In this document: piece after piece, positions 1 through 36,512 of the stretch
Numbering within the stretch: position 1 is the first letter of the stretch
How the letters are laid out: every line of letters begins with the position of its first letter
Source of the DNA: Endomicrobium sp.
GTDB taxonomy: Bacteria; Elusimicrobiota; Endomicrobiia; Endomicrobiales; Endomicrobiaceae
NCBI GenBank assembly: GCA_031273645.1
Contig: JAISRM010000144.1
Coordinates: 1 to 36,512 of the forward strand
Length of the DNA stretch: 36,512 bases
Direction: 5' to 3'
Translations under genes and position numbers: made by a program
Notes under the pieces: generated by a model
The model's input: only the letters and a program-made list of their open reading frames with translations
Told to the model about the DNA's origin: nothing
Database searches by the model: none

Positions 1-221
1 TTTTAACTTCCAAAAGAAAACCCCTTGCAAAAATGCCTACCTTTTTGCAAGCCTATCCTTTCGTTTTAAAAGTATCATTTTATTTTTGAAAACAGTATCA
101 TTTTATTTTTGTCCTAACACACAAGCTTTGCGACCGCGACTGTAACAGCTAAAATGCTTAAAAAAAAGTTTTTGTCTCAAAGGCTGTTATTTAAACTCTT
201 GCAATAACCGTCGTCTTGTAC

Positions 222-1025
222 AACCGTCCTTCCCGTGAAAGCGGGACAGACTTCGTCTGTGTTTTGTCATTGCCGCGAAAGCGGGACAGACTTCGTCTGG
301 TTTGTCATTCCCGCGAAAGCGGGACAGACTTCGCGTCTGTGGTTTGTCATTCCCGTGAAAACGGGAATCCATGTTTACTAAAAAATTCTTTTTACATCTC
401 GTCTTTAAAAGAAATAATGTTAGAAGCTATATTAATATTAAAAATGGATTCCCGTTTTCACGGGAATGACAGACTTTGAAAAACAATTAACAAAACAGCC
501 TTTGTCTGTGTTCATAAAACAGGCGAAGCCTGTCCCGTGAAAACGGGAATCCATGTTTACTAAAAAATTCTTTTTACACCTCGTTTTCAAAAAAAATAAT
601 GTTAGAGGCTATATTAATATTAAACATGGATTCCCACCCGATAAAAACACTCGGGTGCAGGCTGCTTAGGAAGAACAAATATTAAAAACATGGGAATGAC
701 GGACTTTGAAAAACAATTAACACAACAGCCTTTGTCTGTGTTCATAAAACAGGCGAAGCCTGTCCCGTGAAAACGGGAATCCATGTTTACTAAAAAATTC
801 TTTTTACACCTCGTCTTTAAAAGAAATAATGTTAGAAGCTATATTAATATTAAAAATGGATTCCCATTTTCATGGGAATGACAGACACAAACAAAACAGG
901 CGAAGCCTGCAGCCTTTGGTTGTTTTATAAAAACAGACGAAGTCTGACTAATATTAAAAGCGGATTTCAGTTTTCACGGGACAAAACAGAGGCAGACTTG
1001 TCTTCTATAAAACAGACGAAATCTG
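222..1025. repeat. Intergenic mosaic repeat cluster R1 (hairpin modules, MITE-like units, ~230-bp tandem duplication)
   Basis: Read directly. Three tandem GTCATT(G/C)CCGCGAAAGCGGGACAGACTTCG(C)GTCTG units lie at about 265-342, followed by a 127-bp inverted-repeat element (345-471). Two near-identical ~230-bp units follow (461-690 and 691-883), then CAGRCGAAGYCTG mini-palindromes up to 1025. The same modules recur in nine other intergenic gaps. Confidence 0.9.
345..471 (+). mobile_element. 127-bp MITE-like non-autonomous element with perfect 28-bp terminal inverted repeats
   Basis: TGTCATTCCCGTGAAAACGGGAATCCAT (345-372) is the exact reverse complement of 444-471, around an AT-rich 71-bp core. 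Near-identical copies occur at 761-883 and, inverted, at 9872-9998. No transposase is in the window, so mobility is inferred only from copy number and the TIRs. Confidence 0.5.
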
Positions 1026-1075
1026 AAAATTGACTTTCAACTGAAAAAATATTAGAATTAACAATCGTTTTTTAC

Positions 1076-1147
1076 GGCGGCGTAGCTCAGGGGTAGAGCA
1101 GAGGACTCATAAGCCTTTGGCCGTAGGTTCAATTCCTACCGCCGCCA
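1076..1147 (+). tRNA. tRNA with CAU anticodon (elongator tRNA-Met, or tRNA-Ile2 if C34 is lysidinylated)
   Basis: 72-nt cloverleaf: acceptor GGCGGCG/CGCCGCC, D-arm GCTC-AGGGGTA-GAGC, anticodon loop CT-CAT-AA, 5-nt variable loop, T-arm GTAGG-TTCAATT-CCTAC, discriminator A. No CCA is encoded and a T-run follows. G1-C72 is paired and the anticodon stem lacks three G:C pairs, so it is not an initiator. Confidence 0.9.
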
Positions 1148-1278
1148 TTTTTTCGCAGCTGCCGAAATGCCGAAATCTTGCAATTCCCTGAAAATATATT
1201 TTGCCGCTTGTCTTTGTTTAGCTGTCCTCATTTTATAAAATCATTTAACATTTCAATATAAAGAGCTACACTTTTCTT

Positions 1279-3435
1279 ATGCTTTTTACTCTTTTATTTA
1301 TCTCCGGTTTTTGCGCGGCTTTAATTCATTTATTATTTTTTAGAGAACTGCTTACGGCGTTTCAGTCTTTAGACATTATCGCCGGTTTTTTTGCGTTCCA
1401 CGTAATTTTATCTTTTGCCGCCGGCGCGCGCGCTGGAGTTGCTTTTATACGGTCAAAAAAAGACGAAAACGTTTTGTTTTTTTCAATTTGTTCTCTTATA
1501 ATTCTTTTTGTGGCTTCGCTTATTTTTATTTATGAAATAAGAAATATTTTAAACGCCGCTTTAGGCGGCGCGGTTTCTTTAAAACTTTCGTTTTCTTTTA
1601 TATTTGCCGCCGTGTTTCCGGTTTCTTTTGCCTACGGGTTTATTTTTCCCATGCTTGCGCAGTTTTGGCAGCGGGTAAAAAAATCTTCCGGTTTGAAATT
1701 CGTTTTTCTCTTCAGCGCCGCCGGTTTTGTCGTCGGCGGACTGGCATATTCTTTATTTTTATACGAGGCTCTTTCTTTAAGAATAGCCGCGCTTATAATA
1801 ATTTTGACCGTTGTTTCTTTGGGATCCCTTTTAAAAAGCGAAAAGAAAAAAGTTTTTCTTGCAGCAATTGTCTTATCGCTGCTGTTTTTGTCCGACACCG
1901 ATTTTATAGTCAGGGCGGACAAAAAACTTCTTGAAGAAAGTTTTAAGCCGGCTGTAGTAAAAGATTATTCAAATTCGGCTTACGGCCGGACGGCGCTGGC
2001 GGCTCAAAACAACGAATATTTTCTTTTGTCCGACAACGCGCTTTTATTGTCTTATCCCGACAACGACGTTTTAAATTCCGAAGATTTCGGGCATATTCCG
2101 ATTTTGCACGTTAAGAATCCTAAAAACATTTTAGTGATAGGTTTGGGCGCAAAATATCTGCCGATGCTTCTTTCATATAATGTCGCAAAAATAGATTATG
2201 TCGAGCCTGACGCCGCGCTAATGGCAGTGATGAAAAATAATATAAAACGTTTCGGCTACGTTTTTAACGATAAAAGGCTGCGCATACATAATCTTGACGC
2301 GCGCGCTTTTTTAAAAAAATCAACAGAGCGCTACGATCTTATTTTGTCGGGAATGCCGTCTCCGCTGAATTTGCGTTTAAATTCGTTTTATACAAAAGAA
2401 TTTTTTGCCGAAGTAAAAAAACGTCTTGCTGAAAACGGATTTTTTGCTTTGAAACTTCCGGGAAGAATGGCTTTTTCAAGCTTCATAATGGCCGAAATTA
2501 ATTTGTCCGTTTCGGAAGCTTTGCAAAGCGTTTTTAACAATGTGAAAATAATTCCCGGAACGCAAAATATTCTGATAGCTTCAGACGGCGCTATGCCTTA
2601 CCGCATGCACATAAAAAAGCGCCTTGCCGACGTTCAGGAAACGACTCTTGTTATGTCGAGATATTATCTTGACGACAAAATGGATACGGAAAAAACAAGA
2701 TGGCTTGTTAAAGAGCTCAAAAAAGTTAAAAACGACGATTTGTTAAACGCAGACTTAAACGGCCGCGCGATGATGCGCTCTTTTTTACATTGGCAGTCCG
2801 GGTTTTCGCCCTATCTCAGCCTTTTTATAGATAAAACTATACGATATTCTTATCTTTTGATAATTGCCGCCGCCGGATTTTTTTTCTTTTCAAAATCTCT
2901 TTACAAAACGACGTCTTTTACGGCAAGTTTAAGCGCTTTTTGGCTTTTATTTGCCGCATTGTTTGGCGCGCGCGCTTCAAATATAGGAATCTTCAAATGG
3001 GCGGCCGTATTTGCCGCTCTGTTTGTTTTTGGAATTATTTCGGCTTATCTTTGCCGCAAAATCGTCAACGCAAATTTATCTTTAAATAAAAGAATGTTTA
3101 ATTGCGAACTGTTTTCAATTTTGCTTATTGCGTTTTGCTGCGCTTTTTTTAAAGTTTTCTCTATTTCTCCGACCGTTCTTTCTTTTCTTGTTTTCGGAGC
3201 CGGTTTTGCGGCGGCAATGGAATTTCTCTGTCTTTACGAAATCGCGGTTTTTTTCGGACGCGCCAAATCGGCTGCAATATCGTTATACGCTTTTGCCGGC
3301 GCGCAAACCGCATGTCTGCTTGGGGGAAGTTTTCTTATATTGGCATGGGGAATAGAATATTCCCTGTTTTTCATATTTTTCATGAAATTTCTGATATTTT
3401 GCCGCTGGACCGACATAGGCAGAAGCGGCCTTTAA
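1279..3435 (+). CDS. Polytopic membrane protein with central spermidine-synthase-like (SAM-MTase fold) domain
   Basis: 718-aa ATG ORF. About 7 N-terminal and about 6 C-terminal hydrophobic helices flank a soluble core with the motifs ILVIGLGAKYL, VEPD, LDARAFL, YDLILSGMPSP and FYTKEFFAEVKKRLAENGFF, which line up with SpeE-type motifs. Confidence 0.6.
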   Translation: MLFTLLFISGFCAALIHLLFFRELLTAFQSLDIIAGFFAFHVILSFAAGARAGVAFIRSKKDENVLFFSICSLIILFVASLIFIYEIRNILNAALGGAVSLKLSFSFIFAAVFPVSFAYGFIFPMLAQFWQRVKKSSGLKFVFLFSAAGFVVGGLAYSLFLYEALSLRIAALIIILTVVSLGSLLKSEKKKVFLAAIVLSLLFLSDTDFIVRADKKLLEESFKPAVVKDYSNSAYGRTALAAQNNEYFLLSDNALLLSYPDNDVLNSEDFGHIPILHVKNPKNILVIGLGAKYLPMLLSYNVAKIDYVEPDAALMAVMKNNIKRFGYVFNDKRLRIHNLDARAFLKKSTERYDLILSGMPSPLNLRLNSFYTKEFFAEVKKRLAENGFFALKLPGRMAFSSFIMAEINLSVSEALQSVFNNVKIIPGTQNILIASDGAMPYRMHIKKRLADVQETTLVMSRYYLDDKMDTEKTRWLVKELKKVKNDDLLNADLNGRAMMRSFLHWQSGFSPYLSLFIDKTIRYSYLLIIAAAGFFFFSKSLYKTTSFTASLSAFWLLFAALFGARASNIGIFKWAAVFAALFVFGIISAYLCRKIVNANLSLNKRMFNCELFSILLIAFCCAFFKVFSISPTVLSFLVFGAGFAAAMEFLCLYEIAVFFGRAKSAAISLYAFAGAQTACLLGGSFLILAWGIEYSLFFIFFMKFLIFCRWTDIGRSGL

Positions 3436-3612
3436 TTGCGCGCAATGCTTTAGAAAAACTATAATAAAATAATAACGCTGAACAATTGCATAAAGCGCGT
3501 TAAAATTGTAAAATAAATGTAAAATTTTTAAAAGTTATTGATTTTTGCGGCTTTTACCGCAGCTAATTTTACCCTGCAGCAAGGGTTATATGTCAACAAT
3601 TAAGAGGTGTCA

Positions 3613-6600
3613 GTGAAGAAACTAATATGCGCGTTTTGTTTTTTTACTTTTTCGTTTGCTTTATTTTCAGATTTGCAGGCTTATGCCGCAGAGCAGGCCG
3701 GCAAATATACTATATCGGGATTTGTTACAGACAAAGAGGGAGTCGGGATTTACGATATTGAAATTAAGCTTACCGGAGATTCTACAGACATTAAACGCAC
3801 CGATACGACCGGATATTACCGTTTTGACGATATAGACGATGGTTCAAAAGTCGAGCTTGCGGCAAAAAAAGAAGGTCATTCGATAGCTCCTTCCGTATTT
3901 AGAATAAGCAGTTTAAATTCAAACAGAACGATAAATTTTAAAGCCGTTAAAATTGCGGACATTGCATCTAAAAAAGAAGAATCGTCCGCTTCTTTATCTT
4001 CCGCTGCAAAAGCCGGCGAAACAAAATCTGATGCAAAAGCCGTCCAGAACCCTGCCTATGAAATAAGCGGTAAAGTAAGTTATTACGCTTCAGGGATTAT
4101 CGGAGTAAAAGTTTCGGTAAATAACGACAAAAAGCTTACCGCTGTTACCGATTCTAACGGAAATTATTCAATAAAAGGCGTTAGAGCCCAAGAAGGCGCG
4201 GTTGTGTCTTTTTCTAAAGAAGGTTTTGTTTTTAATCCTTCCGAAAGCGACGTGTCCTCTATAAATTCCGACATTGTAATAAACTCCGAAGCCGCGCAGA
4301 CAACGTTTAAAATTTCCGGCGTAATAAGCGAGGGAAAAAATCTTATAAAAGACGTTTCGGTAAGAATTACAAACGGCGTGGATAATTTTTCCGCTCTTAC
4401 CGATTCAAAAGGCTATTACGAAATTATAGGTCTTCCCCACGGCAGCAATCTTTTTATAGCGGCGTTTAAAGACGAAGTCGTAATCACTCCGCTTAAGCTT
4501 GTTATAAATAAACTCGACGGCAATAAGACGGTAAATTTTAGCGCCAATGTGCGCAAACTAAAAATTTCCGGAACCGTTTTTGATGAAAACGGCGATCCGG
4601 TAAAAAACTCAAAAGTGGTTTTGAATACTCCTTTTGATTCTTTTGAAGCCGAGACAAATGCAAAAGGCGCTTATTTATTTAATCGCGTTCCGTCGGTGTT
4701 TTCTTTCAGCATAAAGGCGTCTAAAGAAGGCTATGAAGACAGCCAAGAAATAAATTCAGAGCCTCTTGATTCCGATAAAATCATAAATTTAACTATGATT
4801 GAAAGCGACGACGCAATTGAAACTAAAGCGGCTAAGAAGAAAAAAGAAAGGCGCGTAAAGAAAGACGCAGAGCCGCAGCCGCCAGAAAGCGACGAACCCA
4901 AAACGCCCTTAAAAAAAGTAAGCGTCAGAAAAATCGCGCGTCCTGCGCAAGACGAGCCGGTTAAAACCGAGAAAGCAAAACTTTCCAAAGAAAAGATCGC
5001 AAAAGAAAAATCCGAAGAAAAAACTGTCCGTAAAGAAAAAAATGCCGAAGCTTTAAAACAAAAAAATAAAAAAATGAAAACCGTGCGCATAAGAGGAACC
5101 GTTTCGGGCAAATTGGCGGCTCTTTCCGGCGTGGAGCTTACTTTAGAACCCGGCGGATATTCGGTAAAAACCGACGACAAAGGAAAATACGTTTTTGAAG
5201 CGATACCCGAAAATTCAAGATATGTTTTAAAACCTTATCTGCAAGACGTTAATTTTGAGCCGGAAAACGCAGTTTTTGAAGACGTATCTTCAAATATAAT
5301 TCAGGATTTTACTCCCTATGTAACGATTGAAGGAGAAACGTTTTTTGAGGGGAAATATATTGACGAAGTCTCTATAAATCTTAACGCAGCGCCTGCGGCG
5401 CTCAGCAATAAATTTGGGAAATTTAAAATTTCTCCGGTGGAGTACGGTTCTTCAGTAAGTTTGGGCGCTGAAAAATCCGGATACGCTTTCTATCCTCCCG
5501 TTATAAGAATACCGTCTATAACTAAAAATTACGACAAACAAAACTTTATGGCGGCCTTTTCCGTCTCCGGAAAAATTTCTCTTTACGGCGGCAACAACGG
5601 TTTAAGCAACATAGAACTTGAAGTTACGGGAAACACACAAACTTCCGTCTTTACGGATTACGGAGGAAATTATTATATTCAAGGGCTTGAAGCCGGAGGA
5701 ACTTTTACCGTAACTCCTAAAGCCGGAGGTTATAAATTTACGCCGGCAAGCAAAGACTACGCTGCGCTTAAGGGAAATTTTGTCAATCAGGATTTTACGG
5801 CCGTTAAAGAAACTTATACGATAACCGGCAACGTAAATATAGGCGGCAAGCCCGTAAGAAACGCCGTGGTAAACATTACTAAAAGAACTTTAAAATATTT
5901 TACCGACGACGAAGGCAAATTTGAAATAAGAAACCTCGATTACGGCGGACCTTATACATTAAGCGTGCAAAGCCCGGGATATTCTTTTAAGCCGATTGTA
6001 ATTGAAATTTTAAAAGAAAATACGGCCGTCGAATTTTCAACGGATTTGTCGCTTTCGGGAATCGTAACTTCAGGCGGCAAACCCGTAAAAGACGTTATTG
6101 TTGACGTAAACGGCAGCAAATACAAAACGGATGAAAACGGAAAATATACGATAAAAGGTCTTAAATACGGCGGCAGCTACTTAGTGAGTCTGCTTTCAAA
6201 AGGCATGATGTTTGAACCTTTCCACAAAGAATACAATAATCTCAGACAAAGCGTTCTCGACGAATCTTTTGAAGCTTCTTTGATAATAAGCGGCCGCATA
6301 ACTTACGCAGACTCGGCTTTTGAAGGCGCCGCAGTGGCTGTAAGAGGAATCTCTGAAGTTTATAAAACCGACGCAAACGGATATTATACGATAAGCGCAG
6401 CCAAAGTCGGCAGGGATTACACCGTTGAAGTTTCAAGTCCGGGATATAAATTTTTGCCGGCAAAAAGAGAATATAAAGATTTAAGCGAAAGCAAAATGTC
6501 TGAAAATTTTCAAGCCGTTTCTTTAGGCTATCGCGTCAAAGGCAAAGTTACCGCCGAAGGCCGCGCGCTAAAGCGCGTTCAGGTGATTATAGAAGGCTCT

Positions 6601-7653
6601 TCAAAAGCGCAAACTTATACCGACGACGAAGGATATTATATTTTCAAAGGGCTTGCTTCCGACAAAAAATATATGCTCACCGTGGTCAGCAAAAATTATC
6701 AATTTGAAAATCCCAGCGGAATAATAATGAATCTTACCGGAGATACGGTAATAAATCTTGAATTTGGGAAAGTAACTTCTCCGGAGCCCGTTGCGCAAAA
6801 TTTAAACGAATCTCTTAAACATGAAAATGAGCAAACAGAGGCAAAAGAAAAATTTTTCACCGTCGAAGGCATCGTAACTGTTAACGATATGCCCGCCAAA
6901 GACGTCGCCGTAAAAAGCGGATCTTTAGAGACTTTTACAGACGAAGACGGCAAATACAGCTTGTCTGTTTCCGCCGGAGACAATATAACGGCGGAGCCTT
7001 ATCTTGACGGATATTCTTTTACTCCCGAAAAAATTTCTTTCAGCGGCGTAAGCTCAAACAAAACGGGTATAAATTTTTCGGGCGCGCAAACTAAGTTTTA
7101 TAGCGTTGAAGGGTCAATCGTAAACGATGAACTGCGCGGAGTAAAAGGCGTTTTGGTAAAAATTCTTAACGATTCGTCGACAGTCGCAACCGATTCGTCG
7201 GGATTTTATAAAATAGCCGGATTAAAGCATAATGAAAAAAACATTATCGCGTTTGAATCAGACAGGTATGATTTTTATCCCCAATCTTTAGAAATTACGC
7301 CTTTAGACGACGTAAAAGCCGGAGATATTTTTGCTTATCCCAAAAAGCTAAAAAGGCCGCAGCTTTTTATATACGGAGCTTCAAATTCGCAAGTTAACGC
7401 TTCTTTGGCAAAAGAAATTGCAGTAGTTATGGTTGCCGACGAAGACGGAAAAGTTTCCGGACAAATAATCGACGAAAACGACAATTCCGTTTTTGAATTT
7501 AACGACGATCTTTTGGCAAATGCGCCCTCAGCTGCAAAATGGAATATGGTTTCCTCTTCTTCAAGAAAAAAAGTTCCTTCCGGAGAATATTCGGTAATTT
7601 TAAACGGAGCCGGATTTAAAGACGAAACCGTAAGTTTTAAAATAATAAGATGA
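3613..7653 (+). CDS. Secreted 1346-aa surface protein: 13 tandem carboxypeptidase-regulatory-like (CarboxypepD_reg-type) beta-sandwich repeats, a Lys/Glu-rich linker and a FlgD-Ig/T9SS-CTD-like C-terminal domain
   Basis: The ORF is open from GTG 3607, but AAGAGG (3602-3607) sits 5 nt before GTG 3613, so 3613 is preferred. The signal peptide is KKLICAFCFFTFSFALFSDLQAYA. An ~80-aa unit with the pattern (Y/F)x(I/V)SGxV...V.V......TDxxGxYxI.GL..G..Y.V....GY.F.P repeats 13 times. The charged linker is aa 400-492 (4804-5082). The C-terminus reads WNMVSSSSRKKVPSGEYSVILNGAGFKDETVSFKIIR. Confidence 0.8.
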   Translation: MKKLICAFCFFTFSFALFSDLQAYAAEQAGKYTISGFVTDKEGVGIYDIEIKLTGDSTDIKRTDTTGYYRFDDIDDGSKVELAAKKEGHSIAPSVFRISSLNSNRTINFKAVKIADIASKKEESSASLSSAAKAGETKSDAKAVQNPAYEISGKVSYYASGIIGVKVSVNNDKKLTAVTDSNGNYSIKGVRAQEGAVVSFSKEGFVFNPSESDVSSINSDIVINSEAAQTTFKISGVISEGKNLIKDVSVRITNGVDNFSALTDSKGYYEIIGLPHGSNLFIAAFKDEVVITPLKLVINKLDGNKTVNFSANVRKLKISGTVFDENGDPVKNSKVVLNTPFDSFEAETNAKGAYLFNRVPSVFSFSIKASKEGYEDSQEINSEPLDSDKIINLTMIESDDAIETKAAKKKKERRVKKDAEPQPPESDEPKTPLKKVSVRKIARPAQDEPVKTEKAKLSKEKIAKEKSEEKTVRKEKNAEALKQKNKKMKTVRIRGTVSGKLAALSGVELTLEPGGYSVKTDDKGKYVFEAIPENSRYVLKPYLQDVNFEPENAVFEDVSSNIIQDFTPYVTIEGETFFEGKYIDEVSINLNAAPAALSNKFGKFKISPVEYGSSVSLGAEKSGYAFYPPVIRIPSITKNYDKQNFMAAFSVSGKISLYGGNNGLSNIELEVTGNTQTSVFTDYGGNYYIQGLEAGGTFTVTPKAGGYKFTPASKDYAALKGNFVNQDFTAVKETYTITGNVNIGGKPVRNAVVNITKRTLKYFTDDEGKFEIRNLDYGGPYTLSVQSPGYSFKPIVIEILKENTAVEFSTDLSLSGIVTSGGKPVKDVIVDVNGSKYKTDENGKYTIKGLKYGGSYLVSLLSKGMMFEPFHKEYNNLRQSVLDESFEASLIISGRITYADSAFEGAAVAVRGISEVYKTDANGYYTISAAKVGRDYTVEVSSPGYKFLPAKREYKDLSESKMSENFQAVSLGYRVKGKVTAEGRALKRVQVIIEGSSKAQTYTDDEGYYIFKGLASDKKYMLTVVSKNYQFENPSGIIMNLTGDTVINLEFGKVTSPEPVAQNLNESLKHENEQTEAKEKFFTVEGIVTVNDMPAKDVAVKSGSLETFTDEDGKYSLSVSAGDNITAEPYLDGYSFTPEKISFSGVSSNKTGINFSGAQTKFYSVEGSIVNDELRGVKGVLVKILNDSSTVATDSSGFYKIAGLKHNEKNIIAFESDRYDFYPQSLEITPLDDVKAGDIFAYPKKLKRPQLFIYGASNSQVNASLAKEIAVVMVADEDGKVSGQIIDENDNSVFEFNDDLLANAPSAAKWNMVSSSSRKKVPSGEYSVILNGAGFKDETVSFKIIR

Positions 7654-8747
7654 TGAAAAAAAATCTTAAAATCTCTCTAAAGACCAATCCTTACAATATA
7701 ATTATTTCAAAAAATGCGCAGGATTTTCTCTCAAACATTTCTAAAATAATCAAATCAAAAAACATTTTTGTAGTTTCTGATTCCAATGTCGCAAAATTGT
7801 ATCTTAACGGATTTATCAAGCTTCTTACCAAAACCGGATTTAACTGCAAAAGCGCCGTTATAAAATCGGGAGAAAGCGGAAAAAGCGTTAAAACTTTGGA
7901 ATTTTTATACGATAAAGCCCTTAAAGACGGGCTTGACAGAAAAAGCTGCGCAGTCGCTTTAGGCGGCGGAGTTACCGGCGATATAACGGGGTTTTTTGCC
8001 GCCACTTATATGCGCGGCATTAAGTTTGCGCAGGTTCCGACAACTCTTCTTGCAATGGCGGACTCTTCCGTCGGAGGAAAAACCGCCGTAAATACGCGCG
8101 GCGGAAAAAATATAGCCGGAGCTTTTTACCAGCCGTCTTTTGTCTGGATAAATTCTTCATATCTTGCCACTCTTGACATAAGGCAGATAAAAGCCGGACT
8201 TGCCGAAATAATAAAATACTCGTTTACTTTTGACAAAAAATTTTACGATTATATAAATAAGACGCTGGACAACGGTTTTATTTCCGGAGACGATTTTGAT
8301 TATATGATATACAAAAGCTGCGCCTATAAAGCCGCAGTGGTTGAAAAAGACGAATTTGAAACAAAAGGGTTTAGGGAAATTTTAAATTTCGGACATACTT
8401 TAGCGCATGCGCTTGAAACATATTCGGGATACGGCAAATATCTTCACGGCGAGGCGGTCGCAGTCGGAATGCTTTTTGCCGCGCGTCTTTCGGCCGCTAT
8501 TAAATTGTGTCCCCAAGACGTTTATAAGAGCGTAAATAATTTGCTGTCTTTAGCCGGGCTGAAATTTAATCTCGGGCGCATAAGCGCGGCGGCTCTTTGC
8601 GATCTGATGAAAAAAGATAAAAAATCCGTAAACGGCAAAATACGTTTTGTTCTCTTAAAAAATATAGGGAAAGCCGTCTCGGGCGTTTGCGTGGAAGACG
8701 ATACGGTAAAAAAACAGCTGGATATTTTTCTTAAGGAAAACAAATGA
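7650..8747 (+). CDS. aroB: 3-dehydroquinate synthase
   Basis: 365 aa with GGGVTGDITGFFAATYMRGIKFAQVPTTLLAMADSSVGGKTAVN, NFGHTLAHALE and HGEAVAVGM. The ATG overlaps the upstream stop (ATGA at 7650-7653). Confidence 0.92.
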   Translation: MMKKNLKISLKTNPYNIIISKNAQDFLSNISKIIKSKNIFVVSDSNVAKLYLNGFIKLLTKTGFNCKSAVIKSGESGKSVKTLEFLYDKALKDGLDRKSCAVALGGGVTGDITGFFAATYMRGIKFAQVPTTLLAMADSSVGGKTAVNTRGGKNIAGAFYQPSFVWINSSYLATLDIRQIKAGLAEIIKYSFTFDKKFYDYINKTLDNGFISGDDFDYMIYKSCAYKAAVVEKDEFETKGFREILNFGHTLAHALETYSGYGKYLHGEAVAVGMLFAARLSAAIKLCPQDVYKSVNNLLSLAGLKFNLGRISAAALCDLMKKDKKSVNGKIRFVLLKNIGKAVSGVCVEDDTVKKQLDIFLKENK

Positions 8748-9178
8748 AAAAAATTTTAGTTTTAAACGGTCCAAATATCAATATGTTAGGCCTGAGAGAG
8801 CCGGGCATTTACGGTAATTTTACTTTGTCCGACATAGAAAAAGCGATTTTACATCTTGCCAAAGAGCTTAATGTTGAAGTCGAATTTTTTCAATCTAATC
8901 ACGAGGGCGAAATTGTCGATAAAATACAAAGCGTTAAAGATAAAGTTTCGGCAATTATAATTAATCCCGCTGCTTTTACCCATACTTCCGTCGCCATAAG
9001 GGACGCTTTAGCGGCTATAGCTCCCATGCCTGCAATCGAAGTTCATATATCAAATGTGTATGCCAGAGAAGAGTTCAGACATAAATCTTATACGGCAGGC
9101 GTGTGCATAGGGCAAATAGCGGGTTTTGGTTTAGACGGATATTTGTTTGCGTTAAAAAAATTGAATTCTCTTATATAA
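8744..9178 (+). CDS. aroQ: Type II 3-dehydroquinate dehydratase
   Basis: 144 aa with ILVLNGPNINMLGLREPGIYG, QSNHEGEIVDKIQ, IINPAAFTHTSVAIRDAL and EVHISNVYAREEFRHKS. ATGA overlap with aroB. Confidence 0.93.
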   Translation: MKKILVLNGPNINMLGLREPGIYGNFTLSDIEKAILHLAKELNVEVEFFQSNHEGEIVDKIQSVKDKVSAIIINPAAFTHTSVAIRDALAAIAPMPAIEVHISNVYAREEFRHKSYTAGVCIGQIAGFGLDGYLFALKKLNSLI

Positions 9179-9233
9179 TAAATATCCTGAGGTATTTTTC
9201 AATCTTGATTTAAAAAAATTTATAAAGAAAAAA

Positions 9234-9259
9234 AGCCCCGAAGAAAAATCTTCGGGGCT
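9234..9259. terminator. Bidirectional intrinsic terminator shared by convergent aroQ and cspA
   Basis: A 10-bp perfect stem AGCCCCGAAG / CTTCGGGGCT with a 6-nt loop. It is flanked by an A-run upstream and T-rich sequence downstream, and lies between two convergent stop codons. Confidence 0.8.
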
Positions 9260-9277
9260 TTCATGTTTTTGGTTAGG

Positions 9278-9481
9278 TTAGATCTTTTTTATGTTAGCTG
9301 CTTTAGGACCCTTGTCTGAATTGACAACTTCAAATTCAACACTGTCGCCCTCTGCTAATGATTTGAAACCTTCCGACTGAATAGCCGAATAGTGCGCAAA
9401 AACATCGCCTGAACCGTCATCATTGGAAATAAATCCGTAACCTTTCTGGTCGTTAAACCACTTCACTTTGCCTTGTGCCAT
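9278..9481 (-). CDS. cspA: Cold-shock protein (CspA family, S1-like OB fold)
   Basis: 67 aa, [18 protein letters not shown]...DVFAHYSAI (RNP1/RNP2-type motifs). The RBS AAGGAG lies 9 nt upstream. Confidence 0.95.
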
Positions 9482-9575
9482 TTGTTACAACTCCTTGTTT
9501 TCTTATCCGCTTAATGCAGATAACTAAATCGCTTTAAGCTTAAGCTTAAGCTGAACTTTTGAAGTTCGTGAAATT

Positions 9576-9604
9576 ATTTAATAAAATAATAAACAAAATG
9601 TCAA
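9576..9604 (-). promoter_or_regulatory. Candidate sigma70-type promoter of cspA with a ~90-nt structured leader
   Basis: The minus strand reads TTGACA (9604-9599), a 17-nt spacer, then TTAAAT (9581-9576). The leader contains a GAACTT-CAAA-AGTTC hairpin and the triplet AAGCTT AAGCTT AAGCTG (9536-9553). Confidence 0.5.
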
Positions 9605-9630
9605 GCGGAATTTTAATTATTGTTTTTTCA

Positions 9631-10136
9631 AGGTTGTCATTGCCGAAAGTATTAATGATCTTTTATTCCTAAGCAGCCTGCGCCCGAATGTTTTTATCGG
9701 GTGTAAAAAGAATTTTTTAGTAAACATGTGTTTGTCATTCCCGTGTTTTTAATATTTGTTCTTCCTTAGCAGCCTGCACTCGAGTGTTTTTATCGGGTGG
9801 GGATCCATGTTTAATATTAATATAGTTTCTAACATTATTTCTTTTCAGACCGTGTCTGTTTTATTTGTGTCTGTCATTCCCATGAAAATGGGAATCCATT
9901 TTTAATATAAATATAGCTTCTAACATTATTTCTTTTAAAGACACAATGTAAAAAAAATTGTTTAGTAAACGTGGATTCCCGCTTTCGCGGGAATGACAAA
10001 CCAGACTGCGTCTGAGAGAATTTTTTAGCAAACTTGTATCCCACTTTCGTGGGAATGACAAAACGGCTCAAGCTGCCAATCCCATAAAAACAGACGAAGT
10101 CTGTACCATAAAACAGGCGAAGCCTGATGAAGTCTG
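9631..10136. repeat. Intergenic mosaic repeat cluster R2
   Basis: Same modules as R1, mostly in inverted orientation. It includes the C module (9665-9700 and 9760-9800), a 127-bp element (9872-9998), the hairpin TCCCACTTTCGTGGGA (10039-10054), and CAGACGAAGTCTG / CAGGCGAAGCCTG palindromes (10090-10126). Confidence 0.9.
9872..9998 (-). mobile_element. Inverted copy of the 127-bp MITE-like element
   Basis: TGTCATTCCCATGAAAATGGGAATCCAT ... ACGTGGATTCCCGCTTTCGCGGGAATGACA. It is collinear with the reverse complement of 345-471. The two terminal hairpins carry different but internally compensated stems. Confidence 0.5.
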
Positions 10137-10200
10137 GGCTGCTAAGTTGTTGCCTGCAGTAAGCTGCGGGGGGGATATGTTAAAAATAAAGGAAATTAAA

Positions 10201-11250
10201 ATGAAAAATAAAATTAATGAACTTGCGCAAAAGAATTCGGCAGACAACATTTTGTTTACGGGCAAGGCGGAAACTTTTTACCTTTCCGCAGCGGAGTTCG
10301 ACGGGTTTTGGATTCTTGCTTTAAAAGACGAAATATACGCGCTATGTTCAAAGATGACGCAAAATCAGGTAAAAGAATTTTTTAGCGGACAGGACGTAAA
10401 AATTTATGCGGGAGATTCTTTAAGCAAATCGGTTGTTGAAATTTTAAAAGAAAAGCGCGTTTGCGTTTTGACGGTTGATTCCAAATATATGAGCGCTTCC
10501 GATTTTCTTCTTATAAAAAGCAGGCTTGAGGCGGAAAATATCAGCCTGTTTGTAAAACACGCAATTACGGACGCAATAAGAATTGTAAAATCTGCCGCCG
10601 AAATTGAGAAGTTAAAAAAGGCGTGTTCAATAGTTTCGGAAGTATGCGACCAAATAAGAGAAGAAGTGAAGCCCGGTCTTTGCGAACTTGACATACATTA
10701 CAGAATTCTCGAACTTTTTGCAAAAAATAAAGTTAAAGAAAGTTTTACTCCTATAGTTGCGGCAGGCAAAAATTCCGCAAACCCTCATCATGCGAGTTCA
10801 AATTATAAAATATCGCAAAACGATATAATAATGACGGATATCGGCTGCATATATGAAGGGTACTGTTCTGATTTGACACGCACATATTTTTTAGGTAACA
10901 TTAATGGCGTTCAAAAAACGGTTTGGGACACGGTAAAAAACGCGCAAAGCGCGGCGATAAACGAAATTAAAGCCGGCCGGCCTATTTGTCAAGCTGACGC
11001 AGCCGCAAGAAAAATAATAGAAGCGGCCGGATATAAAGACAATTTTATTCATACTACCGGGCACGGAGTAGGTATAGAAATTCATGAAATGCCTTCGCTT
11101 GCTGCAAACGCCGAAGGTGTTTTTTTAACGCATATGGCGGTTACCGTTGAGCCCGGCATATATATTGAAGGCAAATTTGGAGTCAGGATAGAAGACACTG
11201 TTTGCGTAACGCAATCCGGATGCGAAATTTTAACTTCTGCAAAATATTAA
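10201..11250 (+). CDS. pepP: M24B family Xaa-Pro aminopeptidase/dipeptidase
   Basis: Metal-ligand motifs DIGCIYEGYCSDLTRT, HTTGHGVGIEIHEMP and VEPGIY..GVRIEDTV. The ORF is open from TTG 10147, but that stretch is repeat sequence. ATG 10201 has AAGGA 5 nt upstream; ATG 10177 is an alternative. Confidence 0.85.
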   Translation: MKNKINELAQKNSADNILFTGKAETFYLSAAEFDGFWILALKDEIYALCSKMTQNQVKEFFSGQDVKIYAGDSLSKSVVEILKEKRVCVLTVDSKYMSASDFLLIKSRLEAENISLFVKHAITDAIRIVKSAAEIEKLKKACSIVSEVCDQIREEVKPGLCELDIHYRILELFAKNKVKESFTPIVAAGKNSANPHHASSNYKISQNDIIMTDIGCIYEGYCSDLTRTYFLGNINGVQKTVWDTVKNAQSAAINEIKAGRPICQADAAARKIIEAAGYKDNFIHTTGHGVGIEIHEMPSLAANAEGVFLTHMAVTVEPGIYIEGKFGVRIEDTVCVTQSGCEILTSAKY

Positions 11251-11308
11251 CAGGCAAAGCCTGCAGACAAAATTTAAAATAGACGAAGTCTAAAACAGGC
11301 GAAGCCTG
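11251..11308. repeat. Two mini-palindromes of the repeat family between pepP and efp
   Basis: CAGGCAAAGCCTG (11251-11263) starts directly after the pepP stop. CAGGCGAAGCCTG lies at 11296-11308. Confidence 0.85.
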
Positions 11309-11323
11309 GGGAGATAAGCAACG

Positions 11324-11881
11324 ATGATTTCAACATCTGATTTCAGAAACGGATTAAATATTTTGGTTGACGGCGAGCCTTATCAAATCACGTGGTTTCA
11401 AAATCACAAACCGGGCAAAGGCGGCGCGGTAATGAGAGTAAAACTCAGACATCTTAGGAAAGGCGGAACTATAGAACGCACTTTTAAATCCGGCGAGAAA
11501 TTTGAAGCTTTAAGCGTTACCAGACAAAAAAAGCAGTTTCTTTATAAGGAAGGCGACAATTTCAATTTTATGGATTTAAACACTTACGACCAAATAAGCG
11601 TGTCTCCTGAAATTATCGGAGAACTTGCCAACTATTTAACCGAAAACAGAGAAGCCGACGCCATATATTTGGAAAGCGAACTTATAGGCGTAGAAATTCC
11701 GGCAATTATAGAAATGACTATTGCCGAATCCGAGCCCGGAATTAAAGGCGATTCCGTTTCAAATATGACAAAAATGGCAAAACTTGAAACCGGAGCCGAT
11801 ATACGCGTGCCTTTATTTATTAAGGAAGGCGACAGAATAAAAGTTGATACAAGAACAGGCGAATATGTGGAAAGAGTTTAA
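11324..11881 (+). CDS. efp: Translation elongation factor P
   Basis: 185 aa, MISTSDFRNGL...VDGEPYQI..FQNHKPGKGGAVMRVKLRHL. It shows the conserved KPGKG loop and the conserved pepP-efp-accBC synteny. Confidence 0.95.
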   Translation: MISTSDFRNGLNILVDGEPYQITWFQNHKPGKGGAVMRVKLRHLRKGGTIERTFKSGEKFEALSVTRQKKQFLYKEGDNFNFMDLNTYDQISVSPEIIGELANYLTENREADAIYLESELIGVEIPAIIEMTIAESEPGIKGDSVSNMTKMAKLETGADIRVPLFIKEGDRIKVDTRTGEYVERV

Positions 11882-11968
11882 ACCGGCAAAAAAATTCTTT
11901 AACGCTTTCTGCGCGCATTTGAGCTTGTGATTTTTATTTTATATTTTTAGTTTTAACCGGAGCATATT

Positions 11969-12397
11969 ATGAACCCTCAGGAAATCAAAGAGTTTTTAAA
12001 ATCTATAAAAGACACGGATATTGAAGAACTTCAATATCAAAGCGGGAGCGATTCATTATATTTTAAAAAAAGCGACGTTGAAGCTTTTGTCGCAGAAATC
12101 AAAGAACCCGTAAAAGTTGAAGAAGTTAAAATCAAAGAACCTCCAAAGCCTGCATATATAGCTATAAAGTCGGCTATGGTAGGCACTTTTTCAAGCGCGT
12201 CAAATAATGATAAACCTCCTTTTGTAAGAGAAGGTTCAGAAGTTGCGCCCGGTAAGAAAGTCGGGCAGATAGAAGCGATGAAAATCATAAAAGACGTAAA
12301 CTCAAAAGTTAAAGGCAAAATAGTAAAGGTATGCGTTTCAAACGGCGAAAGCGTCGAATACGGACAGGAATTGTTTTTGTTAGAACCTGCCAAATAA
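11969..12397 (+). CDS. accB: Acetyl-CoA carboxylase biotin carboxyl carrier protein
   Basis: 142 aa. The C-terminal biotinyl domain has the biotinylation motif GQIEAMKIIKDV and the tail GESVEYGQELFLLEP. Confidence 0.92.
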   Translation: MNPQEIKEFLKSIKDTDIEELQYQSGSDSLYFKKSDVEAFVAEIKEPVKVEEVKIKEPPKPAYIAIKSAMVGTFSSASNNDKPPFVREGSEVAPGKKVGQIEAMKIIKDVNSKVKGKIVKVCVSNGESVEYGQELFLLEPAK

Positions 12398-12445
12398 AGC
12401 TGCCGGCGGCCGTCAATTGCAAATTGCCGTTTTCAAAGAGGAACT

Positions 12446-13795
12446 ATGTTCAAAAAAGTTTTGATAGCAAACAGAGGCGAAATAGCGTGCAGAATAATAA
12501 GAGCGTGCAGGGAACTGGGCGTTAAAACGGTCGCCATTCATTCCGAAGCCGACAGAGACTGCATGCACGTAAAACTTGCCGATCAGTCGGTTTGCGTCGG
12601 GCCGGCAAGCGCGTCGGAAAGTTATTTAAATATTCCAAGCATAATTGCCGCAGCGGAAATTACCGGAGCCGACGCCATACATCCCGGATACGGTTTTCTG
12701 GCGGAAAACATGTATTTTGCCGAAGTTTGCCAAGCCTGTAAAATACATTTTATAGGTCCTAAAAAAGAATCCATAGAAAAAATGGGCGACAAAATAGCCG
12801 CAATTGAGCTTATGAAAAAATCCGGCGTGCCGGTAGTTCCGGGTTCAGACGGCCCTGTTAACGCCGAAGATCCTAAAATTTTTGCTCTTGCCGAAAAAAT
12901 AGGGTATCCCGTTATAATAAAAGCCACAGCCGGCGGCGGCGGAAAAGGCATGAGGATAGTTGTTTCTCACGAAACGCTTGCCAATTCCGTTATTATGGCG
13001 CAGACGGAAGCGAAAGCGGCTTTCGGCAATTCCGACGTCTATATGGAAAAATATATTGAAGAGCCGCATCACATAGAATTTCAAATTATGGGCGACAAAT
13101 TCGGAAACGTCGCTTATCTTCCGGAAAGAGACTGCTCCATACAAAGAAGACATCAGAAACTTGTCGAGGAAAGCCCTTCTCCTCTTATAAGCGAAACTCT
13201 CAGAAAAAAAATGGGCAAAGCCGCAAAAAATGCGGCCGCCGCCGTCAAATACGTTACCGTAGGAACTGTGGAATTTCTTGTTGACAAAGAAAATAATTTT
13301 TATTTTATGGAAATGAACACAAGAATTCAAGTTGAGCATCCGGTAACGGAAATGATAACCGGCATAGATCTTGTGAAAGAACAAATAAAACTTGCCGCAG
13401 GCGAAAAACTTTCCGTTACTTCCGAAAAAATAAAAATTTTAGGGCATGCCATAGAATGCAGAATTAACGCAGAAGATCCCGATAAAGATTTTATTCCTTC
13501 TCCCGGAACTATAGGCAAACTTTACCTGCCCGGCGGAATGGGCATAAGAATTGACTCTCACGTTTATTCCGGTTACACGATTCCTCCTTTTTACGACAGC
13601 CTTATAGCTAAAATTATCGCTTTAGGTTCAGACAGAGACGAAGCTATAGCAAAAATGTCAAGAGCTTTAAAAGAAGTTGAAATAGAAGGCATTAAAAACA
13701 CTTCGCCGCTGCACGGAAAAATTATGGCCAACGAAAAGTTCCGCAAAGGAAGCGTTACTACAGATTTTTTGCCTAAATATATTTTCGGCAGGTAA
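12446..13795 (+). CDS. accC: Acetyl-CoA carboxylase biotin carboxylase subunit
   Basis: 449 aa with [53 protein letters not shown] and [13 protein letters not shown]. Confidence 0.95.
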
Positions 13796-13840
13796 GTTTT
13801 GCGCATGAAACGCATTTTAGAAATATCATAAAAAATCAAA

Positions 13841-13871
13841 ACGGCGGACTTAAACGATCTGCCGTTTTTTT
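13841..13871 (+). terminator. Intrinsic terminator downstream of accC
   Basis: Stem ACGGCGGA / TCTGCCGT (one mismatch) with a 9-nt loop, followed by a run of 7 T (13865-13871). Confidence 0.7.
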
Positions 13872-13922
13872 ATTGCCGGGCTATTTTGTATAATGGTATA
13901 AAATTTTTAAATAAGAGGGTTT

Positions 13923-14495
13923 ATGCAAAATCATGAGATTATCAAAAATTTGATCAGCGAAAGCATTGAAGCCAAACGCATGATGTTTGACCAATCGGAA
14001 CTTATTGAATCTATCGCCGCAAAAATTATTGAAAGCTATAAAAATGGACGCAAAACCATAGTTGCCGGAAACGGCGGCTCGGCGGCAGACGCTTTGCATT
14101 TTGCGGCTGAAATGGTAGTCCGTTTTGAAAAAAACAGAAAGGCTTTGCCGTCGATTGCCCTGTCGGAAAACGTATCTACAATCACGGCCGCCGGAAACGA
14201 TTTCGGCTTTGACCAAAGTTTCAGCCGACAGGTTGAAGCTTTTGCCCAAAAAGGCGACGTTTTTATCGCAATTTCAACAAGCGGAAATTCGCCAAACATA
14301 ATTAAAGCTGTGGAAACCGCAAAAGCGCTTGGCGTTTTTGTCATAGGCTTGACAAATTCCGACGGCGGAAAAATGAAAGAAATGTGCGATATATGCTACT
14401 GCGCGCCGTCAAAAATCACAGCCCGCGCCCAAGAATGCCATATAACGCTTATACATATTATTTGCAGGCTGATAGAAACGGCAGTTGAAGAATAA
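13923..14495 (+). CDS. gmhA: D-sedoheptulose-7-phosphate isomerase (SIS domain)
   Basis: 190 aa with GNGGSAADALHFAAEM, ISTSGNSPNI and QECHITLIH. TATAAT at 13889-13894 and AAGAGGG lie upstream. Confidence 0.9.
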   Translation: MQNHEIIKNLISESIEAKRMMFDQSELIESIAAKIIESYKNGRKTIVAGNGGSAADALHFAAEMVVRFEKNRKALPSIALSENVSTITAAGNDFGFDQSFSRQVEAFAQKGDVFIAISTSGNSPNIIKAVETAKALGVFVIGLTNSDGGKMKEMCDICYCAPSKITARAQECHITLIHIICRLIETAVEE

Positions 14496-14519
14496 AAAAT
14501 CTTAGCTGTTTGTCCGTTT

Positions 14520-14720
14520 TGTCATTGCCGCGAAAGCTGAAATCCATGTTTACTAAAAAATTCTCTCAGACAGCCTTCGGCTGTTTTATAAAAACAGACG
14601 CAGTCTGAAAAGAAATAATGTTAAAAAACTATATTAATATTAAAATGTTTCTCCGCCCGATAGAAACACTCGAGTGCAGGCTGCTAAGGAAGAAAGAATA
14701 TTAAAAACGCGGGGATGACA
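14520..14720 (+). mobile_element. Degenerate 201-bp composite MITE-like element between gmhA and hldC
   Basis: TGTCATTGCCGCGAAAGC...GGGGATGACA. It is collinear with 23853-24052 (H, A, P-pair insert and C modules), but the termini are eroded. Confidence 0.5.
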
Positions 14721-14810
14721 AACTGAAAGATATTTTGAGACGACGCCTGAATACAGACGCAAATGTTTAGCGTAGAAATCTCCTTTTTAAAATAGCGGGG
14801 ACTATAAAAA

Positions 14811-15293
14811 ATGAAAAAAGCGTTGACTTGGCAAAAGATGCAAAAAGAAGTTAAAAGACTTCAAAAAAACGGAAAAAAAGTCGTTTTTACAAACGGTTGT
14901 TTTGATTTACTTCATTTGGGGCATACGTCCCTTTTTGAAAAAGCAAAATCTATGGGCGACATTTTAATAGTGGCGATAAATTCGGACAAATCTTTAAGAT
15001 GCCTCAAAGGTCCTAAAAGGCCGCTTGTGGGAGAAAAAGACAGAGCGAAACTTCTTCTTACTTTAAAACCGGTTGATTACGTTGTTGTTTTCGGACAGCA
15101 AACCCCTTACGAACTTTTAAAAAAACTTTGCCCCGACATTTTAGTTAAAGGCGGAGACTATAAACTTTCGGAAATAGTAGGAAGAGAATTTGTTAAAAAG
15201 GTGTATAGGTTCCCGTTTATAAAAGGCAAATCCACAACGAACTTAATTAATACTATACTAGAACGCTACGGCAAAGCGGCAAAACCGCTTTAA
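14811..15293 (+). CDS. hldC: D-glycero-beta-D-manno-heptose-1-phosphate adenylyltransferase (RfaE domain II only)
   Basis: 160 aa with VVFTNGCFDLLHLGHTSLFEKAK, IVAINSD, LKGPKRP, ILVKGGDY and STTNLI. These align with the C-terminal half of E. coli HldE. No kinase domain is present. Confidence 0.9.
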   Translation: MKKALTWQKMQKEVKRLQKNGKKVVFTNGCFDLLHLGHTSLFEKAKSMGDILIVAINSDKSLRCLKGPKRPLVGEKDRAKLLLTLKPVDYVVVFGQQTPYELLKKLCPDILVKGGDYKLSEIVGREFVKKVYRFPFIKGKSTTNLINTILERYGKAAKPL

Positions 15294-15350
15294 TTAATAC
15301 TATAAGCCAAACGCTACGATAAGAAAATGATTTTGCGCGCAACAAGACGC

Positions 15351-15929
15351 AGTGTATCAGCGCTAACTGTCAGCAGTTAACTGATTTTTAAACTTGCAGG
15401 CTTCGCCTGTTTTATTTGTGCCCGTCATTCCCGTGAAAACGGGACAGACTTCGTCTGTTTTATGGGATTGGCGGCCAGTGTCTGTTTTGTTAATTGTTTT
15501 TCAAGGTCTGTCATTCCCATGAAAATGGGACAGGCTTCGCCTGTTTTATGGAACGCAGCCAGTGTCTGTTTTGTTTGCGTCTGTCATTTCCATGAAAATG
15601 GAAACCGCCTCTCGCTGTCATTCCCATGTTTTTAATATTTGTTCTTCCTTAGCAGCCTGCACTCGAGTGTTTTTATCGGGTGGGAATCCATGTTTAATAT
15701 TAATATAGCTTCTAACATTATTTCTTTTCAGACTGCGTCTGTTTTTATAAAACAACCGAAAGCTGTAAAAAGAATTTTTTAGCAAACTTGGATTCCCATT
15801 TTCATGGGAATGACAAACCGGACGCAGTATGTCCTGAAAGTTTTTATGTGGGTTGCAGACTGCGTCTGTTTTGTTTTTGTCTGTCTTTCCTGAAAGTATT
15901 AATGTAGGTTGGCTGCAGCAAGCTGCGGG
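15351..15929. repeat. Intergenic mosaic repeat cluster R5
   Basis: Contains an S module (15354-15395), three H hairpins each fused to CAG(A/G)CTTCG(T/C)CTGTTTTAT, a 200-bp composite element, and the palindromic box CTGCAGCAAGCTGCGGG (15913-15929). Confidence 0.9.
15616..15815 (-). mobile_element. 200-bp composite MITE-like element (inverted orientation)
   Basis: TGTCATTCCC (15616-15625) and GGGAATGACA (15806-15815) are the termini. The interior is the reverse complement of the H-A-C layout seen at 531-700 and 23853-24052. Confidence 0.55.
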
Positions 15930-15948
15930 ATATTGTTAAAATTTGATA

Positions 15949-16497
15949 ATGAAAAAAGAAAAATTAAAAAAACAAAAAGACAAAAAAAATACCGGCTTAG
16001 GCGTTAAAACTTTTGACGTTTTAACGCCGCTGCCCGCATTGCGCTTGCAGCGAAAAGGACGCCGGCAAGAATGTCTGCAAGAAAAGCGGCGAAGCTGCTG
16101 CCGTATTATAGATGCTAATCTTAACCGCTGCCGCGAAGGGTTAAGGGTTGTTGAAGATTGTCTGCGTTACGTTTTAGACGATACTGTTTTATATAAAAAA
16201 ACGCGCGCCGTCCGGCACGAAACGGACAAAATCTTAAGAGACCGCTATGCAGAGCTGATAAAAGAGCGCGACATCATTTCAGACGGCGGCCGCCGCCTGC
16301 CTGAAACTGATTCAAAAAACTTATCTCAAATAATAATTTCAAATTTTAAGCGCGCGCAGGAATCTTTGCGCGTTCTTGAAGAATATTCAAAAACCGTTTT
16401 TCCAAAAGCCGCGCAGGAATTTAAAAAACAAAGATACGCCGCATACGATCTTGAAAAAGCAGTTTATTTAAAATACAAAACGCCCGCTGATTTTTAA
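15949..16497 (+). CDS. ThiD2-like domain protein (thiamine-biosynthesis-associated accessory domain), stand-alone
   Basis: RIIDANLNRCREGLRVVEDCLRYVLDD ... ESLRVLEEYSK matches my memory of the ThiD2 domain that is usually fused to ThiE/ThiD. The start is uncertain: the ORF opens at TTG 15943, ATG is at 15949, and the first ~50 aa are a Lys/Arg-rich extension. Confidence 0.5.
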   Translation: MKKEKLKKQKDKKNTGLGVKTFDVLTPLPALRLQRKGRRQECLQEKRRSCCRIIDANLNRCREGLRVVEDCLRYVLDDTVLYKKTRAVRHETDKILRDRYAELIKERDIISDGGRRLPETDSKNLSQIIISNFKRAQESLRVLEEYSKTVFPKAAQEFKKQRYAAYDLEKAVYLKYKTPADF

Positions 16498-16820
16498 AAG
16501 TAAAGACGCAAACAGCGCAGCCAAACAAAAAAAGCCGGAATTTAAGAATCTGCCGGAAAATTTGTAACGGCAAAAAGCAAACGCCCGATTACAAATTTCA
16601 AAAATTTGCTTTTAAAAAAGAATATGATTTAGACGCAAAATGTTTTGAAATTTAAAAAGTAATTTTTCCCGCGACCTTACGGCCGGGTCATTTGAATGAT
16701 ACGAGGTTTTGCCTTGCCCGCTTATGCGGGTTGACTTTATCTCACAACATTACGGTTTGTAAATTGCGCAGGAAGCATTAAAAATTTAAAGAAGTTTTAA
16801 TTTCAGCTTTTAGGACAAAC

Positions 16821-18089
16821 ATGAAACTTGAAATAAACGAAGATTTTAAACAGGCTTACGATTTGATATCGCAGACGAACGACTGCGTTTTTGTTACCGG
16901 AAACGCCGGCACGGGCAAAACCACGTTTTTAAAATATTACATTGGGCGCGCGCAAAAAAAAACCGTCGTTATTGCGCCTACGGGGGTAGCCGCGTTAAAC
17001 GCCGGCGGAGAAACCGTGCATTCTTTTTTTAATTTTAAGCCCGACATTACTTTATCAAAAATTAAAAAGAAAAAATTGCCGGAAAAATCTATCTATAAAC
17101 AAGTTGAAACGGTAATTATTGACGAAGCGTCCATGCTGCGCTGCGATCTTTTAGACTGCATAGACAGATTTTTTAGATTAAACCGAGAATGTTACAGCGA
17201 GCCGTTCGGCGGAGTGCAGATGGTTTTTATAGGCGACTTAATGCAGCTGCCTCCCGTAGTGCAAAAGCAGGAAGCGCGCATTTTTAATTCGCTTTACAAA
17301 TCTCCGTACTTTTTAAGCGCGCATTCTTTAAGCGAGTGCATGTTTCACACGGTTGAACTTAAAAAAATATACCGCCAAAATGAAAAATACTTTATTACTT
17401 TATTAAACGCGGTAAGAAACGGCACTGCCGCAAACGCAGAACTTGATCTCTTAAATCAAAAAGTTTGCGCCGCAGCGCCGGCAAAACCGATGGCGGTTTA
17501 TCTTACCACCACAAACAAAAAAGCTTCCGAAATAAATTACCGCTACCTTTCAAACATTAAAGACGAAAAAGCCGTTTTTACGGCTGAAACCGAAAACATT
17601 GAAGAAAATTCAAAAATGCTTCCCGCCGAATACGAGCTCGTATTAAAAAAAGGCGCTCAGGTAATGATGTTGAACAACGATTCAAAAGGGCGCTGGGTAA
17701 ACGGAAGCATCGGTTCGGTTGAAAGCATAAAAAGCGCGCCGTCTTGCGACAAAACTTTGATATGCGTAAAATTTCCAGACGGCCGCATAGAGCATGTAGA
17801 ACCTTACAAATGGGAACTTTTTAAATACAAATGGAACGACGAACTTAAACAAATAGAAACCGAAAGCGCGGGATTTTTTAAACAATACCCTTTAAAACTT
17901 TCTTGGGCGGTCACAATTCACAAAAGTCAGGGAAAAACATTTGAAAATGTTATAATAGATATGGAATACGGCAGTTTTGTACCGGGACAGCTATACGTTG
18001 CTTTAAGCCGGTGCTCTTCTTTTGAAGGCGTTTCTCTCTCGAGACCTCTTACCAAACGCGACATTCTTACAGCGAAATTTGATTTCTAA
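16821..18089 (+). CDS. Pif1-family (SF1B) ATP-dependent DNA helicase
   Basis: 422 aa: Walker A GNAGTGKTT, Walker B VIIDEASML, the Pif1 signature region DRFFRLNRECYSEPFGGVQMVFIGDLMQLPPV, then TIHKSQGKTFENVII and YVALSRC. AGGA lies 6 nt before the ATG. Confidence 0.8.
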   Translation: MKLEINEDFKQAYDLISQTNDCVFVTGNAGTGKTTFLKYYIGRAQKKTVVIAPTGVAALNAGGETVHSFFNFKPDITLSKIKKKKLPEKSIYKQVETVIIDEASMLRCDLLDCIDRFFRLNRECYSEPFGGVQMVFIGDLMQLPPVVQKQEARIFNSLYKSPYFLSAHSLSECMFHTVELKKIYRQNEKYFITLLNAVRNGTAANAELDLLNQKVCAAAPAKPMAVYLTTTNKKASEINYRYLSNIKDEKAVFTAETENIEENSKMLPAEYELVLKKGAQVMMLNNDSKGRWVNGSIGSVESIKSAPSCDKTLICVKFPDGRIEHVEPYKWELFKYKWNDELKQIETESAGFFKQYPLKLSWAVTIHKSQGKTFENVIIDMEYGSFVPGQLYVALSRCSSFEGVSLSRPLTKRDILTAKFDF

Positions 18090-18090
18090 T

Positions 18091-18942
18091 CAGCAGGCTT
18101 CGCCTGTTTTTAAAGATTAATTGTTTACTATTGTTTTGGTTGTCATTATGACCTGCGCGCAGCAAGCTGCGCGGTATCAGCGTTAACTGTCAGCGCAAAC
18201 TATCAGCGATAGCTGTCAGCGGTCAACTGATTTTTTAAACATGGATTTCCACCCGATAAAAACACTCGAGCGCAGACTGCTAAGGAAGAACAAATATTAA
18301 AATCACGGGAATGACAGGCACAAAAAAAACAGACGGAGTCTGCAGCCTTCAGCTGTTTTATAAGAACAGATGCGGTCTGAAAAGAAATAATGTTAGAAAC
18401 TATATTAATATTAAAAATGGATTCCCTTTTTCACGGGAATGACAGGCACAAAAAAAACAGACGAAGTCTGTTCCGCTTTTGCGGCAATGACAACTTGAAA
18501 AACAGGCGAAGCCTGATTTTTAACTGCCATAATAAAAATAGAAGTTATCAATAGACAGAGAGCTTCAAACACAAAAAAACAGGCGAAGCCTGCAGCCTTC
18601 GGCTGTTTTATGAGAACAGACGCGGTCTGAAAAGAAATAATGTTAGAGGCTATATTAATATTAAACATGGATTCCCGTTTTCACGGGAATGACAGACCTT
18701 GAAAAACAGGCGAAGCCTGCAGATGAAGTCTGTTCCGCTTTTGCGACAATGACAACTTGAAAAACAGGCGAAGCCTGATTTTTAACTGCCATAATAAAAA
18801 TAGAAGTTATCAATAGACAGCAAGCTTCAAACACAAAAAAACAGGCGAAGCCTGCTGTGGATGATTAGGGAAAAAGGACATTTAGACTTTCGGTAATGAC
18901 AGTTAAGCTGCGCCTTGCGGCAAGCTGCGGGGTACAGGTTAA
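18091..18942. repeat. Intergenic mosaic repeat cluster R6, the largest, with a ~250-bp tandem duplication
   Basis: Contains a P hairpin (18094-18106), a palindromic box (18153-18174), an S module (18175-18240) and a C module (18241-18315). Two tandem units follow (18343-18592 and 18593-18854), each ending in the 78-nt F module. Confidence 0.92.
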
Positions 18943-18965
18943 CAATAAAATAAGGGAGGTCAGAA

Positions 18966-20045
18966 ATGGAGAGAAAAGTAAAAGCGGCTCAGTACGGCTG
19001 CGGGAAAATGTCGGTTTACACAATGCGTTACGTTTATGAAAAAGGCGGAGAAATTGTAAGCGCTTTTGACGTAAGACCCGAAGTTATCGGCAAAGACATC
19101 GGCGACATTATAGGAGGCGGCAAAAAAGGCGTAATAGTGCGCGACGCAAAGGAAGCCGAAACCGTCTTTTCAAAAGACAAACCCGACATTTGTATTATCA
19201 CCACAATGAGCCTTATGCAGGATTTAAAAACTGCTTTTTTAATCTGCGCAAAAACCGGAGTTAACGCCATATCGACCTGCGAAGAAGCTTTTTATCCTCA
19301 AAATTCTTCTCCCGCTCTTACAAAAGAAATCGACGACCTTGCAAAAAAGAACAACTGCACAATTTGCGGCTCCGGATATCAAGACGTTTTCTGGGGAAAC
19401 CTTATAACAGTTCTTTCGGGCGCAACCCAGACGATAACAAAAATCAAAGGCAAATCGAGCTACAATGTTGAAGATTACGGAATAGCTTTAGCAAAAGCGC
19501 ACGGCGCGGGACTTGATCTTGAAACCTTTGAAAAAGAAATAGCTTCAGCCGACAGAGTAAGCGATGAAGAAAGACAAAAAGTTATAGAATCCGGCAGCTA
19601 TCTTCCTTCATACATGTGGAACGTCAACGGCTGGCTTTGCGACAAGCTCGGCCTTACAATACTGCGCCAAACGCAAAAAACGGTTCCGCAGACTTATTCT
19701 AAAGATTTAAAAAGTTCTACGCTTGCCATGACGGTTCCGGCAGGCCATGCAACAGGAATGTCTGCCGTAGTTACTACCGAAACAAAAGAGAACATAACGA
19801 TAGAATCAGAATGCATAGGCAAAGTTTACGCTCCCGAAGAATTTGACTGCAACGACTGGACGCTTATAGGCGAACCTTCAACACAGGTAATTATCAACAG
19901 GCCGGCGACGGTAGAACTTACCTGCGCCACAGTAGTGGGAAGAATTCCCGACGTTATAAACGCGGCGGCAGGTTATGTCAGCACAGACAAAATGCCGGCG
20001 CCTCAATACAGAACTAAACCTTTAAACGAATATGTAAAAAAATAA
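18966..20045 (+). CDS. NAD(P)-binding DapB-N-like oxidoreductase, candidate amine dehydrogenase (2,4-diaminopentanoate dehydrogenase-like family)
   Basis: 359 aa. The N-terminal Rossmann-like motif VKAAQYGCGKMSVYTMRYVYEKGGEIVSAFDVRPEVIGKDIGDIIG resembles that family. GGGAGG is the RBS. The functional call is by motif memory only. Confidence 0.5.
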   Translation: MERKVKAAQYGCGKMSVYTMRYVYEKGGEIVSAFDVRPEVIGKDIGDIIGGGKKGVIVRDAKEAETVFSKDKPDICIITTMSLMQDLKTAFLICAKTGVNAISTCEEAFYPQNSSPALTKEIDDLAKKNNCTICGSGYQDVFWGNLITVLSGATQTITKIKGKSSYNVEDYGIALAKAHGAGLDLETFEKEIASADRVSDEERQKVIESGSYLPSYMWNVNGWLCDKLGLTILRQTQKTVPQTYSKDLKSSTLAMTVPAGHATGMSAVVTTETKENITIESECIGKVYAPEEFDCNDWTLIGEPSTQVIINRPATVELTCATVVGRIPDVINAAAGYVSTDKMPAPQYRTKPLNEYVKK

Positions 20046-20060
20046 AAGGGAGCAAAATCT

Positions 20061-21692
20061 ATGGAAAAAAATAACGACGTTTTAGGCGCAATAAACAGGG
20101 GTAACCCTACTCCGTCGGGATTATGCACCCTTTGCAGAGCGGACTGTCAAGGCAAATGCGAAACATGGCTGTCGTCAATAAAAGGCAGAAAAATGCTCTA
20201 TCCCAGAGACTTCGGCGTTGTAACGGCAGGCAGCGGCATTGAAACGCAGACCGGAATTTCTTACGACGCGCTTAGAATAAACGGATACTGTTACGGAGCG
20301 GCCGGACTTCCTAAAGGCTTATCCGATTCTCAAGACGACTGCGTTTTTCCAAACGTTAACACCGAAATTTCATTTGGAACAAAAATCAAAACAAAAGCGC
20401 GCATCCCGTTAATGACGGGCGCTTTGGGCTCCACGTTTATAGCGGCAAAATATTGGAACTCTTTTGCCATAGGCGCGGCTTTAGCGGGGTTTCCGATAGT
20501 TATAGGCGAAAACGTCGTCGGCGTTGACAAATCTTCCTCGCTTGAAAACGGCAAAATAAACAAAGCTCCGGAACTTGAAAGGCGTATCGACGCGTATTTA
20601 AAATATTACGACGGGTTTGGCGCAATAATAGTTCAGATGAACGTTGAAGACACAAGAAACGGCGTGGCGCAATACATAATAGACAAGTACGGCGACAAAG
20701 TGATTTTAGAGCTGAAATGGGGGCAAGGCGCAAAAAATATCGGCGGCGAAATTCAAGTTACAGATTTGGAATACGCGCTTTTTTTAAAAAACAGAGGATA
20801 CGTTGTTGACCCCGACCCGACGGCCGCCGAAGTTCAGGCGGCGTTTAAAGCGGGCGCCATAAAATCTTTTGCCCGCCACAGCAGAATAGGATACACCAAC
20901 TTAAACACAGCAGCGCAAGTGCAGGAAGATTTCAAAAAAAGTGTAGAATATCTTCGGAGCATAGGGTTTAAGCGCATATCGCTTAAGACCGGTTCTTACG
21001 GTATGGAAGCGCTGGCTATGTCGATAAAACTTGCTTCCGAAACGGAACTCGATTTGCTTACTATAGACGGTTCCGGCGGCGGCACGGGTATGAGCCCGTG
21101 GAACATGATGCAGTCGTGGGGAGTTCCTTCCATACTTCTTCATGCAAAAGCCGCGCAATATGCGGCCGCTCTTAGCGCGCGCGGAAAAAAAGTTGCAGAT
21201 ATAGCTTTTGCCGGAGGGTTTGCAAGAGAAGACCAAATTTTTAAAGCTTTAGCGCTTGGCGCGCCGTTCGTTAAATTAATATGTATGGGCCGAGCCGTTA
21301 TGATTCCCGGCTTTTTAGGTTCAAACATAGAAGGCGCGATAAAACCTGACGAAAAAGACGCGCTAAACGGCAACTGGAGCCAGCTGCCGCCGTCGTTAAA
21401 AGAGCACGGCTCATCTGCGGAAGAAATTTTTGCCGGCTATTACGACGTAGAAAAGAAAATAGGAAAATCTGAAATGAAAAACATTCCTTACGGCGCAATT
21501 GCAATTTGGACGCTTGCCGATAAATTAACCTGCGGCTTGCAGCAGCTTATGGCGGGAGCGCGCAGATTTTCAATGCCGGCAATTTCAAGAGACGATATTT
21601 TTTCAGTCAACAGAGAAACAGAAAAAGAAACAGGAATTAAATTCATAACAGACGCCCAAGACGAAAGCGCGTTAAACATATTAAATTCCTAA
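20061..21692 (+). CDS. FMN-binding glutamate-synthase-family protein (GltB domain-2-like) with an N-terminal Cys cluster
   Basis: 543 aa with IDGSGGGTGMSPW and FAGGFAREDQIFKALALGAPFV, typical of the glutamate synthase FMN/TIM domain. C-x2-C-x3-C-x3-C (CTLCRADCQGKC) lies at aa 22-33. GGGAG is the RBS, 15 nt after the upstream stop. Confidence 0.75.
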   Translation: MEKNNDVLGAINRGNPTPSGLCTLCRADCQGKCETWLSSIKGRKMLYPRDFGVVTAGSGIETQTGISYDALRINGYCYGAAGLPKGLSDSQDDCVFPNVNTEISFGTKIKTKARIPLMTGALGSTFIAAKYWNSFAIGAALAGFPIVIGENVVGVDKSSSLENGKINKAPELERRIDAYLKYYDGFGAIIVQMNVEDTRNGVAQYIIDKYGDKVILELKWGQGAKNIGGEIQVTDLEYALFLKNRGYVVDPDPTAAEVQAAFKAGAIKSFARHSRIGYTNLNTAAQVQEDFKKSVEYLRSIGFKRISLKTGSYGMEALAMSIKLASETELDLLTIDGSGGGTGMSPWNMMQSWGVPSILLHAKAAQYAAALSARGKKVADIAFAGGFAREDQIFKALALGAPFVKLICMGRAVMIPGFLGSNIEGAIKPDEKDALNGNWSQLPPSLKEHGSSAEEIFAGYYDVEKKIGKSEMKNIPYGAIAIWTLADKLTCGLQQLMAGARRFSMPAISRDDIFSVNRETEKETGIKFITDAQDESALNILNS

Positions 21693-21786
21693 CAGACTGC
21701 GTCTGTTGAAAGGCAGGCTCTTTGTTTAAAAAATCGGCGTTAACTGCTGACAGTCAGCGATACTGCCGTACAGCTTGCTGCGCGGA
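21692..21786. repeat. Short repeat cluster R7 (P hairpin, S-like module, inverted palindromic box)
   Basis: ACAGACTGCGTCTGT (21692-21706) abuts the stop codon. It is followed by GTTAACTGCTGACAGTCAGCGATACTG and CCGTACAGCTTGCTGCGCGG (21766-21785). Another degenerate piece lies at 22085-22130. Confidence 0.8.
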
Positions 21787-22005
21787 GGTTCATTAATATG
21801 TTTGCGCCGGACGGCTATCGCCGGACGATTATCGTCGAGAATTTTTTGATGAAAATCGTCCGATGAGAATCGTCCGGCGCAATGTTGTCAAACGGAAGTT
21901 GTTCAACAGAAATTATCCCAACAAAAGTTTTCAGAGCAATCGCCGGACGCGCCGCCGCCGACGGCGGCAGCGCCAAAACCGCTGCATAATAAACGTCTAA
22001 GCCGC

Positions 22006-22045
22006 AAAAAGAAGCCCGCAAACAAAATCCGCGGGCTTCTTTTTT
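22006..22045. terminator. Strong bidirectional intrinsic terminator
   Basis: AAAAA, then GAAGCCCGC (22011-22019), an 11-nt loop, GCGGGCTTC (22031-22039) and TTTTTT. The 9-bp stem is perfect. Confidence 0.8.
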
Positions 22046-22197
22046 ACGCGCGCCCCTAATTTCAAAACGTCTGTAATGCAACCAAACAGTCTTCGGCTGT
22101 TTTATGAAATAGCCGTGTCTGTTTTGTCGTCAATTCTTAACGCACTCTTGTAATATTAATCTATCCCCAAAAACCAGACCATATGTAATATACATAT

Positions 22198-22239
22198 TTG
22201 ACTTTGGCGCTAACTTCGTGTACAATGTTAGCGCCAAAG
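22198..22239 (+). promoter_or_regulatory. abiE promoter with overlapping inverted-repeat operator
   Basis: TTGACT (22198-22203), 17-nt spacer, TACAAT (22221-22226). The perfect 13-bp inverted repeat CTTTGGCGCTAAC (22202-22214) / GTTAGCGCCAAAG (22227-22239) brackets the -10. AAGGA is the RBS before ATG 22253. Confidence 0.75.
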
Positions 22240-22252
22240 TAAAGGATTATAT

Positions 22253-22837
22253 ATGAACGAATTGAAATCTTTGCTTAAAAAGAAAAACGGTATTATTACA
22301 ACAGCGGAAGCAAACGCTATTGGTATATCTCGTGCGCAGCTGTGGCTGCTTGCTAAAAGCGGCGAGCTGGAGCATGTTGCTCACAGCATTTATATTTCTC
22401 CTGACATTTTACCTGACAAAATGTATATTTTACAGAAACAGCGGTCTAAATTAATCTATTCGCATGAAACAGCTTTGTTTCTTCATAATCTTACTGATAG
22501 AGACCCCATAAATTATAGTGTTACCGTTCCGATTGGATATAATACAAAACATCTTAAGCAAGACGGGGTAACGGTTTTTTCATTAAACTTAAGTTTATAT
22601 AAAAAAGATATCATAACAATGCAAACAGGTTTTGGGCATCCTGTGTTTCTGTATGGTCTTGAAAGAACAATTTGTGATTGTATAAGAAGCCGTAATCAGA
22701 TGGATATCGCAGTTGTTACTCAGGCTCTTAAAGAATATTCAAAACGAAAAGATAAAAATCTTAATTTACTTATGAAAACAGCTAAAGATTTTGGAATAAC
22801 AAAAGTTATGCGTAATTATATGGAGGTTTTGCTGTGA
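22253..22837 (+). CDS. abiEi: Type IV toxin-antitoxin system antitoxin/transcriptional regulator, AbiEi family
   Basis: 194 aa. The N-terminal wHTH GIITTAEANAIGISRAQLWLLAKSGELEHVAHSIY is typical of AbiEi_4. It has a 4-nt GTGA overlap with the downstream NTase gene. Confidence 0.8.
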   Translation: MNELKSLLKKKNGIITTAEANAIGISRAQLWLLAKSGELEHVAHSIYISPDILPDKMYILQKQRSKLIYSHETALFLHNLTDRDPINYSVTVPIGYNTKHLKQDGVTVFSLNLSLYKKDIITMQTGFGHPVFLYGLERTICDCIRSRNQMDIAVVTQALKEYSKRKDKNLNLLMKTAKDFGITKVMRNYMEVLL

Positions 22838-23661
22838 AAACATCTACGCAGCTAAAAGCCTTAATGAGAAATTTTGCCAAAGAAAGAAATATAAATCCGG
22901 AAATTGTTTTACGCAATTTTATGTTGGAGCGGTTGCTTGAAAGAATTTCAATTTCAAAATATAAAAATAAATTCATTCTTAAAGGCGGTATGCTGATATC
23001 GTCAATGGTTGGCATAGATACGCGCAGTACTATGGACTTGGACGCTGTTATTAAGAAAATGAAACTGACAGAAGATGATATAAAGTCAGTAATTAAAGAA
23101 ATTTTATCCGTTCCTATAGACGATAATGTCAGATTAACTTTTAAAAACATAGAAGAAATCCGAGAAGACGCAGACTATCCCGGCTACCGCGTTTCTGTTG
23201 AAGCAATTTTGGATAAGACAAAACAACTTATTAAAGTAGATGTCAGCGCAGGCGATTTTGTAACGCCGAAAGAAATTAAACATGATTTTAAACTTATGTT
23301 TGAAGATAGAAGTATATTGGTTATGGCATACAATGTGGAAACGGTTCTTGCGGAGAAATTTGAAACAACTATTGCCCGAGGTATAACTAACACAAGAATG
23401 AGAGATTTTTATGACATATATATTTTAACCAAAACGCATGCTTTTGATAAAAAGATTTTTAAGAGCGCCTTAGAAAAAACTGCTCAAAATCGTAATACAA
23501 TACAACAGATAGCAGAAACCGACAGCATAATAGAAACAATTGAAAAAAGTTCTGTCATGTCTGATTTATGGAAAAGATATCAGAAAAAATACGCATATGC
23601 AGCTGATATTTCTTGGACAACAATGGTGGATTCTGTAAGATTGTTAGCCGTCGAATTATAA
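22834..23661 (+). CDS. abiEii: Nucleotidyltransferase toxin, AbiEii/AbiGii family (DUF1814)
   Basis: 275 aa, GTG start. The NTase motif is FILKGGMLISSMVGIDTRSTMDLDAV, and the position downstream of abiEi is the canonical one. Confidence 0.8.
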   Translation: MKTSTQLKALMRNFAKERNINPEIVLRNFMLERLLERISISKYKNKFILKGGMLISSMVGIDTRSTMDLDAVIKKMKLTEDDIKSVIKEILSVPIDDNVRLTFKNIEEIREDADYPGYRVSVEAILDKTKQLIKVDVSAGDFVTPKEIKHDFKLMFEDRSILVMAYNVETVLAEKFETTIARGITNTRMRDFYDIYILTKTHAFDKKIFKSALEKTAQNRNTIQQIAETDSIIETIEKSSVMSDLWKRYQKKYAYAADISWTTMVDSVRLLAVEL

Positions 23662-23756
23662 ATGAAATTCCCAGATAAAATAAGCCCTATTTTAGCGCCA
23701 TATTTGATTTATGGAAGCAAAACGGTTTGTTATATTACCTCATGATTGTTTGCTTA

Positions 23757-24266
23757 AATTGTACCCCGCCGGTTTGTAATTGCCATGAAAATAGGAATCA
23801 AAGTTTGCTAACAGCCTTCGGCTGTTTTATAAAAACAGACGCAGTCCGGGTCTGTCATTCCCATGAAAATGGGAATCCACGTTTGCTAAAAAAATCTTTT
23901 TACAGCCTTCGGCTGTTTTATAAAAACAGACGCAGTCTGAAAAGAAATAATGTTAGAGGCTATATTAATATTAAACATGGATTCCCACCCGATAAAAACA
24001 CTCGAGTGCAGGCTGCTAAGGAAGAACAAATATTAAAATCACGGGAATGACAGGCACAAAAAAAACAGACGAAGTCTGTCCCGTTTTCGCGGGAATGACA
24101 GACCTTGAAAAACAGGCGAAGCCTGATTTTTAACTGCCATAATAAAAATGGAAGTTATCAATAGACAGAAAGCTTCAAGCACAAAAAAACAGGCGAAGCC
24201 TGTCTTGTTTTCGCGGGATGACGAAGCAGACGCGTCTTTTTTGATAAAACAGCAGCCGAAGGCTGA
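23757..24266. repeat. Intergenic mosaic repeat cluster R8
   Basis: Contains an inverted GGGGTACAATTT box, H hairpins, a 200-bp composite element, an F module (24125-24202) and CAGCCGAAGGCTG (24253-24265). Confidence 0.9.
23853..24052 (+). mobile_element. 200-bp composite MITE-like element, best-preserved copy
   Basis: TGTCATTCCCATGAAAATGGGAATCCA ... ATGGATTCCC-[C module]-CGGGAATGACA. The C module sits inside the right terminal hairpin. A 35-nt double-palindrome insert (GCCTTCGGCTGTTTTATAAAAACAGACGCAGTCTG, 23904-23938) sits inside the AT-rich core. Confidence 0.55.
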
Positions 24267-24320
24267 ATTAATGGGTTAAGAAAAAGAAGGATTGAAAATC
24301 CAAATCCAAGCGGGCGGGGG

Positions 24321-25334
24321 TTAATAAATTACGCCTTTTATTTTATTGTACTCTTCTTTTACGGTTTGAACGGCTTCTTTAGGCTGTCTGTTTTCGTCAT
24401 AAACTCCAAAACTGTTTTCCATGCCTGCGCCAGGAGTTTTTTCATAAGAACCTTTTGCCGGATCATCGATGAGCATAAACAAATAGCCGCTTTCCATAGA
24501 TCTAATCAAAGTTTCAAGCGCTGCTTCTTGCGCGCGCTGCGCATTTGAACCGTCGGCGTCAACCGACGCTCTGCCAAATTCCCCCAGCACCCACGGCATG
24601 TTTTTTGCAAAAGAATACCAATCGTCTTTGGCAAACCCGAAATTTGAACCTCTGTAAATGTTTGTCATTACAAGGTTAAGCCCGAGCTTTACATATTTTT
24701 TGTATTCTTTTTTTGAAGGAAGTTCTCCGTGAACAGTGGCTACAATTTTATTAGGAGCAAGTTTTTTGGCGGTTTTTACGGCGAGCTTAAGTTTTTTAAG
24801 CCATTCTTTTTTAGTAAACCATTGATCGTAATGATAATTGTATTCGTTTCCCAAAACTATCATCAAAATGGCAGGGTGATTGCCAAACATTTCAAGATAC
24901 TGCTCCATCAATCCTTCGGAACGCATATCTTCATAAGAAAAGCCTGCCGCAACTGTAATTCCTTCTTCAAGAAAAGCGTCTAAAATTTGAAGAGTTTGAG
25001 TTTTGTTAAGCGAACCGTCTTCAAAATAAGCGCCCAAAGGTCTGTAAGTTCTTATGGAATTTGCGCCTATATTTTTTATCAAAGATAAATCCGTTTTATA
25101 ATGCTGCCAATAAGACAGACCGGCAATGTCGGGAGCGTAACATACGCCTTTGATAATATAGCGCGCTTTTTTGCCTTTTTCGTCAGTAACTATTATTTTT
25201 CTATCGGCCACTTTAGCTTTAGCCACATAAATACCGTCGGGATTTTTCTTTGCCGCAACATGAGCGCATGAAAACAAAAAAGCGGACGCGCAAACAAAAA
25301 CTGCCGATAATAATATGTTTTTTATCATACTCAT
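24321..25334 (-). CDS. Clan GH-A (GH5-like TIM-barrel) glycoside hydrolase lipoprotein
   Basis: Lipoprotein signal MSMIKNILLSAVFVCASAFLFSC. Also IKGVCYAP and GANSIRTY, a candidate acid/base LGNEYNYH and a candidate nucleophile VLGEFG. The ORF extends to 25427, but that part runs toward repeat sequence, so ATG 25334 (or 25328) is preferred. Family-level call only. Confidence 0.6.
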   Translation of the reverse strand: MSMIKNILLSAVFVCASAFLFSCAHVAAKKNPDGIYVAKAKVADRKIIVTDEKGKKARYIIKGVCYAPDIAGLSYWQHYKTDLSLIKNIGANSIRTYRPLGAYFEDGSLNKTQTLQILDAFLEEGITVAAGFSYEDMRSEGLMEQYLEMFGNHPAILMIVLGNEYNYHYDQWFTKKEWLKKLKLAVKTAKKLAPNKIVATVHGELPSKKEYKKYVKLGLNLVMTNIYRGSNFGFAKDDWYSFAKNMPWVLGEFGRASVDADGSNAQRAQEAALETLIRSMESGYLFMLIDDPAKGSYEKTPGAGMENSFGVYDENRQPKEAVQTVKEEYNKIKGVIY

Positions 25335-25404
25335 ATTATATAAATAAACCATGCAAAAAACCATTTTTAATTTGAAAAACGTAATTTTGTGAACGGCAAC
25401 GCGG

Positions 25405-25620
25405 ATCAACCCGCCCGATAAAGACACTCGAGCGCAGGCTGCTAAGGAATAAAAAATATTAAAAATGCGAAAATGACAAGCTGCGCTTGTCGTATCATCA
25501 TATTTCGCGGGAATGACAACAAAGATTTTGGAATGACAACAAAGATTCGTACTGTCGTTTCATAAAACAGACGAAGTCTGCATAAAACAGGCGAAGCCTG
25601 CATAAAACAGACTTCGCCTG
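25405..25620. repeat. Intergenic mosaic repeat cluster R9
   Basis: Contains a C module (25409-25475), the direct repeat GGAATGACAACAAAGATT x2 (25509-25548), and three 20-nt tandem units CATAAAACAG(A/G)C(GAA/TTC)G(T/C)CTG (25561-25620). Confidence 0.9.
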
Positions 25621-25639
25621 TAGTTTGAGTTTGGACTGA

Positions 25640-28600
25640 CTATGCGGCGGACAGTATGCTTCTTATTGCGCGGGTGTCTGCTGTGTCGGGCTTAAAATTG
25701 TCTTTATCAAATTCAACTTCTTTGCTGTACACCATTATAAGTTCTATTGCTTTTTCGGCTGTTTTTGTGCCAAGCGGGGCTTGTTTAAGCGCATCTTCTT
25801 TGTCTGGCGTTTCTGCGTCCGGCCGGGCTTGCATAAGCGCATCTGTAATTTTTTCAATATAATTTTTATCATTGGCATTATTTAAACCGTCTATAACAGA
25901 TTCATTGTCAGCGGGATACTTCGTCTCAAAATATTTTATCGCAAGCAGCTGCCCGAGCAGTTTTTCTATATTTTTATTTTTCAAGCCGGAAGCGCGGCCT
26001 TCGGCTTTTAACTCTGCTGCGATAAGAAGTTTTTCAAGCGCGCCTTTATAAAAGGCTGTCATTATTTTATGCTTTTCTTTTAGTATTTCCTGTTTTTTTG
26101 CTATTGTAAGTTTTTCTTCTGACAACAATAATGAAGTTTGCGCCTCTATTTTATCTATATATCTTGAAAAAATAGTGTTGTAATAAAGATCTAACGGCAG
26201 CTGCGAGTATTGGCTAATAACTGCATGAACCGTAATATCCGGAAACTCTTTTAAGATTTTAGCGACGTCGATATTTCTTGCTGTTTCTAAAGCGGTTTCG
26301 GGCGTCAACGGACGGTCAAAAATGTTTGCAAGCGCTTTTGAGGAAGTCCATATATCAAGAACGTACTTTGCAAAACCCGAACGATCTGCGCCAAGATGAT
26401 TTTCTATAGCGGATTCATATATGACCGTTACGATGTTTGAATTTCTTAAAGCATTGTCAAAATCGGCGGTTTTATCGTCTATTATTTCAACGTTTTGGGG
26501 GCTTACCGCAATGTCTAAAGCGTCGGTAATAGTTTTATTTTCAACGGAATACGTTCCGTCAAAAAGTTTCTGCAATGCGGGTTCCGCCGCGTCTTCAACC
26601 ATGATGCTTATTCCGGCGGCGCGCGCTGTTTGGATAACGGAATTTAATTTGCCGGCATTACTTAGATTTTCGGCAAGAGCGGCGGTAATTATAATGTTGC
26701 CGTTAGTTGCTTTTGTAAAAATTGTTTCAAAATATTTGTTAAAATCTTCAATTGTGTTTATTTTGTCTAAAAATACTATAAACCTCTTTGCATACGTCCA
26801 TGCCTCAGCCTGCTTTAGCGTACGCGTATGGTCAAACAGCGTTAAAGCATAATCGCCTTGCATTCTGTCAACAGCCATATAAATGCGCGGTATGCCGTTT
26901 TCGGCATATTCATAGCCGTTTTTAATTTTGTTCAACACCTGCGCAGCTTCTTTAGATAAATTTTCGTAAAAATACGTTTTTGCAGGGTCATAAGGCTGCT
27001 TTGTAAGAGTTTCAAACTCGCTCCGAAGTTGCGCATATGAAACTGTTGCATCAACTACCAGCGGATCTATAGATATTTGACCGGAAACCGGAAGATAAGA
27101 GCTTATTATTTCTTTGAATTTGCCCTCAGACAATAATTGCGCTAAATTAGCGGCGTCTATATTTTCTGCATAGATAACGACAGTTCCGTCAATATAACCG
27201 CTATATACGGATTTATCGCCGGTTTTTATTCCGGTATTTGAAAAAGAATCCATGTTTTCGGCAAACAAAGCGGCGTCAGCCATATATACGGGCAAAGACG
27301 CTCTGTTTTCCGATAATGTTAAAGCCTGAGAACCAAATATTTTTTTTGCGGCTTCAAATTTATCAGAAGAGACATTGATTATGTTTACTTCCGCAACTGA
27401 TTGAGTTGTTTTGCCTGTAATCTGTTTTAGCAAGGGAACTTTAACAAAAAGTTTGTTATATAAATTTTTAAGAAGCCTGCCTATATCGGCGAATGTGCCG
27501 TCTTTGGTCATCATATATATAAATAAAGCTGCAGCCGCTATCGCTAATGCGGGAGACACAAAATTAAAAAAACCTGCGGCCGCAAGAACGCCTATCATAG
27601 CAATAGGAGAACTTTGCAGCCTGCTGCCTTCGGAAGTTCTTTGGGAAAGGCGCGCCGCCGCGTCCGCCTGCGCGGCATCTTGCGTCAAGGGCGCTTGCGC
27701 TGAAGGCTCTTGAGTTGAAGACTCTTGAGTTGAAAACTCTTGGGTTGAAAGTATAAAGTCCGCAAGCTCCTGCGAATATTTTGATGCATTTATTATTTCT
27801 GTTTCAAGAAACTCGCGCGCATTTGTATCAGAAGTTCTTTTCCATGCGTCTTGCATAAGTTTAAAAATTATATTCAAATCTGTTGCCGGCGTTTTCATGT
27901 CAAAAATTTCCGGCGAAATATCATCTGTAAAACCATTATTATCTAAAAGCGCGTACTGAGAAGAGGCGTACCTCCGGCTTCCCATATTTAAACTCCACGC
28001 AAATATAAGATTATCTCTGTTTAGATTAATCGTTTTGTTTTTGAAAACAATATAAGATTTTGCCGCTCCCCGAGCTAAATGTTCGTCTAAAATATCGGCG
28101 TTTTGCGCCGCTATAGAAGCCCTGAAATCGTAGTGGCTGTCAGTTGTCGGTAATTGCGCGTTTTTAAAAGCCGCTAAAATATCTTCGGAAAGCTTGTAAG
28201 AAGGATTTGCAATTTTTAAATAGAGAAAAGCAAAAGCTCTGTATTTAATTTCTTTAAAATCTTCGTTTTTATTTTCAACTATATCGGCTAAGAAACTCTG
28301 ATTTTGCCTGTTTTTAATAATTTGCATATACTTAATATCGCTGTCATCAAAACGCTGTTGCAGTTCTTCCTGAGAAGCAGCGTCCATATTATCTGCAATT
28401 GCATTATCAACCATAGCAAGATAATCAAAAACTTCGCCGGCAGATTCTGCGTTTTGAAATATATTTGACTGTATCAAATCATCAAGCTTTAATAAAGCGT
28501 TTTGACGCATTGAAACGATTTTTGAAAATATGTTATCTTTGTTTAGCCTGCCAATTTCGCTTATATCGGTTCTCAACTTTCTTCTGAAATCGCTCATCGC

Positions 28601-31600
28601 AAGAATATCTACTCCGGGCGCCTGCGCATTATAAAATAAATATCTGTTGACGCCGTCGCTTATTACAGGCATTTCTTTTAACAGCTGCTTAACAAATTCA
28701 TTATCGGTTTCCACCGGCACTAAGAAATCTGTTTTGCTGTCCCAATTGTAAGAAATCTGTAAAATGTTAAAAGCGTCCTGCAAATTTTTGTCTTGCGTAA
28801 AGTCGCTGCTTTGTATGCTGTTTCTTTGCGCTTGTATGAACTTCTCTGCATCATATACGCTGTCAAAAAACAGCTCTGCAATTAAAGGCGTAACTTGAGC
28901 AGGCGCGGTTTGCGCGGGCGCTTGCGCGGGCGTTTGCGCAGGCGCAGAGGTTTTGCGTCCAAATAAATTATTAATAAACCGCTGTACTCTTTTTAAGACA
29001 GGAAGCTGTTGCGCTTCTTCATCTTCTTTTTTTCTGCCTGAAGCAAACAAAGCAAAAGGAAGAAGAAATGCCCCCGAAGTTTTAGCTTTACCGGCATTTA
29101 AAGAGCCTGCCGACAACACTGTAAAGGAATTAAAATTCGGTTTGCCGTTATTATTTGGATTTAATTTGCCGTTATAATGAAGAGTCGTCGCGCCAAAGTC
29201 TGCCGCAACTTCTTTAAGCTTTCCGGAACGAGTTACAACAGCTTCATAATAACCGTTCTTTTTCGTCATTTTAACTGTCCCTGCAACGGTCCCGGCAAGA
29301 TTGTCATTGCTATAATAAACCGTAGAGCCGTCTTCATAAATCATTCTTAAAAGAAAATTCGGCGAATTAGAATTGCTGTCAAAACCTATTCTTATAACAT
29401 CCTCTTTTTCAATATTTTTTCCGGCCATCCCATCAAACACGGCAACCGCCCAATTCTCTCCGCCATAATAATTTGGCGCGCCGTATTTAAACTTTACCGC
29501 CGCTTCGGCGCTTTGCGCTGCTTGAGCTTTCGGTTTTTCCGCATCTACAGACTGCGAAGGTTTTTGCGCCGGCGCAGCTTTGGCTATTTCTTGCGGGGTC
29601 GCAACATAAGTCTTTTTTAACTCAGATACTATGACAAAAGGCTGTACGTCTTTTGGAAAAAGTCCCCATGCAGTTGAAGCCAGACTTTTTAACTTTGGAA
29701 ATATGATCCAGCCGTGTCCGGTTTGAGCAAAATAATCAACATCGGAATAAGGCAAAAGTCCCTCAGATGATTTTGCGCTTTCAATGTATTGCTTCATGGA
29801 ATTTATTGCGGCAAGCAAAAGCGGGTCAGGCGTAACGGCTAACACTTCTTCCGCCGCTTTTATAAAACCGAAAGTCCATTCAAAACTGACTATCTTGTTC
29901 TGCCTTGAATTTATAAAATCAACTCCTATATATTCGCCTTTTTCATTTTTTACTCCGGCTCCTTCCAGCGTGCGTTTTAAAAGATCTTTGCTGAAATTGC
30001 CGTCATTCATATTTTTATTTAATTTTTCTACTCCCAGCGCCAATATCATCCACGTTTGACAGTCTGTGGCAAATTTTAAATTCTTTGAACCTTTGTCATC
30101 TATTCCCGTTACAAAATAACCAATCTCTTTGTTGTACATTCCCATTAAAGCTTTTTCAAGCTTGTCGGCTGCGGCGGCATAAGTTTTTCTGTCGGTTGCA
30201 TTTGCGTATTGCGCTAAAGCTCTTAAAGCCGATAAAGCCGATATATTATTTTCAACGGATACGACTTTATTGTAATCTATGCCCAGATACGCATAATGCC
30301 CTACTTTATCTTCGGGAGCCATTACTATTAAACCTGAAGGCTGCTGCAAAGCGATCATGGCTTTGCCTAAATCGTTCATAATTTCATAAGCTTTATTGCC
30401 GATGTCCGTGCCTTTGTAGGCATTGTATATGTCGGCCATAGTCATTGCGATCCATGCGTTTTCTCCGGTTATAGGCTGAGCCTGATCTTTAAGGAATCTT
30501 CCATAAATGTCCACGATTTTCCAAAAATATCCGTGTCCGGCCGCAATATTTGCTCCGTTATAATTAAAATCTTTATTGCTTCTTACATCTCCTGCCTGAT
30601 GTAGAGCGGTAACCATTTTGCCGACCAGATCTTTGTTTTCTTCAGGGTATAAAAGCAGCGCTTTTACATAAACGCTCCAATCATAAAGTATAACGCCCCT
30701 TTCGGCTATAAGTTTTTGCGCGTCATTGTTTATTTCGTCGGTTGAACCGGCATAACTTCCGGTCAGCGCAGCGCCCTTAGAAAATACCGGATAAACGCCG
30801 CGTATCTGATTGTTGCTTATCGGAATTTCCACAGTAACTTGAGGCGTTGGAAGCGGATTAGGGTTGACCGGAGCGCCGGCAAGACTGTGCGCCAGCATAA
30901 GCATGAAAAATAATCCTACAATAAATTTCGCCATTTTGACCAGCGCCGACGTTGATTTGCTCGGCTGTTCAGACGGCTTTGTCTCGTCTTTTTCACGCTG
31001 CTTTTGAAAAGCCGCTTTTTGAAAAAATTCAGGCATTCTGCCTATAAGTTCGTAGGGAATTTCGTCAACAGATTTATCTTTGTAATTTTGTTCTATTTCG
31101 GGGATAACGCCGTAAACGCCTTTTTTTGATAAATCGTAATTTGAGTAGGCGGCGTAAATGAAAATTTTCTTAAACGTTTCATAAGTTTGGGCATTATTAA
31201 TATCGGTCAAAGAATATAAATCAAAAGAGTTTGAAAGAACATTTTGCGCTAAAGCGATTATGTCTGTAAACCCAAGCGTGAAACTTTCGAGATTTTGCAT
31301 GTCGGAACTTTCCGGCGGCTTTTGAACGTTTTGAAGCGTGTAAGAGCCGTCGGCATTTTTTGAAAACGTAATTTCTGCGCCGGATATTTTAATATTATAA
31401 TAAGTATCCGATACGTTGATTACAAGATTATTTTCCCCGTAAACATCTTTTAAAAAGCCGGTAAGCATATCAAGAGCGCCGGCGGTAAAAACGCTTTGCT
31501 GCGTTAAAGCGCCTATCAATTCTTGCGGCTTCACATTTTCAAAAATTGACTTTAAATCGCTTACGGCTTTCTTCGCCTGCTCAGAACTTAGAGCCTTTAG

Positions 31601-33229
31601 CTCATATAAGCGCGCAGCCGCGTTAAAAATAGTGAACGCTCTTTCAAGCGCGGGCAAGTCAAGCGACGGCGCTAAAGTCTGGCTGAAAAACATGCTCTGC
31701 TGGGCTATTATCTGCCTGTAATTTGCTTCGGCGGCTTCAAGCCCTTCGGTAATTCTGGGCGTTATTACGACATTGCTTATTTTTTTTGCGTCTAAAAGTT
31801 CCGATATTCCGTGAGTATGGTATCCTCCGGTCACGACTATTATTATTTCTGTTGAATTATTTAAAACGGCAAGAGGCGGCTCGTTTTCAATTTTATCGCC
31901 GGATACAAGCTGCGTGTTTTTATTGATATTTTGCAAAAATATTTCGTTTCTTTGATTGTTAACGCTGTAATAATCGTTTAAAACTGGAAAATTTTCGCTT
32001 AAAGATTTTAAATGATCGGAAGATGAATATTTTGCATATATGTCTCTAAATCTTTGAAAAGTTTCCATAAAGTAGCGTTCGTCTTTTGCCGTAAGAGAAT
32101 TGGTAAGATAGCCTTGAAAAAAGTAAAAGAAATTGTTTAAGAAAGATATTTCGTTTTCCTGTATGGAAGAAGAAAGAGCCGATATTATTGTTTCGCGCAG
32201 TTTCTGTTCCTGAAAAAATAAAGCCACGGGGTTGATCTGCGAACTTAAATTTTTTACGGCGACAAAACCGCGAAGATTCGGTTTTGAATTTCCTTCAATT
32301 CCGTAATACTCTATATATTTGCATAAAGCGTCAATATCTTTAAAATTGCCGGTGCCTTCCGACATTTTGTTAAATTGGGAATAACTGATTTTGTTTTTCA
32401 GTTCCGAAACGTATTGGCTAAGTTCGGCGTTTACTTTGTTTACTTTAAGTTTTTCGGCCATTTCGTTTATCGCAATGATTTTTTTAAGTTCTCCGTACTC
32501 GCTTTCGTCTATCGGCAAAATGTTGCCGTAAACTTCGGGAGCGGCGTTTATCTGCTTTACGTATTTAAACATGCTTGCATAAAATTTGTGGTCGCTTATT
32601 TTTTTCGCATTATATCTTGCCGCAAGATTTAAGAAATTTTTGCAGGACGCGCCCAAATATTTGTTTGAAAGCCAGCCGATTTCATTTTTAACTTTAGCTA
32701 TGACGACTTGGTACTGGCTTTCATTTGAATATATTTTTCCTAAACGCTCGACATTTTCTTTGTGAACATTTGCGTCTTCAAGCCCGAAAACGTTGTTCTT
32801 ATTTTTTTCAAACGCATAATATTCCACGCCGGTAAGCCTTCCGTCTAAAATAAGCTGTTCGGCTATTTTGTTTTTAATATCGCCGCCGGAAGAAATTGAC
32901 GAAAGCCACGAAAGATCCACTTTTCCGCTTGCGCCTTCCACATAAATCGCTTTTACATTATATTTGTCGTCAAGTTTTTCTATTATCTGAGCTATATTTT
33001 TTTGAACCTGAGGATGACTGTGCAAATCCTGAATATTTACGATGACCTGTTTTGTGCCGTAACTTTTGGCGTCTATTATGTGGCCTAAATCAGACGAAAA
33101 AATTTGGTCGTTTAAAACGTTGACGTCGTTTGCCGCAATCTGCGCCGCGCCGGCCGCTGCAGACTGGGCTGTAACGCTCCATAAAAAACAAAATGCGGTA
33201 AAACTTGCAAGCGTTTTCTTAATACTCAT
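25640..33229 (-). CDS. Giant 2529-aa modular envelope protein, family unknown
   Basis: Uninterrupted ORF. GGAGG (33239-33235), 5 nt, then ATG 33229 (Met13 of the supplied translation). The Sec signal is MSIKKTLASFTAFCFLWSVTAQSAAA. There are three internal hydrophobic segments and three low-complexity linkers. I recognise no full-length family. Confidence 0.85.
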   Translation of the reverse strand: MSIKKTLASFTAFCFLWSVTAQSAAAGAAQIAANDVNVLNDQIFSSDLGHIIDAKSYGTKQVIVNIQDLHSHPQVQKNIAQIIEKLDDKYNVKAIYVEGASGKVDLSWLSSISSGGDIKNKIAEQLILDGRLTGVEYYAFEKNKNNVFGLEDANVHKENVERLGKIYSNESQYQVVIAKVKNEIGWLSNKYLGASCKNFLNLAARYNAKKISDHKFYASMFKYVKQINAAPEVYGNILPIDESEYGELKKIIAINEMAEKLKVNKVNAELSQYVSELKNKISYSQFNKMSEGTGNFKDIDALCKYIEYYGIEGNSKPNLRGFVAVKNLSSQINPVALFFQEQKLRETIISALSSSIQENEISFLNNFFYFFQGYLTNSLTAKDERYFMETFQRFRDIYAKYSSSDHLKSLSENFPVLNDYYSVNNQRNEIFLQNINKNTQLVSGDKIENEPPLAVLNNSTEIIIVVTGGYHTHGISELLDAKKISNVVITPRITEGLEAAEANYRQIIAQQSMFFSQTLAPSLDLPALERAFTIFNAAARLYELKALSSEQAKKAVSDLKSIFENVKPQELIGALTQQSVFTAGALDMLTGFLKDVYGENNLVINVSDTYYNIKISGAEITFSKNADGSYTLQNVQKPPESSDMQNLESFTLGFTDIIALAQNVLSNSFDLYSLTDINNAQTYETFKKIFIYAAYSNYDLSKKGVYGVIPEIEQNYKDKSVDEIPYELIGRMPEFFQKAAFQKQREKDETKPSEQPSKSTSALVKMAKFIVGLFFMLMLAHSLAGAPVNPNPLPTPQVTVEIPISNNQIRGVYPVFSKGAALTGSYAGSTDEINNDAQKLIAERGVILYDWSVYVKALLLYPEENKDLVGKMVTALHQAGDVRSNKDFNYNGANIAAGHGYFWKIVDIYGRFLKDQAQPITGENAWIAMTMADIYNAYKGTDIGNKAYEIMNDLGKAMIALQQPSGLIVMAPEDKVGHYAYLGIDYNKVVSVENNISALSALRALAQYANATDRKTYAAAADKLEKALMGMYNKEIGYFVTGIDDKGSKNLKFATDCQTWMILALGVEKLNKNMNDGNFSKDLLKRTLEGAGVKNEKGEYIGVDFINSRQNKIVSFEWTFGFIKAAEEVLAVTPDPLLLAAINSMKQYIESAKSSEGLLPYSDVDYFAQTGHGWIIFPKLKSLASTAWGLFPKDVQPFVIVSELKKTYVATPQEIAKAAPAQKPSQSVDAEKPKAQAAQSAEAAVKFKYGAPNYYGGENWAVAVFDGMAGKNIEKEDVIRIGFDSNSNSPNFLLRMIYEDGSTVYYSNDNLAGTVAGTVKMTKKNGYYEAVVTRSGKLKEVAADFGATTLHYNGKLNPNNNGKPNFNSFTVLSAGSLNAGKAKTSGAFLLPFALFASGRKKEDEEAQQLPVLKRVQRFINNLFGRKTSAPAQTPAQAPAQTAPAQVTPLIAELFFDSVYDAEKFIQAQRNSIQSSDFTQDKNLQDAFNILQISYNWDSKTDFLVPVETDNEFVKQLLKEMPVISDGVNRYLFYNAQAPGVDILAMSDFRRKLRTDISEIGRLNKDNIFSKIVSMRQNALLKLDDLIQSNIFQNAESAGEVFDYLAMVDNAIADNMDAASQEELQQRFDDSDIKYMQIIKNRQNQSFLADIVENKNEDFKEIKYRAFAFLYLKIANPSYKLSEDILAAFKNAQLPTTDSHYDFRASIAAQNADILDEHLARGAAKSYIVFKNKTINLNRDNLIFAWSLNMGSRRYASSQYALLDNNGFTDDISPEIFDMKTPATDLNIIFKLMQDAWKRTSDTNAREFLETEIINASKYSQELADFILSTQEFSTQESSTQEPSAQAPLTQDAAQADAAARLSQRTSEGSRLQSSPIAMIGVLAAAGFFNFVSPALAIAAAALFIYMMTKDGTFADIGRLLKNLYNKLFVKVPLLKQITGKTTQSVAEVNIINVSSDKFEAAKKIFGSQALTLSENRASLPVYMADAALFAENMDSFSNTGIKTGDKSVYSGYIDGTVVIYAENIDAANLAQLLSEGKFKEIISSYLPVSGQISIDPLVVDATVSYAQLRSEFETLTKQPYDPAKTYFYENLSKEAAQVLNKIKNGYEYAENGIPRIYMAVDRMQGDYALTLFDHTRTLKQAEAWTYAKRFIVFLDKINTIEDFNKYFETIFTKATNGNIIITAALAENLSNAGKLNSVIQTARAAGISIMVEDAAEPALQKLFDGTYSVENKTITDALDIAVSPQNVEIIDDKTADFDNALRNSNIVTVIYESAIENHLGADRSGFAKYVLDIWTSSKALANIFDRPLTPETALETARNIDVAKILKEFPDITVHAVISQYSQLPLDLYYNTIFSRYIDKIEAQTSLLLSEEKLTIAKKQEILKEKHKIMTAFYKGALEKLLIAAELKAEGRASGLKNKNIEKLLGQLLAIKYFETKYPADNESVIDGLNNANDKNYIEKITDALMQARPDAETPDKEDALKQAPLGTKTAEKAIELIMVYSKEVEFDKDNFKPDTADTRAIRSILSAA
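27707..27751 (-). repeat. In-frame 15-bp x3 tandem repeat (encodes STQEF/STQES/STQEP linker) in the giant gene
   Basis: CTCTTGAGTTGAAGA / CTCTTGAGTTGAAAA / CTCTTGGGTTGAAAG, read directly. Confidence 0.9.
28909..28944 (-). repeat. In-frame 12-bp x3 tandem repeat (encodes the PAQ(A/T) linker) in the giant gene
   Basis: TTTGCGCGGGCG / CTTGCGCGGGCG / TTTGCGCAGGCG, read directly. Confidence 0.9.
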
Positions 33230-33239
33230 TTGTTCCTCC

Positions 33240-33279
33240 AAAAATAAAAAACCGGCTTTTAACAAGCAAAGCCGGTTTT
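33240..33279 (-). terminator. Intrinsic terminator/attenuator hairpin spanning the stop codon of the 169-aa gene, immediately upstream of the giant-gene RBS
   Basis: A perfect 12-bp stem (33268-33279 pairs with 33248-33259) with an 8-nt loop. On the minus strand it is followed by TTTATTTT. The stop codon at 33259-33261 lies at the stem/loop edge, and the GGAGG of the giant gene starts at 33239. Confidence 0.6.
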
Positions 33280-33768
33280 CATTATTATTAATTTTTTTAT
33301 TTTTACAGATGATTCTGCATTAAACAAACGCAAAAGCCCTATGTACAAAAGCATTGCCGACACAATAAACGTTAAAAATAATAAAAATAAAAGATGATGC
33401 TGCGCCGACGAGCCGCTAAACAAATAATTGCCGGCGGGCAAAAGCGTAAAAAGTTTTTTATAAGAACTTGAATTATATACTGCCGGATTATAAGAAAAAA
33501 ATTGTTTTTCGTTTTTCAACAAAGAATCGCCCCCGCCGGCAGAAAAACTTAAAACCGTAAAAGAGTTTTTAAAGCCGGCTCTTATCTGCGCGGCTATTTG
33601 GCAATAATCTTTAACAAACATTATTTTGTTATCTATAACTTTATGCAAACCTGCGGAATTTTGCCCGCAAAAAGTTTCCTCAAAAAAAGCAGAAGCTCCG
33701 GCCTCGCTTAAAGCAAACCCGGGCATAAGCAAAAACAAAACCAATAAAGAAACTATAATTTTTTTCAT
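33259..33768 (-). CDS. 169-aa hypothetical protein with N-terminal signal peptide and C-terminal membrane anchor
   Basis: MKKIIVSLLVLFLLMPGFALSEA signal, a soluble ~110-aa part with two Cys, and a C-terminal hydrophobic stretch HHLLFLLFLTFIVSAMLLYIGLL. No recognisable family and no clear SD sequence. Confidence 0.65.
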   Translation of the reverse strand: MKKIIVSLLVLFLLMPGFALSEAGASAFFEETFCGQNSAGLHKVIDNKIMFVKDYCQIAAQIRAGFKNSFTVLSFSAGGGDSLLKNEKQFFSYNPAVYNSSSYKKLFTLLPAGNYLFSGSSAQHHLLFLLFLTFIVSAMLLYIGLLRLFNAESSVKIKKLIIMKTGFAC

Positions 33769-33776
33769 TGTATCTA

Positions 33777-33805
33777 AGAATAGCCTTATTTAAAATTTTT
33801 GTCAA
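33777..33805 (-). promoter_or_regulatory. Candidate sigma70-type promoter in the clpA / 169-aa gene spacer
   Basis: The minus strand reads TTGACA (33805-33800), a 17-nt spacer, then TATTCT (33782-33777). This leaves only ~8 nt before ATG 33768, so the transcript would be nearly leaderless. Confidence 0.35.
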
Positions 33806-33820
33806 CAGGCTGCGCCTGTT

Positions 33821-36079
33821 TTATGCGTCTGGTTTTGTCATAACGCAGACGAAGCCTGCTTTAACCGTAATTTTATATTCCCCGTCAACATAATCCGCTT
33901 TTGCGCTGCCGCCTTTGGAAAGGTCGCCAAAAAGTATTTCATCGGCAAAAGGGGATTTAATTTTTTCTTCAATAACGCGGCCGATGTTTCTTGCGCCAAA
34001 TTTTGCGCTGTAGCCGTCTTGGGCAAGTTTGTTTATACAATTGTCGCTGGCTTCAAACGTAATATTTTTTTGAGCAAGCAAATCTTTAAAGAGATTGAGT
34101 TCTTTGCAAACAATAGATTTAATCATTTCTTTTGAAAGATGTTTAAAATGAATAACAGCGTCAAGCCTGTTGCGAAATTCGGGATTAAAAATTTTTTCCA
34201 CCGCGCTGTTTACTGCAGAAAAGTCTATAGATTTATCATTAAAACCGATAAGCTTTTTTCCTATTTCATGAGCGCCGGCATTGCTTGTCATAATTAAAAC
34301 CGCATTTCTAAAGTCAGCTCTGCGGCCGTTATTGTCAGTTAAAGTTGCATAATCCATTATTTGAAGCAAAATATTGTAAATGTCGCTGTGAGCTTTTTCA
34401 ATTTCATCTAAAAGCACAACGCAATGAGGGTGTTTTCGCAGCGCGTCGGTAAGCAAGCCGCCTTCTTCATAGCCGACATATCCCGGAGGGGAACCTATAA
34501 GACGCGATATCGTGTGTTTTTCCTGATATTCGCTCATATCAAAACGGTGTAAAGTAATTCCTAAAATGTCGGCAAGCCCGCGGGCAAGCTCTGTTTTGCC
34601 TACTCCGGTCGGACCTACAAACATGAAATTTGCAATTGGTTTTTCTAAAGCGCGCAGCCCCGCCCGGGATTGTTTTATTGCTTTTACGACGGCGCTTACG
34701 GCATCATCCTGACCAAAAATGCGTTCTAACAATTTGCTTTCCAAAGATTTCAGTTTATCTTTTTCGCTTTCTATTACAGAACGCTGCGGTATTTTTGCCG
34801 ATTTTGCAATAATGCTTTCTATCAGTTTAGCGTCAATTTTTTCTGTTTTCATATTTTTTGCAGCTTTTATATGCGTAAAAGCGCCTGCTTCGTCAATTAT
34901 ATCAATAGCTTTGTCGGGAAGTCTGCGTTCGGTAATATATTGCGCAGAAAGCTTTACGGCAGTTTCAATTGCTTCGTCTGTATAGCTGACATGATGAAAT
35001 TCTTCATACTTAGATTTAAGACCCTGCAAAATAGTAATGGAATCGTCGATACTTGGTTCATCTATGTCAATTTTTTGAAAACGTCTTGAAAAAGCCCGCT
35101 CTTTATCAAAAAATTTAGCGTATTCTTCGTAAGTGGTGGAACCTATGCAGCGTATTTTGCCTGAGGCAAGGGCAGGTTTTAAAAGGTTTGCCGCATCAAG
35201 GGAATTTCCCGACACAGAGCCAAAACCTACAAGAGTGTGAATTTCGTCAATAAAGAGAATTGCGTTTTCCCTATTGACAATTTCATCTATAACCCGTTTT
35301 AAGCGCTCTTCAAAATCACCGCGGTATTTTGTTCCGGCAAGTAAAGCCGCTAAATCAAGAGAAAAAATAGAAAAATCGGCAAGCATAGGAGCAATATCAT
35401 TGTTGACAATTTTTTGAGCAAGGCCTTCGATGATTACGGTTTTTCCCACTCCGGAATCGCCTACAAGAACGGGATTATTTTTAAGGCGGCGGCAAAGAAC
35501 CTGTATTATGCGTTCAAGTTCGGTTTCGCGCCCGATTAAAGGTTCTAATTTGTTTTCGCCTGCAAGTTTTGTGAGGTTTATCGCATAACGTTCAAGCGCA
35601 TTTTTCTTTTTGCCCGCTTTTTCATGTGGATCTGAAATATTTTCTTCTTCATCTTCAATGTCATTATGAGAAAGCGCCGTCAGCAAATCAATTCGTTTAA
35701 TTCCGGCTTTACGCATAGAATAAGAACTGTAATATTTGGTTTCATCATATAAAGCTATTAAAATATCTGCAATGTCAACCGTATCTTTTTGAGCGTTCAG
35801 GCTGTTTTGCTGCGCGCGGTTTAGAATGTTTTGAAAACCTATGCTGCTTACGGGTTCTGTTTTTGCGCTAATAACGTCAACTTTTTGTTTAAAGTATTCT
35901 TCAATAAGAGTTCTAATCAATTTTATGTCTGCGCCGCAGTATGAAAATATTTCCTGAACCTCGCTGAAAGCGAGCGCCGCATATAAAATATGTTCGGGCG
36001 TAATATATTCGTGACGGTATTTGCGCGCCTCATTACAGGCGGCTTCTATAACAGATTGCGAAAGCTGGGAAATGTCCAT
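33821..36079 (-). CDS. clpA: ATP-dependent Clp protease ATP-binding subunit ClpA
   Basis: 752 aa. It has a Clp N-domain ([11 protein letters not shown]) and two AAA+ modules (GDSGVGKT / ILFIDEIH and [11 protein letters not shown] / [11 protein letters not shown]) with no ClpB-type middle domain. AGAGG is the RBS. Confidence 0.92.
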
Positions 36080-36121
36080 ATTTATGCCTCTTTAAACGGC
36101 AAAGCCGTTGTTAATTGTTAT

Positions 36122-36226
36122 TACGCAGACTTCGTCTGTTTTATGGGACGGTCGTATCTGTTTTGTCATCCCGCGCTTTTTAATTTTTCTTCCTAAGCAG
36201 CTTGCGCTCGAATACTCGCCGTCATT
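36122..36226. repeat. Intergenic repeat cluster R10 (degenerate)
   Basis: CAGACTTCGTCTGTTTTATGGG (36126-36147) followed by an eroded H/C module, TTTTGTCATCCCGCGCTTTTTAATTTTTCTTCCTAAGCAGCTTGCGCTCGA. Confidence 0.8.
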
Positions 36227-36409
36227 TGCAAAAACTATTCCCCGAAAATTTTAATTAAAGCGCATTTGCGTCGCCCGCCGTTAATTGCGCCGCAGAAAAC
36301 TTATTCCTCTTTTTGAACAATTCACATATTTTTTTAAAGGGTTGCAAAACTATTTTAGATGAAAGATATACAATTATAACATACTAATGCAAAATTGAGG
36401 ATGGGCGAA

Positions 36410-36512
36410 ATGAAAATAAAATTGAACTTGAAAAATTTGTTTACCCGCAAAAAAACTTTGTTGACGAAAATTATTTCTCTTGCTGTGGCGGTATGTTTTA
36501 TATTTAATGCCA
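36410..36512 (+). CDS. 5' end of an unidentified gene (N-terminal signal or TM segment), truncated by the window end
   Basis: GAGGA (36397-36401) lies 8 nt before ATG 36410. The reading MKIKLNLKNLFTRKKTLLTKIISLAVAVCFIFNA stays open to the window edge. It is too short for the ORF track. Confidence 0.45.
   Translation, partial: MKIKLNLKNLFTRKKTLLTKIISLAVAVCFIFNA

Follow-up and report, generated by a model that had tools for sequence, protein, structure and literature searches.

What are the repeats that crowd the intergenic spacers of this Endomicrobiaceae contig, and what put them there? The window analysed here, meaning the whole stretch of DNA, is one complete assembled contig of 36,512 bp, so the order of modules within its longest arrays depends on the assembly. 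A module map of the window shows that a common set of modules (labelled H, P, A, C, S and F), in both orientations, fills eleven intergenic stretches amounting to 3,972 bp, or 10.9% of the window, and self-comparison yielded repeat families D1-D20 and 107 inverted pairs. Module counts are far above chance: compared with dinucleotide shuffles, the window holds 9 perfect copies of ATTCCC-N8-GGGAAT (0.05 expected), 20 of GTCATTCCC (0.08 expected) and 33 of CAGNCGAAGNCTG (0.00 expected). These data agree with a first-pass annotation of the same DNA, which had described shared modules in ten gaps as one mosaic, hairpin-rich intergenic family in both orientations with a BIME-like organisation; depending on how they are divided, we count ten or eleven stretches. 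Its statements that short gaps within operons lack the modules and that F occurs at three sites also held. Only one P copy lies inside a gene, at the 3' end of clpA (33846-33858). The arrays are as follows:

222..1025: array 1, upstream of tRNA-Met; 3.5 tandem H-P units (226-366, period 40), three H/A units, several P hairpins and one C unit located in an H loop
9631..10136: array 2, between divergent cspA and pepP
11251..11308: array 3, pepP-efp spacer; only P hairpins, the first directly adjoining the pepP stop codon
14520..14720: array 4, between gmhA and the rfaE-domain-II gene; degenerate H, A1, P-P pair, A2, C, H half
15351..15929: array 5; S, followed by three directly ordered P-linker-H units and, between H+ and H-, a C/A2/P/A1 unit
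18091..18942: array 6; P adjoining the helicase stop codon, GC palindrome, S 13-nt tandem, C, two A2/H units and two F units
18177-18221: S, a 13-nt tandem repeat, with further copies at 15355 and, partial, at 21745
18516-18572, 18778-18834 and 24126-24178: the three F copies, the first two being those of array 6
21692..21786: array 7a; P adjoining the stop codon of the 20061-21692 gene, partial reversed S, GC palindrome
22085..22130: array 7b; P hairpins that precede abiEi
23757..24266: array 8, where abiEii and the 24321-25427 gene converge; H, A1, P-P, A2, C, H, F; complementary to 15615-15819 over 205 nt at 96%
25405..25620: array 9; C, H halves and three tandem P units (25561-25612, period 20) whose orientation is that of terminators for the 2541-aa gene
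36122..36226: array 10, upstream of clpA; P, degenerate H half, partial C

Several array regions yield spurious open reading frames (for example 216-479, 18411-18668 and 23727-24050). We ruled out a CRISPR-like reading of the arrays because repeat-spacer periodicity is not regular. In an Rfam scan of the window only tRNA reached the gathering score, and permissive scans of 21650-22270 and 16480-16830 returned terminator-like noise only.

Module H provides the link to a known family. Judged by its sequence, H is the dRS3/NTS hairpin of Neisseria, which is also the Ssn-related motif (SRM) of Chenal et al, 2025 (PMC11893778). That study showed that dRS3/NTS (Neisseria Transformation Sequence)/SRM hairpins are targets of the GIY-YIG single-stranded DNA (ssDNA) nuclease SsnA, and the hairpin was tied to Ssn and to control of natural transformation only with its appearance in 2025 (PMC11893778). 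The first-pass annotation had held that the modules match no known repeat family, and had itself said that a match to a described family would refute this; for H that claim fails, while for A, C, P, S and F we found no match and it stands. Over 30 nt, H shows about 97% identity to 32-35 sites per chromosome in two N. gonorrhoeae chromosomes. It also matches sequences in Sphingopyxis, Azospirillum, Photobacterium and Legionella, and near-identical motifs are found in Neisseria, alphaproteobacteria, gammaproteobacteria and many metagenome contigs. The SRM search pattern matched four times in the window (0.03 in shuffles); this strict pattern fits only those 4 copies, and truncation or fusion to P is common among H copies.

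Three features serve as references for the comparison:

343..473, + strand: type unit H+ / A core / H-, with a 69-nt A core (GC 0.17)
625..700, + strand: C module (52 nt) between the two halves of one H hairpin, arranged as CATGGATTCCC-[C]-GGGAATGAC
9971..9998, - strand: best NTS-like copy, TGTCATTCCCGCGAAAGCGGGAATCCAC, agreeing with the NTS consensus at 26/28 positions and fitting the SRM search pattern

H shares with dRS3/NTS a 20-bp palindrome, ATTCCC-N8-GGGAAT, flanked in a set orientation by GTC and C, and, like it, encloses an inner stem and GAAA-type loop (GCGAAAGC) predicted to form a hairpin in ssDNA. In the Neisseria system GTC upstream is crucial for SsnA cutting and C downstream is crucial for binding (PMC11893778). 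Both the 5' GTC and the 3' C are retained in well-formed H copies, which carry these flanks in the expected orientation; overall agreement with CGTCATTCCCGCGMAVGCGGGAATCYRG or the SRM pattern is seen in the best copy, at 26/28 NTS positions, and in the four SRM matches. We counted 17 well-formed hairpins, P-fused variants included, and in 14 of them the inner two stem pairs are kept in four versions (GT/AC in 6, AT/AT in 5, GC/GC in 2 and AC/GT in 1). This variation fits compensatory changes in a motif that is predicted to fold as an ssDNA hairpin. Predicted folds of H copies reach -7.8 kcal/mol (z -3.0) and, for the copy at 9971..9998, -9.0 kcal/mol (z -4.1). As in dRS3/NTS systems, location is nearly all intergenic, and inverted pairs bracket a unit as they do around ssnA elsewhere. 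There are also differences: the 3' flank here is CCATG where NTS has CYRG; many copies are truncated or P-fused and there is no ssnA within 36 kb; and the host belongs to the Elusimicrobiota (Endomicrobiaceae), a group unmentioned in the main text of the Ssn study (PMC11893778). A P mini-hairpin and T-rich linker are conserved upstream of H in the window, whereas the authors call the upstream region variable in Neisseria (PMC11893778).

This upstream conservation defines an oriented basic unit which, on the NTS strand, reads P (CAGRC-TTC-GYCTG), T-rich linker, GTC-ATTCCC-N2-GAAA-N2'-GGGAAT-C. The distance from the end of the upstream P hairpin to GTC is 13-14 nt in 8 of the 20 exact copies and 4 nt in another 2. 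Positions 4 and 10 of P complement each other in 30 of 33 copies, through three pair types. Two inverted P-linker-H units bracket short AT-rich A cores, and the halves of one hairpin can enclose C. The type unit at 343..473 has 28-nt terminal inverted repeats (GTCATTCCCGTGAAAACGGGAATCCATG) with CCATG on the inner side and GTC on the outer side, and its predicted ssDNA fold is strong (-36.9 kcal/mol, z -11.6). Its layout matches both the NTS-ssnA-NTS arrangement of metagenome contig L082 and a dRS3-RS-dRS3 unit of N. gonorrhoeae.

The resulting arrays, with inverted H copies enclosing AT-rich units of 50-80 nt, resemble neisserial intergenic mosaic elements (NIMEs), in which dRS3 flanks RS elements and which are reportedly treated under this name by Parkhill in 2000 as well as by Bentley in 2007. 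They were described in 2007 as specific to Neisseria (Bentley, 2007; PMC1797815). As in NIMEs, intergenic arrays of inverted dRS3 hairpins are separated by repeat units of about 50-150 nt from several families; the arrays bracket genes; and content differs between paralogous copies. GC also peaks at the hairpins (0.35-0.55) and falls in the units between them: the H+/A/H- units have 79-nt spacers with a GC of 0.22, the A core itself being at 0.17, and an N. gonorrhoeae unit shows the same H+/RS/H- plan. The window differs from NIMEs in that its RS-equivalent modules A, C, F and S are unrelated in sequence and appear private to this lineage, and in that arrays also occupy spacers within conserved runs of housekeeping genes instead of lying solely around those for surface proteins. 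Since the host falls in the Endomicrobiaceae and only H is common to other organisms (in alignments of at most 38 nt), with neither a neisserial host nor shared RS families, we call the arrays NIME-like, not NIMEs.

The hairpin and four copies of GCCGTCTGAA had raised the suspicion of a Neisseriaceae host, which was rejected: AccC, 88% to an Endomicrobium MAG, and the order of genes assign the contig to the Endomicrobiaceae. Reading GCCGTCTGAA as a DNA uptake sequence gave a weak result (4 observed, 0.3-0.5 expected under higher-order Markov models); coding DNA tends in general to over-represent GC-rich 10-mers. In 32 Endomicrobiia loci (~550 kb), including the fully syntenic L201 and L202, we found no H, P or dRS3, and spacers there are short. 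The spacer between tRNA-Met and the next gene, where array 1 lies, is 118 bp in L201; the cspA-pepP spacer measures 665 bp here and 136 bp in L201, the pepP-efp spacer 73 and 29 bp, and the spacer from gmhA to the rfaE-domain-II gene 315 and 30 bp, and the genes that flank array 5 overlap each other in L201. One further array with the private modules was found on another contig (P0002), which we reached using spurious array ORFs as queries; other such ORFs matched only themselves. Module A had no match in the genome and metagenome contig collections, and a 17-nt P pattern had only 4 single matches, in viral contigs, which we judged to be at chance level; one P was seen among 214 fetched loci. 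By these comparisons, modules A, C, P, S and F, which the short-spacered syntenic relatives lack, are private to this lineage. The repeats go unmentioned in papers on Endomicrobium genomes.

What connects the hairpin to an enzyme is its company elsewhere. In L082, exact motif copies at 1043-1069 (+ strand) and 1378-1404 (- strand) surround a GIY-YIG gene at 1081-1365, whose protein is 66% identical to the product of the single N. gonorrhoeae locus, and the exact motif also adjoins GIY-YIG genes in metagenome contigs L126 and L137. Since the layout is the same, with a gene where the window has an AT-rich core, the units resemble derivatives of an NTS-ssnA-NTS cassette from which the gene is missing. 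We also considered whether the A core is a decayed 5' end of ssnA, which was not supported: of the six frames the sense one scored highest against an Ssn profile built from 4 sequences but reached just ~2 bits, and Pfam returned nothing. The window itself contains no detectable GIY-YIG/Ssn gene (tblastn E > 3; Pfam on ORFs), so any Ssn would have to act in trans. It also counts against the Ssn account that an SsnA homolog is absent from 19% of genomes with more than 200 SRMs (PMC11893778).

Together, these data lead us to a reading that we consider probable, that the spacers of this Endomicrobiaceae bacterium are occupied by NIME-like mosaic arrays with the dRS3/NTS hairpin as their building block, as gene-less NTS-ssnA-NTS derivatives on which Ssn acts in trans. 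Horizontal transfer would have brought the cassette into this lineage. A small ssDNA nuclease of the Ssn type, with its gene outside the window, would bind the folded hairpin on single-stranded DNA and cut a few bases upstream of it, within the P-H linker, and the arrays would have grown and been shuffled through recombination or template switching among the many hairpins. The main effect would be as in Neisseria, on how single-stranded DNA that is entering the cell or being replicated recombines around the bracketed genes. Secondarily, P hairpins followed by T runs may serve as terminators at array edges and intact A cores may act as promoter-like sites. Strand-specific Ssn binding and ssDNA cleavage were demonstrated for the Neisseria and Wolbachia homologs only, and the Ssn-transformation link only for N. 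meningitidis (PMC11893778). We think it rather doubtful that the P-linker-H double hairpin is the functional end of gene-less mobile units mobilised on ssDNA by the Ssn-type GIY-YIG nuclease itself. If that were so, Ssn/NTS cassettes would form a new class of transposable element that depends on hairpins, and the 90-100% identity of the copies, together with their absence from relatives, would mark a recent burst in this Endomicrobium lineage. The units do share traits with MITEs such as Correia elements, being short, non-coding, multi-copy and intergenic with ~28-bp terminal inverted repeats and a promoter-like core, but their ends are hairpins common to an Ssn cassette, not to a DDE transposon. 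Because more conserved modules (linker and P) adjoin them, no target-site duplication can be read. The Correia terminal repeat TATAGTGGATTAACAAAAATCAGGACAA had no match in the window with up to 3 mismatches allowed.

Among rival accounts, the arrays could be passive products of recombination or template switching, maintained for a regulatory role (P as terminators or insulators, A as promoters), with H a relic of an old horizontal transfer on which no enzyme acts today. P with its T run does score as terminator-like, such sites exceed shuffles (73 compared with 26.4 and 43 compared with 23.4), the nearest P is in terminator orientation at ~7/9 array-adjacent gene 3' ends in our reading of the module map, the 2541-aa gene is followed by its three tandem P units, the best promoter-like matches (TTTACA-16-AATAAT, 4 copies) fall in intact A cores, and the window has no nuclease gene. 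However, P stems are just 5-6 bp (-5.3 kcal/mol folded as DNA), many P copies are in the wrong orientation or within divergent promoter regions, and in relatives the corresponding operons get by with P-free spacers of 30-136 bp. The 28-nt H is also almost perfectly conserved across phyla and shows compensatory changes, which argues for a sequence-specific partner that is still acting, and we regard the regulatory account as unlikely. Alternatively, H could be the attachment or target site of a site-specific recombinase, on the model of the Piv/IS110-type enzyme of neisserial filamentous prophages, with recombination at H building the mosaic. Module exchange does occur exactly at H halves: at 625-700 they enclose C, and in the paralogous copy at 443-470 the same halves surround an 8-nt loop. 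Integration of Nf prophages into dRS3 is also documented, and the building of NIME arrays has been ascribed to a proposed dRS3-specific recombinase (PMC1797815). Against this, the window has no recombinase, transposase or phage gene, and no enzyme of this sort is known from Endomicrobia. The motif's documented cross-phylum partner is ssnA (PMC11893778). This route is very unlikely in our estimate.

The BIME-like organisation raises the question, as it did in the first-pass annotation, of a RAYT (IS200/IS605-like Y1 transposase) spreading a REP/BIME-type system. REP/BIME elements are thought to be spread by one trans-acting hairpin-specific ssDNA enzyme, and the arrays share with those of enterobacteria and with Pseudomonas REPINs short palindromes in mosaic clusters, linker motifs, both orientations and density in intergenic DNA; the Ssn authors draw the same analogy (PMC11893778). 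The hairpin sequence is different, though, with H fitting SRM/NTS and not a REP, and the gene bracketed by the exact motif encodes a GIY-YIG protein and not an HUH Y1 transposase. Among the window's ORFs we saw no RAYT, no Y1 domain and no Y1 gene flanked by repeats, and no transposase of any kind, as the first-pass annotation had reported. We therefore hold a RAYT origin to be highly improbable; the enzyme to seek is a small GIY-YIG Ssn nuclease, ssnA being a single-domain gene of the cd10448 type. An assembly artefact, with repeats collapsed or chimeric in a metagenome contig whose left end lies ~220 nt from an array and whose full length is the window, deserves scarcely any credence: the modules occur in eleven separate spacers between intact, syntenic genes, and the same modules occur on an independent contig.

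For annotation, spurious ORFs within arrays should not be called genes. More broadly, the window presents a dense and apparently recent expansion of the same hairpin in a phylum distant from Neisseria. With its own companion modules, a regular P-linker-H unit and syntenic relatives free of repeats, it constitutes an independent natural experiment on how such arrays grow and what Ssn does outside Neisseria. Termite-gut-type Endomicrobia are a model group for genome reduction and gene transfer, and our data suggest horizontal spread of an Ssn/NTS cassette into them.

Compared with itself, the window contains direct repeats of 32 families together with 107 inverted pairs; almost all of them lie inside the gaps in which the first-pass annotation had placed one repeat family, present in both orientations in ten gaps. 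The module map bears this out: eleven intergenic stretches, together 3,972 bp or 10.9% of the window (about 11% had been claimed), hold the halves of the H hairpin, the AT-rich core segments A1 and A2, the C, S and F units and ~55 P-type mini-hairpins. The sole intragenic P lies in the final codons of clpA (33846-33858), and short intra-operon spacers carry no modules in the map, as had been said of operon-internal gaps. Relative to counts expected from dinucleotide shuffles, the motifs are strongly over-represented: ATTCCC-N8-GGGAAT occurs 9 times (0.05 expected), GTCATTCCC 20 times (0.08 expected) and CAGNCGAAGNCTG 33 times (0 expected). The segments 15615-15819 and 23849-24053 are 96% identical over 205 nt in inverted orientation. 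A domain search likewise found no transposase in the window, and the proposed likeness to BIMEs is an apt comparison.

The further claim that these sequences belong to no known repeat family holds for the companion modules, for which no match was found, and fails for H. The neisserial repeat dRS3 is defined as ATTCCC[N8]GGGAAT and the related NTS, the target of the nuclease SsnA, as CGTCATTCCCGCGMAVGCGGGAATCYRG; to cover other phyla, the same work searches with a degenerate "Ssn-related motif" (SRM) pattern (PMC11893778). We found four SRM matches in the window, against 0.03 in shuffles, and the H copy at 9971-9998 (TGTCATTCCCGCGAAAGCGGGAATCCAC) matches 26 of the 28 NTS positions. A 33-nt H query matched 32-35 places at ~97% over 30 nt in each N. 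gonorrhoeae chromosome (two, filed among plasmids), with CGTCATTCCCGCGAAAGCGGGAATCCAGG as one gonococcal copy; the same query matched 37 places in Photobacterium, and also Sphingopyxis, Azospirillum, Sphingomonas, Novosphingobium and Legionella. SsnA requires the GTC preceding the palindrome for cutting and the C following it for binding (PMC11893778), and well-formed H copies in the window retain both. The predicted ssDNA fold of H has an energy of -7.8 to -9.0 kcal/mol. In H the two inner pairs co-vary (GT/AC 6, AT/AT 5, GC/GC 2, AC/GT 1; paired in 14/17), as do positions 4 and 10 of P (G-C, A-T, C-G; paired in 30/33 copies), showing that both modules have hairpin character with compensatory variation. 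Judged by its sequence, H is the dRS3/NTS hairpin, the same in kind as the Ssn target, and the core of the arrays is an already described repeat. An exact 30-nt H copy also lies in an Omnitrophota MAG (L030, 18906-18935), in the final codons of a 1699-aa ORF (...SRFRGNDK...), which suggests that H insertion extended or altered that reading frame.

A Neisseriaceae host is ruled out by AccC and by gene order. AccC is 88% identical to an Endomicrobium MAG homolog, and each of its best ~20 matches is from Endomicrobiia or Elusimicrobiota. Exact look-up of the window CspA returned ten contigs, among them L201 and L202, which share with the window the order speE-like, CarboxypepD_reg protein, aroB, aroQ, cspA, pepP, efp, accB, accC, gmhA, rfaE-II, ThiD2, at 64-76% nucleotide identity. 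The window makes up one entire assembled contig (36,512 bp). The core of the neisserial 10-mer uptake sequence, GCCGTCTGAA, has four copies in the window, all inside coding regions and in one orientation (TTCAGACGGC on the + strand at 2580, 12844, 16278 and 30968), and a single copy, in the locus L018, in ~550 kb of Endomicrobiia relatives. Zero-order expectation is ~0.05; the enrichment is nevertheless weak, since the expectation rises to 0.3-0.5 under Markov models of higher order and 10-mers rich in GC are inflated generally in the window.

Across 22 Endomicrobiia loci around accC and ten cspA loci (~550 kb in total), we found no copies of H, dRS3 or P, and BLAST of the window gaps against these loci gave no real match. 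Repeat-bearing spacers are longer than their L201 counterparts and repeat-free spacers are about equal:

Intergenic spacers in the window and in L201
cspA-pepP, repeat-bearing: 665 bp; L201, 136 bp
pepP-efp, repeat-bearing: 73 bp; L201, 29 bp
gmhA-rfaE-II, repeat-bearing: 315 bp; L201, 30 bp
rfaE-II-ThiD2, repeat-bearing: 649 bp; L201, genes overlap
tRNA-Met to next gene, repeat-bearing: >1,075 bp; L201, 118 bp
aroQ-cspA, repeat-free: 99 bp; L201, 111 bp
efp-accB, repeat-free: 87 bp; L201, 90 bp

These data show that the repeats are lineage-specific insertions relative to these relatives. The ThiD2 ORF is listed with a TTG start and 184 aa (15943-16066 being the segment concerned), and the L201 and L202 orthologs, at 143 aa, are ~40 aa shorter; translation probably begins downstream of the listed TTG, which would make the repeat-bearing spacer even longer.

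SsnA binds NTS solely as ssDNA, cuts a few bases upstream and reduces transformation by NTS-bearing DNA; its authors likened NTS-ssnA-NTS to an insertion sequence, and 81% of genomes with >200 SRMs have an SsnA homolog (PMC11893778). The exact pattern GTCATTCCCNNGAAANNGGGAATCCAT occurs in at least 120 metagenome contigs of GC 0.30 to 0.69. In one locus, L082, a 94-aa GIY-YIG gene (PF01541, E 9e-16) lies between two inverted motif copies whose CCATG sides point inward, toward the gene. Its product is 66% identical to the single N. gonorrhoeae locus, many of its homologs are annotated "GIY-YIG nuclease family protein", and homologous genes adjoin the motif in the loci L126 and L137. In the window itself, tblastn found no Ssn homolog (E > 3).

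The bracketing layout around the window units is the same as that around ssnA. The modules occur in these forms:

343-473: type unit, H+ / A core (69 nt, GC 0.17) / H-
625-700: C module (52 nt) between the two halves of one H hairpin
226-366: H-P tandems, period 40
25561-25612: P tandems, period 20
18150-18240, 15355-15390, 15913-15928, 18905-18935 and 21745-21785: S or GC-palindrome sites

The type unit follows the plan of the L082 cassette, with a short AT-rich core in place of the gene, and that of the gonococcal dRS3-RS-dRS3 unit. In a paralogous copy (443-470) the H halves that enclose C at 625-700 enclose an 8-nt loop, so modules have been swapped exactly at H. On the NTS strand P reads CAGRC-TTC-GYCTG and ends 13-14 nt upstream of the GTC in 8 of 20 exact copies (4 nt in 2 more), across a conserved T-rich linker, TTTT(A/T)TTTGTG(C/T)CT; in Neisseria, SsnA cuts in this zone. 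Many P copies read GCGAAGC on the opposite strand, a heptamer known for the unusual stability of its mini-hairpin in DNA. The S module repeats a 13-nt sequence in tandem, roughly T(A/G)TCAGCGNNANC, 3.5 times. A near-perfect GC palindrome, CGCGCAGC-AA-GCTGCGCG, precedes it, and related GCAGCAAGCTGC palindromes mark the gene-proximal edge of several arrays, directly upstream of start codons.

The arrays have the structure that defines neisserial intergenic mosaic elements (NIMEs; PMC1797815), GC wave included, but their host and RS-like sequences are not neisserial. The A pattern had no match in 185,579 species genomes or in metagenome contigs, and alignments of the gaps to all fetched loci were confined to the H hairpin (≤38 nt). 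P occurred once in 214 loci and as four single matches in viral contigs, which we judge to be chance level. The spurious database ORF P0002, from a different, 2,854-bp JGI contig, encodes the same modules in an order absent from the window (C-reverse, H, A1, P-P, A2, H), so at least one more array exists beyond this contig. The novelty lies in the phylum of the host, in companion modules private to this lineage and in the P-linker-H double hairpin with its regular build.

Matches to consensus point to possible side effects of the modules. P followed by a T run scores as terminator-like, and on our reading of the map ~7/9 gene ends adjoining arrays have their nearest P oriented as a terminator. 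Convergent aroQ and cspA share a 13-14-bp bidirectional terminator hairpin (9231-9262) unrelated to the repeat family; ordinary terminators of this genome therefore look different from P. Every intact A core contains TTTACA-16-AATAAT, matching 10/12 consensus positions, and over the first 19 kb these sites rank with the best-scoring promoter-like matches; a P-P pair between A1 and A2 destroys the spacing in the copies that carry it. The intact sites are:

391-418, 573-600 and 803-830, + strand: directed at tRNA-Met
9952-9925, - strand: directed at cspA

The ORFs of 85-107 aa that lie wholly inside arrays, at 216-479 (+), 18411-18668 (-) and 23727-24050 (+), are almost certainly spurious; the protein database lists at least two of them (P0001, P0003) as predicted proteins.

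Synteny with L201 and L202 stops after ThiD2, and 16497-36079 is a patchwork (GC 0.35 to 0.475) of cassettes, each flanked by repeat arrays in the module map:

RecD2/PIF1-like helicase of only 422 aa
2,4-diaminopentanoate-dehydrogenase-like gene with a glutamate-synthase-domain partner gene
AbiEi/AbiEii
24321-25427: gene with a weak glycosyl-hydrolase-like match
Group of a 2541-aa ORF (25640-33265, - strand; no match in Pfam or PADLOC), a 169-aa ORF downstream of it (33259-33768; no match in Pfam, NCBIfam or PADLOC) and clpA

A GC-rich, non-repeat segment (21786-22085) carries mutually inverted sets of 14-nt direct repeats (21805-21834, 21848-21876), followed by a strong hairpin and T run at ~22008-22047; its 88-aa ORF had no Pfam match, and Rfam returned terminator-type noise only.

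We propose that an Ssn nuclease encoded outside the window would act on the H sites, and that the cassette may have reached this lineage horizontally, the 27-nt motif being identical across contigs of GC 0.30-0.69. Hairpin-mediated recombination or template switching would have shuffled the modules. P with its T run may act as a terminator and intact A cores may offer a promoter-like site, both as possible side effects, and the arrays would affect ssDNA recombination around the genes that they bracket.

Follow-up and report, generated by a model that had tools for sequence, protein, structure and literature searches.

What kind of element is a short intergenic hairpin whose stem changes from copy to copy while its loop hardly does? 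The window, by which we mean the whole 36,512-nucleotide contig of an Endomicrobium sp. analysed here (36.5 kb), raises this question. The original prediction listed five versions of a 6-bp stem closed by GAAA, and each is in place: TCCCGC-GAAA-GCGGGA (309-324 and the minus strand of 9977-9992), TCCCGT-GAAA-ACGGGA (351-366), TCCCAT-GAAA-ATGGGA (15515-15530), TCCCAC-GAAA-GTGGGA (minus strand of 10039-10054) and TTCCAT-GAAA-ATGGAA (15588-15603). These hairpins are real, but they undercount the family. With at most one mismatch to TCCCNN-GAAA-NNGGGA (TCCCNNGAAANNGGGA), we find 18 matches in the 36.5-kb window, compared with 0.09 expected in shuffled sequence. The window holds 15 hairpins with a perfect 6-bp stem and a GAAA loop, and a covariance model recovers 23 simple copies along with copies that carry a large loop insertion. 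The total is 23 simple and five expanded-loop copies, every one intergenic.

The 6-bp stem also falls short of the full unit. Intact copies have an 8-bp stem (ATTCCCNN/NNGGGAAT), which both the DNA and the RNA fold predictions return, and asymmetric flanks; the directional unit of 27-28 nt runs from a (T/C)GTC tag through the stem and its 4-nt loop to a CCA tail. The sequence TGTC-ATTCCCNN-GAAA-NNGGGAAT-CCA is shared by nine intact copies. The tag is TGTC or CGTC in 19 of the 21 aligned window copies, and CCA directly follows the stem in the nine intact copies, two tag-less copies and one decayed copy (14520-14547). Mosaic arrays in the window include two other small hairpin modules. The copies are as follows, with the supporting evidence in brackets (SRM, the published pattern of the Ssn-related motif, is given further below).

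345-372, plus strand: intact unit TGTC-ATTCCCGT-GAAA-ACGGGAAT-CCAT that forms the left arm of inverted pair 345-471 (SRM pattern; covariance model, 47.6 bits)
444-471, minus strand: intact GT/AC-stem unit that forms the right arm of inverted pair 345-471 (SRM pattern; covariance model)
856-883, minus strand: intact AT/AT-stem unit that forms the right arm of pair 757-883 (alignment, covariance model)
9872-9899, plus strand: intact AT/AT-stem unit that forms one arm of inverted pair 9872-9998 (alignment, covariance model)
9971-9998, minus strand: intact unit TGTCATTCCCGCGAAAGCGGGAATCCAC, 2 mismatches to the 28-nt Neisseria NTS consensus (SRM pattern; covariance model)
15788-15815, minus strand: intact unit, AT/AT stem (alignment, covariance model)
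18417-18444, minus strand: flanks intact, one uncompensated stem pair, G.A (alignment)
18667-18694, minus strand: intact unit, GT/AC stem (SRM pattern; covariance model)
23853-23880, plus strand: intact unit, AT/AT stem (alignment, covariance model)
225-252, plus strand: tail-less copy, 3' AT and CCA exchanged for a CAGAC hairpin, T.G wobble in stem (alignment)
265-292, plus strand: decayed tail-less copy, ATTGCC (alignment)
303-330, plus strand: tail-less copy, GC/GC stem, contains 309-324 noted above (alignment)
527-554, plus strand: tag-less copy, GCCTG in place of GTCAT (alignment)
757-784, plus strand: tag-less copy that forms the left arm of pair 757-883 (alignment)
10033-10060, minus strand: AC/GT-stem copy with altered tail, contains 10039-10054 (alignment)
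14520-14547, plus strand: decayed copy (alignment, covariance model)
15423-15450, plus strand: tail-less copy, CGTC tag (alignment)
15509-15536, plus strand: tail-less copy, AT/AT, contains 15515-15530 (alignment)
15582-15609, plus strand: outer-pair double change (TTCCAT/ATGGAA), contains 15588-15603 (alignment)
18465-18492, minus strand: decayed copy, AAAA loop (covariance model)
18727-18754, minus strand: decayed copy, AAAA loop (covariance model)
23775-23802, plus strand: decayed copy (alignment, covariance model)
24073-24100, minus strand: tail-less copy, uncompensated C.A pair (alignment)
627-701, minus strand: 75-nt expanded-loop copy (covariance model, 22.4 bits, whole model)
9733-9807, plus strand: 75-nt expanded-loop copy
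15616-15690, plus strand: 75-nt expanded-loop copy
18242-18316, minus strand: 75-nt expanded-loop copy
23978-24052, minus strand: 75-nt expanded-loop copy (covariance model)
345-471, no strand assigned: 127-bp inverted pair, tags outward, conserved 71-nt AT-rich spacer

Is it the pairing that is conserved? In the alignment of 21 window copies, the co-varying pairs are the two next to the loop: pair 11-18 is GC in nine copies, AU in seven and unpaired in one, and pair 12-17 is UA in ten, CG in five, UG in one and unpaired in one. The covariation score is 0.245, a value that none of 500 shuffles reaches (0.145 shuffled), and it is at most 0.09 when the partners are slid. The double change in an outer pair that had been pointed out is present in one copy (CG>UA). 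The stems thus co-vary as claimed, but "always complementary" is too strong: one inner pair is uncompensated in each of the copies at 229 (T.G), 18421 (G.A) and 24077 (C.A), and five copies are decayed (269, 14524, 23779, 18465, 18727). Nor is the loop invariant; GAAA is found in 21 of the 23 simple copies, AAAA in two decayed ones, and the five expanded copies have a 47-nt insert instead.

We then looked outside the window. A pattern with 19 fixed bases retrieves at least 120 stretches from a metagenome collection and at least 120 from a viral one, on contigs of 31-71% GC. In 273 largely independent environmental copies among the matches listed, the two free stem pairs are Watson-Crick in 97.4% of cases (84% after shuffling), and of the 45 listed copies whose 5' dinucleotide departs from the consensus, 35 are fully compensated. 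Selection for pairing, as originally proposed, is supported by both data sets. Chance palindromes, or a few amplified founder variants with unconstrained pairing, would produce a superficially similar picture: the window has only four inner-stem types, all differing by transitions, so that few independent events would be needed there. However, the same compensated stems turn up again in 240 unrelated contigs of 31% to 71% GC among the matches listed, and this recurrence, with the enrichment described above, already refutes such an origin; we give it practically no chance.

To which family do the hairpins belong? They are CGTC-tagged REP family 1, i.e., the dRS3/NTS repeat of Neisseria and, more widely, the SRM; the earlier reading was right about the hairpin but recognized neither the directional tag and tail nor the known family. 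In CGTC-1 REPs, a CGTC or TGTC tag precedes an 8-bp stem that starts with AT and is closed by a 4-nt loop, and CCA forms the tail; these REPs are mostly extragenic and multi-copy and form tags-outward dimers with conserved spacers of 20-100 bp (Di Nocera et al., PMC3733652). All of these traits are found in the window: the tag, the 8-bp stem with its A-T and T-A start, the 4-nt loop, the CCA tail and multi-copy dimers. Three 127-bp pairs with tags outward and a 71-nt spacer, 345-471 and its sister copies 757-883 and 9872-9998 (the latter in opposite orientation), are "HH dimers" in Di Nocera's terms, like those described in that survey. In contrast, the five phyla of the survey do not include Elusimicrobia, and clusters are rare outside Neisseria and Wolbachia but dominant here (PMC3733652). 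Four window copies match the SRM pattern HGTCWYN(0-2)YYVSBRHN(0-5)WNVSBRGN(0-2)RNCYNB (Chenal et al. 2025, PMC11893778), compared with 0.01 expected in simulated sequence, and the AT/AT-stem copies lie outside it. Against the canonical Neisseria NTS (CGTCATTCCCGCGMAVGCGGGAATCYRG, at most one mismatch), the best window copy has two mismatches and the others four to seven. The window copies are therefore NTS-like, not canonical NTS. They share with NTS/SRM the GTC tag, the ATTCCC..GGGAAT stem, the C 3' of the stem and the intergenic arrays; they differ in the TGTC rather than CGTC tag, the fixed GAAA loop, the GT/AC and AT/AT stems besides GC/GC, a host phylum absent from that paper's main text and a contig without an ssn gene (PMC11893778). 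As in the Neisseria dRS3 and NIME arrays, ATTCCC-N8-GGGAAT units flank short AT-richer spacers and the arrays adjoin accessory genes. NIME were once considered Neisseria-specific, whereas here the host belongs to Elusimicrobiota, the spacers are unrelated, two other hairpin modules are present and no DNA-uptake-sequence system is implied (PMC1797815). From its dRS3-like appearance and a DUS-like AGCAGCCTGC motif, the contig had at first been taken for Neisseriaceae; we rejected this, as both the identity of AccC and the conserved order of genes assign it to Endomicrobiaceae. An integron attC site or a CRISPR repeat was set aside on general features (no integrase or cas gene, unfitting spacing and flanks).

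Does the hairpin act as RNA or as DNA? It might work in transcripts as a GNRA-tetraloop stem, i.e., a 3'-end stabilizer, a terminator or a docking site for protein or RNA. The copies are intergenic, their RNA folds are stable (-9 to -14 kcal/mol), and many REPs are likely transcribed (Di Nocera et al., PMC3733652). In addition, the 127-bp pair aligns end to end with the Rfam family WsnRNA46 (Wolbachia sRNA 46, RF02625), whose model likewise rests on two tagged hairpins in inverted orientation around a spacer; however, the stem sequence differs, and at 42.3 bits the pair falls short of the gathering score (65.3) and hence is not a member. At gathering thresholds, only a tRNA-Met is matched by Rfam in the window. 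Orientation speaks against a transcript. The simple copies are split 13 to 10 between plus and minus strands although the window genes all run one way, so that about four in ten would present a UUUC loop; with GAAA on both strands, the loop is not conserved on the transcribed strand. Among the matches listed from other genomes, 59 copies in unidirectional contexts lie on the same strand as the genes and 41 on the opposite one, and orientations are mixed in phage head operons. The strand bias of GAAA versus TTTC, a check suggested with the original prediction, is thus not clearly seen in either set. The loops themselves disagree as well: those of the 273 environmental copies among the matches listed follow G-N-A-R (GAAA in 29%), and 144 end in G and are not GNRA. 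Only two window copies are terminator-like, and we rejected an intrinsic terminator, since the terminator-like signal belongs to a different hairpin family.

Relative to the tag, the environmental loops are asymmetric, with G-N-A-R nearly everywhere and TTTC in 2 of 273 among the matches listed; one strand is therefore meaningful. Two other strand tests were dropped: in the energy model, both strands, and DNA and RNA, are near-identical, and the non-Watson-Crick cells are too few for wobble asymmetry (two G.T versus seven A.C on the tag strand). The nuclease SsnA binds and cuts NTS only as single-stranded DNA and only on the forward strand, leaving RNA and double-stranded DNA untouched; cleavage is sensitive to the three bases upstream of the stem and binding to the C that follows it, and the loop is dispensable (PMC11893778). 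By analogy with these experiments, the suggested DNA hairpin recognized by a structure-specific enzyme appears the better reading. Because the loop is G-N-A-R and the orientation unbiased, the RNA role is unsupported and recognition as DNA is favored; we regard the former as quite unlikely.

We consider it probable that the hairpin is a directional DNA repeat, expanded in the intergenic DNA of Endomicrobiaceae and read as single-stranded DNA by an Ssn-family nuclease. The unit has expanded in intergenic DNA into mosaic arrays and tags-outward 127-bp pairs, much like Neisseria intergenic mosaic elements. DNA uptake, replication or repair would expose the tag strand as single-stranded DNA, which would then fold into the hairpin; an Ssn-family nuclease, a small protein with GIY-YIG as its single domain, would bind it and cut a few nucleotides upstream. 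Such an enzyme would recognize the pairing of the stem together with the GTC tag and the C that follows the stem, and would ignore the letters of the loop, so that stem changes would survive only if compensated. According to the published description, an SRM goes with an ssn gene of the cd10448 type (GIY-YIG) elsewhere in its genome, and the motif frequently lies on either side of that gene (PMC11893778). Evidence for the partner comes from other genomes. In 11 of 323 environmental loci fetched via the hairpin alone (among the matches listed), an ORF of approximately 90 amino acids encoding a GIY-YIG protein adjoins the hairpin, and in 9 of these 11 the gene sits between one hairpin approximately 33 nt upstream and a second, inverted hairpin 15-45 nt downstream, with the tags facing outward. 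In six-frame profile HMM searches (E up to 1), neither the 36.5-kb contig nor any of 22 syntenic Endomicrobia loci contains an ssn-like ORF. As the contig lacks the gene, we infer the partner enzyme: the organism presumably encodes an Ssn protein, which would act on the window copies. The outcome may be control of incoming or recombining single-stranded DNA, or selfish spread of the repeat. Many window copies would be poor substrates, since the tag and tail that SsnA requires are both kept in only 9 of 23. Several points count against the Ssn explanation. A loop-ignoring enzyme leaves the near-fixed GAAA unexplained, which a founder effect or hairpin stability may account for; the AT/AT stems fall outside the SRM pattern; and the Neisseria doublets have elsewhere been assigned to RAYT (bioRxiv 10.1101/2021.07.10.451892).

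According to that alternative, the inverted pairs would be REPINs whose copying depends on a RAYT, a domesticated HUH tyrosine transposase recognizing the hairpin in single-stranded DNA. Bertels and Rainey regard Neisseria ATTCCCGCGCAGGCGGGAATC doublets as REPINs linked to a Group 2 RAYT and report that loss of this RAYT accompanies REPIN decay (bioRxiv 10.1101/2021.07.10.451892); the 127-bp pairs, two opposite REPs less than 130 bp apart, fall within the definition of a REPIN. The REPIN-RAYT system and the REP/BIME elements of E. coli resemble ours in having short extragenic hairpins, inverted pairs, mosaic arrays and a dedicated enzyme that reads single-stranded DNA, but they combine a GTAG tag with an HUH tyrosine transposase, in contrast to CGTC/TGTC and a GIY-YIG link. 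The GTAG tag cut by characterized RAYTs is missing from our units, a Y1-transposase domain is absent from the scanned ORFs of the 36.5-kb window, and Di Nocera et al. (PMC3733652) found no transposase association for CGTC REPs. The recurrent non-phage neighbors of environmental hairpins, in a census by sequence, are Ssn and IS110 (these two confirmed by Pfam). We consider copying by a RAYT unlikely here.

The IS110 neighbors suggest yet another role, in which the hairpins persist chiefly because they serve IS110-family (DEDD) recombinases and filamentous phages as landing pads, and the arrays are scars left by repeated site-specific insertion and recombination. Indeed, dRS3 is the target into which Neisseria filamentous prophages integrate via their own transposase (PMC1797815), and IS110-family transposases (PF01548 and PF02371) lie a few hundred nucleotides from a hairpin in eight fetched loci among the matches listed. 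Seven of these eight, however, seem to come from a single set of related prophage contigs, with near-identical transposases and a GC content of 45-50%, and the contig carries no recombinase or prophage. The expanded-loop copies in the window also bear on this role. Each of the five is 75 nt long and consists of tag and 5' arm, a 47-nt insert with its own hairpin, and 3' arm with tail; both arms are present, so that we rejected hairpin deletions, and the insert sits exactly at the loop position. A target role explains neither the spread to many copies nor the conservation of tag and tail nor the ssn linkage, and we consider it very unlikely as the main reason for persistence.

Returning to the Ssn nuclease, the geometry of hairpin-ssn-hairpin in the environmental loci is that of the 127-bp pairs in the window. 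It is tempting to speculate from this shared geometry that the pairs are non-autonomous miniatures of a hairpin-ssn-hairpin cassette, and that the Ssn GIY-YIG protein is the long-missing mobilizing enzyme of CGTC-tagged REPs, acting by GIY-YIG-based transposition guided by single-stranded DNA hairpins; we hold this as a tentative and rather doubtful idea. If true, the Endomicrobiaceae lineage would bear the traces of a recent burst, among them small modules inserted precisely at hairpin loops.

The Endomicrobium group is known for its termite-gut symbionts. A host from such a group fits the reported enrichment of the SRM family in host-associated bacteria (PMC11893778). The hairpin family is already known, and the window hairpins alone open no new kind of biology; new are the dense arrays in Endomicrobiaceae (Elusimicrobiota), in a relative of termite-gut-type Endomicrobium. 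The dRS3/NTS (CGTC-REP) hairpins and their mosaic arrays, once thought a hallmark of Neisseria, now extend to Elusimicrobiota, and the environmental scans show the element to be widespread. A lineage with stem variants and a fixed GAAA offers a natural test set for whether Ssn reads the structure or the sequence of the stem. The lineage-specific spacer has no match in a scan of the viral collection. An ORF derived from the repeat, used as a protein query, matches the window itself and only one other sequence, a 2.9-kb JGI contig.

The original prediction described five compensated stem versions around a GAAA loop, and every one of them is present where it was placed. Perfect hairpins of the TCCCNN type, with a 6-bp stem and a GAAA loop, are more numerous than that list (15 in the window). 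With up to one mismatch, TCCCNNGAAANNGGGA occurs 18 times in the window versus 0.09 expected from dinucleotide-preserving shuffles, and a covariance model built from an alignment of 21 copies finds 23 simple copies there, plus further copies with a large loop insertion. All copies are intergenic. In the 21-copy alignment, the loop-proximal pair 11-18 is GC in nine distinct sequences and AU in seven, while pair 12-17 is UA in ten, CG in five and UG in one. None of the 500 shuffles and none of the slid-partner controls reaches the covariation score of these two pairs, a result that bears out the predicted covariation of the stem. That the stem always stays complementary is true of most good copies, but single uncompensated pairs occur at 229 (T.G), 18421 (G.A) and 24077 (C.A), and decay has affected several others.

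The 16-nt core first noticed is real, but it is part of an asymmetric unit of 27-28 nt. Read 5' to 3', the intact unit consists of TGTC (CGTC once), ATTCCCNN, GAAA, NNGGGAAT and CCA; the flanks and arms of intact copies thus define a directional element with an 8-bp stem. Both flanks are retained in nine window copies. Eight lack the 3' AT and CCA (in seven of these a CAGRC-N3-GYCTG hairpin abuts the core directly), two lack the tag and four are decayed. The many tag-less or tail-less copies may be inert relics. Around 225-372 there is a tandem repeat whose 38-40-nt unit comprises tag, core and a second hairpin. Two larger arrangements recur in the window.

Larger units built on the hairpin
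627-701, 75-nt unit, 47-nt module precisely at the GAAA loop position
9733-9807, 75-nt unit, same
15616-15690, 75-nt unit, same
18242-18316, 75-nt unit, same
23978-24052, 75-nt unit, same
345-471, 127-bp inverted pair, tags outward, conserved 71-nt AT-rich spacer
757-883, 127-bp inverted pair, same
9872-9998, 127-bp inverted pair, same

Each of the five 75-nt units is composed of the tag and 5' arm, a 47-nt insert with its own small hairpin, and the 3' arm and tail. The insert holds the hairpin CACTCGAGTG..CGGGTG plus the motif AGCAGCCTGC, which we take to be similar to a Kingella-type DNA uptake sequence, and looks like a nested insertion within the hairpin loop.

"CGTC-tagged REPs" were defined by Di Nocera et al. 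(PMC3733652). In their CGTC-1 class the tag is CGTC or TGTC, the stem has 8 bp and opens on A-T and T-A pairs, the loop is 4 nt long and the tail is CCA; the class occurs mostly as tags-outward ("HH") dimers with conserved spacers of 20-100 bp, and is dRS3 in Neisseria (PMC3733652). The window elements have all of the structural features that define this class. The survey listed five phyla, Elusimicrobia not among them, and "no dedicated transposase" (PMC3733652). The directional 28-nt form, CGTCATTCCCGCGMAVGCGGGAATCYRG, is the NTS; SsnA, a GIY-YIG protein of 94 amino acids, binds and cuts it (Chenal et al. 2025, PMC11893778). SsnA acts on single-stranded DNA only and on the forward strand only, leaving RNA and double-stranded DNA untouched; cutting depends on the three bases 5' of the stem and binding on the C after it, while the loop letters are dispensable (PMC11893778). 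The motif frequently flanks ssn genes on both sides, Ssn is encoded in 81% of the genomes that have more than 200 motifs, and in the meningococcus Ssn and the motif restrict integration of transforming DNA (PMC11893778). The degenerate Ssn-related motif (SRM) pattern fits four window copies versus 0.01 expected, and the copy at 9971-9998 is two mismatches from the NTS. The window element belongs to a family that was described structurally in 2013; in 2025 a dedicated nuclease was shown to recognise this family as a single-stranded DNA hairpin. The observation itself was correct; what is new here is the host lineage.

The extended window consensus resembles the Neisseria dRS3 repeat, ATTCCC-N8-GGGAAT (PMC1797815), and Neisseria-type prophage contigs carry cGTCATTCCC-ACGAAAGT/GCGCAGGC-GGGAATCCAG. 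Despite this likeness, Neisseria as the host is ruled out by biotin carboxylase identity (85-88% to proteins of Endomicrobium metagenome-assembled genomes, MAGs) and by gene order: aroB-aroQ-pepP-efp-accB-accC-SIS-cytidylyltransferase is common to the window and Endomicrobium sp. Gx485_bin123, with 63-90% amino-acid identity. The window has 39.7% GC and makes up an entire JGI/IMG contig of 36,512 bp. The window-type hairpin is absent at the syntenic loci in 22 relatives from Endomicrobia; a related form whose loop is 9 nt long, CGTCATTCCCGA-N9-TCGGGAATCCA, occurs in two of them (L124 and L134). The hairpin family is thus found at a low level in Endomicrobia and has undergone expansion in the window lineage. 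In Endomicrobia/Elusimicrobia MAGs the sister variant reads (C/T)GTCATT(C/T)CCGA-N9-TCGGGAATCCA; its sites (L124 2471-2558, L124 8620-8652 and L134 4456-4488) include an inverted pair whose spacer is 22 nt.

Between the repeat arrays of the window lie a Pif1-like helicase gene and an AbiEi/AbiEii toxin-antitoxin pair (16821-18089, 22253-23661), counterparts of which gave no tblastn match in the relatives' syntenic loci; such genes among the arrays are reminiscent of Neisseria, whose arrays are associated with variable genes. A 2541 amino acid ORF (25640-33265, minus strand) and an overlapping 169 amino acid ORF (33259-33768, minus strand) have zero Pfam matches. Just 3' of aroQ is a strong bidirectional terminator-like hairpin (9231-9262, 13-14 bp), and 9230-9555 on the minus strand has a sub-threshold match to the Rfam cspA-thermoregulator (34.9 bits versus 78). 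GC skew and AT skew switch sign near 24 kb (24000-36512), where genes turn from plus to minus, which could be a replication landmark or merely a strand-composition effect.

A search pattern with 19 fixed bases, TGTCATTCCC-N8-GGGAATCCA, matches at least 120 stretches in a metagenome collection and at least 120 in a viral collection; among the matches listed, contig GC runs from 31% to 71% and the flanks are unrelated. In 273 locus-unique copies among the matches listed, the two free stem pairs are Watson-Crick in 97.4% versus 84% when shuffled (maximum 86.4%), and compensation is full in 35 of the 45 copies with a non-GC 5' dinucleotide (GT/AC, AC/GT, AT/AT, TC/GA, CT/AG). In tag-to-tail order, the four loop positions are G (96%), N, A (97%) and R (97%); 29% of these loops are GAAA, 144 of the 273 end in G, and the reverse complement TTTC is found in two. 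Thus pairing is constrained, while the loop varies across the family and is tied to one strand. Taken together with the covariation in the window, this compensation makes the inference of selection on structure sound. The loop is not invariant as first claimed, given these family-wide counts and the AAAA loop of two decayed window copies. Stability and a founder effect are both possible causes of the near-fixed GAAA in the window lineage. Among the metagenome matches listed, GCGAAAGC is the most frequent N8 (46 of 144), and d(GCGAAAGC) is presumably an unusually stable DNA mini-hairpin.

Is there a partner enzyme? Using a profile of small GIY-YIG ORFs on all fetched loci, we find that 11 of the 323 loci derived from the hairpin have an ssn-like gene adjoining it. 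For nine of these 11 genes, a hairpin stops about 33 nt short of the start codon and a second, inverted one lies 15-45 nt past the stop, tags outward. The window's 127-bp pairs have the same geometry. On a more speculative reading, which this shared geometry fits, the pairs would be miniature derivatives of ssn cassettes, mobilised by Ssn. Domain scans and the small GIY-YIG profile detect no ssn, RAYT or IS110 gene on the 36,512-nt contig; an Ssn-type partner enzyme in the window organism is inferred from the family. A RAYT, the HUH/Y1 tyrosine transposase of REPIN systems, might also multiply the doublets, as Bertels and Rainey propose for Neisseria; the two routes are not exclusive and this one is still a live candidate beside Ssn.

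Our census of recurrent protein neighbours of the hairpin includes IS110-family transposases (PF01548 and PF02371) in eight hairpin-derived loci (L003, L026, L029, L098, L107, L108, L116, L234), consistent with the known integration of phages at dRS3. The hairpin lies within a few hundred nt of the IS110 gene in seven of the eight, L107 being without a strict-pattern copy. Seven resemble Neisseria filamentous prophage contigs, and L234 is an unrelated metagenome contig (42% GC). Head-module genes of tailed phages also recur in the census. On viral contigs (L004-L393) the same 27-nt hairpin is common, in either orientation, tens to hundreds of nt from portal, terminase (gpA) and capsid genes; it is possibly a target, a decoy or a hitch-hiker in tailed phages.

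Does the hairpin act as a transcript, one of the two readings offered in the original prediction? Folding energy does not separate the strands or the chemistries: the tag strand and its complement form an identical 8-bp hairpin at comparable energies, whether as DNA or as RNA. Most window copies lie in a stretch of all-plus genes and a few in the convergent gap after it; here the tag strand is on plus in 13 copies and on minus in 10, so that both orientations occur among co-directional genes. Where a hairpin of another genome sits between co-directional genes, it is on their strand in 59 cases and on the opposite one in 41; orientation around phage head genes is mixed. The proposed comparison with flanking transcription therefore counts against a transcript. 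Only two copies pass the terminator-like scan; the signal comes from the CAGRC hairpins, a distinct family with many members in the wrong orientation. Moreover, the family loops that end in G are non-GNRA, and the substrate of SsnA is single-stranded DNA, not RNA (PMC11893778). Orientation, terminator scan, loops and biochemistry together disfavor the RNA reading. In its favor, the 127-bp pair matches Rfam WsnRNA46, a small RNA of Wolbachia with a comparable hairpin pair at its base, although below threshold (42.3 bits, gathering score 65.3); this match speaks for some RNA expression elsewhere. The 127-bp pair also gives sub-threshold matches (339-477, 325-489) to several Rfam plant microRNA precursor families (MIR6445, MIR4208, MIR2606 and others). 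The MIR6445 consensus reads like cauuCCuC...GGGaauGa, and REP-like or bacterial sequence may underlie some of these families.

Another small hairpin family in the window, CAG[GAC]C-N3-G[CTG]CTG, has at least 45 sites and outnumbers the H-module (the 27-28-nt hairpin), many of whose cores it borders directly.

Examples of the second hairpin family
247-259
520-532
10114-10126
18503-18515
25588-25600

Its stems covary too (CAGGC/GCCTG, CAGAC/GTCTG, CAGCC/GGCTG), and TTTTAT often follows on the 3' side. These hairpins score as terminator-like, yet many are oriented against the local genes.

Follow-up and report, generated by a model that had tools for sequence, protein, structure and literature searches.

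The giant gene in the window (the whole stretch of DNA analysed, 36,512 nucleotides from an Endomicrobium sp.) encodes a protein of 2,529 aa that, as judged from sequence comparisons, is a member of a very large, unnamed membrane-protein family centred on the Elusimicrobiota. By the same comparisons, the parts of this family follow the order of an N-terminal helix, an N-module, variable cargo, a TM hairpin, a C-module of ~590 aa, and the terminus ...ILSAA-COOH. The family is proposed to be an inner-membrane carrier of swappable enzymes on a fixed chassis (probability of about 0.5), and in the present protein a glycan module would lie outside and the chassis inside. The original prediction had regarded the protein as an orphan without a family, which does not hold, as 116 other giant homologs and 8,722 clusters with the N-module were found. 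Its statement that the protein resembles no known family was correct for curated families (Pfam, NCBIfam, and PDB sequences), and its suggestion of an undescribed system agrees with the literature searched, in which no description of this family was found.

The profile of the N-module (~520 aa) matched 8,722 protein clusters (at 50% identity), mostly from Elusimicrobiota/Endomicrobiales, where a genome contains several copies; among the best 150 of these 8,722 matches, the module nearly always stood at the N-terminus. The giant protein itself scored 692 bits against the family profile. Residues 1-520 are common to all 117 giants, and the closer homologs also share aa 1947-2529. A total of 265 loci were located in GTDB genomes, of which 80 were kept, nearly all from Elusimicrobiota and several per genome. 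The giant protein showed all of the features that define the family, including the N-module motifs, a C-module after a TM cluster, the tail, the upstream gene, and the hairpin.

The open frame extends over 25640..33265 (-), with 2541 codons from a TTG and no interruption, and the ATG at 33229 is its probable start, giving 2,529 aa. The uninterrupted minus-strand frame of 7.6 kb with a GGAGG-N5-ATG start, as described earlier, was recovered from the sequence. Residues are numbered here on the 2,529-aa scale, which corresponds to the earlier 2541-aa numbers minus 12. The proposed chain of modules parted by linkers and hydrophobic segments is also supported (Table 1), with three Ala/Pro/Gln/Ser/Thr linkers at aa 1216-1244, 1428-1446, and 1828-1859, and three hydrophobic segments at aa 759-789, 1386-1398 (weak), and 1873-1909. 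The protein is collinear with its closest relative, P0002, over aa 1-1454 and aa 1947-2529, which argues against a frameshift or chimera in these regions. An assembly chimera or decaying pseudogene would chiefly concern domain d, a unique insertion (aa 1447-1946) that has almost no homologs and is missing from P0002. Such an origin is extremely improbable, since the 7.6-kb frame is unbroken with collinear homology on either side of domain d, typical linkers flank the domain, the GC content is uniform, and a d-like segment occurs twice, in partial form, in P0017, domain d showing only partial similarity to these two stretches.

Table 1. Features of the giant gene and its surroundings, by position in the window.
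Feature	Position	Strand	Remarks
GH-like lipoprotein gene	24321..25334	-	337 aa from ATG 25334; lipobox LFSC
Three tandem REP-like, terminator-like hairpins (CAGRCTTCGYCTGTTTTATG)	25563..25630	-	directly past the stop codon
Giant ORF	25640..33229	-	2,529 aa + stop
Extreme C-terminal tail …RSILSAA-COOH	25643..25678	-	aa 2518-2529; conserved
C-module	25679..27442	-	aa 1930-2517; conserved
TM hairpin ahead of C-module	27503..27613	-	aa 1873-1909
Domain d	27749..28891	-	aa 1447-1827; helical by eye; nearly unique to the giant protein
Weak hydrophobic segment GAFLLPFALFASG, then RKK	29036..29074	-	aa 1386-1398
Domain c	29075..29497	-	aa 1245-1385; beta-rich by eye; comes after exported cargo; in 5 giants
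Domain b, exported-type cargo	29585..30832	-	aa 800-1215; in 7 giants
Internal signal peptide / TM …KMAKFIVGLFFMLMLAHSLA|GAP	30863..30955	-	aa 759-789; N-in/C-out by flank charges
N-module extension	30980..31669	-	aa 521-750; in 35/117; lower pLDDT
N-module core	31670..33112	-	aa 40-520; alpha/beta core with large helical insertion
N-terminal hydrophobic helix (KKxxSxxTAxCF)	33131..33229	-	aa 1-33; family-conserved
Shine-Dalgarno GGAGG	33235..33239	-	5 nt ahead of ATG 33229
Leader terminator-like hairpin	33247..33280	-	13-bp stem then T-run; dG -18.9
Small partner gene	33259..33768	-	169 aa; signal peptide, ~100-aa domain, C-terminal TM, short basic tail
Promoter-like site TTGACA-17-TATTCT	33777..33805	-	10/12; consensus match alone
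clpA	33821-36079		co-oriented with the giant gene

The N-module contained the invariant residues Q67, D68, H70, E98, G99, E136, R427, G468, G469, H471, and P491, and the family motifs QDxH, EG, E, R, GGxH, and TP are likewise invariant. Its AF2 model had a pLDDT of about 90, and that of the C-module had a pTM of 0.75. C-module (~590 aa) homologs, which were collected with local jackhmmer, were found in 38 of the 117 giants, always at the C-terminus, and a TM cluster stands ahead of the C-module across the family. Searches of Pfam and NCBIfam with the full protein and with 27 N-module, 21 C-module, and eight domain b sequences returned only chance-level matches (including AAA_14, TrbL, and DUF1722). 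Neither phmmer nor profile searches of PDB sequences matched the full protein, the N-module, the C-module, or domain b, and Foldseek searches of the PDB with the AF2 models of the two modules gave no hits at E<=1e-3; weak ranks of EreC, glycogen-synthase, and AAA+ in Foldseek were discounted as evidence. Because the chassis modules combine confident AF2 models with the absence of a PDB neighbour, these are good targets for structure determination. The N-module resembles the Erythromycin esterase/Tiki/TraB/ChaN superfamily in its motif pattern (Q/E-x-x-H ... E ... R ... G-x-H) and in having an alpha/beta core into which a helical lobe is inserted, and EreC and 3b55 were among the weak Foldseek matches of the N-module (E 0.4-3, TM 0.15-0.25). 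However, an assignment to Tiki/TraB/Ere was rejected as unsupported, given an hhalign probability of 0.07% against E. coli YbaP and no significant Pfam, PDB-profile, or Foldseek match. RTX adhesins and large clostridial-type toxins were rejected as well, since no RTX, Ig-like, or GT/CPD match was found in Pfam or NCBIfam and PDB sequences gave no hits.

The cargo of relatives includes complete PGM, PGK, PGI, PFK, ADK, PPDK, and glycogen enzymes, with matches as strong as 593 bits for PGI and 428 bits for PGK. It consists of PGM+PGK+PGI in P0026, PGI+PGM in P0050, ADK+PFK in P0033, CBM48+amylase in P0068, PRK+HAD in P0040, and PGM followed by domain b in P0009. These glycolytic domains occur in relatives and are absent from the 2,529-aa protein itself, which carries domain b. 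Domain b had no sequence match in Pfam, NCBIfam, or PDB, and shares 44-48% identity with the C-terminal domain found in Bacteroidales surface lipoproteins, where it occupies the catalytic slot in the arrangements lipoprotein signal peptide + b, five BACON domains + b, and BT3328-like N-domain + b. The giant protein resembles Bacteroidales glycan-degrading lipoproteins (BACON or DUF4988/BT3328-type N-domains with a C-terminal catalytic domain) in having a signal peptide ahead of domain b, but differs in embedding this domain in a multi-pass protein of 2,529 aa. Domain b is probably glycan-active. The match of P0118 to the BT3328 hyaluronate lyase was set aside, as it sits in the N-terminal accessory domain, outside domain b.

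An internal signal peptide precedes domain b in six of the seven giants that carry it; in the seventh, P0004, domain b comes after another b-like segment, and a hydrophobic segment lies about 110 residues upstream. A lipobox Cys was present in four of the six internal signal peptides (P0002, P0003, P0007, and P0009), and the N-flanks contained 5-7 K+R versus 0-2 in the C-flanks. The L006 giant contains GH-like cargo directly after an internal lipoprotein signal (...IFSMTAC|G), followed by a domain c-like segment. In none of the six homologs whose cargo was mapped does a hydrophobic segment lie between the N-module and the cytoplasmic-type enzymes, and later enzymes are parted only by hairpins of two-helix length. 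Crude TM counts based on hydropathy showed no clean parity across the family. Because the domain b cargo has its own internal signal peptide, we infer that the giant is a polytopic protein of the inner membrane, of which the greater part lies in the cytoplasm and a single glycan-active module is exported. Only domains b and c would lie behind an export signal, and the chain would re-enter at aa 1386-1398, which is short and weakly hydrophobic.

The N-terminal helix is the counterpoint to this cytoplasmic model. The Sec-type signal peptide claimed in the original prediction is doubtful: the KK and the Ala-rich end are present, but the h-region is weak in this protein (best 15-aa Kyte-Doolittle value of 1.61 versus a family median of 2.19), and N-terminal Sec export would contradict the way in which the internal signal peptide at aa 759-789 is oriented. 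Nevertheless, with its KK, hydrophobic stretch, and Ala-rich end, the helix looks like a Sec signal; if it were one, the N-module would be periplasmic, against the cytoplasmic model. The whole protein might then be an exported surface megaprotein (an adhesin, a contact-dependent effector, or an extracellular multi-enzyme complex) whose cargo works outside the cell or within a host or prey cell. Many Endomicrobia live in or on protists (PMC11257099), and protist-associated Endomicrobia would find sugar phosphates and ATP there; furthermore, both domain b and the GH neighbour belong to the exported lipoprotein type, and the Omnitrophota giants have been interpreted as surface proteins with signal peptides and TM segments. 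This explanation is quite unlikely, since the internal signal peptide ahead of domain b would point the wrong way, the cargo of relatives requires ATP and sugar phosphates, and several paralogs occur per genome. The secreted or contact-dependent megaprotein of the original prediction also fits poorly with the family, in which relatives carry housekeeping cytoplasmic enzymes and the middle varies between conserved ends, the reverse of polymorphic-toxin logic with its trafficking N-terminus and variable toxin C-terminus. Polymorphic toxins and contact-dependent inhibition were rejected because the C-terminus is a conserved part and no secretion-system, toxin, or immunity domains were found in the protein or its neighbours.

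In the carrier model, the chassis would comprise the N-terminal helix, the N-module with its enzyme-like invariant polar residues, the TM hairpin, and the C-module with ...ILSAA-COOH, and interchangeable enzyme cargo would be placed between these two fixed ends. The N-module would lie in the cytoplasm, the internal signal peptide would send domains b and c out, and the weak TM segment with the following RKK would return the chain inward, so that a cytoplasmic domain d would lead through the TM hairpin to a cytoplasmic C-module. A glycan-processing module would be displayed on the outer face of the inner membrane, tethered to the cytoplasmic chassis, and the same chassis in paralogs of the same genome would carry sugar-phosphate enzymes (PGM, PGI, PGK, and PFK). 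The family would organise, at the membrane, both the breakdown of carbohydrates and the metabolism of sugar phosphates, a role suggested solely by its domain content.

Alternatively, the giant may be a polyprotein precursor from which individual enzymes are released once it has been made, with the chassis as a delivery or processing device and not a lasting scaffold. The internal signal peptides might be cleaved by signal peptidase I or II (at AHSLA|GAP in this protein and at the lipobox Cys in relatives), and the N-module might act as a hydrolase at the flexible linkers. Canonical cleavage motifs in the internal signal peptides, the catalytic look of the invariant Q-D-x-H, E, E, R, and GGxH set, and the long low-complexity linkers between modules are consistent with this explanation, and cleavage into multiple products was raised by West-Roberts et al. 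for Omnitrophota giants. However, the N-module matches no protease family, the linker sequences are not conserved, and it is unclear why housekeeping enzymes should be made as membrane-threaded precursors; a polyprotein is therefore considered unlikely.

The sequence [ILM]L[STAK]AA ends about 95 of the 117 giants, and the tail and the N-module occur together even in the most divergent giants, in which a C-module can no longer be recognised. With its Ala-Ala end, the tail resembles an ssrA-type degron, a signal known from ssrA and ClpX, and may direct turnover by a cytoplasmic AAA+ protease. Similar to ssrA-type degrons (…LAA-COOH; ClpXP/ClpAP/FtsH or periplasmic Tsp), the giant ends in a conserved, non-polar Ala-Ala; clpA is the second gene upstream, and tig-clpP-clpX-lon adjoins P0026. 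In contrast to these degrons, the tail is genetically encoded and Ser/Thr/Lys, not Leu-Ala, precedes AA; moreover, the Clp neighbourhood is not conserved among family loci. The tail could instead serve self-assembly, if an N-module binds or processes the ...ILSAA tail of a second molecule and paralogs form a head-to-tail membrane array. The joint occurrence of tail and N-module in about 95 of 117 giants, including divergent members in which no C-module is detected, and the multiple paralogs with different cargo in each genome would agree with such an array, which is nonetheless very unlikely, being purely inferential, and the tail could equally well be a degron or a recognition signal of the PDZ/Tsp type.

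The orientation of the giant gene with clpA, the 169-aa gene, and the lipoprotein gene was as originally described. The 169-aa partner has a strong signal peptide and a C-terminal TM segment with the motif MLLYIGLLRLF (hydropathy 2.74 and 2.81), and had no match in Pfam or NCBIfam. In L001, L002, L003, and L005 its homologs directly precede the giant gene, and jackhmmer placed the partner gene upstream in 37 of the 80 GTDB loci, with about 13 more by eye; most loci have a gene for a membrane protein of ~165 aa and a terminator-like hairpin directly upstream. The leader hairpin is located between the last codons of the 169-aa gene and the Shine-Dalgarno sequence of the giant gene. Leader hairpins were scored by folding each locus and by a pattern search with controls, as the stems are unrelated and cannot be aligned; the arrangement was found in about 52 of 75 related loci versus 6 of 216 control windows. 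The giant gene would be co-transcribed with this small bitopic membrane protein, and transcription would reach it by read-through of the conserved leader terminator. The promoter-like site falls within the 52 nt that separate the small gene from the clpA stop. ClpA was rejected as a functional partner, as it was found in none of the 80 upstream regions of family loci and is parted from the operon by the promoter-like site and a repeat hairpin; no clpS was found upstream.

The repeat clusters noted earlier were confirmed, both those that follow the giant gene and those at either end of the gene block. The lipoprotein encoded beyond them matched the TIM barrel of Pfam GH2_C (Glyco_hydro_2_C) over residues 174-234 only, with 22.2 bits, marginal against a cutoff of 21. 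A homolog of 54% identity adjoins the operon of P0004, and a copy of 27% identity is fused as cargo inside the L006 giant. The gene appears to be a free-standing version of a cargo module, and its fusion as cargo in another genome links it to the giant gene. The link of both neighbours to the giant gene is supported, with the 169-aa gene recurring upstream in relatives and the GH gene beside the P0004 operon and, in fused form, in L006.

A wider reading, offered tentatively and with the odds clearly against it, is that of an unrecognised phylum-wide two-gene system (the small membrane protein and the giant) under a conserved leader terminator, in which the chassis with its encoded Ala-Ala tail would install interchangeable enzymes, among them complete core glycolytic enzymes and exported glycan hydrolases, at the cytoplasmic membrane. 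On this wider reading, these small-celled bacteria would have their central carbohydrate metabolism physically arranged on giant membrane carriers. A close comparison is with the Archaeovorin-type and other giants of Omnitrophota, which exceed 30,000 aa and contain SecA_DEAD, HEAT, GT, methyltransferase, and NUDIX domains and C39/S8 peptidases (West-Roberts et al., 2023, bioRxiv 10.1101/2023.11.21.568195; bioRxiv 10.64898/2026.06.07.730766). Great length, multiple TM segments, N-terminal regions that lack annotation, and an equally disputed topology occur on both sides; sugar-metabolism enzymes (PGM/PMM, PGI, PPDK, and glycogen/starch enzymes) are embedded in the Omnitrophota giants and, in the present family, in relatives of the 2,529-aa protein but not in the protein itself. 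On the other hand, the present giant has 2,529 aa and belongs to another phylum, Pfam found no SecA_DEAD, HEAT, GT, methyltransferase, NUDIX, or C39/S8 domain in it, and the N-module, C-module, ...LSAA tail, partner gene, and leader terminator are not described in the Archaeovorin papers. Cellulosome-type scaffold/cargo and polymorphic toxin systems likewise combine conserved parts with swappable enzyme modules, whereas the giant has no cohesin, dockerin, toxin, or immunity domains, and the variable part of its family is internal, with largely cytoplasmic housekeeping cargo.

Elusimicrobiota are reported to be unusually rich in huge proteins without a functional assignment (PMC11573180), and the 2,529-aa protein is a compact, tractable member of one such giant family. 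Its fixed parts, partner gene, hairpin, and topology rule could be tested in the cultured species Elusimicrobium minutum and Endomicrobium proavitum, if these contain family members. If the sole copies of PGI, PGK, and PGM in some genomes are giant cargo, metabolic reconstructions of these genomes would need to be re-read, and the family would be an example of bacterial membrane-organised glycolysis.

The giant gene of the window is real: the minus-strand ORF (25640..33265) has a probable start at ATG 33229, with GGAGG (33239-33235) five bases before it, encodes 2,529 aa, and shows a uniform GC content. The neighbours were as the original prediction had described them, with genes for ClpA (TIGR02639, 1035 bits) and for a 169-aa protein upstream and, downstream, one for a lipoprotein that matches the GH2_C TIM barrel marginally. 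The giant protein had been called an orphan, which was wrong. A database search identified 116 other giant homologs of 1,400-4,400 aa, almost all from Endomicrobium, Endomicrobia, or Elusimicrobia MAGs, the nearest being P0002 (51% identical). Local BLAST showed that aa 1 to ~520 (the N-module) are common to all 116 homologs, and that aa ~1947-2529 (the C-module) also occur in the closer ones. By jackhmmer, the C-module was present in 38 of 117 proteins, each time at the extreme C-terminus and directly after a TM cluster, and an N-module extension (aa 520-760) was present in 35. The N-module profile, run against 1.84 billion cluster representatives, matched 8,722 proteins at E<=1e-3 (3,807 at E<=1e-30); it was N-terminal in nearly all of the best 150 of the 8,722 matches, in proteins of up to ~7,800 aa. 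With one exact N-module peptide pattern, 265 loci were confirmed in GTDB species representatives. Of these, 80 were kept, several to a genome and nearly all from Elusimicrobiota of termite gut, rumen, peat, and groundwater. One of them, L069 (JBDRNO010000048.1), lies in a MAG labelled Bacteroidota, which could be mis-binning or horizontal transfer; in the reverse direction, the nearest stand-alone homologs of domain b of the window's protein are Bacteroidales proteins.

Residues Q67, D68, H70, E98, G99, E136, R427, G468, G469, H471, and P491 are invariant in the N-module, whose AF2 model has a confident core (pLDDT ~90) with an alpha/beta fold and a large helical insertion; the C-module model reached pTM 0.75. 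Neither module had a significant match in Pfam, NCBIfam, PDB sequences, or PDB structures. The N-module motif pattern is suggestive of the erythromycin-esterase/Tiki/TraB superfamily. Membership is not claimed, as EreC was matched only at a Foldseek E of 0.4-0.8 and E. coli YbaP by hhalign at a probability of 0.07%. A word-indexed search with aa 1447-2529 (window 25643-28891) returned zero matches despite 37 known C-module homologs; therefore, its "no hit" is not evidence of absence for such sequence. About 95 of the 117 family proteins, including ones only ~20% identical, terminate in [ILM]-L-[STAK]-A-A-COOH. This tail resembles the end of ssrA-type degrons, which is ...LAA.

The middle region is variable among family proteins. 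Pfam domains, precomputed plus newly mapped, included full PGM, PGK, and PGI in P0026 (PGI 593 bits, PGK 428 bits), ADK and PFK in P0033, PGI and PGM in P0050, PRK and HAD in P0040, CBM48 and alpha-amylase in P0068 and many other relatives, and PPDK, GH65, UDPGP, SIS, and other domains in further ones. The theme common to this cargo is sugar, sugar-phosphate, and glycogen metabolism. Polyprotein processing of the giant protein is a live rival to the account of it as a polytopic membrane carrier, as is head-to-tail assembly. The cargo of the window's protein consists of domains b, c, and d, of which d is almost restricted to it. Domain b had no match in Pfam or PDB sequences and is 44-48% identical to Bacteroidales proteins, where it comes after a lipoprotein signal, five BACON repeats, or a BT3328-like N-terminal domain, and thus occupies the catalytic-domain place of surface glycan-degrading enzymes.

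An internal signal peptide directly precedes b in six of the seven b-carrying giants, four with lipobox cysteines and two without (P0006 and the window's protein, AHSLA|GAP in the latter). In the seventh, P0004, a further b-like segment stands before b, and a hydrophobic segment is found ~110 residues upstream. The flanks carry 5-7 Lys+Arg on the N-side versus 0-2 on the C-side, and the internal signal peptides are therefore oriented N-in/C-out. The internal signal of P0009 is separated from the N-module by a PGM domain (aa 806-1226), and no hydrophobic segment intervenes. In each of the six relatives whose cargo was mapped, the N-module runs into cytoplasmic-type enzymes with no hydrophobic segment between them, and later enzymes, where present, are set off only by a hairpin of two-helix length. 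The giant at L006 carries, as a different exported-type cargo, a homolog of the window's GH-like lipoprotein, which comes after an internal lipoprotein signal (IFSMTAC) and before a c-like domain. In the simplest consistent reading, the N-module, domain d, and C-module would be cytoplasmic and domains b and c outside the inner membrane; the chain would re-enter at GAFLLPFALFASG-RKK, and the hairpin at aa 1873-1909 would anchor the C-module. One observation conflicts with a cytoplasmic N-module: the N-terminal helix is signal-like and conserved across the family (KKxxSxxTAxCF), with a weak hydropathy here (1.61 versus a family median of 2.19). Full export of the giant protein is a live rival to the polytopic reading. 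A secreted contact-dependent system, as originally proposed, was not supported.

Directly upstream of the giant gene, on the same strand, a ~160-175-aa protein is encoded in the window, L001, L002, L003, and L005, and an iterative HMM search found its gene upstream in 37 of the 80 GTDB loci (~13 more by eye). In the small protein, a signal peptide is combined with a C-terminal TM segment that bears the motif ...LLYIGLLRLF...; the 169-aa version had no family match. The strong leader hairpin between the two genes recurs, with unrelated stem sequences, in ~52 of 75 related loci versus 6 of 216 control windows. No promoter would fit downstream of its T-run, so transcription must read through to the giant gene, which would point to attenuation or antitermination. 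The best promoter-like site of the strand is located after the clpA stop, ahead of the small gene. The conserved C-terminal K-T-x-F-A of the small protein is encoded by the hairpin's 5' arm (window 33247-33280; L001, L003, L005-L008, and ~50 other loci); RNA structure and protein tail thus overlap and may constrain each other.

Features of the window and of related giant proteins
Feature	Position	Details
Terminator-like repeats, short, palindromic, dispersed (CAGRCTTCGYCTGTTTTATG)	23800-24270, 25563-25630, 33792-33860, 36112-36150	Intergenic gaps around clpA/small gene/giant/GH block
72-nt direct repeat	23984-24055 and 25410-25481; inverted copy near 36181-36211	85% identical; both sides of GH-like lipoprotein gene
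Leader hairpin and T-run	33280-33247	13-bp stem, dG -18.9; between last codons of small gene and giant-gene Shine-Dalgarno
Low-complexity linkers	aa 1216-1244, 1428-1446, 1828-1859	
Hydrophobic segments	aa 759-789, 1386-1398, 1873-1909	
Domain b	aa 800-1215	
Domain c	aa 1245-1385	
Domain d	aa 1447-1827	
Lipobox cysteines before b		P0002 (ITSAC), P0003 (FSSEC), P0007 (MFSAC), P0009 (INASC)

ClpA was absent from the upstream regions of all 80 GTDB loci, and its adjacency is therefore treated as incidental. At L003 (15929-20452), tig-clpP-clpX-lon directly follow the P0026 giant gene; AAA+ protease genes thus adjoin the giant gene in two of six neighbourhoods (the window and five homolog loci), which, alongside the ssrA-like tail, may be coincidence. 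Two copies tie the GH-like gene to the family: one, 54% identical, beside the P0004 operon and the other fused inside the L006 giant. The 72-nt repeat flanking the GH-like gene of the window hints at a duplicated or mobile cassette. REP-like hairpins follow both the clpA and giant-gene stops, the latter with three tandem repeat copies. The remainder of the window holds housekeeping genes and an AbiEi/AbiEii toxin-antitoxin pair (22253-23661, ~2 kb from the 3' end of the giant gene); an AbiEii gene (L004 3904-4743) also lies immediately upstream of P0068 in a rumen Elusimicrobia contig. A PIF1-family helicase gene occurs ~7.5 kb from the giant gene (16821-18089) and directly downstream of P0004 in Ca. 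Endomicrobium macrotermitis (L005 12922-14247), possibly a trace of a once common gene order. A second large protein (3607-7653; 1,348 aa, with ~7 or more CarboxypepD_reg/prealbumin-like beta-sandwich repeats) is unrelated to the giant family. Directly downstream of P0007, a 1,743-aa Glyco_trans_2_3 protein is encoded (L002 12398-17629).

According to a survey, huge proteins that lack a COG assignment are enriched in Elusimicrobiota (PMC11573180), and Omnitrophota have been described to encode giants of >30,000 aa with PGM, PGI, PPDK, and glycogen domains, whose topology is disputed (West-Roberts et al., bioRxiv 10.1101/2023.11.21.568195; bioRxiv 10.64898/2026.06.07.730766). Two Elusimicrobia genomics papers contained no mention of such giant proteins, and the N-module, C-module, tail, partner gene, and leader hairpin were not described in the Omnitrophota-giant, huge-protein-survey, or Elusimicrobia genomics papers compared. 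The window's protein does not fit the definition of Archaeovorin in size or in SecA_DEAD and GT/HEAT content. As a giant enzyme carrier with multiple membrane passes, it is the same kind of protein as the Omnitrophota giants. The best-supported account, to which we assign a probability of about one half, is that it is a polytopic membrane carrier belonging to a very large, undescribed Elusimicrobiota family.

Follow-up and report, generated by a model that had tools for sequence, protein, structure and literature searches.

The analysed window, a stretch of 36,512 nucleotides from Endomicrobium sp. (contig JAISRM010000144.1), carries on its reverse strand a giant open reading frame coding for protein P0001, whose modules are listed in Table 1 together with two neighbouring genes. 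The host is an Endomicrobium of the termite-gut type, and a clpA gene adjoins the giant ORF. Translation of P0001 starts from ATG at position 33229, which has a Shine-Dalgarno sequence GGAGG 6 nt upstream, and not from TTG at position 33265, used as the start in the original prediction; residue numbers given there exceed those of P0001 by 12.

Table 1. Features of the giant ORF P0001 and of its neighbours (residue ranges of segments in the original numbering)
Feature	Position	Strand	Properties
Small partner protein, 169 aa	33259..33768	-	signal peptide, about 100 aa, one TM, basic tail
Giant ORF P0001, 2529 aa	25640..33229	-	one uninterrupted frame
SP1, N-terminal signal-peptide-like segment MSIKKTLASFTAFCFLWSVTAQSAAAGAAQ	33140..33229	-	unusually conserved in family (KKxxxxxTAxCFL..GQSFA)
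M1, family-defining N-terminal module	30995..33139	-	invariant IQDLHxH, EG, NxxRN, VTGGYHT.G; conserved terminal motif IPYELIGRMPEFFQKAAFQKQ
Segment (i), aa 778-799	30869..30934	-	n-region K..K.MAK, h-region FIVGLFFMLMLA, c-region HSLA|GA; no Cys
Pro-rich tether VNPNPLPTPQVTVE	30827..30868	-	resembles linker behind lipidated Cys of lipoproteins
(alpha/alpha)6 barrel, six-hairpin glycosidase-like fold	29630..30817	-	AF2 pLDDT about 90
Beta-sandwich module	29114..29497	-	AF2 pLDDT about 80
Segment (ii), aa 1396-1413	29027..29080	-	short hydrophobic stretch and RKK in disordered linker
Ala/Pro/Gln-rich low-complexity linker TSAPAQTPAQAPAQTAPAQVTP	28886..28951	-	
Module 3, all-helical	27635..28855	-	poorly conserved; pLDDT 30-65
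Segment (iii), aa 1887-1919	27509..27607	-	33-residue hydrophobic hairpin (16 + SP + 14); AF2 confidence low
C-terminal alpha/beta module	25718..27400	-	conserved; common to P0002-P0013; pLDDT 75-90
Extreme C-terminus RSILSAA-COOH	25643..25663	-	conserved
Stand-alone lipoprotein MSMIKNILLSAVFVCASAFLFSC|AHV, GH2_C-like TIM barrel	24321..25334	-	paralog of relatives' internal cassettes

The family to which P0001 belongs is specific to Elusimicrobiota and consists of giant envelope proteins of modular build. Homologs of P0001 comprise 30 giant proteins of 1.9-4.4 kaa, and the family loci (319 across GTDB species representatives) belong nearly all to Endomicrobiales, whose genomes each contain many paralogs; P0029, a single distant homolog of M1, comes from Omnitrophota. 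The N-terminal segment SP1 is a textbook signal peptide with net flank charges of +3 on the N-side and -1 on the C-side. For the following module M1 no sequence matches were registered in Pfam, NCBIfam or PDB. Its invariant motifs recall, as we presume, a TraB/GumN/TIKI-like hydrolase with two GxxH motifs and conserved acidic/Arg residues; in an hhalign comparison with PrgY (TraB/GumN) only the second GxxH motif was aligned (VVTGGYHTxG/VVIGQAHLRG), with a probability of 1.6%. Module 3 is missing from the closest homolog, P0002. The model of the C-terminal module gave no PDB fold matches at E <0.01, and the terminal motif [IML]L[SATKE]AA was found in nearly all complete family members. Cys makes up 0.16% of P0001 and 0.15% of another signal-peptide-bearing protein, whereas cytoplasmic proteins of the window contain 1-3%; Cys depletion extends, however, to the ClpB-like ATPase region of P0019 and is thus not a clean marker of sidedness.

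Three hydrophobic segments within one frame

The original prediction singled out three hydrophobic segments in the ORF as topogenic. All of them are present, but they do not share the same status. The maxima of Kyte-Doolittle hydropathy in a 19-residue window are 2.07 for segment (i), 1.93 for segment (iii) and 1.24 for the N-terminal signal, and shuffling of the whole protein gave a mean maximum of 1.99, so that hydrophobicity alone does not go beyond chance. Segments (i) and (iii) are nevertheless real features, as follows from their positional conservation in homologs and, for segment (i), also from the fact that it can be aligned to the genuine signal peptide at the N-terminus of a lipoprotein.

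Segment (i) lies at 30934..30869, exactly where it was originally placed, and begins at residue 766 of the 2529 residues of P0001 rather than at the N-terminus of the translation product. The n-, h- and c-regions, the cleavage-like site SLA-GA and the Pro-rich follower ascribed to it were all found, and Pro-rich stretches equivalent to the tether are present in all aligned homologs. At the matching position the segment was registered in at least 14 giant homologs from Endomicrobia. Its basic n-region, with three Lys in the 15 residues ahead of the core, is kept in all 10 close homologs; the query has a short h-region of 12-13 residues. In P0001, P0002, P0006 and P0007 the basic n-region, the uncharged hydrophobic core and the Pro-rich tether are preserved with almost no identical residues, and the n/h features are present in every homolog down to 38% identity, which demonstrates their conservation. 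The linker ahead of the segment varies in both length and sequence.

The lipobox [LVI][ASTVI][GAS]C is absent from the query, which has AHSLAGAP instead. In 7 of the 10 closest homologs the lipobox column is occupied by Cys, the frequency of this residue in these proteins being 0.25%, and further lipobox-bearing examples are P0032, P0033, P0038, L006, L077 and L086. About a quarter of homologs lost this Cys, which is missing from the query, P0005, P0006 and P0039, so lipidation is not essential, and in P0040 a decayed, charged segment stands at the equivalent place. With its three regions and small residues at -3 and -1 (both S-L-A|G and A-G-A|P are suitable), the query copy looks like a substrate of signal peptidase I. 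These sequence features indicate that selection continues to maintain segment (i) as an export-type element oriented N-side in, C-side out.

Segment (iii) was correctly located at 27607..27509 and correctly read as a two-helix hairpin. It stands in front of the C-terminal module, at the conserved site where the family has its membrane hairpin, and represents this element; the hairpin flanks are net positive on both sides in nearly all homologs.

Segment (ii) had been compared with C-terminal sorting or anchor signals. Its residues were assigned properly, whereas its upper coordinate is 29080 rather than about 29074. In a 13-residue Kyte-Doolittle window it reaches 1.69, and an ordinary core helix of the barrel, LAVTPDPLLLAAI, reaches 1.68. 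The hydrophobic run is 11-14 residues long with pLDDT of about 30, the same position is taken by AYLDKRGIK in P0003 and by RFLNRLGITKEK in P0007, and stand-alone homologs end without such a tail. The RKK cluster is the only feature that fits the layout of a sorting signal; the segment is internal rather than C-terminal, carries no signature motif of sorting signals and gave no matches in an NCBIfam scan at E up to 10. A signal of the LPXTG, PEP-CTERM or GlyGly-CTERM type was rejected because the stretch is short, internal, unconserved, unstructured in the model and matches no model. The sorting or anchor role is thus not confirmed, and segment (ii) is an unconserved linker, not a topogenic element.

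In-frame fusion of a complete pre-protein gene

The term glycosidase-like, applied earlier to the module behind segment (i), is justified at the level of fold, but not by sequence, since neither the query nor 12 relatives gave Pfam or PDB sequence matches for the barrel. Foldseek related its model, among others, to BT_3782, GH76, AGE/cellobiose 2-epimerase, GH94, GH63 and GH116 with E of about 1e-7, target-normalised TM-scores of 0.6-0.69 and 10-13% identity, and returned 304 PDB matches at E up to 0.001, which establishes the fold. Invariant residues of the barrel include E of GENAW and D, Q and W of DCQTW.

The original prediction held that segment (i) resembles a signal peptide belonging to a secreted protein in its own right, and proposed a search for separate genes. 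By descent this is true, as evidenced by stand-alone relatives with signal peptides and by the neighbouring lipoprotein. Genes of the (alpha/alpha)6 module with a signal peptide of their own are represented by P0035 (MKPTHLNRFFLVLAMALLLPAASC|GG), P0034, P0036, P0077 and about 25 metagenome ORFs, and stand-alone homologs of the beta-sandwich with signal peptides by P0047 and P0041; distant barrel relatives P0056 and P0066 have no signal peptide. The lipoprotein encoded next to the giant ORF can be aligned over its full length, together with its signal peptide, to cassettes located inside P0003, P0004, P0005, P0008 and P0009. Behind this cassette P0003 has a second lipobox signal, FIMLSSAAC|SS, which precedes the (alpha/alpha)6 module. 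These data demonstrate that the cassette of P0001 is a complete pre-protein gene fused in frame, and that segment (i) is the surviving signal peptide of the fused enzyme. BLAST alignments to P0002, P0006 and P0007 cross the junction at segment (i) unbroken; the fusion therefore predates divergence to 38% identity. Of the earlier scheme, in which a secreted protein was inserted between two others, the fusion itself stood, but segment (ii) as the boundary closing the cassette did not, and the word "fossil" proved too weak for a signal whose n/h features lasted that long.

Conflict of topogenic signals and its possible solutions

All statements on topology made here are based on hydropathy and charge counts. 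Flank charges of elements of the (i) type are +2..+6 on the N-side and -4..+2 on the C-side in 11 cases out of 11, and the N-terminal signal, segment (i) and the hairpins all have N-side-in polarity. Since no return segments were found between them apart from the weak segment (ii), one uncut chain cannot obey every signal. If segment (i) is counted as a span, the parity between M1 and the C-terminal module is mixed across homologs (1, 3, 4); if it is left uncounted, parity is even in all of them (count manually corrected). In some relatives (P0014, P0015) the giant protein carries the small partner as an N-terminal fusion, and the charge pattern again puts M1 outside. The shared polarity without return segments argues against a simple alternating topology; what remains is either a chain cut into separate proteins or an uncut one arranged in an unusual way.

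The explanation that we consider the best overall, and accept with reservations as about evenly balanced, is a mosaic envelope protein with segment (i) as an inherited export-type signal. Complete pre-protein cassettes were fused in frame into a family scaffold composed of the N-terminal signal, M1, the membrane hairpin, the C-terminal module and the LSAA tail. Segment (i) arrived with the (alpha/alpha)6 and beta-sandwich cassette, being of the lipoprotein type in most relatives and deprived of its Cys here, and most likely serves to bring the glycosidase-like module and the beta module to the periplasmic face. That it still works as an export or anchor signal has, judging from its sequence, roughly an equal chance of being right or wrong. 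Given the canonical N-terminal signal peptide, it can be functional only if the chain is cut upstream or M1 is cytoplasmic, and a functional segment (i) with M1 staying in the cytoplasm is rather improbable. Several observations speak against the mosaic explanation: SP1, as a textbook signal peptide, would export M1, and segment (i) would then enter the translocon within a translocating chain; internalised signals in the ER were neither cleaved nor served as stop-transfer (PMC2114505); the lipobox Cys was lost in the query and some homologs; no upstream cleavage motif or its protease was identified; and the internal Met is unconserved, most homologs having no start codon there.

A processed polyprotein is a sub-case of this explanation and the only reading that obeys every signal. 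It would, as a tentative possibility, give three products: M1, which is exported; the glycosidase cassette, which is either secreted or anchored by a lipid; and the C-terminal protein, anchored by the hairpin. Insertion of each product by its own N-terminal signal, with segment (i) removed by signal peptidase I, or II in Cys-bearing relatives, is likewise somewhat doubtful. The uniform N-side-in polarity without return segments and the parity, which is mixed with segment (i) and even without it, favour such processing, as do intramembrane-protease-like domains that paralogs carry exactly at the place of segment (i), of the S2P type (HESAH...NMLP..DG) in P0019 and of the CPBP type (WEEIxFR ... 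HxxxN) in P0016, P0018, P0025 and many loci. We know of no bacterial precedent for such a polyprotein, and none was found in the literature searched. A cut on the cytoplasmic side would also be needed upstream of segment (i) before insertion, but no conserved site or enzyme was found, and the linker there is variable. Cleavage of giant bacterial proteins was proposed, however, for Omnitrophota (10.1101/2023.11.21.568195). If the polyprotein is real, upstream cuts might be made by the S2P-like or CPBP-like proteases of paralogs, one or more glycosidases would be released at internal signal peptides by signal peptidase I or II, and one ORF would be a true bacterial polyprotein, a case in cells of what viruses do when their polyproteins are processed at the membrane. 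The protein may instead, with modest likelihood, stay uncut and wholly periplasmic, exported by Sec via its N-terminal signal, with segment (i) a passenger and at most a peripheral membrane-binding patch; in the same arrangement hairpin (iii) would be the sole anchor and segment (i) a slowly decaying fusion relic. The short h-region, the loss of Cys, the decayed segment of P0040, even parity with segment (i) uncounted and Cys depletion throughout the protein agree with this, as does the fate of tandem pre-proteins in the ER (PMC2114505). It leaves unexplained why the basic n-region and uncharged core last to 38% identity, the positive charge of the hairpin flanks predicts that these are cytoplasmic, and Cys depletion is compromised by P0019.

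Alternating multi-pass topology fits worst of the three alternatives offered originally. An arrangement with M1 periplasmic, segment (i) a stop-transfer with its N-side out and C-side in, the glycosidase module together with module 3 and the C-terminal module in the cytoplasm, and (iii) an in-out-in hairpin is quite unlikely. Grammar-based predictors are expected to produce this output, the hairpin polarity agrees with it, the LSAA tail would be cytoplasmic, with clpA as the adjacent gene, and P0056 and P0066 lack signal peptides. In 11 of 11 elements, however, segment (i) has the opposite polarity, its lipobox and tether would face the wrong membrane side, stand-alone genes closely related to the cassette encode secreted proteins or lipoproteins, two such signals follow one another in P0003 with nothing between, and parity is inconsistent across homologs. 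An internal translation start at Met778, by which one mRNA would yield the cassette as a pre-protein of its own, is highly improbable. Met heads the signal in the query, P0004, P0005 and P0008, and A-rich sequence lies upstream, a trait shared with several true starts in the window where a Shine-Dalgarno sequence is missing; but P0002, P0009 and P0010 have no Met before the signal, L002 (second signal), L006 and L077 have no start codon at the equivalent place, and Met778 is not preceded by a Shine-Dalgarno sequence, which is also the case for several genes of the window.

Comparison with known systems

In ABC importers with fused binding protein and permease, for instance OpuABC of Lactococcus lactis, a "signal anchor" was retained (PMC2861598). 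As in P0001, the targeting sequence of a formerly separate extracytoplasmic protein survives fusion internally, N-side in and C-side out; it keeps its domain outside, which is also its probable role in P0001. The upstream polytopic membrane domain of OpuABC ends, however, in the cytoplasm, so its topology is consistent, whereas in P0001 a soluble module of 750 residues with a signal peptide of its own lies upstream and the internal element keeps the lipobox and tether in most relatives. Engineered ER pre-proteins share with P0001 the order of signal, domain and second complete pre-protein; in one study the second signal was ignored (PMC2114505), in another it was cleaved and both flanks were translocated (PMC2113988). 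Those constructs are artificial and eukaryotic, while the arrangement in P0001 is natural, bacterial and conserved in the family. Polyproteins of flaviviruses and pestiviruses also have internal signal peptides, which delimit luminal products inside one ORF (PMC3113308). Viral chains alternate stop-transfer and signal helices and have consistent topology, whereas in P0001 such alternation was not found, return helices being absent.

Giant multi-TM proteins of Omnitrophota, "Archaeovorins" (bioRxiv 10.1101/2023.11.21.568195), resemble P0001 in very long ORFs with carbohydrate-active modules, among them (alpha/alpha)6 barrels that only structure prediction revealed. They also share numerous hydrophobic segments, a topology that is not reliably predicted and a suspicion of cleavage. 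The family of P0001 is nevertheless different (M1, C-terminal module, LSAA tail) and 10-30 times shorter, SecA-DEAD or C39 domains were not seen in the proteins scanned, and it is in the P0001 family that the cassette origin of internal signals is directly shown.

The giant reading frame and its hydrophobic segments

Three hydrophobic segments, (i), (ii) and (iii), had been proposed from the sequence alone to lie within one giant protein. They belong to a single minus-strand open reading frame that is uninterrupted and was counted from a TTG codon in the original prediction; its true start is an ATG with GGAGG 6 nt upstream. Residue numbers of the giant protein follow the original count here and are those of the resulting protein (P0001) plus 12. 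Segments (i) and (iii) are placed as proposed, while segment (ii) starts at 29080 and not at 29074. In Kyte-Doolittle profiles with a 19-residue window segments (i) and (iii) score 2.07 and 1.93. Segment (ii) peaks at just 1.69 with a 13-residue window and does not exceed a helix in the core of the barrel behind segment (i). Since shuffled versions of the giant protein give comparable maxima (mean 1.99), hydropathy alone is no proof and the case rests on sequence comparison. Cysteine is scarce: 4 residues in 2529 aa (0.16%) and none in the last 1470, against 1–3% in the cytoplasmic proteins of the window and 0.15% in its other large protein with a signal peptide. Cys depletion was dropped as a decisive marker of sidedness, because the ClpB-like region of the homolog P0019 is Cys-free too.

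Coordinates of the giant reading frame, its parts and neighbouring genes
Feature	Coordinates	Strand	Remarks
Giant ORF counted from TTG	25640..33265	-	
ATG start of P0001	33229	-	2529 aa
Segment (i)	30869..30934	-	aa 778-799
Segment (ii)	29027..29080	-	aa 1396-1413
Module 3, all-helical	27635..28855	-	
Segment (iii), hairpin	27509..27607	-	aa 1887-1919
C-terminal end RSILSAA	25643..25663	-	
TIM-barrel lipoprotein	24321..25334		directly downstream of giant ORF
169-aa protein	33259..33768	-	
clpA	33821..36079		two genes upstream of giant ORF
Four-gene group	18966..23661	+	between helicase and TIM-barrel lipoprotein genes
Large signal-peptide protein	3607..7653	+	1348 aa, CarboxypepD_reg repeats

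Segment (i) and the cassette behind it

Homologs comprise 30 giant proteins of 1.9–4.4 kaa, and those with a source name come from Endomicrobia/Elusimicrobiota, except one Omnitrophota protein. All 30 have the N-terminal module M1, a C-terminal module of ~580 aa is conserved in P0002-P0013, and the middle part is variable. In the query and its nine homologs P0002-P0010 a hydrophobic segment occupies the same alignment position as segment (i), separated by a variable linker from the conserved motif IPYELIGRMPEFFQKAAF.KQ upstream of it. A basic n-region always precedes its core and a Pro-rich stretch (tether) always comes after it, while the modules further downstream differ. The column of the lipobox, i.e. 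the signal peptidase II site, holds Cys in 7 of these 10 proteins (ITSAC/G, SLAAC/G, TTSAC/G, FSAC/S, MTAC/G, ITSC/S and NLAC/G), which overall contain 0.25% of this residue (3–8 per protein). Further internal lipoboxes were found in P0032, P0033, P0038, L006, L077 and L086; the Cys is lost in the query, P0005, P0006 and P0039, and the c-region of the query, AHSLA/GAP, would suit signal peptidase I. Counting internal lipobox signals by motif gave 11 in forward versus 5 in reversed sequences, a difference too weak to use, so we relied on the aligned Cys column instead. The physico-chemical pattern of segment (i) is kept with hardly any identical residue, and, judged from these alignments, it behaves as a putative signal or anchor under selection, not as a neutral relic; the equivalent stretch of P0040 is decayed. 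Alignments of the query with P0002, P0006 and P0007 cross the junction at segment (i) without a break, and the fusion thus predates their divergence to 38% identity.

The cassette that follows was modelled with AlphaFold (aa 778-1475) as an (alpha/alpha)6 barrel (pLDDT ~90) and a beta-sandwich (pLDDT ~80), with segments (i) and (ii) in low-confidence parts. Foldseek matched the barrel to BT_3782, GH76 mannanases, AGE/cellobiose 2-epimerases, GH94, GH63 and GH116 (E ~1e-7, target-normalised TM-score 0.6–0.69, identity 10–13%), and in PDB and Pfam searches family membership was not demonstrable by sequence. The term "glycosidase-like", applied to this module originally, therefore holds for the predicted fold and not for membership in a family.

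Segment (i) had been read as the signal peptide of a once independent secreted protein, and a search for the cassette as a separate gene had been suggested. Such genes do exist for both the (alpha/alpha)6 and the beta module, and their N-terminal signals uphold this reading together with the alignment of a neighbouring lipoprotein. P0035, 47% identical, is a separate gene from a Bacteroidota contig that also carries SusC/SusD, and its true N-terminus reads MKPTHLNRFFLVLAMALLLPAASC/GG; P0034 and P0036 are separate (alpha/alpha)6 lipoproteins with additional N-terminal domains, P0077 has a signal of signal peptidase I type, and P0047 and P0041 encode the beta module. A further set of separate cassette genes comes from metagenomes: ~25 of 30 complete ORFs (570–730 aa), each with an N-terminal signal peptide. 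The neighbour, a lipoprotein starting with MSMIKNILLSAVFVCASAFLFSC/AHV and carrying a GH2_C-like TIM barrel, matches internal modules of P0003, P0004, P0005, P0008 and P0009 all the way from its signal peptide to its final residues; these modules also sit behind an internal signal. Behind the TIM-barrel cassette P0003 has a second lipobox signal (FIMLSSAAC/SS) and then an (alpha/alpha)6 module of the query type. The three related loci L001-L003 share synteny with the window, having the giant gene, the stand-alone TIM-barrel lipoprotein gene and a helicase in varying order. Together these comparisons are direct sequence evidence that complete pre-lipoprotein cassettes were inserted in frame.

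Among the closest stand-alone (alpha/alpha)6 relatives (P0034-P0037, P0151 and L082; 44–48% identity) there are lipoproteins of Bacteroidales/Bacteroidota, and P0036 has BACON domains, which suggests a possible exchange between Bacteroidota and Endomicrobia. Distant large ORFs (P0049, P0051, P0054, P0061, L088/L089) carry internal twin-arginine-like signals (RRRFL or STRREFLK with a hydrophobic stretch) directly ahead of the same (alpha/alpha)6 module, and some of their starts may be mis-called. The four genes lying between the helicase and TIM-barrel lipoprotein genes, which in L001 and L003 are adjacent to each other, encode a DAP_DH_C-like dehydrogenase, a Glu_synthase-domain protein and an AbiEi/AbiEii toxin-antitoxin pair; G+C falls to 0.35 at 22–24 kb.

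Segments (ii) and (iii) and the membrane topology

Segment (ii) was originally taken for a sorting or anchor signal, which found no confirmation. Its counterpart is non-hydrophobic in P0003 (AYLDKRGIK) and P0007 (RFLNRLGITKEK), HMMER alignments of homologs end ahead of it, stand-alone beta-module proteins terminate without it, its pLDDT is ~30, and sorting-signal models of the Pfam and NCBIfam scans did not match it. P0002 and P0006 carry a short segment resembling it immediately ahead of the C-terminal module; a return helix of this type was not found in P0003, P0004, P0008, P0009 and P0010. Most homologs have a hydrophobic hairpin before the C-terminal module, and N(I/L)xxH(F)RWN often comes after it. 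P0002 and P0006 retain just a short segment of this hairpin, and in P0012 it is non-hydrophobic, so it seemingly leaves the membrane side of the chain unchanged. In the query the hairpin is short (16 + SP + 14 residues), is devoid of the H..N motif and falls into a low-confidence model. The closest homolog, P0002, has neither hairpin nor module 3. A homolog search with both (27500-28867, minus strand) gave zero matches and did not recover even the window's own protein; module 3 shows weak local similarity only (~100 aa) to P0012, P0016, L010 and L039. The C-terminal module folds with pLDDT 75–90, and Foldseek of the C-terminal half against PDB gave no match with E < 0.01.

Charge counts revealed identical polarity for every element. 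The N-terminal signal is flanked by +2..+4 on its N-side and −2..0 on its C-side, segment (i) by +2..+6 and −4..+2 in 11 of 11 elements, and both hairpin flanks are net positive in nearly all homologs. No segment returning the chain to the cytoplasm was found between the N-terminal signal and segment (i), nor between cassette and hairpin apart from the weak segment (ii). A single uncut chain, therefore, cannot obey all signals. That segment (i) would still serve for export or anchoring, with its N-side in and its C-side out, appears to us evenly balanced on the sequence data. This could come about in two ways. The chain may be cut into separately inserted units; in Omnitrophota giant ORFs with many hydrophobic segments are likewise suspected of cleavage (10.1101/2023.11.21.568195). 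Otherwise M1 would be cytoplasmic and segment (i) a signal anchor retained after fusion, as already known for OpuABC (PMC2861598). A cytoplasmic M1 has some backing from P0011, in which an LMW phosphatase domain is contiguous with it, and from a count of four CPBP-type helices in P0018 and P0025, which would put their ATP-grasp domains on the side of M1, but the seven helices counted in P0019 point the opposite way, so that helix counts placing M1 relative to ATP-dependent domains are contradictory.

Less probable than these two together is a third reading, an uncut, all-periplasmic chain with segment (i) as a passenger or relic: in ER translocation of an engineered tandem pre-protein the internal signal did pass through as a passenger (PMC2114505), while the conserved pattern of segment (i) speaks against the relic form. 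A regular alternating multi-pass topology seems improbable, since the crossings between M1 and the C-terminal module (counted with manual correction) number 1, 3 or 4 depending on the homolog if segment (i) is included, and are even in all if it is not. Met778 is an unlikely internal translation start, since a start codon is missing at that place in most homologs.

Signal peptides are expected at N-termini, and a gene fusion should either remove them or convert them into consistent membrane anchors. In this family of giant proteins from termite-gut and rumen Endomicrobia complete lipoprotein-type signals (n-region, h-region, lipobox, tether) stand hundreds of residues inside the chain. New here are the direct evidence for in-frame insertion of complete pre-lipoprotein cassettes, the conservation of all lipoprotein-signal features at an internal position, the location of internal signals after another one with identical polarity, and the presence of fused and unfused copies side by side. 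A literature search for internal lipoboxes or bacterial polyproteins of such kind found none. As the same cassettes also exist as separate lipoprotein genes next door, they form natural matched pairs. With these one could ask what Sec, Lgt and Lsp of bacteria do with internal signals, and whether polyproteins processed at the membrane occur in bacteria.

Family members and neighbouring genes

Pfam and NCBIfam scans of the whole giant protein and the three segments gave nothing useful, and no PDB sequence matched, whether searched with the cassette or with profiles of it and of M1. The family has no Pfam model despite 319 M1-encoding loci among GTDB species representatives, nearly all of Endomicrobiales and often many per genome. 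Invariant motifs of M1 are IQDLHxH, EG, NxxRN and GGYH. Short M1 ORFs (L011, L050, L065, L070) were rejected as gene fissions, being mid-domain frameshifts rather than splits at the signal.

Many paralogs have an intramembrane-protease-like domain after M1 instead of the single signal-like helix. Motifs read by eye, with no Pfam match, are S2P/M50-like in P0019 (aa 700-960, HESAH ... NMLP..DG) and CPBP/Abi-like (WEE[IL]xFR ... FxxxH ... HxxxN) in P0016, P0018, P0025 and many loci, for instance L012, L017, L021, L030, L031 and L056.

The 169-aa protein consists of a signal peptide, ~100 aa, one transmembrane segment with YIGLLRLF and a basic tail. Its gene precedes the giant gene in the window, L001 and L081, its counterpart forms the first ~165 residues of P0014 and P0015, and N-terminal extensions similar to it occur in L027, L028, L044 and L045; it looks like a conserved partner of the giant protein.

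The P0002 locus does not share the clpA adjacency. Inside P0019 itself lies a fused ClpB-like double AAA+ module. Nearly every complete family member (P0002-P0017, P0021-P0027, P0032, P0033 and most complete L-loci) terminates with [IML]L[SATKE]AA-COOH, which we take to resemble the LAA end of the ssrA tag; this end is kept even at 20–30% identity and across differing architectures.
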